Shown here piece by piece: positions 1 through 64,000 of a DNA stretch of 64,000 bases (positions are counted from its first letter, which is position 1; each line of letters begins with the position of its first letter). The position numbers were made by a program, and so were the translations under genes. The notes under the pieces were generated by a model, which was not told the origin of the DNA, ran no database searches, and worked only from the letters and a program-made list of their open reading frames with translations. Source of the DNA: Heptranchias perlo (taxonomy: Eukaryota); NCBI RefSeq assembly GCF_035084215.1, contig NC_090364.1, forward strand, positions 4,464,001-4,528,000. Reading direction: 5' to 3'.

Positions 1-1065
1 GTACGCTCCTCGGGACCCGACCAGTTGCAGGTCCCTCAGAGCGTCCTTCCTCTCCTCGTACACCTGCCGCAGGGCCGGATCCTCGGCGGCCTGACCGAGA
101 CGGGACTCCAGGCCAAGCACCTCCTGCTCCAACCGCCTGACCTCGGACTCCCGCCTCTTAGTCGACCCCCTCGCGTACTCTTGACAGAAGAGGCGGACGT
201 GAGCCTTGCCCACGTCCCACCATAGCCTCAAGGAGGAGAAGCCTCCCCGCTTCCCTCTCCAGTCGCTCCAGAACAGACGGAACGAGTCCCGGAACCGCGC
301 GTCCTCCAGCAGCCGGTTGTTAAAGTGCCAGTACGCGGACCCCGACCGGGCGCGGAGCAGAGCGAGCTCCATCCACACCAGGTGGTGGTCCGAGCACGAC
401 ACCGGCCGGATGGAGGCCGACGGGACGCAGGAGGCGTACGCCCGCGAAACGTACAGGCGGTCGATTCTGGTGCTCCCCCCTCCGGCCCTCACAAAGGTGA
501 ACTGGCCGGAGTCGGGATGGAGATTCCGCCAGACGTCCACCAAGTCGAAGGACCCGACCAGGTCCCTCAACTTCTCCGTCGCCGTTCGGGCACGCGCGGG
601 ACCGGAGCGGTCCCTCGCCTCGAGGGTACGGTTAAAATCCCCCCCGAGGATAATGCACTCGCCGGCGTCGACGGAGTTTAGGTAAGTGGACACTTCTTCA
701 AAGAAGCTCACTTGCTCGCCCTCGGACCAGGGGGCGTACACGTTCACCAGGTGAAGCGGCACGTCCCCGTGGCGAAGGGCTACGTGGAGCAAGCGGCCCG
801 GCACCGGCTCCTTGACCCCCAAGATCTCCGGCTGAAAAGTCGGGGCCAACAAGATGGCCACCCCGCTCGAAACGCTGGCGAGGTGACTCAAGTAGACCCC
901 CCCTCCCCATTCCAGGATCCACGTGGCCTCGTCTCCCGGAACGGTGTGGGTTTCCTGCAGAAAGCACACCGCATACTTCCCGTCCCGCAGGACCGAGAAC
1001 TTGTCAAATCTACGGCGGGCGTCTCTGCCGCCGTTGATGTTGAGGCTGGCTATGGTTATCTCCAT
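1..1065 (-). CDS. Copy A ORF2 N-terminal part (APE endonuclease), truncated by the window edge
   Basis: ATG at 1065 (MEITIASLNING...); sequence matches ORF2 of copy B at offset 6858. Confidence 0.88.
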   Translation of the reverse strand, partial: MEITIASLNINGGRDARRRFDKFSVLRDGKYAVCFLQETHTVPGDEATWILEWGGGVYLSHLASVSSGVAILLAPTFQPEILGVKEPVPGRLLHVALRHGDVPLHLVNVYAPWSEGEQVSFFEEVSTYLNSVDAGECIILGGDFNRTLEARDRSGPARARTATEKLRDLVGSFDLVDVWRNLHPDSGQFTFVRAGGGSTRIDRLYVSRAYASCVPSASIRPVSCSDHHLVWMELALLRARSGSAYWHFNNRLLEDARFRDSFRLFWSDWRGKRGGFSSLRLWWDVGKAHVRLFCQEYARGSTKRRESEVRRLEQEVLGLESRLGQAAEDPALRQVYEERKDALRDLQLVGSRGAY

Positions 1066-1094
1066 GGCAAGAGCACAGCGCAACCTACTTAAAC

Positions 1095-3138
1095 CTAACG
1101 CGCGGAGGGAGCGGGGCCGCTCGTCGACCGCCACTCCCTCAAGAGCCCGGTGAGGAGGGATCTGAGCCGACGCAGCCCGACCCCGCCGTCGTCCCCTTCC
1201 GCGGCCACGGACGCGACGGCGGCCAGGACCGAGCGGATTAACTGCGCCGGCTCCGACCAACGGTCGAGGGCCAGCCGGACGCCATCGCGACGACGGCTCC
1301 AACCGGACGCAAAATCCCGGAGTTCCTCAACGGGGATGAGGGGAGACTCGGTGCCGGGCACGAGGGCGTCCACCACCTCACTGGCGGCAAACTCTAAATC
1401 CTCCCCAGTGCCCACCACCGAGTCCCCGTCCTCCTCCGGGTCATCGTCGCCCGCGGCCGACCCGCTCCCCGCACAAAGCGCGGAGAACGAGACGGCCGCG
1501 CCGGCCAGCCCCGCCTCCGCCACGATCCCACCCCCAGGATCGTCGGCAGAGGAGTCCTCCCCGGGCTCCACCGGGGGGTCCGAGTCAGACGGCGGCGCCG
1601 GGCGGGGACCCTCCCCAGCCTCCGAGCGGTGAAAAAACCGGCACCCGGATATAAGGGGAACCCGGGGAAACCGGGGAGAACGTGTACTCAAGTTCTCCCA
1701 CCTCCCCCGGCTCCGAGCCCAGAGACTGAGAGGAGGGGGTCTCCCCACCCACGTCGCCACCGACCGACCCGGCCGGTGAGATATTCTGGTTAAAACCCAC
1801 CACCAGGTCGAGCAGGTCCTGGGAGAGGTCGAGCCGGGGGCAGACGAATTTGGCCGCAACGGCCTCGCCCACCCCGGCACCCAGGACGCCCGACCCGGTG
1901 AACAGGGTGGTATCGGGTAAATGCGGATCCGCGACCCCCCCTATCGGCGGGGTCTCTCCATCCCCCCCGGGAGGCACGGGCACGATCTCCTCCCCCCGAG
2001 AGGTGGATGACCCCCGCCGCTGTTCGGATGTCACGGGCGGGGCCGCAGGATCCGCGACCGGCACCGACTCCCCTTCCACGGGGGGCCGTCCCTTAGCAGG
2101 GAGCCCGTTCGCTTCCGGGGAGTGGCGCCTCTTTTTCTTCCCGGGGGGTCGCGGAGGGAGGGGGAACTCCATGTCTGCTGGGACCCCCACCTCCGCTCCC
2201 TCCTGATCACCCGCCAGCCCGGGCTCTGTCGCGACCGCGAGATGTTGACTGGCCGCGGTCACGGCCTCGGGCTGACTCAGATCTTCTCTGTCCCGGGGAC
2301 CAGCCTCTAAATTCTTCCTCTTTCTCCGCGCCTTTCTCTGGCGAGGGTTCCCCTCCTCCCCCCTGGCGGAGGCCTCGACGCCAACCTCCACCCGCGCAGT
2401 TGACTGTCCCGACGCGGGGGCGGGGTTGGGGGGAGGAGCGGTGGCGGCGCCAGCCCCGGCCGCCGTAGCTGTTTTGGCGGCCTGAGAGGCAGGGCAGTTC
2501 CTCTTCAGGTGCCCCACCTCCTTACAGGCATGGCACCGCCCACCCTCTGCCGTCCAAAAGACGCGGTAAGGGATCCCCTCGTGGAGGGCGTTAAAGCCCC
2601 CCTCCGTAACCTCCTCCCGTGCCAGCTTGACGAATGCCTGGCGACGGAAGGAGTAAACATGCCGGAGGCTGTTCTCCCTGAGTCCGAGCGGCAGCGGCGT
2701 TACCCCCGACCTCACCTCCCCCAGTTGACGTAGGTGGGGGAGGAGGAGCTCGTCCGACAGGAAAGGCGGGACGTTGGATAAAATGACTCGCTGCGCGGTG
2801 GCCTCCAGCGGGTCCACCGGCAGGAAGGTCCCGCCAACCGTGAGCCCCTTACTAAGGGCCAGGGACACCGCCCGCTCGGACCTCAGGAAGAACACCGCCC
2901 TCCCGTACATTTTTGAGGCCGCGACGATGGCCGAGGGGCCGACAACCTCGGCCATGGCCTTTACGCAGGCCTCAATGGTCATGTTGGGGTGGGCGTAGCT
3001 CTTCACCCCATGCTTCCTCGTAATGAGGCGGAAAGGCGCCGGCCCAGCAGGAGCGGCACGAACTGTAGGAGCGGCCCCCGAGGTAACCGCCGCATACGTC
3101 CTGCTGGGTCCCGGCACCGGCGAAGATGGTGAAGCCAT
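1095..3138 (-). CDS. Copy A ORF1 (Tx1-type RNA-binding protein with zinc knuckle, ~680 aa), 1-nt frameshift near 1635
   Basis: MASPSSP start at 3138; CHACKEVGHLKRNC (CX2CX4HX4C); split over ORFs 1585..3162 and 1095..1880 by an A6 run where other copies have A5. Confidence 0.85.
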
Positions 3139-3844
3139 GACTGAGAGCCACACCCACCCCAAGTCTCAGGCCTTTGGATGGAAATTGGCCTTTTTTTTTA
3201 AAAGAATTCTTGAGGATACCTCTCTCCCCGAATCCCAGTGCTTGGTTGGGAGAGGGCCCCTTTGTTGTTTTTATATATTCCCAGAATACCCCGGAGAGCA
3301 AGGGAATATCCCAGAGAGCAGGAGAAGGTGGGAGGGATGGATGGCAGAATGGGAAGGAGGGAGTCTGCAGGGGTCGGCTGCTGCAGAAGTGGGTGGAAGA
3401 GGGGCGGGGTTGCACCTTAAAAGGTGGATCCTCTTCTGCCTGTCTTCCGGTGGGCAGGGGGAGGAGATGTCTTCCCCTAGACAGCTGGAGCTGCCTAGGC
3501 TCAGCCCTCCAAAGATTTGAAAAAGAAAGTAACTTCACCCAGGCAGCTCCAGCTGTCCCGGGCCAGACACTTGGGGGGGGACCCCTGTCCTCTGAAGTCT
3601 TCTTCCTCCCCCTACCTTCAGCCGACACACCTCACTGCACCGACCACCTCTTCCTCCCACTGGTTGGTGCTCTTTTTCTCCTTCTCCCTCCCTCCTTGTT
3701 GATGGTGGTTTCTCCTTCTTTCTCCTTCTCCTTCTCCTTCTCCCCAAGGGACCCAGGCAAGGGCCTGCTCTCTCTGCTCTCTCTGCTCTCCACTCCACTC
3801 AGTGGCAGTCCAGCCACAAACACCTCCAAGGCCTTGCTGGTCTG

Positions 3845-3920
3845 TATTGCAAAGCTCTGATTGGCTCTGGATATCAATCTCTCCCCCAGAGCCCTGTCCT
3901 TTGTTAATTGGTGCTTGGAT
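3845..3920 (+). repeat. 76-bp ferritin-promoter fragment between Tx1 copies A and B
   Basis: tattgcaaagctctgattggctctgg...ttgttaattggtgcttggat aligns with ferritin promoters (e.g. 49148-49227); same sequence as 10407-10482. Confidence 0.9.
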
Positions 3921-4016
3921 TTTTTTTCTTTTTTTTTATTAGGCCCCCCTTTTATAAGAAGGGGTGGTGTGGGGTGTGCTTAACAACTAAAAACCAAACA
4001 AACCAAAACCAAGAGT

Positions 4017-7000
4017 TCAAATCAAAATTTTATTATCCTCGTTCAGGATGCACTCCAGCCCCTGCGGTGCCCACCGGTCGCGGAAAGCCTCGAGTGTACC
4101 GGCAGACACCGCGTGCTCCATCTCCAGGGCCACCCGGGCGCGGAGCAACCCGCGAAAGAGAGGCAGACAGGCCGAGCGCCCACCCCCGCGGACCGCGAGC
4201 ATCCTGGACCTGTGGATAGCCACCTTGGACAGGCCCAGGAGCAGGCCCACGAGAACGTCCACCGACCTGCCCGCCCCCCTCCTCACCGGGCGGCCAAAGA
4301 TCAGGAGCGTGGGACTGAAATGCAGCCAGAACTTGAGGAGCAGCCCCTTCAAATAATGGAACAGGGGCTGCAGTCTCGCACACCCGGTGTACAGATGGAA
4401 CACGGACTCCTCCAGGCCGCAGAAATCGCAAGCGGCCTGGGTGTCCGTAAAATGGCGTAACCGCCGGTTGCACGCGACTGCTCCGTGCGCCACCCTCCAC
4501 CCCAGATCCCCAAAGTAACACGGGAGGACCCCTGTATAGAGAGCCTCCCAATGGGGACCCCCGTCTCCGCCGGACGGCAGGATGGTACGCCAGGGCGTGT
4601 CCGGGCGAGAGACGAGGGCGAGGAAGTGGATGGTGTGCAGGAGCAGCCCGTACAGGAAATCCCTCCGCGCGGTGTGAAACGGCACGGAGGGAATTTCCGA
4701 GAGACGACTCAAGTTGTGAGGCGCGGCCCCCCGAGGGAGGTTCCGGGGTTTGGCGCCGAGGAGGAACTCCGTCCGAACGGGGGTCAGGTCGGACGGGATG
4801 GCTCCGCACGCCTGAGCCGCCTCCACATCCCGAGTGGAGTCAGGGCCGAGCGCCGATTTCAACGCCCGGATGGCGATGGCCGCGTCCCCGGCACGCCACG
4901 AGGACATCCGTGCGGCGAGCGCCCACGGCTCCAACCAACCCGACCCACCGCCATCCAGGACGTCCCTGACTCTGGTCACCCGACCGGCCACGGCCCTCCG
5001 CACCGACAGCCGCGAGTGGCCGAAGCCGATATCGCGGAGGAACGGATTCCCGAGCAGCGGCTCCTGCAGGACGGCCGCTACCCCTGACGGGCGAGAGCTC
5101 CGACCGGAGGCGACCATGTTCCAGACCCTGAGCAGATCCTGGTAAAAGACAGGCAGCTCCTGCAAAGACGTGCGGCCGCCCACCAGCGAGATGAACAGGA
5201 GCTGCGTGTCGTAGTTCAGGCCGTGCAGCTGGCGGAAAAAATACGTCGCCAGCGCACGCCATCTAAGAGGACGCTCAACGTACAGGTATCGCCGCAGCGT
5301 CCGAAGGCGGAAAGTTGCCACCTGGGTGCGGACGCACACCAGCCCCTGACCGCCCTCCCTAAGCGGGAGACTCAGGACCGCGGCAGCGACCCAGTGTATC
5401 CCTCTGGCCCAGAAGAAGTCGACAAACTTCTTCTGAATCTTGGCGACAAACTCAGGGGGGGGGGGTCAAAGTGACCAACCGGTACCACAACATGGCGGCC
5501 ACCAGCTGGTTTATGACCAGCACACGACCCCTGTAGGATAACACTCGGAGCAGTCCTGTCCAGCGCGCCAGGCGAGCGGCGACCTTGGCCTCCAGCTCTT
5601 CCCAGTTCGCCGGCCAGGCTTCCTCGGCAGGGCCGAGGTAGACTCCCAGGTACCGGAGGTGCGTGGTACTCCAGGCGAAAGGCCTGAGCTCCTCCGGCAT
5701 GGAGTCCACCCGCCACTGACCCACCAGGAGTCCGGAACATTTCTCCCAGTTGATCCTTGCGGAAGACGCCGCAGAGTAGACCTCTTGGCACTCGCGCATC
5801 CTCCGCAAGTCAAGGGGATCCGTGACCACGAGGAGCACGTCGTCGGCGTAAGCCGAAAGGACGACCTCCACGTCCGGCTCGCGCAGAGCCAGTCCCGACA
5901 ACCTCTTGCGCAAGAGGCGCAGGAAAGGCTCCACGCAGACGGTGTATAATTGGCCGGACATGGGGCACCCCTGACGCACTCCTCTCCCGAAGCGAAGGGG
6001 CGCCGTCAAGGATCCGTTAACCTTAATCAGACACTCCGCGGCGGCGTACAGAAGTCGGATCCGGGCGACGAAATGCGACCCGAACCCGAAAGCGCGCAGA
6101 GTCCCGAATAGATACTCGTGATCCACCCTGTCGAACGCCTTCTCCTGATCTAAGGAAAGGAAGGCGACCGACAGACCAGCCCTCTGGGAATGGTGGATCA
6201 GGTCCCGGACGAGATGGATGTTATCGTGGATCTTCCGGCCCGGGACCGTGTAGGACTGGTCGGGGTGGATCATGTGGGCCAGCACGGTGCCCAGGCGAGC
6301 AGACATCGCCTTGGCAAAGACCTTATAATCCGTGCTGAGGAGGGAGACCGGGCGCCAGTTTTTAAGGTTGCGGAGATCCCCCTTCTTAGGCAGCAGGACC
6401 ACGACCGCCCTGCGCCACGAAAGGGGCATCTCCCCGGTCGCCAGACATTCCCCCAGGACCCGCGCGTAGTCGCCCCCCAGGACGTCCCAGAAGGCCCTGA
6501 GGAACTCCACGGTCAGCCCGTCCAGCCCCGGGGACTTGCCCCTGGAGAGCTGGTGGAGGGCGCCGGTCAGCTCCGCCAAACTGAGCGGAGCGTCCAGACG
6601 CTCGGCGTCCTCCGGGCCGACCTTCGGCAAGTCCTCCCACAAAACTCTGCGCGCCTCCTCGCTGGACGGATCCGGAGAGAACAGAGCCTCGTAGAAAGAT
6701 CGAGCCCGGGCCCTGACTCCCTCCGGGTCCGAGACGAGGGACCCGTCGTCGGCCAGCAGCGTAAGGAGCTGCTTACGAGCCCCCCGCCGCTTTTCCAGCG
6801 AGTAGAAGAAGGGAGAGCCGCGGTCCAGGTCCCGCAGGAGCTGGAGCCGCGACCTCACGTACGCTCCTCGGGACCCGACCAGTTGCAGGTCCCTCAGAGC
6901 GTCCTTCCTCTCCTCGTACACCTGCCGCAGGGCCGGATCCTCGGCGGCCTGACCGAGACGGGACTCCAGGCCAAGCACCTCCTGCTCCAACCGCCTGACC

Positions 7001-7923
7001 TCGGACTCCCGCCTCTTAGTCGACCCCCTCGCGTACTCTTGACAGAAGAGGCGGACGTGAGCCTTGCCCACGTCCCACCATAGCCTCAAGGAGGAGAAGC
7101 CTCCCCGCTTCCCTCTCCAGTCGCTCCAGAACAGACGGAACGAGTCCCGGAACCGCGCGTCCTCCAGCAGCCGGTTGTTAAAGTGCCAGTACGCGGACCC
7201 CGACCGGGCGCGGAGCAGAGCGAGCTCCATCCACACCAGGTGGTGGTCCGAGCACGACACCGGCCGGATGGAGGCCGACGGGACGCAGGAGGCGTACGCC
7301 CGCGAAACGTACAGGCGGTCGATTCTGGTGCTCCCTCCTGCAGCCCTCACAAAGGTGAACTGGCCGGAGTCGGGATGGAGATTCCGCCAGACGTCCACCA
7401 AGTCGAAGGACCCGACCAGGTCCCTCAACTTCTCCGTCGCCGTTCGGGCACGCGCGGGACCGGAGCGGTCCCTCGCCTCGAGGGTACGGTTAAAATCCCC
7501 CCCGAGGATAATGCACTCGCCGGCGTCGACGGAGTTTAGGTAAGTAGACACTTCTTCAAAGAAGCTCACTTGCTCGCCCTCGGACCAGGGGGCGTACACG
7601 TTCACCAGGTGAAGCGGCACGTCCCCGTGGCGAAGGGCTACGTGGAGCAAGCGGCCCGGCACCGGCTCCTTGACCCCCAAGATCTCCGGCTGAAAAGTCG
7701 GGGCCAACAAGATGGCCACCCCGCTCGAAACGCTGGCGAGGTGACTCAAGTAGACCCCCCCTCCCCATTCCAGGATCCACGTGGCCTCGTCTCCCGGAAC
7801 GGTGTGGGTTTCCTGCAGAAAGCACACCGCATACTTCCCGTCCCGCAGGACCGAGAACTTGTCAAATCTACGGCGGGCGTCTCTGCCGCCGTTGATGTTG
7901 AGGCTGGCTATGGTTATCTCCAT
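4017..7923 (-). CDS. Copy B ORF2 (APE + RT + C-terminal zinc finger), frameshift in G-run at ~5455-5465
   Basis: FLQETH, GGDFN, SDHH; LDQEKAFDRVDH, GVRQGCPMSG, YADD; CDFC..H..C. G11 here versus G10 in copies C and D. Confidence 0.9.
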
Positions 7924-7952
7924 GGCAAGAGCACAGCGCAACCTACTTAAAC

Positions 7953-9996
7953 CTAACGCGCGGAGGGAGCGGGGCCGCTAGTCGACCGCCACTCCCTCAA
8001 GAGCCCGGTGAGGAGGGATCTGAGCCGACGCAGCCCGACCCCGCCGCCGTCCCCTTCCGCGGCCACGGACGCGACGGCGGCCAGGACCGAGCGGATTAAC
8101 TGCGCCGGCTCCGACCAACGGTCGAGGGCCAGCCGGACGCCATCGCGACGACGGCTCCAACCGGACGCAAAATCCCGGAGTTCCTCAACGGGGATGAGGG
8201 GAGACTCGGTGCAGGGCACGAGGGCGTCCACCACCTCACTGGCGGCGAACTCTAAATCCTCCCCAGTGCCCACCACCGAGTCCCCGTCCTCCTCCGGATC
8301 ATCGTCGCCCGCGGCCGACCCGCTCCCCGCACAAAGCGCGGAGAACGAGACGGCCGCGCCGGCCGGCCCCGCCTCCGCCACGATCCCACCCCCAGGATCG
8401 TCGGCAGAGGAGTCCTCCCCGGGCTCCACCGGGGGGTCCGAGTCAGACGGCGGCGCCGGGCGGGGACCCTCCCCAGCCTCCGAGCGGTGAAAAACCGGCA
8501 CCCGGATATAAGGGGAACCCGGGGAAACCGGGGAGAACGTGTACTCAAGTTCTCCCACCTCCCCCGGCTCCGAGCCCAGAGACTGAGAGGAGGGGGTCTC
8601 CCCACCCACGTCGCCACCGACCGACCCGGCCGGTGAGATATTTTGATTAAAACCCACCACCAGGTCGAGCAGGTCCTGGGAGAGTTCGAGCCGGGGGCAG
8701 ACGAATTTGGCCGCAACGGCCTCGCCCACCCCGACACCCAGGACGCCCGACCCGGTGAACATGGTAGTGTCGGGTAAATGCGGAGCCGCGACCCCCCCTA
8801 TCGGCGGGGTCTCTCCATCCCCCCCCGGGAGGCACGGGCACTATCTCCTCCCCCCGAGAGGTGGATGACCCCCGCCGCTGTTCGGATGTCACGGGCGGGG
8901 CCGCAGGATCCGCGACCGGCACCGACTCCCCTTCCACGGGGGGCCGTCCCTTAGCAGGGAGCCCGTTCGCTTCCGGGGAGTGGTGCCTCTTTTTCTTCCA
9001 GGAGGGTCGCGGAGGGAGGGGGGACTCCATGTCTGCTGGGACCCCCGCCTCCGCTCCCTCCTGATCACCCGCCAGCCCGGGCTCTGTCGCGACCGCGAGA
9101 TGTTGACTGGCCGCGGTCACGGCCTCGGGCTGACTGAGATCTTCTCTGTCCCGGGGACCAGCCTCTAGATTCTTCCTCTTTCTCCGCGCCTTTCTCTGGC
9201 GAGGGTTCCCCTCCTCCCCCCTGGCGGAGGCCTCGACGCCAACCTCCACCCGCGCAGTTGACTCTCCCGACGCGGGGGCGGGGTTGGGGGGAGGAGCGGT
9301 GGCGGCGCCAGCCCCGGCCGCCGAAGCTGTTTTGGCGGCCTGAGAGGCAGGGCAGTTCCTCTTCAGGTGCCCCACCTCCTTACAGGCATGGCACCGCCCA
9401 CCCTCTGCCGTCCAAAAGACGCGGTAAGGGGTCCCCTCGTGGAGGGCGTTAAAGCCCCCCTCCGTAACCTCCTCCCGTGCCAGCTTGACGAATGCCTGGC
9501 GACGGAAGGAGTAAACATGCCGGAGGCTGTTCTCCCTGAGTCCGAGCGGCAGCGGCGTTACCCCCGACCTCACCTCCCCCAGTTGACGTAGGTGGGGGAG
9601 GAGGAGCTCGTCCGACAGGAAAGGCGGGACGTTGGATAAAATGACTCGCTGCGCGGTGGCCTCCAGCGGGTCCACCGGCAGGAAGGTCCCGCCAACCGTG
9701 AGCCCCTTACTAAGGGCCAGGGACACCGCCCGCTCGGACCTCAGGAAGAACACCGCCCTCCCGTACATTTTCGAGGCCGCGACGATGGCCGAGGGGCCGA
9801 CAACCTCGGCCATGGCCTTAACGCAGGCCTCAATGGTCATGTTGGGGTGGGCGTAGCTCTTCACCCCATGCTTCCTCGTAATGAGGCGGAAAGGCGCCGG
9901 CCCAGCAGGAGCGGCACGAACTGTAGGAGCGGCCCCCGAGGTAACCGCCGCATACGTCCTGCTGGGTCCCGGCACCGGCGAAGATGGTGAAGCCAT
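7953..9996 (-). CDS. Copy B ORF1, frameshift in C-run near 8820
   Basis: ORFs 8647..9996 and 7953..8762 together match ORF1 of copy A. Confidence 0.85.
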
Positions 9997-10406
9997 GACC
10001 TAAAGAGCCACACCCACCCCAAGTCTCAGGCCTTTGGATTGAAATTGGCCTCTTTTTTTTAAATGAAAACCTTGAGGAAAACCTCTCTCCCCGAATCCCA
10101 GTGCTTGGATGGGAGAGGGGCCCCTTTGTTGGTTTTTAAATTCCCCAAGAACACCCCGGAGAGCAAGGGAATATCCCAGAGAGCAGGAGAAGGTGGGAGG
10201 GATGGATGGCGGAATGGGAAGGACCGACCACCTCTTCCTCCCACTGGTTGGTGCTCTTTTTCTCCTTCTCCCTCCCTCCTTGTTGATGGTGGTTTCTCCT
10301 TCTCCCCAAGGGACCCAGGCAAGGGCCTGCTCTCTCTGCTCTCTCTGCTCTCCACTCCACTCAGTGGCAGTCCAGCCACAAACACCTCCAAGGCCTTGCT
10401 GGTCTG

Positions 10407-10482
10407 TATTGCAAAGCTCTGATTGGCTCTGGATATCAATCTCTCCCCCAGAGCCCTGTCCTTTGTTAATTGGTGCTTGGAT
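10407..10482 (+). repeat. 76-bp ferritin-promoter fragment between Tx1 copies B and C
   Basis: Same sequence as 3845-3920; ends GGAT followed by poly(T). Confidence 0.9.
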
Positions 10483-10578
10483 TTTTTTTCTTTTTTTTTA
10501 TTAGGCCCCCCTTTTATAAGAAGGGGTGGTGTGGGGTGTGCTTAACAACTAAAAACCAAACAAACCAAAACCAAGAGT

Positions 10579-13500
10579 TCAAATCAAAATTTTATTATCC
10601 TCGTTCAGGATGCACTCCAGCCCCTGCGGTGCCCACCGGTCGCGGAAAGCCTCGAGTGTACCGGCAGACACCGCGTGCTCCATCTCCAGGGCCACCCGGG
10701 CGCGGAGCAACCCGCGAAAGAGAGGCAGACAGGCCGAGCGCCCACCCCCGCGGACCGCGAGCATCCTGGACCTGTGGATAGCCACCTTGGACAGGCCCAG
10801 GAGCAGGCCCACGAGGACGTCCACCGACCTGCCCGCCCCCCTCCTCACCGGGCGGCCAAAGATCAGGAGCGTGGGACTGAAGCGCAGCCAGAACTTGAGG
10901 AGCAGCCCCTTCAAATAATGGAACAGGGGCTGCAGTCTCGCACACCCAGTGTACAGATGGAACACGGACTCCTCCAGGCCGCAGAAAATGCAAGCGGCCT
11001 GGGTGTCCGTAAAATGGCGTAAACGCCTGTTGCACGGGACTGCTCCGTGCAACACCCTCCACCCCAGATCCCCAAAGTAACACGGGAGGACCCCTGTATA
11101 GAGAGCCTCCCACTGGGGACCCCCGTCTCCGCCGGATGGCACGCCAGGGCGTGTCCGGCCGAGAGACGAGGGCGAGGAAGTGGATGGTGTGCAGGAGCAG
11201 CCTGTACAGGAAATCCCTCCGCGCGGTGTGAAACGGCACGGAGGGAATTTCCGAGAGACGACTCAAGTTGTGAGGCACAGCCCCCCGAGGGAGGTTCCGG
11301 GGTTTGGCGCCGAGGAGGAACTCCGTCCGAACGGGGGTCAGGTCGGACGGGATGGCTCCGCACGCCTGAGCCGCCTCCACATCCCGAGTGGAGTCAGGTC
11401 CGTGCGCCGATTTCAACGCCTGGATGGCGGCGGCCGCGTCCCCGGCACGCCATGAGGACATCCGTGCGGCGAGCGCCCACGGCTCCAACCAACCCGACCC
11501 ACCGCCATCCAGGACGTCCCTGACTCTGGTCACCTGACCGGCCACGGCCCTCCGCACCGACAGCCGCGAGTGGCCGAAGCCGATATCGCGGAGGAACGGA
11601 TTCCCGAGCAGCGGCTCCTGCAGGACGGCCGCTACCCCTGACGGGCGAGAGCTCCGACCGGAGGCGACCATGTTCCAGACCCTGAGCAGATCCTGGTAAA
11701 AGACAGGCAGCTCCTGCAAAGACGTGCGGCCGCCCACCAGCGAGACGAACAGGAGCTGCGTGTCGTAGTTCAGGCCGTGCAGCTGGCGGAAAAAATACGT
11801 CGCCAGCGCACGCCATCTAAGAGGACGCTCAACGTACAGGTATCGCCGCAGCGTCCGAAGGCGGAAAGTTGCCACCTGGGTGCGGACGCACACCAGCCCC
11901 TGACCGCCCTCCCTAAGCGGGAGACTCAGGACCGCGGCAGCGACCCAGTGTATCCCTCTGGCCCAGAAGAAGTCGACAAACTTCTTCTGAATCTTGGCGA
12001 CAAACTCAGGGGGGGGGGTCAAAGTGACCAACCGGTACCACAACATGGCGGCCACCAGCTGGTTTATGACCAGCACACGACCCCTGTAGGATAACACTCG
12101 GAGCAGTCCTGTCCAGCGCGCCAGGCGAGCGGCGACCTTGGCCTCCAGCTCTTCCCAGTTCGCCGGCCAGGCTTCCTCGGCAGGGCCGAGGTAGACTCCC
12201 AGGTACCGGAGGTGCGTGGTACTCCAGGCGAAAGGCCTGAGCTCCTCCGGCAGGGAGTCCACCCGCCACTGACCCACCAGGAGTCCGGAACATTTCTCCC
12301 AGTTGATCCTTGCGGAAGACGCCGCAGAGTAGACCTCTTGGCACTCGCGCATCCTCCGCAAGTCAAGGGGATCCGTGACCACGAGGAGCACGTCGTCGGC
12401 GTAAGCCGAAAGGACGACCTCCACGTCCGGCTCGCGCAGAGCCAGTCCCGACAACCTCTTGCGCAGGAAAGGCTCCACGCAGACGGCGTATAATTGGCCG
12501 GACATGGGGCACCCCTGACGCACTCCTCTCCCGAAGCGAAGGGGCGCCGTCAAGGATCCGTTAACCTTAATCAGACACTCCGCGGCGGCGTACAGAAGTC
12601 GGATCCGGGCGACGAAATGCGACCCGAACCCGAAAGCGCGCAGAGTCCCGAATAGATACTCGTGATCCACCCTGTCGAACGCCTTCTCCTGATCTAAGGA
12701 AAGGAAGGCGACCGACAGACCAGCCCTCTGGGAATGGTGGATCAGGTCCCAGACCAGATGGATGTTATCGTGGATCTTCCGGCCCGGGACCGTGTAGGAC
12801 TGGTCGGGGTGGATCATGTGGGCCAGCACGGTGCCCAGGCGAGCAGACATCGCCTTGGCAAAGACCTTATAATCCGTGCTGAGGAGGGAGACCGGGCGCC
12901 AGTTTTTAAGGTTGCGGAGATCCCCCTTCTTCGGCAGCAGGACCACGACCGCCCTGCGCCACGAAAGGGGCATCTCCCCGGTCGCCAGACATTCCCCCAG
13001 GACCCGCGCGTAGTCGCCCCCCAGGACGTCCCAGAAGGCCCTGAGGAACTCCACGGTCAGCCCGTCCAGCCCCGGGGATTTGCCCCTAGAGAGCTGGTGG
13101 AGGGCGCCGGTCAGCTCCGCCAAACTGAGCGGAGCGTCCAGACGCTCGGCGTCCTCCGGGCCGACCTTCGGCAGGTCCTCCCACAAAACTCTGCGCGCCT
13201 CCTCGCTGGACGGATCCGGAGAGAACAGAGCCTCGTAGAAAGATCGAGCCCGGGCCCTGACTCCCTCCGGGTCCGAGACGAGGGACCCGTCGTCGGCCAG
13301 CAGTGTAAGGAGCTGCTTACGAGCCCCCCGCCGCTTTTCCAGCGAGTAGAAGAAGGGAGAGCCGCAGTCCAGGTCCCGCAGGAGCTGGAGCCGCGACCTC
13401 ACGTACGCTCCTCGGGACCCGACCAGTTGCAGGTCCCTCAGAGCGTCCTTCCTCTCCTCGTACACCTGCCGCAGGGCTGGATCCTCGGCGGCCTGACCGA

Positions 13501-14467
13501 GACGGGACTCCAGGCCAAGCACCTCCTGCTCCAACCGCCTGACCTCGGACTCCCGCCTCTTAGTCGACCCCCTCGCGTACTCTTGACAGAAGAGGCGGAC
13601 GTGAGCCTTGCCCACGTCCCACCATAGCCTCAAGGAGGAGAAGCCTCCCCGCTTCCCTCTCCAGTCGCTCCAGAACAGACGGAACGAGTCCCGGAACCGC
13701 GCGTCCTCCAGCAGCCGGTTGTTAAAGTGCCAGTACGCGGACCCCGACCGGGCGCGGAGCAGAGCGAGCTCCATCCACACCAGGTGGTGGTCCGAGCACG
13801 ACACCGGTCGGATGGAGGCCGACGGGACGCAGGAGGCGTACGCCCGCGAAACGTACAGGCGGTCGATTCTGGAGCTCCCTCCTCCGGCCCTCACAAAGGT
13901 GAACTGGCCGGAGTCGGGATGGAGATTCCGCCAGACGTCCACCAAGTCGAAGGACCCGACCAGGTCCCTCAACTTCTCCGTCGCCGTTCGGGCACGCGCG
14001 GGACCGGAGCGGTCCCTCGCCTCGAGGGTACGGTTAAAATCCCCCCCGAGGATAATGCACTCGCCGGCGTCGACGGAGTTTAGGTAAGTGGACACTTCTT
14101 CAAAGAAGCTCACTTGCTGGGCTCCGGACCAGGGGGCGTACACGTTCACCAGGTGAAGCGGCACGTCCCCGCGGCGAAGGGCCACGTGGAGCAAGCGGCC
14201 CGGCACCGGCTCCTTGACCCCCAAGATCTCCGGCTGAAAAGTCGGGGCCAACAAGATGGCCACCCCGCTCGAAACGCTGGCGAGGTGACTCAAGTAGACC
14301 CCCCCTCCCCATTCCAGGATCCACGTGGCCTCGTCTCCCGGAACGGTGTGGGTTTCCTGCAGAAAGCACACCGCATACTTCCCGTCCCGCAGGACCGAGA
14401 ACTTGTCAAATCTACGGCGGGCGTCTCTGCCGCCGTTGATGTTGAGGCTGGCTATGGTTATCTCCAT
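10579..14467 (-). CDS. Copy C ORF2; 9-nt deletion in RT (~12462) and a frameshifting deletion near 11137
   Basis: ORF 10595..14485 runs out of frame after PDTPWR; the zinc-finger end is in ORF 10579..11142. Confidence 0.88.
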
Positions 14468-14496
14468 GACAAGAGCACAGCGCAACCTACTTAAAC

Positions 14497-16526
14497 CTAA
14501 CGCGCGGAGGGAGCGGGGCCGCTAGTCGACCGCCACTCCCTCAAGAGCCCGGTGAGGAGGGATCTGAGCCGATGCAGCCCGACCCCGCCGCCGTCCCCTT
14601 CCGCGGCCACGGACGCGACGGCGGCCAGGACCGAGCGGATTAACTGCGCCGGCTCCGACCAACGGTCGAGGGCCAGCCGGACGCCATCGCGACGACTGCT
14701 CCAACCGGACGCAAAATCCCGGAGTTCCTCAACGGGGATGAGGGGAGACTCGGTGTCGGGCACGAGGGCGTCCACCACCTCACTGGTGGCGAACTCCAAA
14801 TCCTCCCCAGTGCCCACCACCGAGTCCCCGTCCTCCTCCGGGTCATCGTCGCCCGCGGCCGACCCGCTCCCCGCACAAAGCGCGGAGAACGAGACGGCCG
14901 CGCCAGCCGGCCCCGCCTCCGCCACGATCCCACCCCCAGGATCGTCGGCAGAGGAGTCCTCCCCGGGCTCTACTGGGGGCTCCGGGTCAGAGGGCGGCGC
15001 CGGGCGGGGACCCTCCCCAGCCTCCGAGCGGTGAAAAACCGGCACCCGGATATAGGGGGAAACCGGGGAGAACGTGTACTCAAGTTCTCCCACCTCCCCC
15101 GGCTCCGAGCCCAGAGACTGAGAGGAGGGGGTCTCCCCACCCACGTCGCCAGCGACCGACCCGGCCGGTGAGATATTTTGGTTAAAACCCACCACCAGGT
15201 CAAGCAGGTCCTGGGAGAGGTCGAGCCGGGGGCAGACGAATTTGGCCGCAACGGCCTCGCCCACCCCGGCACCCAGGACGCCCGACCCGGTGAACAGGGT
15301 AGTGTCGGGTAACTGCGGAGCCGCGACCCCCCCTATCGGCAGGGTCTCTCCATCCCCCCCGGGAGGCACGGGCACGATCTCCTCCCCCCCGAGAGGTAGA
15401 TGACCCCCGCCGCTGTTCGGATGTCACGGGCGGGGCCGCAGGATCCGCGACCGTCACCGACTCCCCTTCCACGGGGGGCCGTCCCTTAGCAGGGAGCCCG
15501 TTCGCTTCCGGGGAGTGGCGCCTCTTTTTCTTCCCGGGGGGTCGCGGAGGGAGGGGGAACTCCATGTCTGCTGGGACCCCCGCCTCCGCTCCCTCCTGAT
15601 CACCCGCCAGCCCGGGCTCTGTCGCGACCGCGAGATGTTGACTGGCCGCGGTCACGGCCTCGGGCTGACTGAGATCTTCTCTGTCCCGGGGACCAGCCTC
15701 TAAGTTCTTCCTCTTTCTCCGCGCCTTTCTCTGGCGAGGGTTCCCCTCCTCCCCCCTGGCGGAGACCTCGACGCCAACCTCCACCCGCGCAGTTGACTCT
15801 CCCGACGCAGGGGCGGGGTTGGGGGGAGGAGCGGTGGCGGCGCCAGCCCCGGCCGCCGTAGCTGTATTGGCGGCCTGAGAGGCAGGGCAGTTCCTCTTCA
15901 GGTGCCCCACCTCCTTACAGGCATGGCACCGCCCACCCTCTGCCGTCCAAAAGACGCGGTAAGGGGTCCCCTCGTGGAGGGCGTTAAAGCCCCCCTCCGT
16001 AACCTCCTCCCGTGCCAGCTTGACTAATGCCTGGCGACGGAAGGAGTAAACATGCCGGAGGCTGTTCTCCCTGAGTCCGAGCGGCAGCGGCGTTACCCCC
16101 GACCTCACCTCCCCCAGTTGACGTAGGTGGGGGAGGAGGAGCTCGTCCGACAGGAAAGGCGGGACGTTGGATAAAATGACCCGCTGCGCGGTGGCCTCCA
16201 GCGGGTCCACCGGCAGGAAGGTCCCGCCCACCGTGAGCCCCTTACTAAGGGCCAGGGACACCGCTCGCTCGGACCTCAGGAAGAACACCGCCCTCCCGTA
16301 CATTTTTGAGGCCGCGACGATGGCCGAGGGGCCGACAACCTCGGCCATGGCCTTAACGCAGGCCTCAATGGTCATGTTGGGGTGGGCGTAGCTCTTCACC
16401 CCATGCTTCCTCGTAATGAGGCGGAAAGGCGCCGGCCCAGCAGGAGCGGCACGAACTAGGAGCGGCCCCCGAGGTAACCGCCGCATACGTCCTGGGTCCC
16501 GGCACCGGCGAAGATGGTGACGCCAT
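14497..16526 (-). CDS. Copy C ORF1, frameshifted near the N-terminus and at ~15385
   Basis: ORFs 15200..16552 and 14497..15375; small indels relative to copies A/B. Confidence 0.82.
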
Positions 16527-17223
16527 GACTCAAGGAGCCACACCCACCCCAAGTCTCAGGCCTTCTGAAGGATATTGGCCTTTTTTTTTAAAGTCAACCT
16601 TGAGGAAAACCTCTCTCCCCGAATCCCAGTGCTTGGTTGGGAGAGGGCCCCTTTTTTTGGTTTTCAAATTTTCCCCAAGAACACCCCGGAGAGAAAGGGA
16701 ATATCCTGGAGAGCAAGAGAAGGAGGGAGCGATGGATGGCAGAATGGGAAGGAGGGAGTCTGCAGGGGTCGGCTGCTGCAGAAGTGGGTGGAAGAGGGGC
16801 GGGGTTGCACCTTAAAAGGTGGATCTTCTTCTGCCTGTCTTCCGGTGGGCAGGGGGAGGAGATGTCTTCCCCAAGACAGCTGGAGCTGCCGAGGCTCAGT
16901 CCTCCAAAGATTTGAAGAAGTAAGTAACTTCACCCAGGCAGCTCCAGCTGTCCTGGGCCGGACACTTGGGGGGGAGCCCCCTGTCCTCTGAAGTCTTCTT
17001 CCTCCCCCTACCTTCAGCCGACGCACCTCACTGCACCGACCACCTCTTCCTCCCTCTGTTGGTGCTCTTTACTTCTCCCTCCCTCCTTGTTGATGGTGGT
17101 TTCTCCTCCTTCTCCTCCTTCTCCCCAAGGGACCCAGGCAAGGACCTGCTCTCTGCTCTCTCTGCTCTCCACTCCACTCAGTGGCAGTCCAGCCACAAAC
17201 ACCTCCAAGGCCTTGCTGGTCTG

Positions 17224-17383
17224 AACAAAGAGTCACTTTCAGATTGGTGGGAAGTCAAAGAGCCCAAAAGCAGTGACATCACTGAGACTGATCATCCAAA
17301 CCGGACTGTATTCCAAACCACTGATTGGCTCTGGGTATCAATCCCGCCCCCATAACCCGTCCTTTGTTAATTGGTGCCTGGAT
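17224..17383 (+). repeat. 160-bp ferritin-promoter fragment between Tx1 copies C and D
   Basis: Direct repeat of 24151-24310 (promoter of ferritin 1); ends GGAT followed by poly(T). Confidence 0.92.
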
Positions 17384-17488
17384 TTTTTTTTTTTTTTTTT
17401 CTCTTCTCTAATTAGGCCCCCCTTTTATAAGAAGGGGGGTGTGGGGTGTGCTTAACAACTAAAAACCAAACAAACCAAAACCAAGAGT

Positions 17489-20400
17489 TCAAATCAAAAT
17501 TTTATTATCCTCGTTCAGGATGCACTCCAGCCCCTGCGGTGCCCACCGGTCGCGGAAAGCCTCAAGCGTACCGGCAGACACCGCGTGCTCCATCTCCAGG
17601 GCCACCCGGGCGCGGAGCAACCCGCGAAAGAGAGGCAGACAGGCCGAGCGCCCACCCCCGCGGACCGCGAGCATCCTGGACCTGTGGATAGCCACCTTGG
17701 ACAGGCCCAGGAGCAGGCCCACGAGGACGCCCACCGACCTGCCCGCCCCCCTCCTCACCGGGCGGCCAAAGATCAGGAGCGTGGGACTGAAGTGCAGCCA
17801 GAACTTGAGGAGCAGCCCCTCCAAATAATGGAACAGGGGCTGCAGTCTCGCACACCCAGTGTACAAATGAAAAACGGACTCCTCCAGGCCGCAGAAAATG
17901 CAAGCGGCCTGGGTGTCCGTAAAATGGCGTAAACGCCTGTTGCACGGGACTGCTCCGTGCAACACCCTCCACCCCAGATCCCCAAAGTAACACGGGAGGA
18001 CCCCTGTATAGAGAGCCTCCCACTGGGGACCCCCGTCTCCGCCGGACGGCAGGATGGTACGCCAGGGCGTGTCCGGGCGAGAGACGAGGGCGAGGAAGTG
18101 GATGGTGTGCAGGAGCAGCCCGTACAGGAAATCCCTCCGCGCGGTGTGAAACAGCACGGAGGGAATTTCCGAGAGACGGCTCAAGTTGTGAGGCGCGGCC
18201 CTCCGAGGGAGGTTCCGGGGTTTGGCGCCGAGGAGGAATTCCGTCCGAACGGGGGTCAGGTCGGACGGGATGGCTCCGCACGCCTGAGCCGCCTCCACAC
18301 CCCGAGTGGAGTCAGGGCCGAGCGCCGATTTCAACGCCTGGATGGCGGCGGCCGCGTCCCCGGCACGCCACGAGGACATGCGAGCGGCGAGCGCCCACGG
18401 CTCGAGCCAACCCGACCCTCCGCCATCCAGGACGTCCCTGACTCTGGTCACCCGACCGGCCACAGCCCTCCGCTCCGTCAGCCACGAGCGGCTGAAGCCG
18501 ACATCGCGGAGGAACGGATTCCCGAGCAGCGGCTCCTGCAGGACGGCCGCTACCCCCGACGGGCGAGAGCTCCGGCTGGAGGCGACCATGGTCCAGACCC
18601 TGAGCAGATCCTGGTACAAGACAGGCAGCTCCTGCAAAGACGTGCGGCCGCCCACCAGCGAGACGAACAGGAGCTGCGTGTCGTAGTTCAGGCCGTGCAG
18701 CTGGCGGAAAAAATACGTCGCCAGCGCACGCCATCTAAGAGGACGCTCAACGTACAGGTATCGCTGCAGCATCCGAAGGCGGAAAGTTGCCACCTGGGTG
18801 CGGACGCACACCAGCCCCTGACCGCCCTCCCTAAGCGGGAGACTCAGGACCGCGGCAGCGACCCAGTGCATCCCTTTGGCCCAGAAGAAGTCGACGAACT
18901 TCCTCTGAATCTTGGCGACAAAATCAGGGGGGGGGGTCAAAGGAACCAACCGGTACCACAACATGGCGGCCACCAGCTGGTTTATGACCAGCACTCGACC
19001 CCTGTAGGATAACACTCGGAGCAGTCCTGTCCAGCGCGCCAGGCGAGCGGTGACTTTGGCCTCCAGCTCTACCCAGTTCGCCGGCCAGGCTTCCTCGGCA
19101 GGGCCGAGGTAGACTCCCAGGTACCGGAGGTGCGTGGTGCTCCAGGCGAAAGCCCTGAGCTCCTCCGGCATGGAGTCCACCCGCCACTGACCCACCAGGA
19201 GTCCGGAACATTTCTCCCAGTTGATTCTTGCGGAGGACGCGGCAGAGTAGACCTCTTGGCACTCGCGCATTCTCCGCAAGTCAAGGGGATCGGTGACCAT
19301 GAGGAGCACGTCGTCGGCGTAAGCCGAAAGGACGACCTCCACGCCCGGCTCGAGCAGAGCCAGTCCCGACAGCCTCTTTCGCAAGAGGTGCAGGAAAGGC
19401 TCTACGCAGATGGTATATAATTGGCCGGACATGGGGCACCCCTGACGCACTCCTCTCCCGAAGCGAAGGGGCGCCGTCAAGGATCCGTTAACCTTAATCA
19501 GACACTCCGCGGCGGCGTACAGAAGTCGGATCCGGGCGACGAAATGCGACCCGAATCCGAAAGCGCGCAGAGTCCCGAATAGATACTCGTGATCCACCCT
19601 GTCGAACGCCTTCTCCTGATCCAAGGAAAGGAAGGCGACCGACAGACCAGCCCTCTGGGAATGGTGGATCAGGTCCCGGACCAGGTGGATGTTATCGTGG
19701 ATCGTCCGGCCCGGGACCGTGTAGGACTGGTCGGGGTGGATCATGTGGTCCAGCACGGTGCCGAGGCGAGCAGACATCGCCCTGGCGAAGACCTTATAAT
19801 CCGTGCTGAGGAGGGAGACCGGGCGCCAGTTTTTAAGGTTGCGGAGATCCCCCTTCTTAGGCAGCAGGACCACGACCGCCCTGCGCCACGAAAGGGGCAT
19901 CTCCCCGGTCGCCAGACATTCCCCCAGGACCCGCGCGTAGTCGCCCCCCAGGACGTCCCAGAAGGCCCTGAGGAACTCCACGGTCAGCCCGTCCAGCCCC
20001 GGGGATTTGCCCCTAGAGAGCTGGTGGAGGGCGCCGGTCAGCTCCGCCAAACTGAGCGGAGCGTCCAGACGCTCGGCGTCCTCCGGGCCGACCTTCGGCA
20101 AGTCCTCCCACAAAACTCTGCGCGCCTCCTCGCTGGACGGATCCGGAGAGAACAGAGCCTCGTAGTAAGATCGAGCACGGGCCCTGACTCCCTCCGGGTC
20201 CGAGACGAGGGACCCGTCGTCGGCCAGCAGCGTAAGGAGCTGCTTACGAGCCCCCCGCCGCTTTTCCAGCGAGTAGAAGAAGGGAGAGCCGCGGTCCAGG
20301 TCCCGCAGGAGCTGGAGCCGCGACCTCACGTACGCTCCTCGGGACCCGACCAGTTGCAGGTCCCTCAGAGCGTCCTTCCTCTCCTCGTACACCTGCCGCA

Positions 20401-21394
20401 GGGCCGGATCCTCGGCGGCCTGACCGAGACGGGACTCCAGGCCAAGCACCTCCTGCTCCAACCGCCTGACCTCGGACTCCCGCCTCTTAGTCGACCCCCT
20501 CGCGTACTCTTGACAGAAGAGGCGGACGTGAGCCTTGCCCACGTCCCACCATAGCCTCAAGGAGGAGAAGCCTCCCCGCTTCCCTCTCCAGTCGCTCCAG
20601 AACAGACGGAACGAGTCCCGGAACCGCGCGTCCTCCAGCAGCCGGTTGTTAAAGTGCCAGTACGCGGACCCCGACCGGGCGCGGAGCAGAGCGAGCTCCA
20701 TCCACACCAGGTGGTGGTCCGAGCACGACACCGGTCGGATGGAGGCCGACGGGACGCAGGAGGCGTACGCCCGCGAAACGTACAGGCGGTCGATTCTGGA
20801 GCTCCCTCCTCCGGCCCTCACAAAGGTGAACTGGCCGGAGTCGGGATGGAGATTCCGCCAGACGTCCACCAAGTCGAAGGACCCGACCAGGTCCCTCAAC
20901 TTCTCCGTCGCCGTTCGGGCACGCGCGGGACCGGAGCGGTCCCTCGCCTCGAGGGTACGGTTAAAATCCCCCCCGAGGATAATGCACTCGCCGGCGTCGA
21001 CGGAGTTTAGGTAAGTGGACACTTCTTCAAAGAAGCTCACTTGCTGGGCTCCGGACCAGGGGGCGTACACGTTCACCAGGTGAAGCGGCACGTCCCCGCG
21101 GCGAAGGGCCACGTGGAGCAAGCGGCCCGGCACCGGCTCCTTGACCCCCAAGATCTCCGGCTGAAAAGTCGGGGCCAACAAGATGGCCACCCCGCTCGAA
21201 ACGCTGGCGAGGTGACTCAAGTAGACCCCCCCTCCCCATTCCAGGATCCACGTGGCCTCGTCTCCCGGAACGGTGTGGGTTTCCTGCAGAAAGCACACCG
21301 CATACTTCCCGTCCCGCAGGACCGAGAACTTGTCAAATCTACGGCGGGCGTCTCTGCCGCCGTTGATGTTGAGGCTGGCTATGGTTATCTCCAT
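17489..21394 (-). CDS. Copy D ORF2: intact APE endonuclease / reverse transcriptase / zinc finger polyprotein (~1300 aa)
   Basis: ORF 17489..21412 uninterrupted; first ATG at 21394; catalytic motifs FLQETH, GDFN, SDH, YADD and CIFC..H..C present. Confidence 0.95.
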   Translation of the reverse strand: MEITIASLNINGGRDARRRFDKFSVLRDGKYAVCFLQETHTVPGDEATWILEWGGGVYLSHLASVSSGVAILLAPTFQPEILGVKEPVPGRLLHVALRRGDVPLHLVNVYAPWSGAQQVSFFEEVSTYLNSVDAGECIILGGDFNRTLEARDRSGPARARTATEKLRDLVGSFDLVDVWRNLHPDSGQFTFVRAGGGSSRIDRLYVSRAYASCVPSASIRPVSCSDHHLVWMELALLRARSGSAYWHFNNRLLEDARFRDSFRLFWSDWRGKRGGFSSLRLWWDVGKAHVRLFCQEYARGSTKRRESEVRRLEQEVLGLESRLGQAAEDPALRQVYEERKDALRDLQLVGSRGAYVRSRLQLLRDLDRGSPFFYSLEKRRGARKQLLTLLADDGSLVSDPEGVRARARSYYEALFSPDPSSEEARRVLWEDLPKVGPEDAERLDAPLSLAELTGALHQLSRGKSPGLDGLTVEFLRAFWDVLGGDYARVLGECLATGEMPLSWRRAVVVLLPKKGDLRNLKNWRPVSLLSTDYKVFARAMSARLGTVLDHMIHPDQSYTVPGRTIHDNIHLVRDLIHHSQRAGLSVAFLSLDQEKAFDRVDHEYLFGTLRAFGFGSHFVARIRLLYAAAECLIKVNGSLTAPLRFGRGVRQGCPMSGQLYTICVEPFLHLLRKRLSGLALLEPGVEVVLSAYADDVLLMVTDPLDLRRMRECQEVYSAASSARINWEKCSGLLVGQWRVDSMPEELRAFAWSTTHLRYLGVYLGPAEEAWPANWVELEAKVTARLARWTGLLRVLSYRGRVLVINQLVAAMLWYRLVPLTPPPDFVAKIQRKFVDFFWAKGMHWVAAAVLSLPLREGGQGLVCVRTQVATFRLRMLQRYLYVERPLRWRALATYFFRQLHGLNYDTQLLFVSLVGGRTSLQELPVLYQDLLRVWTMVASSRSSRPSGVAAVLQEPLLGNPFLRDVGFSRSWLTERRAVAGRVTRVRDVLDGGGSGWLEPWALAARMSSWRAGDAAAAIQALKSALGPDSTRGVEAAQACGAIPSDLTPVRTEFLLGAKPRNLPRRAAPHNLSRLSEIPSVLFHTARRDFLYGLLLHTIHFLALVSRPDTPWRTILPSGGDGGPQWEALYTGVLPCYFGDLGWRVLHGAVPCNRRLRHFTDTQAACIFCGLEESVFHLYTGCARLQPLFHYLEGLLLKFWLHFSPTLLIFGRPVRRGAGRSVGVLVGLLLGLSKVAIHRSRMLAVRGGGRSACLPLFRGLLRARVALEMEHAVSAGTLEAFRDRWAPQGLECILNEDNKILI

Positions 21395-21423
21395 GACAAG
21401 AGCACAGCGCAACCTACTTAAAC

Positions 21424-23453
21424 CTAACGCGCGGAGGGAGCGGGGCCGCTAGTCGACCGCCACTCCCTCAAGAGCCCGGTGAGGAGGGATCTGAGCCGAT
21501 GCAGCCCGACCCCGCCGCCGTCCCCTTCCGCGGCCACGGACGCGACGGCGGCCAGGACCGAGCAGATTAACTGCGCCGGCTCCGACCAACGGTCGAGGGC
21601 CAGCCGGACGCCATCGCGACGACGGCTCCAACCGGACGCAAAATCCCGGAGTTCCTCAACGGGGATGAGGGGAGACTCGGTGTCGGGCACGAGGGCGTCC
21701 ACCACCTCACTGGTGGCGAACTCCAAATCCTCCCCAGTGCCCACCACCGAGTCCCCGTCCTCCTCCGGGTCATCGTCGCCCGCGGCCGACCCGCTCCCCG
21801 CACAAAGCGCGGAGAACGAGACGGCCGCGCCAGCCGGCCCCGCCTCCGCCACGATCCCACCCCCAGGATCGTCGGCAGAGGAGTCCTCCCCGGGCTCTAC
21901 TGGGGGCTCCGGGTCAGAGGGCGGCGCCGGGCGGGGACCCTCCCCAGCCTCCGAGCGGTGAAAAACCGGCACCCGGATATAGGGGGAAACCGGGGAGAAC
22001 GTGTACTCAAGTTCTCCCACCTCCCCCGGCTCCGAGCCCAGAGACTGAGAGGAGGGGGTCCCCCCACCCACGTCGCCAGCGACCGACCCGGCCGGTGAGA
22101 TATTTTGGTTAAAACCCACCACCAGGTCAAGCAGGTCCTGGGAGAGGTCGAGCCGGGGGCAGACGAATTTGGCCGCAACGGCCTCGCCCACCCCGGCACC
22201 CAGGACGCCCGACCCGGTGAACAGGGTAGTGTCGGGTAACTGCGGAGCCGCGACCCCCCCTATCGGCAGGGTCTCTCCATCCCCCCCGGGAGGCACGGGC
22301 ACGATCTCCTCCCCCCCGAGAGGTAGATGACCCCCGCCGCTGTTCGGATGTCACGGGCGGGGCCGCAGGATCCGCGACCGTCACCGACTCCCCTTCCACG
22401 GGGGGCCGTCCCTTAGCAGGGAGCCCGTTCGCTTCCGGGGAGTGGCGCCTCTTTTTCTTCCCGGGGGGTCGCGGAGGGAGGGGGAACTCCATGTCTGCTG
22501 GGACCCCCGCCTCCGCTCCCTCCTGATCACCCGCCAGCCCGGGCTCTGTCGCGACCGCGAGATGTTGACTGGCCGCGGTCACGGCCTCGGGCTGACTGAG
22601 ATCTTCTCTGTCCCGGGGACCAGCCTCTAAGTTCTTCCTCTTTCTCCGCGCCTTTCTCTGGCGAGGGTTCCCCTCCTCCCCCCTGGCGGAGACCTCGACG
22701 CCAACCTCCACCCGCGCAGTTGACTCTCCCGACGCAGGGGCGGGGTTGGGGGGAGGAGCGGTGGCGGCGCCAGCCCCGGCCGCCGTAGCTGTATTGGCGG
22801 CCTGAGAGGCAGGGCAGTTCCTCTTCAGGTGCCCCACCTCCTTACAGGCATGGCACCGCCCACCCTCTGCCGTCCAAAAGACGCGGTAAGGGGTCCCCTC
22901 GTGGAGGGCGTTAAAGCCCCCCTCCGTAACCTCCTCCCGTGCCAGCTTGACTAATGCCTGGCGACGGAAGGAGTAAACATGCCGGAGGCTGTTCTCCCTG
23001 AGTCCGAGCGGCAGCGGCGTTACCCCCGACCTCACCTCCCCCAGTTGACGTAGGTGGGGGAGGAGGAGCTCGTCCGACAGGAAAGGCGGGACGTTGGATA
23101 AAATGACCCGCTGCGCGGTGGCCTCCAGCGGGTCCACCGGCAGGAAGGTCCCGCCCACCGTGAGCCCCTTACTAAGGGCCAGGGACACCGCTCGCTCGGA
23201 CCTCAGGAAGAACACCGCCCTCCCGTACATTTTTGAGGCCGCGACGATGGCCGAGGGGCCGACAACCTCGGCCATGGCCTTAACGCAGGCCTCAATGGTC
23301 ATGTTGGGGTGGGCGTAGCTCTTCACCCCATGCTTCCTCGTAATGAGGCGGAAAGGCGCCGGCCCAGCAGGAGCGGCACGAACTAGGAGCGGCCCCCGAG
23401 GTAACCGCCGCATACGTCCTGGGTCCCGGCACCGGCGAAGATGGTGACGCCAT
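21424..23453 (-). CDS. Copy D ORF1, frameshifted as in copy C
   Basis: ORFs 22127..23479 and 21424..22302. Confidence 0.82.
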
Positions 23454-24150
23454 GACTCAAGGAGCCACACCCACCCCAAGTCTCAGGCCTTCTGAAGGAT
23501 ATTGGCCTTTTTTTTTAAAGTCAACCTTGAGGAAAACCTCTCTCCCCGAATCCCAGTGCTTGGTTGGGAGAGGGCCCCTTTTTTTGGTTTTCAAATTTTC
23601 CCCAAGAACACCCCGGAGAGAAAGGGAATATCCTGGAGAGCAAGAGAAGGAGGGAGCGATGGATGGCAGAATGGGAAGGAGGGAGTCTGCAGGGGTCGGC
23701 TGCTGCAGAAGTGGGTGGAAGAGGGGCGGGGTTGCACCTTAAAAGGTGGATCTTCTTCTGCCTGTCTTCCGGTGGGCAGGGGGAGGAGATGTCTTCCCCA
23801 AGACAGCTGGAGCTGCCGAGGCTCAGTCCTCCAAAGATTTGAAGAAGTAAGTAACTTCACCCAGGCAGCTCCAGCTGTCCTGGGCCGGACACTTGGGGGG
23901 GAGCCCCCTGTCCTCTGAAGTCTTCTTCCTCCCCCTACCTTCAGCCGACGCACCTCACTGCACCGACCACCTCTTCCTCCCTCTGTTGGTGCTCTTTACT
24001 TCTCCCTCCCTCCTTGTTGATGGTGGTTTCTCCTCCTTCTCCTCCTTCTCCCCAAGGGACCCAGGCAAGGACCTGCTCTCTGCTCTCTCTGCTCTCCACT
24101 CCACTCAGTGGCAGTCCAGCCACAAACACCTCCAAGGCCTTGCTGGTCTG

Positions 24151-24480
24151 AACAAAGAGTCACTTTCAGATTGGTGGGAAGTCAAAGAGCCCAAAAGCAG
24201 TGACATCACTGAGACTGATCATCCAAACCGGACTGTATTCCAAACCACTGATTGGCTCTGGGTATCAATCCCGCCCCCATAACCCGTCCTTTGTTAATTG
24301 GTGCCTGGATTCATGGAAGATTCCCGAGTGGCTATCGGGGATTGTCAATCATCATTGGTGATGTCATTCCAAGGTTGAATGCCGGCTGTCCCAGTGGTAT
24401 AAATACAAGAGCTTGTGCAGAAAGTGGATAGTTCTATAATTTTCCGGGTAATAGTATTCATATATTAAAAAAAAGTGAAG
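24151..24480 (+). promoter_or_regulatory. Ferritin promoter module (gene 1; repeated before genes 2, 3, 4, 6, 7, 8)
   Basis: TGACATCA 24201-24208, CTGATTGGCT (inverted CCAAT/Y-box) 24248-24257, further ATTGG boxes, TGATGTCA 24359-24366, TATAAATA 24398; equivalent TATA at 30084, 35235, 40011, 49314, 54328, 59554. Confidence 0.8.
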
Positions 24481-27062
<2,582 letters not shown>

Positions 27063-28704
27063 TTGTGAGGACCCCCTCGCCTCTGCCAATCCTGTAGCAG
27101 TGATGACTTTTTTGTGACTTTGTACAAAGCTGAGATCTGGGCTCTTGATGTGAAATGTAATAGTAACTGTCAATAAACTGTAACATTGAACTGGAGACAT
27201 CATAAAGTGAGTGGTGGCTTAAACTGAAAAATAACAGACTTCAGTTTATGTTGAACAAGAATTACACTGGGCTGTGGAACAACTTTATGGGATTCAGTCC
27301 TGTGTAAATGTTTTTCTTTCTCCTTCTTCCACGCCCCCCCCCCCCCACCACTCTCTGGAATAATTCTAATTTATTGACTTGAATGTGCAGGGTCTCATGG
27401 TGAGGATCTACCGTCAATTCTGTGTGTACCTTGAATGCAAATTGTATTTGAAACCAGCAGTGAAGAGCAATGCTGTGATACAAGTTCCTGATCGTACTGG
27501 TGATGAATATTCTCTTTGCATGAATTACAACTCTCTTTCCAAAACCCACCCCACTACAACAAAATATCAGCTGCTAAAACATTGTGTGTTGTTAAATCAG
27601 CAGGACAGTGAAGTAATGGTAAACCATATCAATCCAATGTACAATTCTATTTAAGAAAAGTATCGACCCTAAGATGAGTAGGTTAGGATTTTATTAAATT
27701 AAGTGGTTACAGATCTCATTCAGGTAGCACTGTGGGATACACAGGAAGTAGTTCATTAAATCAAACTCATCATTGCTACTAAAGGCCTTCGAGTAAACTT
27801 TGTGGTCAGACCAGTACTGTGTGAACTCGTAGTACTAAGGGACCTACAATTGGGGGAGGGAATTAACCAGGATTGGTACATTTGCTCACTATCCACTGGC
27901 CTCTTAAGGCAAAGTATGGATTCCCCAGGGGGAAAAGATTGGCCCTCGGTTTGGAGGGCTTCTTTCTTTCCTCCACCGCGTGCCTGCCCCCACAAATGGT
28001 TGAATAACCTGTGAACGCTCTTGGCTCATGTAAATAAGCAATTGGGTTCGGTACTGAAGGGGGAGTAATACCTGTGGGACTAACTATACTCCAGCAAAAT
28101 ATAATCCTTCTGGAAGGAGTAAAAATATTGAAATGCACAAAACAAAATTTAAACCAAGTTAAATAGATATTTTGCCTGAAACTCATCCACATCCCTGGTC
28201 CATCAATTCATAAACACAATACGACCAGCTCCTCCATAAATAGATCAATTTGCCTTTAGTTCCATTGTGCATTTCATATCAAATTGTAATCATCCTTTCC
28301 AAATCCTGTTGGTTTTCCATTTGTCTCCTTCACCCCGATGAATGGATTCAAATGCTGATGCTGTAATTATCCAGTGTTTCCAAGTGAAGTTTAGGAACTT
28401 AGTTGTGAACTGCACTGGGTGTGATGGAATTGCAGTCTTCAGTCATTCCACGTTAATGTCTTTCCATTTCTCAAACACTTTTGGGGGAACAACATTTCAT
28501 ACGTTGGTGAGTCACAGTTCTAGCTGTTGGTTGGATTTGTTGACGGCTTCATATTTTGAGCAAAAAGTCTTCAGCTCACTCTGTGCTGGATGTGGATCAG
28601 CTGCAAACATTCCCCACGTGGAGATCTCAACCGGGCTGTTCACACCTCATAAAAAAAATTAGGTCAATATTCACCTCGTTCCGTGCTGATACATTTCCTA
28701 CAAA

Positions 28705-29072
28705 GAAGTGCGGCCAATAAAGTAACTGTTGTAATGTAGAAGTGAATTTTCCCACAGCAATATCCCACAAACAGCAATGAAATAAAGACCAGATAATCTG
28801 TTTTAGTGATGTTGGTTGAGGGAGCAATATTGGCCAAGACAGTGGGGAGAACTCCCCTGCTCTTCCTCAAAACCATGCCAAGGGATCTTTTACATCCACC
28901 CGAGAGGGCAGACAGGGCCTCGGTTTAATGTCTCATCTGAAAGATGACATCTCTGACAGTGCATCGCTCCCTCAGCTCAGCCTAGATTTTGTCCTCAAGT
29001 CTATAGATTGAGACTTGAACCCACAACCTTCTGACTCTGAGGTGAGAGTGCTGCCACTGAGCCACAGCTGAC
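28705..29072 (-). mobile_element. tRNA-headed DeuSINE (SacSINE1/AmnSINE-like)
   Basis: Minus strand begins gtcagctgtggctcagtgg (A box) ... gggttcaagtc (B box), then the Deu-like core gagacattaaaccgaggcc...gtaaaagatccc. Confidence 0.75.
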
Positions 29073-29525
29073 ACAAATGGAGATGTTTGTGTGGGTGACA
29101 TTGCATTCAGTAATCTTCACTCCCTCTCATTCTCGCTGAATATCCTGAATTTTACCAAACAACATTTCATGAGAATTAAAATCAAAACAATTACACATCC
29201 CACAATGCTTTGCCCAGTTGATGCCCCCATGCTGCCAATCCTCAGACACACCCATTCTCTATATTAGAACTGGGGACGATTCACACCATCCATGGGATGG
29301 AATTTCCATTTCTCTGTCCAATGGTTGGTTTACAAATTCACTCAAGATGACTTGATTGCGTTGAATATTGTCTCAGTGTCACAATTACTTACAAGTAATA
29401 AACTTGGCCAGATTATGAAAAGCAACTTCAGTGAAAATATTAAATTATCAAATAATTCAAAGTTATGATTCTGAAAGATTTATCCAAAGAGGCACATTTA
29501 GGGAGGTCAAAGAACCCAAAAAGCA

Positions 29526-29870
29526 TCAAAGGTGACCATCCACAGGTCCTGGCTGGATGCGGCCCGTGGGGGCGGTCGCTCCGACTCTCTGCCTCGCTCC
29601 GCAGCATTCTCTGCGCCCGGGTGGCCCTGGAGAGGGAGCACACGGTGTCTGCTGGTAAACTTGAGGCTTTCCGAGACCGGTGGGAGGCGCAGAGCTCGGA
29701 GTACGTCCTCGACTCCGACAATAAAGTTATGATTTGAATCTGGTTTTGTTGGATTTCGTAATAAAGAAATGAAGGTGACAAAAATACAGGTGACACTGGG
29801 TCTAAAGACAGCAACACAAGTGCCCCATCTTAGAATTATTTTAGTCAAACAGAAGAAAAGAGGGAAAAAC
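29526..29870 (+). mobile_element. Old 5'-truncated Tx1 fragment in the ferritin 2 promoter, sense orientation
   Basis: Encodes ARVALEREHTVSAGKLEAFRDRW (ORF2 C-terminus); flanked by the 13-bp direct repeat aacccaaaaagca (29513-29525, 29871-29883). Confidence 0.85.
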
Positions 29871-30165
29871 AACCCAAAAAGCAGTGACATCACCGAGACC
29901 AATCACCCAAACCAGCCTGTATTCCAAAGCTCTGATTGGCTCTGGGTATCAACCCCTCCCCCACACCCCCTCTCCTTTGTTAATTGGTGCCTGGATTTAT
30001 GGAAGATTCCTGATTGGCTATCAGGGATTGTCAATCATCATTGGTGATGTCATTCCTTGCTCAAATGGAGGCGGTCCCAATAGTATAAATACAAGAGCTT
30101 GTGAGTGAAGAGGGTAGTTCTAGAATTGTCCAGGTGATAGTGAAGAGTGATAACAGAAATAGATG

Positions 30166-32564
<2,399 letters not shown>

Positions 32565-34221
32565 ACTGACTGCAGGGATAAAGCTTATTGTCTCGTGCTC
32601 CTGTTTATATAGTTGTGAGGACCTCACCTTTACCAATCCTGTAGTAGTGATGATTTTTGTGACTTTGTATAAAGCTGCGATCTGGGCTCTTGATGTGAAA
32701 TGTAATAGTAACTGTCAATAAACTGTAACATTGAACTGGAGACATCATAAAGTGAGTGGTGGTTTAAACTGGAAAAATAACAGACTTCAGTTTACATTGA
32801 ACAAGAATTACACTGGGCTGTGGAACAACTTCATGGGCTTCAGTCCTGTGTAAATGTTTTTCTTTCCCTCCTGGAATAATTCCAATTTATTGACTTGGAT
32901 GTTCATGGTGAGGATCTAACTTCAATTCTGTGTGTACCTTGAATGCAAATTGTATTTGAAACCAGCAATGCTGTGATACAAGTTCCTGTTACTACTAGTG
33001 ATGAATATTCTCATTGCATAAATGACAACTCTCTTTTCAAAACCCACCCCACTACAACAAAATATCAGCTGATGTAACATTGTGTGCTATTAAATCACCA
33101 GGGCAGTGAGCTAATGTTAAACCATATCAATCCAATGTACAATTCTATTTAAGAAAAGTATCTACCTTGAGCTGTGCAGGCTAGGTTTTTAAAGTAAGTG
33201 GTTACAGATCTCATTCAGGTATCAGTGTGGAATACATTGAAGGTAGTTTATTAAACCAAACTCATTATTACTGGTAAAGGCCTTTGAGTAAACTTTGTGG
33301 TCAGACCAGTACTGTGTGAACTTGTAGGTCCTTCAGGACTATAATTGGGAGAAGGAATCAACCAGGATTGGCACATTTGCTTACTATCCACTGGCCTCTT
33401 ACGGCAAAGTATGGATTCCCTAGAAGGAAAAGATTGGGGCTCAGTATGGAGGCTTCCTTGTTCCCATCCCCAATGGTTGAATAACCTGTGAACACTCTTG
33501 ACTCACATGAATAAGCAATGGGGTTCGGTACTGAAGGGGGAGTAATACCTGTGGGATTAACTATACTCCAGCAAAATGTAATTCTTCTGCAAGGAGTAAA
33601 AACATTTAATTAAATGCCCAAAACAAATAATTTAAACCAAGTTAAATAGATATTTTGCCTGAAACTCATCCACATTGCTATTCCATCAATTCATAAACAC
33701 AATACAACCAGCTCCACTATAAATATATCAATTTGCCTTTAGTTCCGTTGTGCATTTCATATCAAATTGTAATCATCCTTTCCAAATCCTGTTGGTTCTC
33801 CATTTATCTCCTTCACCCCGATGAGTGGATTCAGATGCTGATGCTGTAATTATCCAATGTTTACAAGTGAAATTTAGGAACTTAGTTGTGAACTGCACTG
33901 GGTGTGATGGAATTGCAGTCTTCAGTCATTCCACGTTAATGTCTTTCCATCTCTCAAAAACACTTTTGGGGGATCAACATTTCATACATTGGTCAGTCAC
34001 TGTACTAGCTTTGGATTTGCTGATCGGTTTGACGGCTTCATATTTTAAGCAAAATGTCTTCAGCTCACTCTGTGCTGGATGTGGATCAGCTGCAAACATT
34101 TCCCCCACATGGAGGTCTCAACCGGGCTAATGGTTAACTGTTTATACCTCACAAAAAAAATTAGATCAATGTTCACCTCGTTCCGTGCTGATACATTTCC
34201 TACAGCCTGACTACAAAGAAG

Positions 34222-34585
34222 TGCGGCCAATGAAGTAACTGTTGTAATGGAGAAGTGAATTTGCCCACAGCAAGATCCCACAAACAGCAATGAAATAAAG
34301 ACCAGATAATCTGTTTTAGTGATGTTGGTTGAGGGATCAATATTTGCCAAGATAGGGGGGAGAACTCCGCTGCTCTTCCTCAAAATAGTGCTGAGGGATC
34401 TTTTACATCTACCCGATAGGGCAGATGGGGCCTCGGTTTAATGTCTCATCTGAAAGACTCTATCTCTGACAGTGCATCGCTCCCTCAGCTCAGCTTAGAC
34501 TTTGTCCTCAAGTCGATTGAGTGGGACTTGAACCCACAAACTTCTGACTCTGAGGTGAGAGTGCTACCACTGAGCCACAGCTGAC
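34222..34585 (-). mobile_element. DeuSINE copy (duplicated with the ferritin unit)
   Basis: Same sequence and position in the unit as 28705-29072. Confidence 0.75.
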
Positions 34586-35320
34586 ACAAATGGAGATGTT
34601 TGTGTGGGTGACATTGCATTCAGTAATCTTCACTCCCTCTCATTCTCGCTGAATATCCTGAATTTTACCAAACAACATTTCATGAGAATCAAACATAAAA
34701 ATGACACATCCCACAATGCTTTGCACAGTTGATGCCCCCATGCTGCCAATCCTCAGACACACCCATTCTCTATATTAGAACTGGGGACGATTCACACCAT
34801 CCATGGGATGGAATTTCCATTTCTCTGTCCAATGGTTGGTTTGCAAATTCACTCAAGACTACTTGATTGCTTTGAATATTGTCTCAACATTACAATTACG
34901 AACAAGTAATAAATTTGACCAGATTATGAAAAGTCACTTCAGTGAAAATATCAAATTATTATCAAATAATTCAAAGTTGTCATTCTGAGAGATTTAAACA
35001 AAGAGAAACTTTCAGATTTGAGCGACGTTAATGTCCCCAAAAGCAGTGACATCACCGAGACTGATAATCCAAATCGGCCTTTATTCCAAACCTCTGATTG
35101 GCTCTGGGTATCAACCCCTCCCCACACTGCCTCTCTGTTAATTGGTTCAATGGACGATTCCTGATTGGCTATTAGTGATTGTCAATCATCATTGGTAATG
35201 CCATTGCTGACCAAAATGCAGGCAATCCCAGTCATATAAATACAAGAGCTTGTGAGAGAAGAGGTTAGTTTGAGAACTTCTTGAGTAATAGTTGAAAGTA
35301 CTAATATTGAAATAGTGATA

Positions 35321-37655
<2,335 letters not shown>

Positions 37656-39209
37656 ACTGACTGCAGGAATAAAGCTTTGGTCGTGCTCCTGTTTATATAA
37701 TGTGTGCGAGACCCCCATCCTGTCGCAGTGATGACTTTTGTGACTTTGTACAAAGCTGAGACCTGGGGTCTTGATTTGAAATGTAATCGTAGCTGGAAAT
37801 AAACTGTTAACATTGAACTGGATTTTGTTGTGTAATAACTTGGAAAAATAAGCAATCACTTAATTTAACATTTAGTTTCTGTCAAACAAGAATTACACTA
37901 GGCTGTGGAACAACTTCATGGGATTAAGACCTTGTAAAGTTTTTTCCCCTGCTGGGGTCATTCCAATTTATTGACTTTGATGTTCAGGGCCACATGTTGA
38001 AGATCTAATTTTAATTCTGTGTACCTTGATTGTATTTGTGCATTTCAAACATTGCTCTTCACTGCTGGTTTGAATGCAATGCTGTGATACAAGTTACTGC
38101 TACCATTGGTGATGAATATTCTCCTTGCAAAAATGGCAACTTTCTTTAACCCCTCCGTGCAACAAAATATCAGCTGCTGTAATGTTTTTCCCTGGTTGAA
38201 AAACACCAAGGAAGTGTGCTAGTGTTAAATAATTTCAGTCCAATGAACAATCCTATTTAAGGAAGGTATCTGCCCTTGGATGAGGTGTTTACTAAGGGTT
38301 TTTAAATAAAGCTGCTACAGATCTCATTCAGTTATTACTGTGGGATACACTGGAGGGAGCTCACTAAACCAAACTCATCATTACTGTAGATGGTTGGGCA
38401 AGCTGTGTGGTAAAGCAGCAGATAACTGCTATACAGACCAGTATTGTGTGAACTCCTAAAGGTAAGGAGACTTCCCTTGGGTGAGGAGGGGGGGCAGTGG
38501 TAAAATCAACCAGAATTGCCACATTTGCTGACTATCCACTGACCTCTATGGAGAAAGTATGGATTCCCAGTGGGGAGAGGATTGGGCTTGGTTCTATGAA
38601 CTCACTTTCCACTGCCACCACCCTCATGATTAAGCCATTGGGTGAGGGACTCAAGGGAGAGTAATATCTGTGGGACTGTACTCCAGTGACATGTAATCCT
38701 TCTGGAAGCAAATAATTTGAATGAAGTTATAGATATTTTGACAAACTCCCACCATATCCCTGTTCTCAATACAATCAGCTCCTCCATAAATATATCAATT
38801 TGTATTTAGTCCTATTGTATATTTCATACCAAATAACAATCATCCTTTCCAAATCCTATTGGTTCTCCATTTGTCTCTGTCACCCCAATGAATGAATTCA
38901 AATATCGATGCTGCAGCTGTGATTATCCAGTGTTTACAAGTGAAGTTTACAAGCTCAGTTGTGAACTGCAGTGGGTGCGATGACATTGCAGTCTTCGGTC
39001 ATTCCACGTTAATGTCTTTGAAAATTCGACGACTTGATTGCATTGAATATTGTCTCAGCATCACAATTACTTAAAGTAATAAACTTGACCAGTGTATGAA
39101 AAGCCACTTCAGTGGAAATATCAAGTTATTATCAAATAGTTCAAAGTTGTGATTCCGAGAGATTGATACAAAGAGGCACTTTGAGGGAGGTCAAAGAACT
39201 CAAAAAGCA

Positions 39210-39789
39210 CCAAAGGTGACCATCCACAGGTCCAGGCTGGACGTGGCACGTGGGGGCGGTCGCTCTGAATCTCGTCTATCATTCTCTGCGACTGGATGGC
39301 CCTGGAGAGGGAGCACGCGGTGTCTGCCGTTATGCTTGAGGCTTTCCGCGACCGGTGGGCACCGGAGGGATTGGAGTGCATCCTGGATCAATACAATAAA
39401 ATTAGAATTTGACACTTATTTTGGGTTTATTGATTTGCTGCACATAAAAACACTCCCTAACCACCCCCCTCCCACCATACTTCTTATAAAAGGGGGGCCG
39501 AAAACAAAGAAGAAGAAAAGAAAACTAGACGAACATCACTAATAAAAAGTCAACCTAGAGAAAAAAAAACTTTCAATCTTATTCGTGTTTGGACAATTAG
39601 TTCCAAACGGGAAAGTTTAACTGGAGTTTGGAGCCCGTGTGGGGATTCGAGTGATCCATGGCCACAGAGCACCGAGGGAATGATTGGACCGTCAACCAGC
39701 CGGCACCAGTACCTCAGGCCAGTCCCACCGTCCCTTCAGAGCTCACTGACCTGCACAAAAAAAGTGCCCCATCTTAGAATTATTTTCGT
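39210..39789 (+). mobile_element. Old 5'-truncated Tx1 fragment plus extra 3' sequence in the ferritin 4 promoter
   Basis: ORF2 C-terminus, 3'UTR motif cttcttataaaaggggggcc, A-rich tract, ~250 bp of unrelated DNA; flanked by caaaaagca repeats. Confidence 0.85.
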
Positions 39790-39866
39790 CAAAAAGCATT
39801 GATATCACCAAGACCAAACACGCAAGCTCTGATTGGCTCTGGGTATCAATCCCTTCTCCACAATGC

Positions 39867-39908
39867 CCCTGTCCTTTGTTTTTTTTCTTTTTTACCCTGT
39901 CCTTTGTT
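39867..39908 (-). mobile_element. Poly(A)-tail-only retro-insertion with 14-bp target-site duplication
   Basis: ccctgtcctttgtt [ttttttctttttta] ccctgtcctttgtt; absent from the sister promoter at ~49198. Confidence 0.65.
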
Positions 39909-40090
39909 AATTGGTGCTTGGATTCATGGACGATTCCTGAGTGGTTATCGAGGATTGTCAATCATCATTGGTGATGTCATTCCTTGCTTCAATGCTGGCT
40001 GTCCCAGTCGTATAAATACAAGAGCTTGTGAATGAAGAGGGTAGTTGTAGAAGTGTCCAGGTGATAGTGAAAACATAGGATACAGGAAAG

Positions 40091-41988
<1,898 letters not shown>

Positions 41989-43570
41989 ACTGACTGCAGG
42001 GATAAAGTTTATTAGTGTTCATGTTCATGTTGTCTTGACACTCCCCCATCCTGTAGCAGTCATGACTTGTGTGGCTTTGTACAAAGAACTGAGACCTGGG
42101 CTCTTGTGAAATGTAATAGGAACTGTCAATAAATCGTTGAACTCGATTTTGTTGTCTCAAATTGAGTGGTTGCTGATTTCTCAGTAACCTAACTTAGTTT
42201 ACATCTAACAATTACATTGGGCAGTGTAAGAGTCAGTCCATTGTCAATTTAACCCCCCCCCCCTGCCATTCCTGTAGTAATTCCAATTTTTTGACTTGGA
42301 TGTTGACTATCTAATTTCAATTCTGTGTTTACCTTGAATACTAATAGCACATTCCAATCTTTGCTGGTTTTAATACAAGTTACTGTTACCACTGAATATT
42401 CTCTTTCCAAAATGGCATCTTCCTTTTTAAACATCCCCACTCCAGGACAAGATATCAGCTACTGTAACATTGTGTTAAAATATCAGGATAATGAGCTAAT
42501 GTTAAACCAGATCAGTCTGCTGAACAATCCCATTTCAAAAAAGTTATTGCTATGGGATACACTGGAGGTAGCTCATGAAACCAAACTCATCATTGCTGCT
42601 CTGGGCTTTCCAGTAAGCTTAGTGGTCAAACAATTGCAGACCAGTAATGTGAACTCAGTGTACTTGGGGGAGGGAGGCAATGAACATTGGCACATTTGCT
42701 TTGTATCCACTGGCTTCTTAGGGGACAGTATAGATTTGGTGGAGAAGTTATGGCTTGATTAAAAACTTTTTTTTTTGCCCCACGTTTGCACCCACTGTCC
42801 AGGTAAAGAACCTGCAACACTCACTGTTGATCTCATGAGAAGCAATTGAGTAATGTACTCATGGGAGAGTAATATCTGTGCAACTGAAATCCTTTTGGAA
42901 GGAGTAAATATATTTCATTGTTTAAATTTGCTTTTTGATTTCAAGTTAAATCGATATTTCTCCTGCAAAATCCTTCCACATCCCTGTCCCATCAATTCAT
43001 AAACCCAATACAATCAGCTCCTCCCTTAAATGTATCAATTTGTATTTGGTCCTATTGTGCATTTCATACCAAATAGTAATCATCCTTTCCAAATCCTATT
43101 GGTTCTCCATTTGTCACCTTCAACCCTATGAATGGATCAAATGTTGATGCTGTATCTGTAATTATCCAGTGTTTACAAGTGAAGTTTAGGAACTGAGTTG
43201 TGAACTGCACTGGGTGTGATGGAATTGCAGTCTTCAGTCATTCCACGTTAATGTCTGCTTCTCTCAAAAGCACTTTTGGGGGATCAATTTCACCACATTT
43301 CATTCATTGCTGAGCCACAATTGTACGAGTCGGTTGGATTTGCTGATGGCTTTGACGGCTTCATATTTCGAGCAAAAAGTATTCAGCTCACTCGATGTGC
43401 TGAACCTGGATGAGGATCAACTGCAAACATTCCCCACACGGAGGTCACAACTGGGCTAATGGGGGTGAACTGTTTGGCCTGTTTTTCATTTGAGGTGTAA
43501 TTCACACTGTGCTGATCCGTTCCCCACAATCTGATTGCAATGAAGCACGGCCAATAAGTACTTTTGAAAT

Positions 43571-45021
43571 TAAAAAAAAATTTTTTTTATTCGTTCACGG
43601 GATGTGGGCGTCGCTGGCAAGGCCGGCATTTATTGCCCATCCCTAATTGCCCTTGAGAAGGTGGTGGTGAGCCGCCTTCTTGAACCGCTGCAGTCCGTGT
43701 GGTGACGGTTCTCCCACAGTGCTGTTAGGAAGGGAGTTCCAGGATTTTGACCCAGCGACAATGAAGGAATGGCGATATATTTCCAAGTCGGGATGGTGTG
43801 TGACTTGGAGGGGAACGTGCAGGTGGTGTTGTTCCCATGCGCCTGCTGCCCTTGTCCTTCGAGGTGGTAGAGTTCGCGGGTTTGGGAGGTGCTGTTGAAG
43901 AAGCCTTGGCGAGTTGCTGCAGTGCATCCTGTGGATGGTGCACACTGCAGCCACAGTGCGCCGGTGGTGAAGGGAGTGAATGTTTAGGGTGGTGGATGGG
44001 GTGCCAATCAAGCGGGCTGCTTTATCTTGGATGGTGTCGAGCTTCTTGAGTGTTGTTGGAGCTGCACTCATCCAGGCAAGTGGAGAGTATTCCATCACAC
44101 TCCTGACTTGTGCCTTGTAGATGGTGGAAAGGCTTTGGGGAGTCAGGAGGTGAGTCACTCGCCGCAGAATACCCAGCCTCTGACCTGCTCTCGTAGCCAC
44201 AGTATTTATATGGCTGGTCCAGTTAAGTTTCTGGTCAATGGTGACCCCCAGGATGTTGATGGTGGGGGATTCGGCGATGGTAATGCCGTTGAATGTCAAG
44301 GGGAGGTGGTTAGACTCTCTCTTGTTGGAGATGGTCATTGCCTGGCACTTATCTGGCGCGAATGTTACTTGCCACTTATGAGCCCAAGCCTGGATGTTGT
44401 CCAGGTCTTGCTGCATGCGGGCACGGACTGCTTCATTATCTGAGGGGTTGCGAATGGAACTGAACACTGTGCAATCATCAGCGAACATCCCCATTTCTGA
44501 CCTTATGTTGGAGGGAAGGTCATTGATGAAGCAGCTGAAGATGGTTGGGCCTCGGACACTGCCCTGAGGAACTCCTGCAGCAATGCCCTGGGGCTGAGAT
44601 GATTGGCCTCCAACAACCACTACCATCTTCCTTTGCGCTAGGTATGACTCCAGCCACTGGAGAGTTTTCCCCCTGATTCCCATTGACTTCAATTTTACTA
44701 GGGCTCCTTGGTGCCACACTCGGTCAAATGCTGCCTTGATGTCAAGGGCAGTCACTCTCACCCCACCTCTGGAATTCAGCTCTTTTGTCCATGTTTGGAC
44801 CAAGGCTGTAATGAGATCTGGAGCTGAGTGGTCCTGGCGGAACCCAACTTAGCATCCGTGAGCAGGTTATTGGTGAGTAAGTGCCGCTTGATAGCACTGT
44901 TGACGACACCTTCCATCACGTTGCTGATGATTGAGAGTAGACTGATGGGGCGGTAATTGGCCGGATTGGATTTGTCCTGCTTTTTGTGGACAGGACATAC
45001 CTGGGCAATTTTCCACATTGT
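43571..45021 (-). mobile_element. 5'-truncated LINE (CR1/L2-group RT) inserted into a DeuSINE
   Basis: NYRPISLLS, ALDIKAAFDRVWH, GVPQGSV, FADD; frameshift near 44845; absent from the duplicate unit at ~52960. Confidence 0.88.
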
Positions 45022-45372
45022 CTGTTGTAATGTCAGAAACGCAGCAACCAAGATGGCCACAGCAAGATCCCACAAAGAACATGAAATATTGATTAGATAA
45101 TCTGTTTTAATTACATTGGTTGAGGGATAAATATTAGCAGAGACACCAGGGAGAACTCCCCTTCTCTCACTCAAATTAGTGCCATGGGATCTTTTACATC
45201 CTAAGTGAGCAGACGGGGCCTCGGTTTAATGTCTCATCCGACTGTACAGCACTCACTGGGTGCTGTGGTGAAGTATCAGCCTGGACTTTGTGCTCAAGTC
45301 CCTGGAGTGGGACTTGAACCCACAACCTTCTGACTCTGAGGTGAGAGTGCTGCCACTGAGTCACAGCTGACA
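45022..45372 (-). mobile_element. DeuSINE copy (interrupted by the LINE)
   Basis: Matches 52967-53315. Confidence 0.72.
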
Positions 45373-45941
45373 CAAATGGAGATGTTTGTGTGGGTGACAT
45401 TGCATTCAGTAATCTTCACTCCCTCTCATTCTCACTGAATATCCTGAATTTTACCAAACAACATTTCATGAGAATCAAAACCAAAACAATGACACATCCC
45501 ACAATGCTTTGCCCAGTTGATGCCCCCATGCTGCCAATCCTCAGACACACCCATTCTCTATATTAGAACTGGGGACGATTCACACCATCCATGGGATGGA
45601 ATTTCCATTTCTCTGACCAATGGATGGTTTGCAAATTCACGCAAGACTATTTGATTCCTTTGAATATTGTCTCAGCATCACAATTACTAACAAGTAATAA
45701 ACTTGACCAGATTATGAAAAGCCACTTCAGTGAAAATATCAAATTATTCTCAAATAATTCAAAGTTGTCATTCCAAGAGAGGGGAAGCTTGCCAAAAAGT
45801 GAAATAAATTGAGTTTCACTAGTAACAAATGTTTTCTATTTGAAAGCAATTAACATCATTAACTGGGGGAAAAAGAATGAATAGCTTTAAATTGGATAGT
45901 GATCTCGATCAAACATGATATTCTTAAAATTCTCTCCACAG

Positions 45942-46959
<1,018 letters not shown>

Positions 46960-48512
46960 ACTGACTGCAGGAATAAAGCTTATTGGTCATCCTCCTGTAT
47001 ATAATGAGACCCATCATCCTGCAGCAGTAAGGACTTATGTGACTTTGTACAAAGCTGTGAGACCTGGGCTCTTAATGTGAAATGTAATAGTAACTGTCAC
47101 CAACTGGAAATAAACTGCTTAACATTGAGCTGGATTTTGTTGTCATATTTCAAAAAAGTAAGAAACCACTTAATTAATGTTCTAGTTTACATCAAACTAA
47201 ATTACACTGGGCTGTGGAACAACTTCATCATGGGATTCAGTCCTGTGTAAATTGTTTTTTAATGTGTGTGCACCCCAATTTTGGGGTAATTCCAATCTAT
47301 TGACTTGGATATTCAGGGCCACATGTTGAAGATCTAATTTCAATTGTGTTTGTGCATTGCAAACCAGCAGTGAAGAGCAATGCTACAATAAAAGTTCCTG
47401 TTACCACTGGAGATGTATATTCTCGTTGTGACAATGGCAACTCTGTTTAACCCCTCAGTCTAACAAAATATCAGCTGCTGTAACATTTTTTTTCCTTGTC
47501 TGAAACATGACTGAAGTGATTAGTGCTAAATAATTTCAGTCTGATGAACAATCCTATTTAAGGAAGGTCTCTGCCCTGGGATCAGCAGTCCAGGTATTTT
47601 TTTACATTAAGCAGCTATAGATCTCATTCAGTATTACTGTAGGATCCACGAGAGGTAGCTCACTAAGCCAAACTCATCATTGCTGCTGTAGATGGTTGGG
47701 CAATCTGTGTGGCAAAGCAGTCTCTAACTACCATCCAGAACTGGTGGTGTGTGAGCTCTTGGAACTAAGGGGGTTGCAATTGGGTGAGGAGAAGGGGGAG
47801 GTGTTTGTAAAATCAACCAGAATTGCCACATTTGCTGACTATCCACTGACCTCTATGGGGAAAGTATGGATTCCCAGTGGGGAGAGGATTGGGCTTGGTT
47901 CTATAAACTCACTTTCCACTGCCACCACCCGCCCATGATTAAGCAATTGGGTAAGGTACTCAAGGGAGAGTAATACGTGTGGGACTGTACTCCAGTGAAA
48001 TGTAATCCTTGAAGCAAATAATATGAATGATAATTTGAGCAAAGTTAAATAGATATTCTGACAAACTCCCACCATATCCCTCTTCTTACTACAATCAGCT
48101 CCTCTGAATATGTATTTAGTCCTATTGTATAATTCATACCAAATAACAATCCTCCTTTCCAAATCCTATTGGTTTTTCCATTTGTTTCCTTCACCCCTAT
48201 GAATGGATTCAAATGTTGATGCTGCAGCTGTAATTATCCAGTGTTTGCAAGTGAAGTTTAGGAACTTAGTTGTGAACTGCACTGGGTGTGATGGAATTGC
48301 AGTCTTCAGTCATTCCACGTTAATGTCTTTGCAAATTCAAAGATGACTTGGTTGCGTTTAATTTTGTCTCATCATCACAATTACTTACAAGTAATAAACT
48401 TGACCAGATTATGAAAAGCCACTTCAGTGAAAATATCAAATTAACAAATAGTTCAAAGTTGTGATTCTGAGAGATTGATACAAGGAGGCACTTTGAGGGA
48501 GGTCAAAAAGCA

Positions 48513-49102
48513 CCAAAGGTGACCATCCACAGGTCCAGGCTGGACGCGGCCTGTGGGGCGGTCGGTCCGACTCTGGTTCGTGGCATTCTCTGCGAACGGA
48601 TGGCCCTGGAGAGGGAGCACGCGGTGTCTGCCGTTATGCTTGAGGCTTTCCGCGACCGGTGGGCACCGGAGGGATTGGAGTGCATCCTGGGTCGATACAA
48701 TAAAATTATTATTTGACACTTATTTTTTGCTTATTGATTTGCTGCAAATTAAAACATTCGCTAACCCCACCCACCCCCACCACTTCTTATAAAAGGGGGG
48801 CCGTAAACAAAGAAGAAGAAAAGAAAACTAGACGAACATCACTAATAAAAAGTCAACCAAGAGAAAAAAAACTTTCAATCCTATTCGTGTTTGGACAATT
48901 AGTTCCAAACGGGAAAGTTTATCTGGAGTTTGGAGCCCGTGTGGGGATTCGAGTTATCCATGGCCACAGAGCACCGAGGGAATGATTGGACCGTCAACCA
49001 GCCGACACCAGTACCTCAGGACAGTCCCACCGTCCCTTCAGAGCTCACTGACCTGCACAAAAAAAGTGCCCCATCTATGAATTATTGTAGTAAAAAAATA
49101 CC
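48513..49102 (+). mobile_element. Old 5'-truncated Tx1 fragment in the ferritin 6 promoter
   Basis: Duplicate of 39210-39789; ERMALEREHAVSAVMLEAFRDRWAPEGLECIL. Confidence 0.85.
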
Positions 49103-49393
49103 CAAAAAGCAGTGATATCACCGAGACCAATCATCCAAACCGGCCTGTATTCCAAAGCTCTGATTGGCTCTGGGTATCAATCCCTCCTCCACCACGCCCC
49201 TCTCCTTTGTTAATTGGTGCTTGGATTCATGGACGATTCCTGAGTGGTTATCAGGGAATGTCAATCATCATTGGTGATGTCATTCCTTGCTTCAATGCGG
49301 GCTGTCCCAGTAGTATAAATACAAGAGCTTGTGAGGGACGAGGGGAGTTGTAGAATTGATCAGGTGATAGTGAAAACATAAGATATTGTAAAG

Positions 49394-51291
<1,898 letters not shown>

Positions 51292-52934
51292 ACTGACTGC
51301 AGGGATAAAGCTTATTAGTGCTCCTGTTCATGTCATCTTGAAACTCTCCCATCTTGTAGCAGTCATGACTTGTGTGGCTTTGTACAAAGAACTGAGACCT
51401 GGTCTCTTGTGAAATGTAATAGGAACTGTCAATAAATTGTTGAACTGGATTTTGTTGTCTCAAATTGAGTGGTTGCTGATTTTTCACTAAATCTAATTTA
51501 GTTTACATCTAACAATTACATTGGGCAGTGTAAGAGTCAGTCCATTGTCAATTTAACCCCCCCCCCCCCCCCCCCCCGATTCCTGTAGTAATTCCAATTT
51601 ATTGACTTGGATGTTCAGGGTCATATGTTGAAGATCTAATTTCAATTCTGTGTTTACCTTGAATGCTCATAGCACATTCCAATCTTTGGTTTTAATGCAA
51701 GTTACTGTTGCCACTGAATATTCTCTTTCCAAAGTGGCATCTTCCTTTTTAAACACCCCCACCCCAGGACAAGATATCAGCTACTGTAACATTGTGTTAA
51801 AATATCAGGATAATGAGCTGGTGTTAAACCAGATCAGTCCACTGAACAATCCCATTTTAAACAAGACTTTTGCCCTGCGATAAGAAGTCCAGATATTAAA
51901 GTGAGTTGCTGCAGATCTCTGTTATTGCTGTGGGATACACTGGACGTAGCTCAAGAAACCAAACTCATCATTGCTGCTGTGGACTTTCTAGTAAGTTTAG
52001 TGGTCAAACAAGTACAGACCAGTAATGTGAACTCAGAGTACTTGGAGGAGGGAGGAAACTAACATTGGCACATTTGCTTCGTATCCACTGGCTTCTTAGG
52101 GGACAGTATAGATTTGGTGGGGGAGAAGTTATGGCTCGATTAAAAACTTTTTTTTTTTGCCCTATGTGTGCACCCACCGTCCAAGTAAAGAACCTGCAAC
52201 ACTCACTGTTGATCTCATGAGAAGCAATTGAGTAAGGTCCTCATGGGAGAGTAATATCTGTGCAACTGAAATCCTTCAGGAAGGAGTAAATATATTTCAT
52301 TGTTTAAATTTGCTTTTTGATTTCAAGTTAAATAGATATTTCTCCTGCCAAATCCTTCCACATCCCTGTCCCATCAATTCATAAACCCAATGCAATCAGC
52401 TCCTCCCTTAAATGTATCAATTTGTATTTGGTCCTATTGTGCATTTCATACCAAATAGTAATCATCCTTTCCAAATCTTATTGGTTCTCCATTTGTCTCG
52501 TTCAACCCTATGAATGGATCAAATGTTGATGCTGCAGCTGTAATTATCCAGTGTTTACAAGTGAAGTTTAGGAACTTAGTTGTGAACTGCACTGGGTGTG
52601 ATGGAATTGCAGTCTTCAGTCATTCCACGTTAATGTCTTTGCTTCTCTCAAGCACTTTTGGGGGATCAATTTCACCACATTTCATACGTTGCTGAGCCAC
52701 AATTGTACAAGTCGGTTGGATTTGCTGATGGCTTTGACGGCTTCATATTTCGAGCAAAAAGTATTCAGCTCACTCGATGTGCTGAACCTGGATGAGGATC
52801 AACTGCAAACATTCCCCACACGGAGGTCACAACTGGGCTAATGGGGGTTAACTGTTTACACCTCAAATGAAAAACAGGCCAATGTTCAGCTCACTCTGTG
52901 CTGATCCGTTCCCCACAATCTGATTACAATGAAG

Positions 52935-53315
52935 CACGGCCAATAAGTACTTTTGAAATGTACTCACTGTTGTAATGTAGGAAACGCAGCAACCAATAAG
53001 GCCACAGCAAGATCCCACAAACAGCATGAAATGATGATTAGATAATCTGTTTTAATTACATTGGTTGAGGGATAAATATTAGCAGAGACACCAGGGAGAA
53101 CTCCCCTTCTCTCACTCAAATTAGTGCCATGGGATCTTTTACATCCTAAGTGAGCAGACGGGGCCTCGGTTTAATGTCTCATCCGACTGTACAGCACGCA
53201 CTGGGTGCTGTGGTGAAGTATCAGCCTGGACTTTGTGCTCAAGTCCCTAGAGTGGGACTTGAACCCACAACCTTCTGACTCTGAGGTGAGAGTGCTGCCA
53301 CTGAGTCACAGCTGA
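52935..53315 (-). mobile_element. DeuSINE copy
   Basis: Same element as 28705-29072. Confidence 0.72.
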
Positions 53316-53769
53316 CACAAATGGGGATGTTTGTGTGGGTGACATTGCATTCAGCAATCTTCACTCCCTCTCATTCTCGCTGAATATCCTGAATTTTACC
53401 AAACAACATTTCATGAGAATCAAAACCAAAACAATGATACATCCCACAATGCTTTGCCCAGTTGATGCCCCCATGCTGCCAATCCTCAGACACACCCATT
53501 CTCTATATTAGAACTGGGGACGATTCACACCATCCATGGGATGGAATTTCCATTTCTCTGTCCAATGGTTGGTTTACAAATTCACTCAAGACTACTTGAT
53601 TGCGTTGAATATTGTCTCAGTGTCACAATTACTTACAAGTAATAAACTTGGCCAGATTATGAAAAGCAACTTCAGTGAAAATATTAAATTATCAAATAAT
53701 TCAAAGTTGTGATTCTGAAAGATTTATACAAAGAGGCACATTTAGGGAGGTCAAAGAACCCAAAAAGCA

Positions 53770-54114
53770 TCAAAGGTGACCATCCACAGGTCCTGGCTGG
53801 ATGCGGCCCGTGGGGGCGGTCGCTCCGACTCTCTGCCTCGCTCCGCAGCATTCTCTGCGCCCGGGTGGCCCTGGAGAGGGAGCACACGGTGTCTGCTGGT
53901 AAACTTGAGGCTTTCCGAGACCGGTGGGAGGCGCAGAGCTCGGAGTACGTCCTCGACTCCGACAATAAAGTTATGATTTGATTCTGGTTTTGTTGGATTT
54001 CGTATTAAAGAAATGAAGGTGACAAAAATACAGGTGACACTGGGTCTAAAGACAGCAACACAAGTGCCCCATCTTAGAATTATTTTAGTCAAACAAAAGA
54101 AAAGAGGGAAAAAC
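53770..54114 (+). mobile_element. Old 5'-truncated Tx1 fragment in the ferritin 7 promoter
   Basis: Near-identical to 29526-29870 (offset 24244). Confidence 0.85.
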
Positions 54115-54409
54115 AACCCAAAAAGCAGTGACATCACCGAGACCAATCACCCAAACCAGCCTGTATTCCAAAGCTCTGATTGGCTCTGGGTATCAACCCC
54201 TCCCTCACACCCCCTCTCCTTTGTTAATTGGTGCCTGGATTTATGGAAGATTCCTGATTGGCTATCAGGGATTGTCAATCATCATTGGTGATGTCATTCC
54301 TTGCTCAAATGGAGGCGGTCCCAATAGTATAAATAAAAGAGCTTGTGAGTGAAGAGGGTAGTTCTAGAATTGTCCAGGTGATAGTGAAGAGTGATAACAG
54401 AAATAGATG

Positions 54410-56619
<2,210 letters not shown>

Positions 56620-58477
56620 ACTGACTGCAGGAATAAAGCTTATTGTGTACAGTAGTCCAGTTTATATAGTCTGGTGCATGATGATTTGTGTGACTCTGGA
56701 GAGAGCTCTGAGACCTGGGCTGTTGATTTGGAATATGATAGAAACTGTAAATAAACTGTGTTTAACATTGGACTGGGTTTGGTCTCCTTTTTTTAAATTT
56801 TAAGCTGCTTATTTTTCAGTAAGAAGAACTACATTGGGCTGTTCGATACTGAACCATGTAATGATATTAGGACAGGTGAGCAAAAGGTAGGTTTTAAGAA
56901 GTATATTGAAGGAGAGGGAGGAAATGCTGAAGCTTAGGATTGAGGCAGCTGCATAGAAGTAACTGTTTCACCATTAGTGAATATCCCCTCTCCCACGTGT
57001 GTAACTTTTTTTTCTTAAAACACAAGGCCAGTGAATTAGTATTGCACCATTTCAATCAATGAACATCCTGTAAGAATGGTATCAGCCCTGGGACTAGCAG
57101 TTCAGGGTTTTTTTTAAAAAGTAAGGTGCTATGGCTCTTCAGTTATTTTGGGGTAGCTCACTAAACCAAACTGATCACGCTGCTCTAGACTTTCTGAAGG
57201 ATTGTGAGCAAAGCAGCACATGATGGCTCTGAAGTACCAGCACTGTCGAAGTTCATAATGTGAGCTCACAGAACTGAAGTGGACTTCAATTGGGTGAGAG
57301 GGAAATCAACAACTATTGGCCTCTTGATGGGAATGTGGGGACATTTTTTTTTCTGGGCCCCTCCTCTGCCAAAGGAGACTTTTCATCATCTCTGTAATCG
57401 CCAATCCTCCCAATTTAAGATCCTCCATGAACAAGAAATTGGGTGAGTTACTGGAGGCAGAATAATCCCTGTGGAACTGAACTTGAGCAAAACAACTTTC
57501 TGGAAAAAGCAAATATATTTTGTAAAACTCACCTCTTGAAATGCCAAGTTCACTATGACTAATTCTTTCGGGGGGGAAATTTTCCACTGTTCCATTCATT
57601 CACAAATCCTATACAATCAGCTCCACCATGAATTTATCAATTTGCCTTTAGTCCCATTGTGTATTGGATTCCAGAGTGACCATCCTTTTGCAATTCTGTT
57701 CGTTCTCCATTTGTCTCCTTCACTCCTATGAATGGATCAAATGTTGATGCTGCAGCTGTAATTATCCAGTGTTTACAAGTGAAGTTGTGAACTGCACTGG
57801 GTGTGATGGAATTGCAGTCTTCAGTCATTCCACGTTAATGTCTTTGCTTCTCTCAAGCACTTTTTGGGATCAATTTCATTACATTTCATACGTTGCTGAG
57901 CCACGATTGTTCGAGTGGGTGTGGATTTGTTGACGGGTTTGATGACTTCATATTTCAGACAAAAAGTCTTCAGCTCACTCTGTGCTGAATCTGGATGTGG
58001 ATCAGCTGCAAACATTCCCCACACTGAGGTCACAACTGGGCTAATGGGGGTTAACTGTTTACACCTCAAAGCAAAATAAGGTCAATGTTCACCTCACTCT
58101 GTGCTGATACATTTCCTACAGTCTGATTACAATGAAGAATAGCTCTGGTAGCAACTCCCCTGGTGATGGGCTAGAAAATACACATTTGTTCTTATGGAAG
58201 AGAAGTTTCTGTGTTTACATTTGAAGGAATTGTTTGATGCGGGAAACAGTTTATTCCAAGGGAACATATCTCATCACCTAATCCAGGACTGAAAACCTCA
58301 ACCATTTTGCAATGAAACCAGATGTCAAGACTTTGGATCTCAGAGAAACACCAGTGTGATGAGCCAGACTGTCAGACAATGTCTGAGTCTCATCATTTCA
58401 ATCAGATTCAAATATTCTTCAGCCTCATTGGAAGCTGATCATAAAAGGACTCACCGAACATGCTGGAGGGAATAGAA

Positions 58478-58901
58478 AGAAGGAACTTGCATTTATATCG
58501 CGTTTTAATGACCTCAGGACATCCCAAAGCGCCTACAGCCAATGAAGTACTTTTGAAATGTCGTCGCTGTTGTAATTAGGGAAACACAGGAGCCAATTTG
58601 CCCACAACAAGGTCCCACAAACAGCAATGTGATAATGACAAGATAATCTGTTTTAATTATGTAGGTTGAGGGATAAATATTAGCAAGGACACCACAAAGC
58701 ACTGCTCTTCTCTTACTCAAATTAGTGCCATGGGATCTTTTATATCCACCAACGTGAGCAGACAGGGCCTCAGTTCAATGTCTCCCTCGGTGTTGCAGTG
58801 AGGTATCAGTCTAGACTTTGTGCTCAAGTCTATGGATTGGGACTTGAACCCACAACCTTCTGACTCTGAGGTGAGAGTGCTGCCACTGAGTCACAGCTGA
58901 C
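58478..58901 (-). mobile_element. DeuSINE copy with a more complete 3' end
   Basis: Same family as 28705-29072, extending to ggaacttgcatttatat. Confidence 0.72.
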
Positions 58902-59640
58902 ACAAATGGAGATGTTTGTGTGGGTGACATTGCATTCAGTAATCTTCACTCCCTCTCATTCTCGCTGAATATCCTGAATTTTACCAAACAACATTTCATG
59001 AGAATCAAAACTAAAAATGACACATCCCACAATGCTTTGCCCAGTTGATGCCCCCATGCTGCCAATCCTCAGACACACCCATTCTCTATATTAGAACTGG
59101 GGACGATTCACACCATCCATGGGATGGAATTTCCATTTCTCTGTCCAATGGTTGGCTGGCAAATTCACTCAAGACTACTTGTTTCCTCTGAATATTGTCT
59201 CAGCGTCACAATTACTAACAAGTAATAAACTTGACCAGATTAAGAAAAGCCACTCTGGTGAAAATAGCAAATTATTATCAAATAATTCAAAGTTGCCATT
59301 TCGAGAGATTGAAACAAAGAGAAACTTTCAGATTTGAGGAAATTCAAAGACCCCAAAAGCAGTGACATCACGGAGACTGATTATCCAAATTGGCCTGTAT
59401 TCCAAACCTCTGATTGGCTCTGGGTATCAACCCCTCCCCACACTGCCTCTCCTTTGTTAATTGGTTAAATGGACGATTCCTGATTGGCTATCGGGGATTG
59501 TCAATCATCATTGGTGATGTCATTGCTTACCAAAATGCAGGCTGTCCCAGTAGTATAAATACAAAGAGCTTGGGCAGGTTAAGTTTAGTTCTAGAAGTTT
59601 TTGAGCAATAGTTGAAAGTGATATTATTGAATTGGTGATG

Positions 59641-60604
59641 ATGGCATCCCAAGTGTGTCAGAATTACCACAAGGAGTGTGAGGATGGTGTCAACAAGCAG
59701 ATCAATATGGAGCTCTATTCCTCCTATGTTTACCTCTCCATGGTAAGTCTTTTATTAATTGCCACTGCATTCTCAGGAGTTGGAATTTCTCCAGTTCAAT
59801 AAACTGGCTTTAAAGTATGTTTCTCTTGATTTCTTTCCACCTCCCTTGGAAGGCAAAGCTTTGGCCAGTGAGTACTTCCAGTGTGTAATACAGGGTGATC
59901 TTGTTGAGTTAATGGACTGCTCCTTGCAGTCGTTGCACTCCATTGTGGGGTTTAATATACTCCTGGCTCAGCTGCTGCCTGAGTTTGTAACAAATGCAGA
60001 AACCTGGTCAAGTGCTTGTCAGCATTTGTCCAATTTCAGTTTCAATGGGGTGACTGCAGCCAGTGAAATGTTGACAGGTCCTCACTAGTTTTCTTGCCTT
60101 GAGACTCCTAGTGATGAAGCTTTCTTTACTGAGCCTAGATCTCTATTACACTAAATGATTGTACAGTGTAAAACTACTGGAATGGAGTAATGGTCCCTTG
60201 TTCCTCTCCTAATTTTAGATTAGAATGGAGAGTAAATGTAGTACTAGCTCAGAAGTGAAGTTTGAGATGAAATGTAATCCCTGACCTTAATTGCTATTTC
60301 TCTCTGACCATTCATTATCCTATTGGGGAGGGGGAAGCTATTGAACATCTTGTGAAGTAAATTGAATTTCACTAGTAAACAAATGGTATCTAATTTCTAA
60401 AACTTTGAGCACTAATTGTATGTCGGTGAGATCTCTGTCTGACATGATGCTGTTTTCAATATTCTCTCCACAGTCCTGTTACTTTGACCGGGATGATGTT
60501 GCCCTGCGTCACTTTACCAAGTTTTTCAAGGAGCAGTCTCATGAGAACTGGGAGCACGCTGAGAAACTGCTGAAATTCCAGAATCGACGTGGTGGCTGTA
60601 TTTT
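59641..60604 (+). pseudogene. Ferritin gene 8 (ENWEH variant), exon 2 interrupted by a retro-insertion
   Basis: Exon 1 59641-59742; exon 2 from 60474 breaks at ggtggctgta|poly(T); the rest of the gene is not in the window. Confidence 0.88.
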
Positions 60605-60785
60605 TTTTCTACATTGTGAATCTGGGTATAACTGACTGTTTCTGGACCCACCAAGATGCCCATCAATTGTCCAAGAGATGGGATAACTTAGAACCGATTG
60701 TGCTCGACACTATCTGCGGGATGGGATTTCCATTTGTAAACTCATCGATCTCTGATATGTTGTGAAGCTCTGATTCGGGAACAGA

Positions 60786-63038
60786 TTTTTTTTTTGTGAT
60801 TTTTAGGCCCCCCTTTTATAAGATGGGGGTGTGTAGGGTGTGCTTAAATACTAGAAAACCAAATAATCCACAACCAAGTTTCAAATTAAAATTTTATTCT
60901 CCTCGTCCAGGATGCACTCCAGCCCCTGCGGTGCCCACCGGTCGCGGAAAGCCTCGAGCGTACCGGCAGACACCGCGTGCTCCATCTCCAGGGCCACCCG
61001 GGCGCGGAGCATTCGAGCAGGTCCTGGGAGAGGTCGAGCCGAGGGCAGACTAATTCGGCTGCAACGGCCTCGCCCACCAAGGACGCCCGACCCGGTGAAA
61101 GGGATACTGGCGTCAGTACACGGATCTGTGACCCCGCCCCCCCATCAGCAGGGTCTCCCCATCCCCCCCCGAGAGGCACGGGCTCGGTCTCCTCCCCCAG
61201 AGAGGCGGACGTCCCCCGCCGCTGGTTAGAAATAATGGGCGGGGCCGCAGGATCCATGGCTGGCGCCACCTCCCCTTCCACGGTGGGCCGTCCCTTAGCA
61301 GGGACCCCCCTCCGCTTCCAGGGAATGGGGCCTTTCCTTCCCGGAGGGTCGCGGAGGGAGGGGGAGCTCCATGTCTGCTGGGGCCCCCACCTCCGCTCCC
61401 TCCTGATCACCCGCCAACCCGGGCTCTGTCGTGACCGCGAGATGTTGACTGGCCGCGGTCACGGCCTCGGGCTGACTGAGATCTTCTTTGTCCCGGGGAC
61501 CAGCCTCTAAGTTCTTCCTCTTCCTCCGCGCCTTTCTCTGGCAAGGGTTCCCCTCCTCTTCCCCCCCCCCCCCCCCCCCCCTGGCGGAGGCCTCGACGCC
61601 AACCTCCACCCGCGCAGTTGACTCTCCCGACGCGGGGGCGGGGTTGGGGGGAGGAGCGGTGGAGGCGCCAGCCCCGGCCGCCGTAGCTGTTTTGGCGGCC
61701 TGAGAGGCAGGGCAGTTCCTCTTCAGGTGCCCCACCTCCTTACAGGCATGGCACCGCCCACCCTCTGCCGTCCAAAAGACGCGGTAAGGGGTCCCCTCGT
61801 GGAGGGCGTTAAAGCCCCCCTCCGTAACCTCCTCCCGTGCCAGCTTGACGAATGCCTGGCGATGGAAGGAGTAAACATGCCGGAGGCTGTTCTCCCTGAG
61901 TCCGAGCGGCAGCGGCGTTACCCCCGACCTCACCTCCCCCAGTTGACGTAGGTGGGGGAGGAGGAGCTCGTCCGACAGGAAAGGCGGGACGTTGGATAAA
62001 ATGACCCGCTGCGCGGTGGCCTCCAGCGGGTCCACCGGCAGGAAGGTCCCGCCCACCGTGAGCCCCTTACTAAGGGCCAGGGACACCGCCCGCTCGGACC
62101 TCAGGAAGAACACCGCCCTCCCGTACATTTTTGAGGCCGCGACGATGGCCAAGGGGCCGACAACCTCGGCCATGGCCTTAACGCAGGCCTCAATGGTCAT
62201 GTTGGGGTGGGCGTAGCTCTTCACCCCATGCTTCCTCGTAATGAGGCGGAAAGGCGCCGGCCCAGCAGGAGCGGCACGAACTGTAGGAGCGGCCCCCGAG
62301 GTAACCGCCGAATACGTCCTGCTGGGTCCCGGCACCGGCGAAGATGGTGAAGCCATGACTTTAAGAGCCACACCCACCCCAAGTCTCAGGCCTTCGGATG
62401 GAAATTGGCCTGTTTTGAAAAGAATCCTTGAGGAAACCTCTCTCCCCGAATCCCAGTGCTTGGTTGGGAGAGGGGCCCCTTTGTTGGTTTTTAAATTTTC
62501 CCCAAGAACACCCTGGAGAGCAAGGGAATATCCTGGAGAGCAAGAGAAGGAAGGAAGGAGGGATGGATGGCAGAATGGGAAGGAGGGAGTCTGCAGGGGT
62601 AGGCTGCTGTGGAAGAGGGGCGGGGTTGCACCTTAAAAGGTGGATCTTCTTCTGGTGGGCAGGGGGAGGAGATGTCTTCCCCGAGACAGCTGGAGCTGCC
62701 GAGGCTCAGTCCTCCAAAGATTTGAAAAAGAAAGAAAGTAACTTCACCCAGGCAGCTCCAGCTGTCCTGGGCCAGACACTTGGGGGGGACCCCTGTCCTC
62801 TAGTCTTCTTCCTCCCCCTACCTTCAGCCGACACACCTCACTGCACCGACCACCTCTTCCTCCCACTGGTTGGTGCTCTTTTTCTCCTTCTCCCTCCCTC
62901 CTTGTTGATGGTGGTTTCTCCTTCTTTCTCCTTCTCCCCAAGGGACCCAGGCAAGGGCCTGCTCTCTCTGCTCTCTCTGCTCTCCACTCCACTCAGTGGC
63001 AGTCCAGCCACAAACACCTCCAAGGCCGAGCTGGTCTG
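60786..63038 (-). mobile_element. Tx1 copy E, internally deleted (~2.25 kb)
   Basis: Poly(T), 3'UTR and last ~40 ORF2 codons are joined at ~61012 to the middle of ORF1; 5'UTR retained. Confidence 0.9.
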
Positions 63039-63201
63039 AACAAAGACACTTTCAGATTGGAGGGAGGATTTTTTTCTCTTTTTTTTTTTCTCTTTGGATG
63101 TTGTCAGAGTCCGTGGCCCACGGACTCTGCCTCAGGCTGATTGGGACAGACAATTAGTGCCAGTTAACAGCACTGCGATAAAGAGAGGAGTCGGTTCTCC
63201 A

Positions 63202-64000
63202 TTTTTCTTTTTTTTTCCAAATTAGGCCCCCCTTTTATAAGAAGGGGGGTGTGGGGTGTGCTTAAATACTAAAACCAAACCAAAACCAAGTGTTCAAATT
63301 AAAATTTTATTATCCTCGTCCAGGATGCACTCCAGCCCCTGCGGTGCCTACCGGTCGCGGAAAGCCTCGAGCGTACCGGCAGACACCGCGTGCTCCATCT
63401 CCAGGGCCACCCGGGCGCGGAGCATCCCGCGGAAGAGAGGCAGACAGGCCGAGCGACCGCCCCCACGGACCACGATCATCCTAGACCTGTGGATGGCCAC
63501 CTTGGACAGGCCCAGGAGCAGGCCCACGAGGACGTCCACCGACCTGCCCGCCCCCCCCCTCCTCACCGGGCGGCCAAAGATCAGGAGCGTGGGACTGAAA
63601 TGCAGCCAGAACTTGAGGAGCAGCCCCTCCAAATAATGGAACGGGGGCTGCAGTCTCGCACACCCGGTGTACAGATGGAACACGGACTCCTCCAGGCCGC
63701 AGAAATCGCAAGCGGCCTGGGTGTCCGTGAAATGGCGTAACCGCCGGTTGCACGCGACTGCTCCGTGCGCCACCCTCCACCCCAGATCCCCAAAGTAACA
63801 CGGGAGGACCCCTGTATAGAGAGCCTCCCACTGGGGATCCCCGTCTCCGCCGGACGGCAGGCTGGCACGCCAGGGCGTGTCCGGCCGAGAGACGAGGGCG
63901 AGGAAGTGGATGGTGTGCAGGAGCAGCCCGTACAGGAAATCCCTCCGCGCGGTGTGAAACGGCACGGAGGGAATTTCCGAGAGACGGCTCAAGTTGTGAG
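63202..64000 (-). mobile_element. Tx1 copy F, 3' end (continues beyond the window)
   Basis: Poly(T), 3'UTR and ORF2 C-terminus with zinc finger; TGG>TAG stop at 63348. Confidence 0.92.

Follow-up and report, generated by a model that had tools for sequence, protein, structure and literature searches.

A Tx1-clade LINE of the shark Heptranchias perlo that favours gene starts in the amplified ferritin and ZP3 families

We identified a LINE of the Tx1 clade in the genome of Heptranchias perlo that shows a strong preference for the starts of two amplified protein-coding gene families, ferritin and ZP3. The preference can be seen in the positions of the copies. Its cause is less direct, and we favour an explanation that we rate, as a whole, slightly on the probable side: the element would be a young, autonomous LINE with a relaxed endonuclease that nicks 5' of T, and it would insert genome-wide with a strong regional preference for the promoters and first exons of amplified, strongly transcribed genes, the preferred loci being about 145 ferritin copies, about 128 ZP3 copies and a chromosome-end duplicon. 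The analysis started from a window of 64,000 bp (contig C43, positions 4464001-4528000), which lies inside a ferritin array of the 3.25 Gb genome and for which the original prediction had proposed a retrotransposon specific to ferritin promoters.

At the left end of the window, four copies (A to D) lie head to tail on the minus strand, antisense to ferritin, and a fifth copy (Z) lies directly left of the window. Copy A (1-3844, minus strand) starts beyond the window edge, where Z precedes it, and its 5' part comprises the 5'UTR, an ORF1 with a CCHC knuckle and the start of ORF2. It is followed by a 76 bp piece of ferritin promoter (3845-3920, plus strand; head type F1, -164 to -88 relative to the TATA box), copy B (3921-10406, minus strand), which has frameshifted ORFs and an internal 5'UTR deletion, and a second 76 bp piece (10407-10482, plus strand) identical to the first. 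Copy C (10483-17223, minus strand) has a frameshifted ORF1 and an ORF2 open over 1308 codons from stop to stop, and is separated from copy D (17384-24150, minus strand; ORF2 at 17489-21394, ORF1 frameshifted) by a 160 bp promoter piece (17224-17383, plus strand; head type F2, -247 to -87). This spacer, unlike those between A and B and between B and C, recurs unchanged on the right side of D at 24151-24310. Behind the array, an uninterrupted ferritin core promoter and 5'UTR with CCAAT boxes and a TATA box at 24398 (24151-24480, plus strand) face a ferritin gene of four exons with a premature stop at codon 76 (24481-27013, plus strand). As the original prediction had described, poly(T) adjoins the last base of a promoter motif at 3920, 10482 and 17383; where the promoter is uninterrupted, this motif ends at 24310, 88 bp before the TATA box.

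The remaining traces of the family in the window all end less than 600 bp from the ATG of a ferritin gene or begin in its exon 2, which bears out the claim that every trace there is linked to ferritin. Two old related 3' fragments on the plus strand, sense to ferritin, lie 418 bp (29526-29748, like 53770-53992) and 567 bp (39213-39524, like 48516-48827) before the ATG, and all four such fragments (29526, 39213, 48516, 53770) are 73-79% identical and in sense orientation. An internally deleted copy (60786-63036, minus strand) sits within exon 2 of the ferritin gene at 59641 and carries a transduced piece of another ferritin promoter. At 63202-64000 (minus strand) lies the 3' end of a copy that is full length and open in both ORFs; beyond the window edge, the 5' end of this copy is turned towards another ferritin promoter. 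Insertion had been described as always antisense to ferritin, and this holds for the young copies A-D but not for the four older fragments; in addition, a young sense copy at the start of another ferritin paralog counters it.

The element itself has the features of the Tx1 clade, as had been proposed. ORF2 of copy D encodes 1301 amino acids with an N-terminal APE endonuclease (Pfam Exo_endo_phos, 24-245), a reverse transcriptase (RVT_1, 530-780) and a zf-RVT domain. It is 50% identical to the Tx1L ORF2 of Xenopus laevis (YTX2_XENLA) over 1299 residues, its first 800 amino acids are 54% identical (970 bits), and it is thus nearer to Tx1L than to human L1 ORF2p (284 bits) or R2 (about 80 bits); among named matches, the highest identity is to a stingray protein (71% across half of the query). 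The ORF1 knuckle falls just under the Pfam cut-off (zf-CCHC, E=0.0012), and other Tx1-type traits are present, namely a poly(A) tail, 5' truncation and duplications of 7-15 bp. Both ORFs are long and open in four of ten long array copies. The endonuclease is 97-100% identical among nine complete ferritin-array copies, 98% identical to D in a ZP3-promoter copy and 93-95% identical in three duplicon copies.

Genome-wide, the family is not specific to ferritin. The check set beforehand, a search with the 3'UTR, found 482 exact matches to a 26-mer, spread over all chromosomes, the 100 listed matches running along contigs C1-C9, and showed that most 3' ends lie at sites unrelated to ferritin. About 315 of the 482 would be dispersed, as extrapolated from the density on C1-C3 (50 in 514 Mb), and in a sample of the first 30 matches, all on C1 and C2, every flank was non-ferritin DNA. 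None of these 30 copies is full length: 25 end within 1.5 kb, and the other five lack a 5' end at the full-length distance, as do all seven long dispersed copies checked for one. In 21 of them a duplication match reaches at least 9 bases; here the duplications are 7-15 bp, and the nick has no more than a bias towards C (13 of 21) before T (19 of 21, partly forced by nick placement). Neither CpG nor GC is enriched at these 21 sites, and CCAAT is in slight excess (p=0.025 without correction, in one of three tests), which lends no support to a general promoter preference.

Complete copies are distributed quite differently from these 3' ends. Three motifs from the 5'UTR end gave 38, 24 and 38 matches (100 in total), and 98 of them, a count that includes transduced pieces and from which a subset was fetched for flanks, lie in the ferritin/ZP3 clusters (C38 at 9.3-17.7 Mb, the C43 array, C725, C1048 and C1109) or in the duplicon. 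Many cluster copies are segmental duplicates, which limits the independence of the cluster counts. Ferritin promoter sequence continues past the 5' end in 29 of 30 copies fetched from the first motif set, and 62 of the 100 matches belong to two types whose fetched members bear ferritin heads. The other two matches are a transduced piece at C3:60.185 Mb, first considered as a second full-length copy outside the clusters and rejected, and one full-length copy on C30. The C30 copy has nine ferritin promoter bases at its 5' end and is flanked by a 205 bp duplication, the one such case outside the clusters.

The same bias is visible within the arrays. The ferritin array holds 17 exact 3' ends per 464 kb against 50 per 514 Mb on C1-C3, an enrichment of about 375-fold with duplicates included, and 42 of the 44 element blocks in the 464 kb end less than 1 kb from a ferritin ATG, a zone of about 20% of the DNA, many of these blocks being paralog duplicates that are not independent. 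The 464 kb contain 73 matches to ferritin exon 1. Genome-wide, a 28-mer from this exon has 145 exact matches, and most of the 100 that were listed fall on C43 and C38. On C38, a second amplified gene is interleaved with ferritin; it is ZP3-like, with a ZP-N domain, and has 128 exact matches genome-wide. Element copies are antisense in ZP3 promoters and sense in ZP3 exon 2-3 DNA. Three loci on C38 inspected for the left ends of arrays (L208, L215 and L237) proved to be ZP3 exons and did not contain the junction. The duplicon occurs on ten contigs, several times near contig ends, and shares 150 bp with a ZP3 intron. Open reading frame listing and comparisons found no gene there, only LINE remnants and a tandem repeat, and Rfam found no RNA gene at the duplicon or at the C30 target (two matches far below the cut-off, in a CT-rich 5'UTR).

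Within the ferritin promoter, young antisense junctions lie at -226, -88, -54, about -28, +34 and +43 relative to the TATA box, and the six positions differ in tails and 3'UTR variants. The junction originally noted (-88) has 22 exact matches genome-wide, fewer than the -226 site with 36. Off the cluster contigs lie three of the 22, all of them transduced pieces, ten of the 36 and three of the 21 matches at +43; some -226 matches are transduced pieces too. Together the three motifs account for 79 matches, 63 on cluster contigs, or 13-16% of the 482 3' ends, a figure built from separate exact patterns with other sites uncounted, and for which the threshold of comparison is more than 20% of flanks of one type, the target criterion given in the accessible text of PMC4494074. 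Chance would place about 0.006 insertions in ferritin promoters (482 insertions; 145 x 300 bp, or 1.3e-5 of the genome). Truncated copies that lack a promoter head are also found at ferritin promoter sites (L018; C43:4690689). Older relatives, 72-80% identical, occupy the same promoter zone in both orientations, which indicates that the preference is long-standing.

Copies in the clusters appear to be the parents of those elsewhere. We found 3' transductions in 13 of the 30 dispersed copies, 18-164 bp long and adjoining the tail, of which three derive from a ferritin promoter, three from ZP3 and seven from head B/duplicon sequence; each of two control windows gave 0/30. These cluster-derived pieces point to the cluster copies as transcribed source elements.

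The explanation that we favour would proceed in three steps. Sites would be chosen via chromatin or a protein bound at gene starts in the germ line, with no DNA motif involved. After reverse transcription, the cDNA end would pair with homologous DNA upstream of the nick, either in a resident copy or through promoter bases carried on the RNA; this would duplicate the interval from anchor to nick (76-224 bp), fix the 5' junction, build tandem arrays and keep an intact core promoter next to the gene. Where the 5' end of a copy abuts such a promoter, the copy would then be transcribed, probably by the promoter's divergent activity, and would be a source of dispersed copies, while unequal recombination between copies would shuffle the arrays.

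Several observations bear on the second step. The promoter spacers between copies are duplicated pieces of 76-224 bp (224 bp in the duplicon), and at least 164 bp upstream of the TATA box are unbroken at each array end seen beside ferritin. Among 30 fetched F1/F2 5' ends, 23 share one junction, and the next nick follows 76, 136, 198 or 207 bp on; fixed 5' junctions with variable nicks imply that homology is needed for joining. At L018, two truncated tandem copies of 188 bp stop at exactly the base where an older fragment upstream stops, and at L003 the copy in the middle takes on the sequence of its left neighbour close to the 5' end. Such endings would be expected if the cDNA end paired with a resident copy. 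The same pairing fits D/C and A/Z but not A/B or B/C, where unequal recombination is needed, nor other array pairs with different 5' types. One copy has a 20 bp duplication at a -226-type site, and the F2 head starts 21 bp before the -226 site; the heads therefore look like founder junctions that were later propagated. A pure long-duplication reading and a pure carried-head reading of the spacers were both considered, and neither alone fits: the 205 bp duplication at C30 is a true one, whereas the fixed junctions call for homology.

A further reading takes these elements together, and we offer it tentatively since as a joint claim it has rather less than an even chance. Here the LINE would actively home to the regions where Pol II starts on amplified genes of the oocyte (ferritin and ZP3) and borrow their divergent transcription; the host promoter would be rebuilt by a roughly nucleosome-sized duplication of 205-224 bp at three unrelated targets; and recombination started by the copies would interleave the two gene families. 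This would be a protein-coding counterpart of the niches that other elements have in rDNA and tRNA genes.

An unlikely alternative is that there is no active targeting and that insertion is random, rare copies beside a germ-line promoter becoming sources and then being multiplied by duplication, conversion and unequal crossing-over. Much of the structure of the clusters would suit this. Most copies are dispersed; A, B and C share one identical tail, from which that of D differs, and the three promoter junctions thus represent at most two events. Copies are mosaics in pairwise comparison of the halves of A, C, D and Z: the 5' halves of C and D show just 0-5 differences per 500, those of Z and A are likewise almost the same, and the 3' ends differ between C and D and between A and Z. 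False assembly duplication of C/D is improbable, the 3' halves differing at 9-22 bases in every 500 along their initial 2.5 kb. One left context recurs in three array blocks, copies of the duplicon hardly differ between chromosomes, and ZP3-element-ferritin junctions show ectopic recombination. However, duplication is unable to create new nick positions, and about 300 bp of promoter hold insertions at six positions in antisense and one in sense, besides older ones in two orientations, where chance predicts next to none. The claim of at least two independent insertions fares well for ferritin promoters in general, where independent insertion has recurred, and less well for the three junctions from which it was drawn.

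We are equally doubtful of a self-reinforcing homing process, as proposed for R2, in which read-through and promoter-started RNA, flanked at both ends by host sequence, pairs with nicked paralogs and returns copies to the same family. Read-through is common (13/30), the C30 copy carries promoter bases at its 5' end, and at L043/L120 the head of one paralog type stands before the promoter of another type, all of which speaks for homing. Pairing of the 3' flank, however, would recreate only the donor junction and no new downstream ones, the transduced pieces were re-polyadenylated and landed at unrelated sites, and head-less truncated copies also occur at the promoter. Least probable by far is single-site specificity, with an endonuclease that recognises one ferritin promoter sequence, which we reject: it would account for the base at which 22 exact junctions coincide, in at least three variants of the 3' end, but not for at least six nick positions that share no sequence, the same enzyme at ZP3, or dispersed copies (30/30 sampled) whose nick consensus is only C|T.

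Known systems share parts of this behaviour. According to the accessible text of PMC4494074, Tx1L inserts into the DNA transposon Tx1D; the element described here is similar in its two ORFs, APE endonuclease, reverse transcriptase, poly(A) tail and ORF2, but has no single target sequence and favours protein-coding gene starts. The same text gives transposons, snRNA and 5S genes, satellites and microsatellites as targets of Tx1-Mar, SINEU, Keno, Kibi and Koshi, with a partial preference of 13-90% in SINEU families. Crocodilian Tx1-Mar/SINEU resemble our element in partial preference, tandem insertions around a duplication, 5' extensions derived from flanks and proposed transcription from the flanking target, whereas the accessible text names no protein-coding promoter and quotes a duplication of 16 bp (PMC4494074). 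Dictyostelium TRE5-A is likewise an APE non-LTR element upstream of multicopy genes with its 5' end facing the gene 5' end, as in our young full-length ferritin copies. In the part of PMC3159450 available, however, it uses a narrow window about 50 bp upstream of Pol III genes through contact of ORF1p with TFIIIB, whereas here the genes are Pol II genes, distances spread over 270 bp, sense insertions exist and many copies are off target. Joining of the 5' end by homology with a long duplication, as we propose, recalls R2 and R9; in the available portion of PMC6895275, R2Bm joins by strand invasion with 27 nt of carried target sequence and R9 makes a 126 bp duplication. Those elements have a restriction-like endonuclease and one exact site, and 10-20 bp duplications are given there for APE elements, compared with 76-224 bp here (PMC6895275). 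A search of titles and abstract openings in the openly accessible literature found no report that places a Tx1 family at promoters of ferritin, ZP3 or protein-coding genes, and the family may already be catalogued in Repbase or Dfam. We could not find a description of this target behaviour, which combines relaxed nicking, strong regional preference, long homology-linked duplications and sources confined to clusters.

To our knowledge, LINEs with a target preference insert in RNA genes, microsatellites or other transposons. A close relative of Tx1L with a bias towards the starts of protein-coding genes in many copies would extend this range of targets, and it would offer a vertebrate system for APE-type site choice with no strict motif. 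Its long duplications and chimeric neighbours would record how 5' ends are joined, and the transductions provide a ready map of source loci.

ZP3 is an oocyte gene, and the cluster that it shares with ferritin suggests that the amplified ferritins may be expressed in the germ line. Contigs from four sequencing runs of two other samples, which come with no strand, start or tissue information, contain spliced ferritin, the source of our ferritin splice joints, and element-like pieces over most of the element. Our literature search yielded no work on ferritin in oocytes or on arrays of ferritin genes in sharks; one snailfish has 14 ferritin copies, far fewer than here (accessible text of PMC10746142). 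Reading frames are intact in 59 of 72 testable ferritin genes in the 464 kb, and broken frames are found in three of six occupied genes against 10 of 66 others, which suggests that insertions in occupied genes may not be harmless.

Ferritin copy number in Heptranchias perlo represents a very large expansion, with approximately 145 copies identified by exact exon-1 match, among the matches listed mostly at C43:4.27-4.78 Mb, on the contig of the window, and C38:9.6-17.7 Mb, on a second contig. In the C43 array, 59 of 72 testable ferritin genes are intact. One ferritin copy in the window (45779-45950) has neither promoter nor exon 1, and an unrelated LINE fragment (43600-45020) lies upstream of it. 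Contigs of the ferritin type found at window 24277-27200 were present in two sequencing runs, X2 and X5. Their depth in X2 was more than 1000 times that in X1 and X3, from the same sample, a difference that hints at tissue-restricted expression of this ferritin type, depth being a poor measure.

On C38, blocks of ferritin genes alternate with ZP3-like genes, of which there are at least 128, along 9.1-17.7 Mb. Two arrays of the Tx1-clade element, L207 (C38:11.846 Mb) and L209 (C38:13.847 Mb), start in ZP3 exon 2 and finish in a ferritin promoter, and are rearrangement junctions built of element copies. We also found a related element in sense orientation within ferritin intron 1 (C43:4630687-4631000), followed by 173 bp of the ZP3 5' end and near the point at which the ferritin array switches strand.

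The chromosome-end duplicon, the third home of the element, was represented by loci L081-L088 and L151-L157 on ten contigs. It contains a CpG-rich stretch and 150 bp resembling ZP3 intron 2 in reverse, and is adjoined by a long tandem repeat; a search for a gene at these loci identified none.

The type B 5' end of the element includes a perfect palindrome with 11 bp arms (window 63086-63115; also L062), which is frequently transduced. Among 30 dispersed copies sampled from contigs C1 and C2, two occupy almost identical positions in one LTR-like repeat, 50-70 bp downstream of a TATA-like box, and a third lies inside a similar repeat (the group of L142, L143 and L124). Three further insertions (L019, L024 and L133) share an identical position in a 207 bp AT-rich satellite.

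Follow-up and report, generated by a model that had tools for sequence, protein, structure and literature searches.

Promoter Repeats between Tandem Tx1-Clade Retrotransposons in a Heptranchias perlo Ferritin Promoter Look Like Leftovers of Recombination between Neighboring Copies

Introduction

Members of the Tx1 group of non-LTR retrotransposons, including Tx1L of Xenopus laevis, Keno, Kibi, Koshi, and Tx1-Mar, are described as carrying two ORFs, an APE endonuclease, and an A-rich tail, and as using a multicopy target (PMC1950540, PMC4494074). Targets reported for the group comprise a DNA transposon, U2 snRNA, microsatellites, Mariner, Harbinger, and LTR elements, and a family is classed as target-specific when >20% of its genome-wide copies are flanked by one target type (PMC4494074). 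The same report describes SINEU-2 and SINEU-3, associated with crocodilian Tx1-Mar, as having tandem insertions around a target site duplication (TSD), seen for SINEU-3, with 5′ extensions from a master-locus target and two hot spots per target. Tandem R1 elements of Drosophila are likewise reported as head-to-tail copies parted by 33-nt spacers of retained target and expanded by unequal exchange (PMC5932611).

We analyzed a 64,000-nt stretch of Heptranchias perlo contig NC_090364.1 (the window, within which all coordinates are given). It holds four head-to-tail Tx1-clade non-LTR retrotransposons (copies A–D) in one ferritin promoter, parted by promoter repeats of 76 and 160 bp (T76, T160); a 31-bp spacer (T31) separates two further copies, E and F. 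The element shares the Tx1-group features listed above, but its target is a CCAAT-box motif in the promoter of a protein-coding gene, with several usable boxes in each. As in tandem R1, head-to-tail copies are parted by retained target, growth by unequal exchange is plausible, and the R1 spacer is close in length to T31. R1, however, occupies one rDNA site, whereas the spacers here match three boxes and derive from three or more paralogs, and the element copies themselves are mosaic. The SINEU families differ in being non-autonomous SINEs with 31–42-nt extensions and a Mariner target (PMC4494074). Our literature search, with Repbase and Dfam outside its scope, found no paper on this ferritin-promoter target. 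Sharks are reported to have hundreds of clustered ferritin genes, with 155 and 179 copies of two types (bioRxiv 2024.09.09.611499); such a protein-coding family may therefore offer a multicopy refuge comparable to rDNA or snRNA genes.

Results and Discussion

Element Copies and Clade Assignment

The copies are arranged as follows, with 5′ junctions of two kinds (J76 and J160):

1–3844, minus strand: copy A, a Tx1-clade element represented by its 5′ part; J76-kind 5′ junction; 3′ end beyond the window
3921–10406, minus strand: copy B, near full length; ORF2 split
10483–17223, minus strand: copy C, full length; 3′ flank T76, 5′ flank T160; J160-kind 5′ junction
17384–20405, minus strand: copy D, 3′ part, with poly(A) tail, 3′ end, and reverse transcriptase (RT) half of ORF2; ~3% from B and C
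20406–24150, minus strand: copy D, 5′ part, with endonuclease, ORF1, and 5′ UTR; near-identical to C
17489–21412, minus strand: ORF2 of D, open, 1307 aa; APE endonuclease, reverse transcriptase, weak zf-RVT
60786–63038, minus strand: copy E, a 227-bp 3′ end fused to ORF1 and 5′ UTR at a 5-bp microhomology (61012/61013)
63070–64000, minus strand: copy F and tail, comprising an A-rich tail, ~105 bp termed X2, then the 3′ 800 bp of F (63202–64000, window edge)

The element is a member of the Tx1 group. ORF2 matched the Pfam models Exo_endo_phos (5e-12), RVT_1 (8e-39), and zf-RVT (9e-4, under its cut-off), and ORF1 of D and E matched zf-CCHC just under the cut-off (6e-4). The best full-length named match was Xenopus Tx1 ORF2, at 50% identity over 99% of the length. 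In an RT tree of 22 of the 23 chosen rows (P0098 was too short), rooted at the midpoint with no L1 outgroup, the element grouped with Xenopus Tx1, turtle, sturgeon, and ray sequences in a six-row clade (100/100). The window gave no Rfam match at the gathering score; two weak miRNA matches in 60400–63400 fell far under the cut-off and are read as chance. A bacterial promoter scan, of a kind that does not apply to this DNA, found nothing.

ORF1 is frameshifted in A–D. A programmed frameshift common to all copies was ruled out, since the break lies at a different site in A, in B, and in C/D. D retains an open ORF2, which leaves the target rule open to biochemical testing. Copy C differs from B by 1.2% across the whole of ORF2, and these two share an identical tail and first 333 bp; B lacks ~280 bp of its 5′ UTR at 10222/10223. 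Copy E is 5–6% from A–D, and its 5′ junction falls on the nucleotide used in C and D. Each copy carries long stretches with private changes. A-rich 3′ tails and 3′ junctions of the target-primed reverse transcription type occur at 3921, 10483, 17384, 60786, and 63202, and the tails of D, E, and F all differ. X2 is a possible 3′ transduction; its candidacy as a distant ferritin promoter was dismissed, the score being reached by 69–260 of 300 shuffles. Segment X1 gave a 48-column match to ferritin upstream DNA, with a score that none of 300 shuffles reached in two of six comparisons.

The Promoter Repeats Extend into Neighboring Elements

A prior reading made from the sequence alone had reported identical promoter pieces around D and around B, and direct comparison confirmed both pairs (160/160, 17224–17383 vs 24151–24310; 76/76, 3845–3920 vs 10407–10482). 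The repeats are genuine, and chance origin is dismissed.

3845–3920, plus strand: T76, a 76-bp promoter piece; source paralog otherwise absent from the window
10407–10482, plus strand: second T76, mid-part of a 522-bp exact repeat
17224–17383, plus strand: T160, a 160-bp promoter piece with three ATTGG boxes
24151–24310, plus strand: second T160, G-box target intact, then native promoter
63039–63069, plus strand: T31, a 31-bp variant of the T160 start, ending in a full U-box ATTGG-N5-GGAT, then poly(T)

Both longer pieces are ferritin promoter: 152–153 nt of T160 aligned to two paralogous promoters at 83–86%, and T76 is 80–88% identical to paralogs. To see whether T160 is native to the downstream gene, we compared sites with fixed differences between two paralog classes: T160 scored three class I, seven class II, and one other, and the promoter downstream scored three, nine, and three. 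T160 could end at 160 or 161 on the right, the following T being common to the tail. Its boxes are U (upstream, 17243), M (middle), and G (17370–17383), while T76 has an M box with a full ATTGG-N4-GGAT target (3860–3872) and a G-box target (3907–3920). We considered T76 as a truncated T160 and rejected this, given 87% identity and no exact match among seven promoters. Since T76 is no shorter copy of T160, the two flanks of copy C are unlike.

The identity does not stop at the promoter pieces. T160 is contained in an exact repeat of 2,250 bp (15135–17384 = 22062–24311), a near-exact block of 3,905 bp ends in T160 (three mismatches, no gaps), and T76 lies in an exact repeat of 522 bp (3732–4253 = 10294–10815).

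These extents bear on whether the repeats are unusually long TSDs, as had been proposed. The first nick would then fall at the G box and the second would be set by an upstream box, duplicating 76 or 160 bp in one step. Identical pieces do bracket B and D, both 5′ junctions lie at a fixed distance from a box, and R9 of Adineta vaga, a non-LTR element bracketed by >100 bp of target, has been reported with an exceptionally long TSD. R9 is reportedly an R2-clade element with a restriction-like endonuclease and an rDNA target, and its TSD, said to be 126 bp, belongs to single insertions. The likeness is superficial. An R9-type duplication consists of identical long flanks ending at the element ends; here the flanks of C are 87% identical, D is mosaic, and the long repeat continues into neighboring element sequence. 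The repeat at D terminates a 3.9-kb copy of its neighbor's 5′ half, and the 76 bp at B are the middle of a 522-bp copied junction; a one-step duplication explains neither the 3.9 kb nor the unlike flanks of C. The J160 junction is also found with a 31-bp spacer (63039–63069), and TSDs of Tx1-mobilized SINEU elements are given as ~10–16 bp (PMC4494074). The 76- and 160-bp repeats are probably not long TSDs, and we judge the two-box, single-step mechanism very unlikely.

Copy D Is a Mosaic

Over 13479–17383/20406–24310, 3 of 3,905 positions distinguish C from D, compared with 82 of 2,672 across the 3′ part of ORF2. The maximum chi-square was 99.6 over 166 informative sites, a value that none of 2,000 permutations reached, and the switch point lies between 20406 and ~20735. 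Our first reading made C the mosaic. This was ruled out: the B–C distance is even across ORF2 (33/2672 vs 12/995, p=1.0), whereas the B–D distance is not (86/2689 vs 12/995, p=0.0005), and D is therefore the mosaic, a hybrid of its own 3′ half and a C-type 5′ half. Two ORF1 frameshifts are common to C and D and absent from A and B. For B, the evidence of hybrid status is weak: its 5′ end shows no difference from A in 184 positions, with only 3/177 between B and C in that stretch. Taken together, the long promoter repeats look like leftovers of recombination between neighboring copies, not a new insertion mechanism.

An assembly join could mimic part of this structure: if two haplotypes or paralogs had been merged where the 3.9-kb or 522-bp stretches are nearly identical, D or the second T76 junction would be an artifact. 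The 5′ halves of C and D are 0.08% apart, compatible with an allelic difference, and the 3/3,905 might also suit two haplotypes; ORF1 is broken by single-base homopolymer indels in A, B, and C/D, and repeats are dense throughout the region. Against a join, the 3.9-kb ORF2 of D is open, which argues against a high indel error rate, and each copy has its long private stretches. We regard this as quite unlikely, and in any case the 3′ junctions at the G box, like those of J76, J160, and T31, must be present in real DNA.

Promoter Junctions Lie beside CCAAT Boxes

All three promoter 3′ junctions come after ATTGG-N5-GGA, and both 5′ junction kinds lie 15–19 nt ahead of an ATTGG box. T76, T160, and T31 each end in ATTGG-N5-GGAT ahead of poly(T), so that the target is retained at tandem junctions. 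A motif score of 8 occurred at only 6 of 21,105 host T positions. Among window junctions, the three promoter types scored 8/8 and three non-promoter junctions 6/8, 5/8, and 4/8 (p 0.011, 0.054, and 0.18). The J76 offset alone carries a chance of ~15/160, with the offset window chosen post hoc. A U-box ATTGG is found only in T160 and T31 (none of six other promoters) and an M-box GGAT only in T76 (none of seven promoters), and these restricted boxes thus coincide with the J160 and J76 sites. At copy E the J160 junction recurs, here with a spacer of 31 bp whose end matches the motif at 8/8, and the E flank beyond this junction resembles T160 for only 29–31 bp. No 3′ junction at an M box occurs within the window. 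Judged by these junctions, the Tx1 family apparently favors CCAAT-box sites within ferritin promoters.

In another explanation, akin to the second option of the sequence-only reading, the promoter sequence travels with the RNA. Copies at U or M would be transcribed from the ferritin promoter read backwards, giving RNAs that start with 76 or 160 nt of promoter, and the head cDNA would pair at the G box and integrate with the element. The elements do stand head-to-head with the gene behind the CCAAT boxes, and the scheme would yield the unlike flanks of C without cross-paralog recombination and a J160 junction common to C/D and E, which are 5.7% apart. Tx1-mobilized SINEU-2 is described with 31- and 42-nt 5′ extensions from master loci (PMC4494074), and target-homologous arms are reported to help R2 integration (PMC12203849). 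However, the mosaicism of D with its neighbor and the shared ORF1 frameshifts are covered only if the reverse transcriptase also switched templates to an ORF1-dead RNA; moreover, the tail and 333 bp of B are exactly those of C, and the ~700-bp 5′ UTR may hold a promoter of its own. We consider a carried head unlikely. Equally doubtful to us is a bolder scenario: a vertebrate Tx1 lineage specialized on CCAAT boxes in a protein-coding family of very high copy number, possibly tethered by a CCAAT-binding factor and inserted head-to-head so that the host promoter drives it, with a second box placing the second cut or RNA start and 76–160 bp of promoter duplicated or carried in a single event.

A Proposed Model of Insertion at Three Boxes Followed by Recombination

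We favor, as fairly probable, a model in which the family inserts next to any one of three CCAAT boxes with a TSD of roughly 30 bp, and recombination later copies the spacers. The Tx1-clade element would insert by target-primed reverse transcription just after ATTGG-N4/5-GGA(T), head-to-head with the ferritin genes, and the three reverse-CCAAT boxes (U, M, G) of the ferritin promoter would be its target sites. A second cut 15–19 nt ahead of the same box would give an ordinary TSD of ~28–33 bp. Where one element had entered at U or M and a second one then at G, the host promoter left between them would measure 160 or 76 bp. Such spacers would then have been copied at the DNA level along with flanking element sequence, by a route and in an order that we infer. 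The A/B and B/C junctions would be two copies of one junction, C would join T76-type and T160-type paralogs, and in D the 3′ half of a new element at the G box would have acquired the 5′ half of C with T160, either by unequal crossing-over or by an unfinished cDNA invading C during insertion. For the latter, L1 cDNA is described as pairing with nearby homologous DNA so that a segment is duplicated (bioRxiv 2024.08.27.596794), which would yield the structure of D in one step, although the templates given there are mostly shorter than 250 bp and lie no more than 15 bp from the site, compared with a block of ~3.6–3.9 kb in D.

Read as TSDs under the favored model, T31 would fit and T76 and T160 would not, and T31 may serve as the best in-window estimate of the true TSD. 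Within the window no single full-length copy has both its own flanks, and a ~30-bp TSD is never directly seen. The model has a cost in that B, C, D, and E must all be hybrids. A TSD length inferred from array junctions would mislead, the long repeats being best read as recombination products. The claim that each insertion leaves a fresh target holds as far as the intact G-box target (24297–24310) and the E–31 bp–poly(T) junction go, but an ordinary TSD suffices for it, and fresh targets are a known double-insertion route (PMC5932611).

Ferritin Genes and Other Insertions in Paralogous Promoters

Two solitary insertions in these promoters carry short duplications (13 and 14 bp), neither assignable to the exact family:

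29513–29883, plus strand: old 5′-truncated Tx1 relative, opposite orientation, in a paralogous promoter; 74–79% to the young family
39867–39908, minus strand: tail-only insertion in a paralogous promoter, poly(T) at 39881–39894 between two 14-bp copies

The older relative has a perfect 13-bp duplication (29513–29525 and 29871–29883) and represents one event inherited in four of seven promoters (also near 39200, 48504, and 53757). In the tail-only insertion, the second 14-bp copy begins 29 bp ahead of the G-box junction position; we did not take this to prove a 29-bp geometry or count it toward the offset rule, since the insertion can be read equally well as having a 14-bp TSD at a T-rich/AA site. 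The first is in the other orientation, and the second is a tail that any L1-type element could leave. A separate LINE near 43600–45000 showed no TSD among 12 short repeat families. The sequence-only reading had held that short TSDs at solitary insertions, with an array due to unequal crossing-over or misassembly, would count against long TSDs, and this is largely what we find.

24311–27020, plus strand: promoter remainder and four-exon ferritin gene; ATG 24481; probable pseudogene

The downstream promoter had been described as complete, which stands: it is colinear with paralogs from 24151 to the ATG at 24481. The suggestion that insertion spares the host promoter holds for the sequence, intact to −330, but no benefit is seen, as the gene has a nonsense codon (in-frame TGA in exon 2 at 25476–25478) and has lost its normal stop codon. 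By its reading frame, this gene is a probable pseudogene.

The ferritin gene ahead of E is cut short in exon 2, and the gene of the T76 type is missing from the window. Because of these two features and the nonsense codon beside D, we suggest that insertions may drive gene loss in the ferritin cluster.

Elements and genomic setting

Plus-strand, four-exon ferritin genes form an AT-rich tandem array (Pfam Ferritin match in two of the four exons tested) that is flanked on both sides by GC-rich, minus-strand elements of 6.5–6.8 kb, at 1–24150 and 60786–64000:

1–3844, minus strand: copy A
3845–3920 and 10407–10482: T76, ferritin-promoter spacer
3921–10406, minus strand: copy B
10483–17223, minus strand: copy C
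17224–17383 and 24151–24310: T160, ferritin-promoter spacer
17384–24150, minus strand: copy D
60786–63038, minus strand: copy E
63039–63069: T31, ferritin-promoter spacer
from 63202, minus strand: copy F

The ORF2 of copy D is uninterrupted (1307 aa), contains APE endonuclease and RT domains, and shares 50% identity with Xenopus Tx1 ORF2 across 99% of its length; a ray sequence (71%) and a shark sequence (68%) are its nearest partial matches. In a midpoint-rooted RT tree, built from 22 of the 23 rows chosen and without an L1 outgroup, copy D groups with Xenopus Tx1 and with sequences from turtle, sturgeon, and ray (support 100/100). Judged by sequence, the family is a Tx1-clade non-LTR retrotransposon, most likely from a cartilaginous fish. 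ORF1 is frameshifted in all of A–D, at sites differing among A (1632), B (8819), and C/D (15384/22311 and 16456/23383) and mostly in homopolymer runs, which may represent genuine decay or consensus error.

Promoter spacers and their origin

The sequence-only reading had described 160-bp and 76-bp repeat pairs, and both proved exact and composed of ferritin-promoter sequence. The plus-strand order is A, T76, B, T76, C, T160, D, T160, native promoter, and ATG at 24481. T160 contains three reverse-CCAAT (ATTGG) boxes, upstream (U), middle (M), and G, and the poly(T) of the elements in this array comes right after GGAT at one constant promoter position, the G box. A promoter piece adjoins the 5′ end of every element in the array; that the element RNA carried such a piece at its head is unlikely. 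At sites with fixed differences between two paralog classes, T160 has three class I, seven class II, and one other state, against three, nine, and three in the downstream gene.

The proposal that these repeats are unusually long TSDs is not supported, as the flanks of C are unlike and the repeats continue into element sequence. T76 shares 87% identity with the end of T160, and none of the seven promoters of the window matches it exactly (best, 88%), so the two flanks of C come from different paralogs. The exact repeat holding T160 spans 2,250 bp; that holding T76 spans 522 bp, a copied junction in which T76 lies between 113 bp of one element's 5′ end and 333 bp of tail plus 3′ end of the next. 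The tails of B and C are identical, while those of D, E, and F differ. A study of R9 reportedly found a long TSD of 126 bp; a true box-to-box TSD here is very unlikely.

The probable course is box-adjacent insertion with an ordinary TSD, followed by recombination between neighbors that copied the spacers. An element would insert beside any one of the three boxes, making an ordinary TSD; two elements in one promoter, one at an upstream box and one at the G box, would end up 76 or 160 bp apart, and later recombination would copy the spacer together with the element ends. Copy E, which diverges from A–D by 5.3–5.8% in the 5′ region, has its 5′ end at the identical nucleotide to C and D, with the next poly(T) only 31 bp on; these 31 bp (T31) terminate in ATTGG-N5-GGAT at the U box. 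From the 5′ junction to the next ATTGG is 19 nt in C and D, 17 nt in E, and 15 nt in A and B. ATTGG at U occurs only in T160 and T31 (none of six other promoters); GGAT at M is confined to T76 (none of seven promoters). Together, these variants and offsets place upstream 5′ junctions only in the promoter variant with the better nearest target, at distances that would imply a TSD of 28–33 bp, the A/B junction being the sole independent offset (chance about 15/160). No 3′ junction at the M box is visible in the window.

The 21,105 host-part T positions used as the null include 6 that score 8/8 against the motif derived from the G box. Three other junctions, which we infer to be insertion sites, match at 6/8, 5/8, and 4/8 (p = 0.011, 0.054, and 0.18). 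The window holds 13 matches versus 1.5 expected, with poly(T) next to four of the 13; this excess reflects the repeated promoter and is no independent evidence.

Copy D as a mosaic

The stretches 13479–17383 and 20406–24310 align without gaps and with 3 mismatches in 3,905 sites; in the 3′ part of ORF2, the count between C and D rises to 82 in 2,672. Partial misassembly of the array, which would bear on such near-identity, is quite unlikely. The switch in divergence is sharp (maximum chi-square 99.6 on 166 sites; 0 of 2,000 permutations). Across it, B–C distances are even (33/2672 and 12/995, p = 1.0) and B–D distances uneven (86/2689 and 12/995, p = 0.0005), which speaks against C as the mosaic. 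In D, then, a divergent 3′ half gives way, at a point from 20406 to about 20735, to sequence copied from C's 5′ half and T160. C and D also have in common two ORF1 changes that are absent in A and B, a 2-bp gap near the start and one additional base in a C run; these fit DNA-level copying better than two retrotranspositions. A patch near B's 3′ end sides with F, so exchange among copies occurred more than once.

Under the recombination account, a G-box insertion next to C and one unequal crossover with a chromatid lacking that insertion would give exactly the observed order; an unfinished cDNA invading C would do so equally. A cDNA-invasion route has been described for L1 at smaller scale (bioRxiv 2024.08.27.596794).

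Target regeneration and the host gene

A fresh target, as anticipated by the sequence-only reading, is indeed left after insertion (24297–24310), but by an ordinary route. E, T31, and the following tail form a classic double-insertion junction. Tandem R1 copies lie 33 nt of rDNA apart and grow by unequal exchange, and the double-insertion route likewise retains the target between them (PMC5932611). For the Tx1 system, PMC4494074 describes SINEU-3 copies in tandem around a TSD. The proximal promoter was also expected to be spared. It is intact to −330, but a benefit to the host is not borne out: the D-adjacent ferritin gene has TGA in exon 2 at a position that is a sense codon in all seven other exon-2 copies, and it is without the stop codon found in all six other exon-4 copies. 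This Tx1 family apparently prefers CCAAT-box sites in the promoter of a multicopy protein-coding gene, an observation from this single window only. Among the titles listed by our literature search, which did not extend to most subscription papers, Repbase, or Dfam, none dealt with Tx1 insertion at ferritin promoters or CCAAT boxes.

Solitary and older insertions

An older Tx1 relative, in opposite orientation, occupies four of the seven promoters and is one inherited event, with a perfect 13-bp duplication in two promoters and 9–10 bp remaining in the other two. A tail-only insertion (39881–39894) has a 14-bp duplication. Both duplications are short, and neither insertion is provably from the young family. 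The old plus-strand fragment (48504–49111, 39200–39798) has, inside its duplication, two A-rich tracts that enclose ~270 bp of foreign sequence, the pattern of a 3′ transduction; it is shortened by deletion in the 29513 and 53757 paralogs. In two paralogous promoters, at about 35140 and 59460, the same 7-bp deletion has removed the G-box target, and the old insertion is absent from both. A second LINE fragment (43580–45020, minus strand; RT by Pfam RVT_1, 3e-27; ORF 43643–44803) has a tail end resembling short pieces at 30524–30611 and 54764–54854.

Other features of the ferritin array

Ferritin exons (26313–26438 and paralogs) are 90–100% identical between paralogs versus about 72–88% for introns and promoters, which suggests selection or gene conversion on exons. 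Rfam at gathering score reported no iron-responsive element in the 5′ region of any ferritin gene in the window (e.g., 24400–24480). The unit at 45700–45960 has lost its promoter and exon 1 through a deletion that fuses upstream DNA with intron 1, with exons 2–4 kept, and exon 3 (36983–37106) of the gene that begins at 35321 carries a 2-bp gap shifting the frame near the exon end. Between two tails lies a stretch (63096–63201) with no Rfam match, containing a 25-bp near-perfect palindrome (63105–63129) and an ATTGG box. Within 60474–60785, the last ferritin gene ends abruptly at a T run in exon 2; the 174 bp that follow share a 48-column similarity with DNA ~200 bp upstream of ferritin promoters, have an M-box-like site at the end, and may be either a transduced flank or the promoter of a distant paralog.

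Follow-up and report, generated by a model that had tools for sequence, protein, structure and literature searches.

Apparent targeting of ferritin promoters by a tandemly arrayed Tx1-clade LINE with long target duplications in Heptranchias perlo

Target-specific families of the Tx1 clade of non-LTR retrotransposons (LINEs) have been defined by one sequence type occupying more than 20% of their flanks genome-wide, and SINEU-3, an element mobilised by Tx1, forms tandem insertions that sandwich a target-site duplication (both in the available sections of PMC4494074). LINEs with an APE endonuclease usually duplicate 10-20 bp of their target, and in the available part of PMC6895275 a duplication of 126 bp is cited for R9 only, an element of the RLE type. 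That a site-specific element may be transcribed from its flank is a known idea. For human promoters, the accessible portion of PMC4730256 gives a TATA box in 9% of bidirectional vs. 29% of unidirectional promoters and CCAAT in 12.9% vs. 6.9%, and its Table 1 is the source of the initiator (Inr) consensus YYANWYY used below. The comparison literature also includes PMC4640811 and PMC8869645, each in excerpt.

Here we analyze a window of 64,000 nucleotides from Heptranchias perlo (NC_090364.1, positions 4,464,001 to 4,528,000, forward strand), in which a GC-rich element forms a tandem array on the minus strand (1-24150), followed by tandem four-exon ferritin genes on the plus strand (24151-60600) and by two further element pieces, E and F (within 60786-64000). 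The parts of the element are as follows.

1 to 3844, minus strand: copy A, its 3' part lying beyond the window (self-BLAST)
3922 to 10406, minus strand: copy B, with a deletion in the 5' UTR (self-BLAST)
10484 to 17223, minus strand: copy C, a recombinant, its 3' half B-like and its 5' half near-identical to D (alignment)
17385 to 24150, minus strand: copy D, assigned to the Tx1-clade non-LTR retrotransposons, with poly-A tail, 3' stem-loop, ORF2, ORF1 and a 697-nt 5' UTR (self-BLAST, Pfam)
17489 to 21394, minus strand: ORF2 of D, 1301 aa, open, with APE endonuclease and reverse transcriptase (Pfam Exo_endo_phos and RVT_1)
21424 to 23453, minus strand: ORF1 region of D, frameshifted, with a weak zf-CCHC match below the Pfam cut-off (Pfam)
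23454 to 24150, minus strand: 5' UTR of D, 697 nt, CpG-poor (o/e 0.21; terminal 200 bp 0.07) and without an NF-Y consensus (composition, motif scan)
60786 to 63038, minus strand: copy E, with an internal deletion and about 94% identity to the other copies, sharing the 5' junction of C and D (self-BLAST)

We assign the element to the Tx1 clade, judging by its proteins, because ORF2 of D carries APE endonuclease and reverse transcriptase (RT) domains and is 50% identical to Xenopus Tx1 ORF2 (YTX2_XENLA; 653/1299 aligned residues), its best full-length named match; the nearest proteins are likewise of the Tx1 type, and the highest identities over longer stretches come from partial matches in Hemitrygon (71%) and Heterodontus (68%), pointing to a cartilaginous fish as the probable host. 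An ORF1 zinc knuckle (zf-CCHC, E=6e-4, just under the Pfam cut-off) and a 3' poly-A tail, seen as poly-T runs on the plus strand, agree with this placement. Counted from its ATG, ORF1 is 53 aa long in C and D owing to the frameshift, and 517, 449 and 353 aa long in A, B and E, respectively, while ORF2 is open in both C and D. A 24-base pattern of the element end had no match in metagenome contigs, and a scan with the endonuclease domain returned 10 distant loci (29-61% in the best segment), none of which (0/10) matched the ferritin unit.

The 5' end of D (24150) lies head-to-head with the ferritin ATG (24481) at a distance of 330 bp, confirming an arrangement from which an earlier note had proposed that the element is transcribed from the ferritin promoter run backwards. 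The features that surround its junctions are these.

3845 to 3921, plus strand: A/B spacer, with the sequence of the B/C spacer (alignment)
10407 to 10483, plus strand: B/C spacer, 77 bp, from another ferritin paralog, with a CTG microhomology joint
17224 to 17384, plus strand: C/D spacer, 161 bp, identical to the flank of D at 161/161 positions (alignment)
24145 to 24151, minus strand: Inr-like 5' terminus, TCAGACC in C, D and E and CAGACC after an A in A and B (YYANWYY consensus)
24151 to 24311, plus strand: 161-bp promoter segment with a second copy on the far side of D, holding TGACATCA at 24201 and the sole consensus NF-Y/Y-box site at 24249-24257
24307 to 24311, plus strand: intact target site GGATT, directly after which the poly-A joins in B, C and D
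24312 to 24480, plus strand: proximal ferritin promoter and 5' UTR, with ATTGG at 24354, TGATGTCA at 24359 and TATA at 24398
24481 to 27020, plus strand: ferritin (H-type-like) gene facing D, four exons, with an in-frame TGA at 25476-25478 (exon 2) and an altered stop codon
63039 to 63070, plus strand: 32-bp promoter remnant at the 5' end of E, of the D-type variant, with GGATT at its end

The array spacers terminate exactly at the 3' insertion site at all three junctions, and since each promoter piece extends to the GGATT at that site, about 90 bp upstream of the ferritin TATA, we read the pieces as probable long target duplications of 77 and 161 bp; the short duplication of about 10-20 bp typical of APE LINEs is not seen. 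D itself has the form of such a duplication because the same 161 bases flank it on both sides. All five visible 5' ends and three of the five visible 3' ends join a ferritin promoter, counts to be read with the window being a ferritin locus and the copies non-independent; the 3' ends of E and F (2/5) have no direct GGATT joint. The earlier note had held that A, B and C each carry a piece of the promoter facing D. Each does carry a promoter piece, as does E (63039-63070), but the 77-bp spacers of A and B match the D-facing promoter at only 69/79 letters and the seven paralogs of the window at 64-73/79, none exactly, and they come from a ferritin paralog beyond the window. The piece at C is indeed identical to 24151-24311, but it does not count as a separate witness, for the 5' half of C is a recombination copy of D. 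Taken together, these junctions point to an apparent preference for the promoters of a protein-coding gene family, with very long duplications.

Recombination within the array bears directly on how many insertions can be counted. In its 5' half, C differs from D at 3 of 3701 aligned letters and has the same ORF1 frameshift, while its 3' half differs from B at 35/2874 letters vs. 84/2873 from D, with a switch point at about 20200-20700 in D coordinates. By this alignment C is a B/D mosaic, which makes the A-D array a product of two lineages joined by unequal crossover; because A and B share one junction and C derives from D, the four copies supply two independent junctions rather than four. E diverges from A-D by about 15% in an ORF1 segment equivalent to about 22170-22560, compared with 1-7% in other bins, and so looks like another mosaic.

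Several further observations were made around the insertion sites. Older relics of Tx1-like 3' ends, 73-79% identical and in opposite orientation (29526-29766, 39213-39525, 48516-48827 and 53770-54010), lie 400-567 bp upstream of four of the other six ferritin ATGs, a hint that Tx1 families have long been associated with the ferritin upstream region. The letters ATT are common to all seven poly-T junctions tabulated. Short poly-T-headed segments stand between the junction and the 3' ends of F (63069-63201) and E (60602-60786); either 3' transductions or tails left by other, truncated LINEs could account for them, and the F segment contains a hairpin with an 11-bp stem (z -2.19). Each type of 5' junction follows a CCAAT pentamer at a distance of 20-24 bases, and the nick precedes one by 10 bases, a spacing that was noticed post hoc over few events and may be chance; bound NF-Y might set the positions of cutting or joining.

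The reading that we tentatively prefer is that a Tx1 LINE favours ferritin promoters as targets, produces long duplications and makes its RNA from its own Inr and 5' UTR, that is, from a promoter of its own. The endonuclease would nick the plus strand right after GGATT, and reverse transcription primed at the nick would place the element antisense to ferritin, as suggested by the junctions under the standard TPRT model. The 5' end would be joined 77 or 161 bp further upstream through 2-3 bases of microhomology, whereby a long promoter piece is duplicated and the site beside the gene rebuilt, and repeated insertion, which we infer, together with unequal crossover, supported by the recombination seen in C, would generate tandem arrays with promoter-piece spacers. 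The RNA would most likely start at the Inr-like first bases of the element, driven by the 700-nt 5' UTR, with the head-to-head layout a by-product of insertion geometry. In TPRT, the nicked strand sets the orientation of the insertion, and because orientation follows from the strand nicked, head-to-head placement is no evidence of promoter use. Head-to-head orientation and promoter pieces, the grounds given for backwards use of the promoter, are thus weak, the former being explained by the nicked strand and the latter by target duplication and recombination.

All five visible 5' ends terminate at one and the same CAGACC, at either of the two promoter positions to which they are joined. This makes an RNA start at the first bases of the element itself likelier than one in the flank, and speaks against transcripts that begin within the flank and carry part of it. 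The full Inr match TCAGACC occurs in C, D and E, its first T being supplied by the flank, and such a hexamer occurs seven times within the 697-base UTR. Composition and a motif scan revealed no CpG island and no NF-Y site in the 5' UTR of D, so no internal promoter is visible there, and by eye there is no canonical DPE at +28 to +32. A pattern search of the 5' UTR for splice sites gave no strong acceptor and one weak donor-like site.

The motifs between the element and the gene were the other support for backwards transcription. The claimed positions hold, with ATTGG ahead of the ATG at 24170, 24251, 24297 and 24354 and ATF-like sites at 24201 (TGACATCA) and 24359 (TGATGTCA), but an enrichment of CCAAT does not, as the 330 bp contain 4 pentamers vs. 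1.63 expected (p=0.07, non-significant, 5000 dinucleotide shuffles) and just one of the four (24249-24257) fits the NF-Y consensus RRCCAATVR. The pair of ATF-like sites exceeds the shuffles (2 vs. 0.03 expected, p=0.0008) for a motif picked after being seen. The suggestion of germline or oocyte expression, which rested on the single Y-box-like core in the promoter (p=0.04, shuffles), is unsupported.

Seven ferritin copies with promoter and exon 1 lie in the window, six of them without an attached element. The sense TATA is conserved in 7/7, with CCAAT boxes at about -44, -71, -101 and -149 from it, and because this fixed spacing is kept in the six element-free paralogs, the CCAAT and ATF-like motifs are, as far as sequence comparison goes, ordinary parts of a ferritin promoter. 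The promoter facing D has lost the -71 box, which 4/6 other paralogs retain, and the gene behind it is a probable pseudogene because of the in-frame TGA in exon 2 and the altered stop codon. Pfam Ferritin matched two of four exons tested, and H-chain structures match as well. The paralogs are 90-100% alike in their exons and far less so in their introns. A search of the whole window against Rfam gave no match at gathering score and hence no IRE; the short 5' UTRs (24420-24480 and its paralogs) accordingly look like those of an IRE-less, tandemly expanded ferritin family. In two of the seven promoters (ATG 35321 and 59641) the GGATT target is gone through a 7-bp deletion, and the genes themselves look broken, by a 2-bp deletion in exon 3 and a truncation in exon 2, respectively. 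A 5'-truncated LINE with an RT domain (401-aa frame) occupies 43581-45022, with a tail that presumably resembles shark CR1-type elements, and the ferritin copy next after it, with exon 2 at 45942, is missing exon 1.

We additionally compared the locus with public data, consisting of unstranded contigs from four (X1, X5, X6 and X9) of nine runs, none of the nine recorded as RNA and five of them guessed to be; X1 is of DNA type and X6 RNA by guess. Among the contigs listed, related ones in X1 and X6 diverge from the window sequence at 23453, the start of ORF1, so relatives carry other 5' UTRs, in line with the preferred reading. The A/B junction is present in X1 as a loose end at 24150, and A/B spacer letters occur in X1, X5 and X6. 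A single contig of X6 covers 24233-24537 without a break and shows A/B-type spacer letters; arithmetic on the depth bins probably assigns its 76 unplaced letters to the element end. The A/B junction can therefore abut a full, decayed ferritin promoter, and the contig fits either DNA or unspliced read-through RNA. A contig of X9 (organism B) runs through the target site uninterrupted. Joints of ferritin exons 1 and 2 with GT..AG ends (24565-25352) are found in all four runs, and their presence in the DNA-type run X1 suggests that processed retrocopies of ferritin lie at other places in the genome. Contig depth is an unreliable guide: the X1 contig with A/B spacer letters reaches 1716 vs. 25-60 for low-copy contigs, hinting at tens of copies without being a copy number. 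Depth contrasts between X5 and X6 were not counted as evidence (ferritin exon 2 about 2300-fold apart, element 5' UTR and ORF1 bins about 1.4-fold, terminal bin 3-fold). Promoter and intron bins have similarly low depth relative to DNA, and parts of the element 5' UTR have no cover in X5 and X6.

The strongest competitor of an element-borne promoter is a hybrid arrangement, in our estimate plausible but less likely, in which RNA starts at the element's Inr but depends on reverse action of the host's CCAAT/NF-Y and ATF-like sites, with which the long duplication would provide every arrayed copy. The complete Inr in C, D and E and the CpG-poor 5' UTR would suit it, as would the orientation of the ATTGG boxes, every one of which is CCAAT when read along the element strand, and the consensus NF-Y box, which in C and D precedes the element end by 105 bp. 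In A and B, however, this box lies only 20 bp from the element end, compared with -75 to -80 for CCAAT in the accessible part of PMC4730256, and the 77-bp spacer of these two copies contains neither ATF-like site. The X6 contig with A/B letters has changes at 24399, in the sense TATA, and at 24361, in the proximal ATF-like site, with its ATTGG boxes unchanged among the 40 differences listed (262 stand outside that list), which would also suit the hybrid; against this, the CCAAT count is not above chance and the gene facing D is a probable pseudogene. NF-Y motifs are reported for fish bidirectional promoters in the available text of PMC11676430, and transcription from the antisense flank was proposed for SINEU in Mariner-N4 in that of PMC4494074. 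The TATA-less, GC/CpG-rich core that is typical, though not obligatory, of bidirectional promoters is lacking, since the ferritin promoter is TATA-directed and CpG-poor (GC 0.43, CpG o/e 0.45 next to D); in reverse it offers one consensus box among four pentamers and the Inr-like terminus, with no element-strand TATA within 24151-24400. The human frequencies, if TATA and CCAAT are independent, give a joint bidirectional vs. unidirectional ratio of about 0.6, a weak argument for a fish.

Further from the preferred reading of an element with its own start is read-through, which we hold to be improbable, with an antisense transcript that has its start further upstream, whether in the promoter, in the ferritin gene or in the tandem copy before it, a cDNA end with promoter sequence pairing to the target as in R2, and each lineage keeping its own junction. 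Just two junction types exist, each common to diverged copies (D/E and A/B, 94-98% alike), which fits a junction inherited with the element and upstream target sequence carried on the RNA; duplication and recombination fit too, and unequal crossover accounts for repeated junctions without RNA. E has the junction and flank letters of D, yet it follows a truncated ferritin exon 2 and not a promoter, although E may itself have arisen from two copies by deletion. Contig 21 of X6 spans the promoter and exon 1 and has 76 letters besides, 57 of which the depth in bin 24091-24171 would place on the element end, but intron-containing X6 contigs at similar depth make DNA a sufficient source. R2 offers a precedent (PMC6895275 and PMC12203849, in the sections available); the element's 5' end folds no better than shuffles in 4/4 tests (z -0.67 to 1.19), giving no ribozyme-like structure. 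A candidate HDV-like ribozyme at this end was rejected, with no Rfam match, no significant fold and, under a crude descriptor, nothing in A and a single partial match, rich in wobble pairs, in D.

We would likewise doubt that promoter capture is built into integration, such that the 77-161 bp duplication both rebuilds the host promoter and gives each copy reverse-acting NF-Y/ATF sites upstream of its own Inr. Least probable is that a few old insertions were amplified as DNA with the ferritin array, or partly doubled in assembly, so that the element would neither prefer a target nor be transcribed today: the small number of independent junction events in the window (two or three at most), the 3698/3701 letters and ORF1 frameshift shared by C and D, and several D-type promoter letters unseen in DNA contigs (from which a filter drops records) would suit it, but two different 5' junctions at one 3' site, open ORF2 in C and D, the older Tx1-like relics at 4/6 other paralogs and the A/B junction in an independent DNA run speak against it.

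The main value of the locus appears to be the apparent targeting of ferritin promoters with long duplications, which is more novel than promoter borrowing. In the literature consulted, target-specific LINEs occupy RNA genes, microsatellites, satellites and other transposons, and a protein-coding promoter as target would widen the safe-haven idea; duplications of 77-161 bp by an APE element bear on second-strand cutting and 5' end joining; and should the flank also act as the element's promoter, expression of the element would be coupled to the regulation of ferritin.

Compared with known systems, the locus resembles vertebrate bidirectional promoters in its head-to-head layout within 1 kb and the presence of a CCAAT/NF-Y site, but such promoters are typically TATA-less and GC/CpG-rich (according to the excerpted PMC11676430 and PMC4730256), whereas here the sense TATA is conserved at 43% GC. 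Our literature search, which left Repbase and subscription journals outside its scope, returned no report of Tx1 in ferritin promoters, of such long duplications or of shark ferritin arrays and, at the level of titles and abstract starts, no bidirectional ferritin promoter. Precedents for elements read from their flank, in the available source texts, are the co-transcription of R2 with rDNA, SINEU-2B in Mariner-N4 and MAST2-driven SVA; SINEU lies antisense to its target, as the element does here, while R2, SINEU and SVA carry a ribozyme or flank sequence at their 5' end as described there, and here Rfam, fold and descriptor searches found no ribozyme. In its exceptionally long target duplication the element is like R9Av of Adineta vaga (126 bp, available part of PMC6895275), but R9 is described there as an RLE element in 28S rDNA, and the element here is an APE element with two duplication lengths. 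Closest are Tx1L of Xenopus laevis and the Tx1 clade (Keno, Kibi, Koshi and crocodilian Tx1-Mar), with which it has in common two ORFs, APE and RT domains, a poly-A tail, recurrent insertion at a single site of a multicopy sequence and tandem copies around a target piece. As far as the source texts available extend, the clade targets DNA transposons, LTR elements, U2, U5 and 5S genes, satellites and microsatellites with duplications of about 10-20 bp, whereas here the apparent target is the Pol II promoter of a protein-coding family and the duplications extend over 77-161 bp.

Follow-up and report, generated by a model that had tools for sequence, protein, structure and literature searches.

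Probable 3′ transduction by a Tx1-type retrotransposon into exon 2 of a shark ferritin gene

Introduction

Partnered 3′ transductions of human L1 consist of the element, its own poly(A), a short flank, often of about 100 bp, and a second poly(A). According to the available text of PMC13009371, such two-tail transductions are common for L1 and arise from source copies with a weak signal. Among the sequence-specific families of the Tx1 clade, Keno, Kibi, Koshi and Tx1-Mar have been assigned targets in transposons, U2, U5 and 5S RNA genes, satellites and microsatellites, specificity being accepted where the target sequence occurs in more than 20% of the flanks genome-wide (available part of PMC4494074). 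The same part describes SINEU-2, whose 5′ extensions derive from Mariner-N4_AMi; their proposed origin is transcription out of the flanking DNA (PMC4494074). As far as the accessible part of 10.1101/2024.09.09.611499 goes, shark ferritin copies number in the hundreds and occupy several ancient clusters, and the ferritin array of the Greenland shark is expressed in the ovary.

Here we analyse a stretch of 64,000 nucleotides, called the window throughout, from the shark Heptranchias perlo, in which a Tx1-type element interrupts exon 2 of a ferritin gene. The insert has the two-tail anatomy of partnered L1 transductions (PMC13009371, available text). It differs from human L1 in belonging to the Tx1 clade, in lying in the germline of a shark, and in having no AATAAA before its outer tail; neither a source copy nor a target-site duplication is seen. 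As with Xenopus Tx1L and the specific Tx1 families, a fixed site in a multicopy target and tandem insertions are seen, but the apparent target lies in the promoters of an array of protein-coding genes, unlike the targets named in the available part of PMC4494074. The antisense insertion in the target and the target-derived DNA at the 5′ end (63039–63068) recall SINEU-2, although the present case pairs a gene promoter with a LINE copy that has suffered a deletion, and that of SINEU-2 a transposon target with a SINE (PMC4494074, in part). Literature searches that covered few subscription papers and not Repbase returned no paper joining Tx1, ferritin and retrotransposon, and, with the same limited coverage, none on Tx1 with transduction and read-through.

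Materials and Methods

Contigs from four public DNA runs of one sample were compared with positions 60440–61160. The sample may be the assembled individual, so the contigs check the assembly and not the population. Contig depths are not copy numbers and serve as rough ratios only. The motif of the target site was drawn from the junctions of the window itself.

Results and Discussion

Eight ferritin genes lie in tandem across the window. Over 51 residues, exon 4 of the array shares 98% identity with a Heptranchias ferritin cluster of 180 members, and shark paralogs, many of them diverged, form the majority among the 120 matches listed for this exon. The eighth gene matches Pfam Ferritin at E = 7.5e-8 and is 90% alike to its paralog, gene 3, up to 60604, beyond which gene 3 continues as exon. 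Summed contig depth on ferritin exon 2 (60440–60600) is 1,250–5,600 as against 15–25 for single junctions, which as a rough ratio points to a very large ferritin family.

A non-LTR element is represented by six copies on the minus strand, A–D at 1–24150 and E and F at the right end. ORF2 of copy D has matches to APE endonuclease, reverse transcriptase and zinc finger, and is 50% identical over 98% to ORF2 of Xenopus Tx1. Since its endonuclease and reverse transcriptase appear closest to Tx1L, the element is assignable to the Tx1 clade. Copy E is 90–91% identical to D in their common parts; its ORF1 is 80% identical to that of D and has an in-frame stop near 61295, and about 4.5 kb, including nearly all of ORF2, is deleted at 61012/61013. 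The features are collected in Table 1.

Table 1. Positions of the features discussed in the text.
Feature	Position	Strand	Description
Local upstream stretch	59091..59138	+	About 460 bp before the TATA box; copies at 29264, 34775, 45563 and 53508
Ferritin gene 8	59554..60604	+	TATA 59554, ATG 59641, exon 2 from 60474, broken at 60604
Near-cognate target (candidate)	60589..60602	+	GTGGTGGCTGTA/TT, 3 mismatches to TTGGTGCYTGGA/TT
Outer tail	60601..60610	-	T8-C-T on the plus strand, first 4 T also the gene's own
Carried segment	60611..60785	-	Non-coding, small multicopy family; variant contigs about 10% different
48-bp core	60688..60735	+	Ungapped, 34/48 identical to 59091–59138
Copy E	60786..63038	-	Tx1-type, own tail from 60786, internally deleted, non-autonomous
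Promoter-like 5′ flank of E	63039..63068	+	30 bp, ferritin promoter-like, same joining base as C and D
Second two-tail structure	63069..63201	-	Tail 63069–63095 plus 106 bp, before the own tail of F at 63202
Copy F	63202..64000	-	Tx1-type element represented by its 3′ end; the window stops within it

At the break, exon 2 runs to 60604 and is followed by the T8-C-T tail, by foreign DNA and by the poly(T) of copy E; the two T runs are T8 at 60601–60608 and T10 at 60786–60795. Exon 2 of gene 3 reads GGCTGTATTTTCCTGG, so four of the eight T at 60601 are native to the gene and the new tail is T4-C-T. The first-pass annotation had placed about 180 bp between a poly(T) at 60601 and the poly(T) of E at 60786, and this is confirmed, the exact length being 175 bp. 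Among the contigs listed, one covering 60573–60678 crosses the junction with zero differences and was found in three of the four runs; it extends 32 letters to the left of 60604/60605, just above the 31-letter rule, but no more than 28 to the left of 60601.

The segment belongs to a family of several copies. Its summed depth in run X1 is about 140–425 versus 15–25 for junction contigs, a rough ratio that corresponds to roughly 5–15 loci. One paralog contig matches 60611–60724 with 12 differences in 114 and carries 39 other letters left of 60611. Because this match stops exactly at 60611 with other DNA beyond, the window copy is an excerpt that ends at the tail start. The own tail of the element is thus separated from a second, short tail by non-element DNA, and the same DNA is present elsewhere and continues there into other sequence, both of which are expected of a 3′ transduction. 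Two metagenome scans with short motifs for the source locus gave no matches. In Rfam, nothing in the window reached the gathering score, and the segment had no match at E up to 5.

A coding origin of the segment was considered and rejected, there being neither a homologous protein nor codon-like variation. None of its six frames matches any of 120 ferritin models (best E = 0.14), and its translation found no match in Pfam, PDB or a protein search. Starting at 60610, the plus strand has an open frame of 51 codons, a length equalled by 680 of 2000 shuffles and by 96 of 187 local windows. Nine of the 13 segment alleles among those listed change a residue, one of them to a stop, and the matches in the 48-bp core, sorted by codon position (11, 11 and 12 of 16), follow no codon pattern. 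Two further candidates were discarded: three profile matches to unrelated tandem-repeat proteins with weak scores summed, and LRR-like Atlas matches with scores below 0.9.

A 3′ transduction with insertion at exon 2 is the probable origin of this arrangement. The first-pass annotation had proposed it together with a donor in a distant ferritin-like promoter. The transduction is supported by the two tails, the lack of a signal in E, the paralog that stops at 60611 and the near-cognate site, while the distant donor, with one 48-bp core in its favour, is only plausible. A polyadenylation signal 10–30 nt before the tail is usual but not universal. No A[AT]TAAA occurs in 60595–60660 on the element strand, before the outer tail, and this counts against a transduction. 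The 3′ ends of E, F and D are likewise without A[AT]TAAA; copies A and B have AATAAA. Copy D has no such signal, yet there is only a promoter duplication beside it, which counts against the read-through reading.

The remainder of exon 2, of the CCTGGAGGACATCAAG type, was searched for in 60605–64000 and not found; the far end of the insertion lies beyond 64000. This absence counts against an insertion. It would suit, alternatively, a deletion or recombination that fused exon 2 to DNA upstream of another gene, with E and F in place there as A–D are before gene 1, possibly as an insertion-associated deletion. The core, copy E and the promoter-like 63039–63068 are indeed ordered as in the local genes, and the array has other such cases, for instance gene 5 without exon 1. 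However, the break coincides with the best target match in the unit and has an added T4-C-T, and the divergence of the segment greatly exceeds that of the 5′ flank, a difference for which a single native locus would not account. The 30-bp 5′ flank of E is 85–91% like the local promoters and the segment is not, so the two stem from different loci, as with a mobile unit and an inherited leader. A deletion is unlikely.

Four motifs in the segment had been said to resemble, in order, the region upstream of the local genes. GATGCCC (60655), TTAGAAC (60688), GGGATGGGATTTCCATTT (60718) and AAGCTCTGATT (60765) are present in that order, but the likeness holds for the 48-bp core with TTAGAAC and not for the groups around GATGCCC and AAGCTCTGATT, which are at chance level. 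A BLAST search against the window pairs the core with 59091–59138 and its four paralogous copies at E = 0.006; these five local matches are near-identical and therefore count as one. An upstream profile finds the core at E = 0.004 in a window search, the next match being at E = 2.5, and the core is its sole non-local match in the window. When the core was compared with 1 kb of upstream DNA, its score was reached by none of 600 dinucleotide shuffles under two scoring schemes and by 10 of 600 under a third, so the alignment is significant for the core. For both flanks it is not: left of the core, with GATGCCC, the score was reached by 1015, 959 and 667 of 2000 shuffles, and right of it, with AAGCTCTGATT, by 1447, 417 and 1708 of 2000. 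The remaining 127 bp are accordingly at chance level in six of six tests. GATGCCC occurs 9 times versus 11.7 expected, and its distance to TTAGAAC is 33 bp in the segment and 44 locally. The site near 59407 reads AACCTCTGATT, with one mismatch to the motif of the segment.

The variation within the segment family bears on the core. Its majority alleles lift the core to 36/48, those at 60711 and 60716 being the local base. Six of the 13 alleles listed for the segment fall in the core, two majority alleles moving toward the local base, three minority alleles moving away and one being neutral; outside the core, the majority alleles at 60648 and 60679 move away from the local base. The local stretch 59091–59138 holds GGAATTTCC, a putative NF-kB-like site, and the core too holds a putative site of this kind.

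It is very improbable that the structure is an assembly artefact or the core likeness a product of chance. The region is repeat-rich, no contig among those listed spans the whole stretch, and the core was found after the fact with an E of only 0.004–0.006. The junction contig is nevertheless exact in three of four runs, and the majority alleles improve the core.

The same transduction could have had a donor other than ferritin upstream DNA, in which case the core would be a short regulatory module common to both, or a piece of an old repeat within a different low-copy family. The likeness is limited to 48 of 175 bp, a proximal-promoter profile has no match in the segment, and the own junction of E is not target-like. 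The end of the likeness at the core also counts against a ferritin donor, since sawshark upstream DNA near the TATA box is still recognisable: the translated start of a sawshark ferritin gene model (P0165) matches window 59170–59340 at 54% over 41 codons, which shows the local upstream region nearer the TATA box to be conserved between sharks. The three other tail-side extras, at 63096–63201, 39530–39765 and 29745–29830, are without likeness to ferritin upstream DNA. Against a non-ferritin donor, the core is ungapped, is oriented as it should be if an antisense copy had stood upstream of a ferritin gene, and is the one non-local match of the upstream profile in the window. A non-ferritin donor is a possibility that we consider doubtful. 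The chances that the donor stood beside a ferritin gene, as a ferritin-paralog donor, are about even.

The landing site tells more. The tails of B, C and D start at TTGGTGCYTGGA/TT, which is promoter sequence of five local genes, and the promoters of genes 3 and 8 are without this site owing to a common 7-bp gap. Within the gene-3 unit the target is matched best by the exon-2 site, 1 of 294 A/TT sites there being this close, and in host DNA 6 of 2040 are as close. Its rank is stable at motif lengths of 12–16 and weaker at 8 (46/294) and 20 (10/294). The inner junction, that of E itself, has 6 mismatches in 14 to the target 14-mer, as do 304 of 2040 background sites; for F, the outer junction has 4 mismatches (26/2040) and the inner 7 (716/2040). 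Of seven tail junctions in the window, three are exact, two near and two at background; the A–B junction equals the B–C junction, and the two may be one event. An A directly precedes the T run at all seven junctions examined.

The exon-2 site thus looks like a preferred target of the element and may be the first tolerated variant of the candidate endonuclease target. Together with the 30 bp of ferritin promoter-like DNA at the 5′ end of E, it seems to support targeting better than the carried DNA does, which had been put forward as independent support. That support is weak: the six mismatches at the junction of E place its presumed source off the canonical site, so the segment adds little, and the three other extras are unlike ferritin DNA.

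The contrast between outer and inner junctions could also reflect a template switch, in which the segment derived from a tailed RNA of its own, for instance an upstream antisense transcript, and reverse transcription began at exon 2, jumped to the tail of E and later to that of F. With 6 and 7 mismatches, the inner junctions of E and F do not resemble the target, whereas the outer ones, with 3 and 4, do, and tandem copies are common in the window. On the other hand, the A before the T run at every junction is expected of former cut sites, and two separate switches would be required, one for E and one for F. Such a switch seems quite improbable.

We lean overall towards a Tx1 3′ transduction into exon 2, with a flank most likely from upstream DNA of a diverged ferritin subfamily. 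A Tx1-type element with an endonuclease preferring TTGGTGCYTGGA/TT in ferritin promoters would have mobilised the deleted copy E in trans. We infer that the transcript of the source of E ran 175 nt past its own tail into the flank and was tailed there, because the source copy was without a canonical polyadenylation signal. The RNA would then have been inserted antisense by target-primed reverse transcription at the best near-match in gene 8, exon 2 being hit because this type of gene had lost the promoter site. The flank would come from the small multicopy family with the 48-bp likeness, most likely the upstream region of the diverged subfamily. Copy F may have inserted later in the promoter-like leader of E, or arrived on the same cDNA.

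A 3′ transduction of this type is an ordinary, well-known kind of event. Its 175 bp can be used as a tag to trace the source copy and to show whether the element moves between ferritin subfamilies. A Tx1 family targeting the promoters of a huge protein-coding array would, if true, represent a new kind of target, which the present finding supports only indirectly. A bolder and rather doubtful proposal is that the ferritin clusters of sharks serve the family as a target and also lend it an antisense promoter, that it passes from one diverged subfamily to another, and that it carries pieces of ferritin regulatory DNA at both ends, 175 bp behind and 30 bp in front; where the promoter site is lost, it would cut the nearest look-alike and kill the gene. 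If so, a sequence-specific retrotransposon lives on a protein-coding gene array and shapes the birth and death of its genes.

Other insertions in the window show related arrangements. The 5′ flank of E ends in a 4-mismatch target-like site, where the tail of F begins, and the 106 bp behind that tail (63096–63201) are unrelated to local ferritin DNA; 63069–63201 holds a hairpin with an 11-bp stem (63105–63129) and a CCAAT-like ATTGG. Around copy D, 161 bp of promoter are duplicated exactly (17224–17384 and 24151–24311), and the A–B and B–C spacers are 75 bp of the promoter of another paralog (87% alike). These duplications are too long for ordinary target-site duplications and may reflect a promoter-derived leader or unequal crossing-over. 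Older, 5′-truncated copies in the opposite orientation lie at 29526–29766, 39213–39525, 48516–48826 and 53770–54010; all follow ...AAAAAGCA in the promoter, repeat AAAAAGCA on the far side, and have extra 3′ DNA of their own. Summed contig depth (60790–61010) is about 9,000–11,000 at the 3′ end of Tx1 and reaches 95,000 at the ORF2 end, which, against 15–25 for single junctions, suggests as a rough ratio thousands of short Tx1-related copies.

Two further joints were seen in the contigs. One, from 60545 to 61080, links exon-2 DNA to ORF1 of the element with only 20 letters on its short side, and is perhaps another exon-2 insertion, or chance. The other, from 60786 to 60932, joins opposite strands, as a second insertion at the segment end or a nested element would; the depth at 60754 suggests the latter.

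In gene 5 (45780–45950), upstream DNA is fused directly to intron 1, and the proximal promoter and exon 1 are missing. Exon 2 of gene 1 is interrupted near its end by an in-frame TGA (25476–25481), GGCTGA versus GGCCGA in the paralogs, and the usual exon 4 end of this gene is without a stop; in gene 3 the reading frame shifts where exon 3 ends (36983–37110). Fragments at 30523–30900 and 58470–58903 are putative shark SINE/LINE-tail-like elements.
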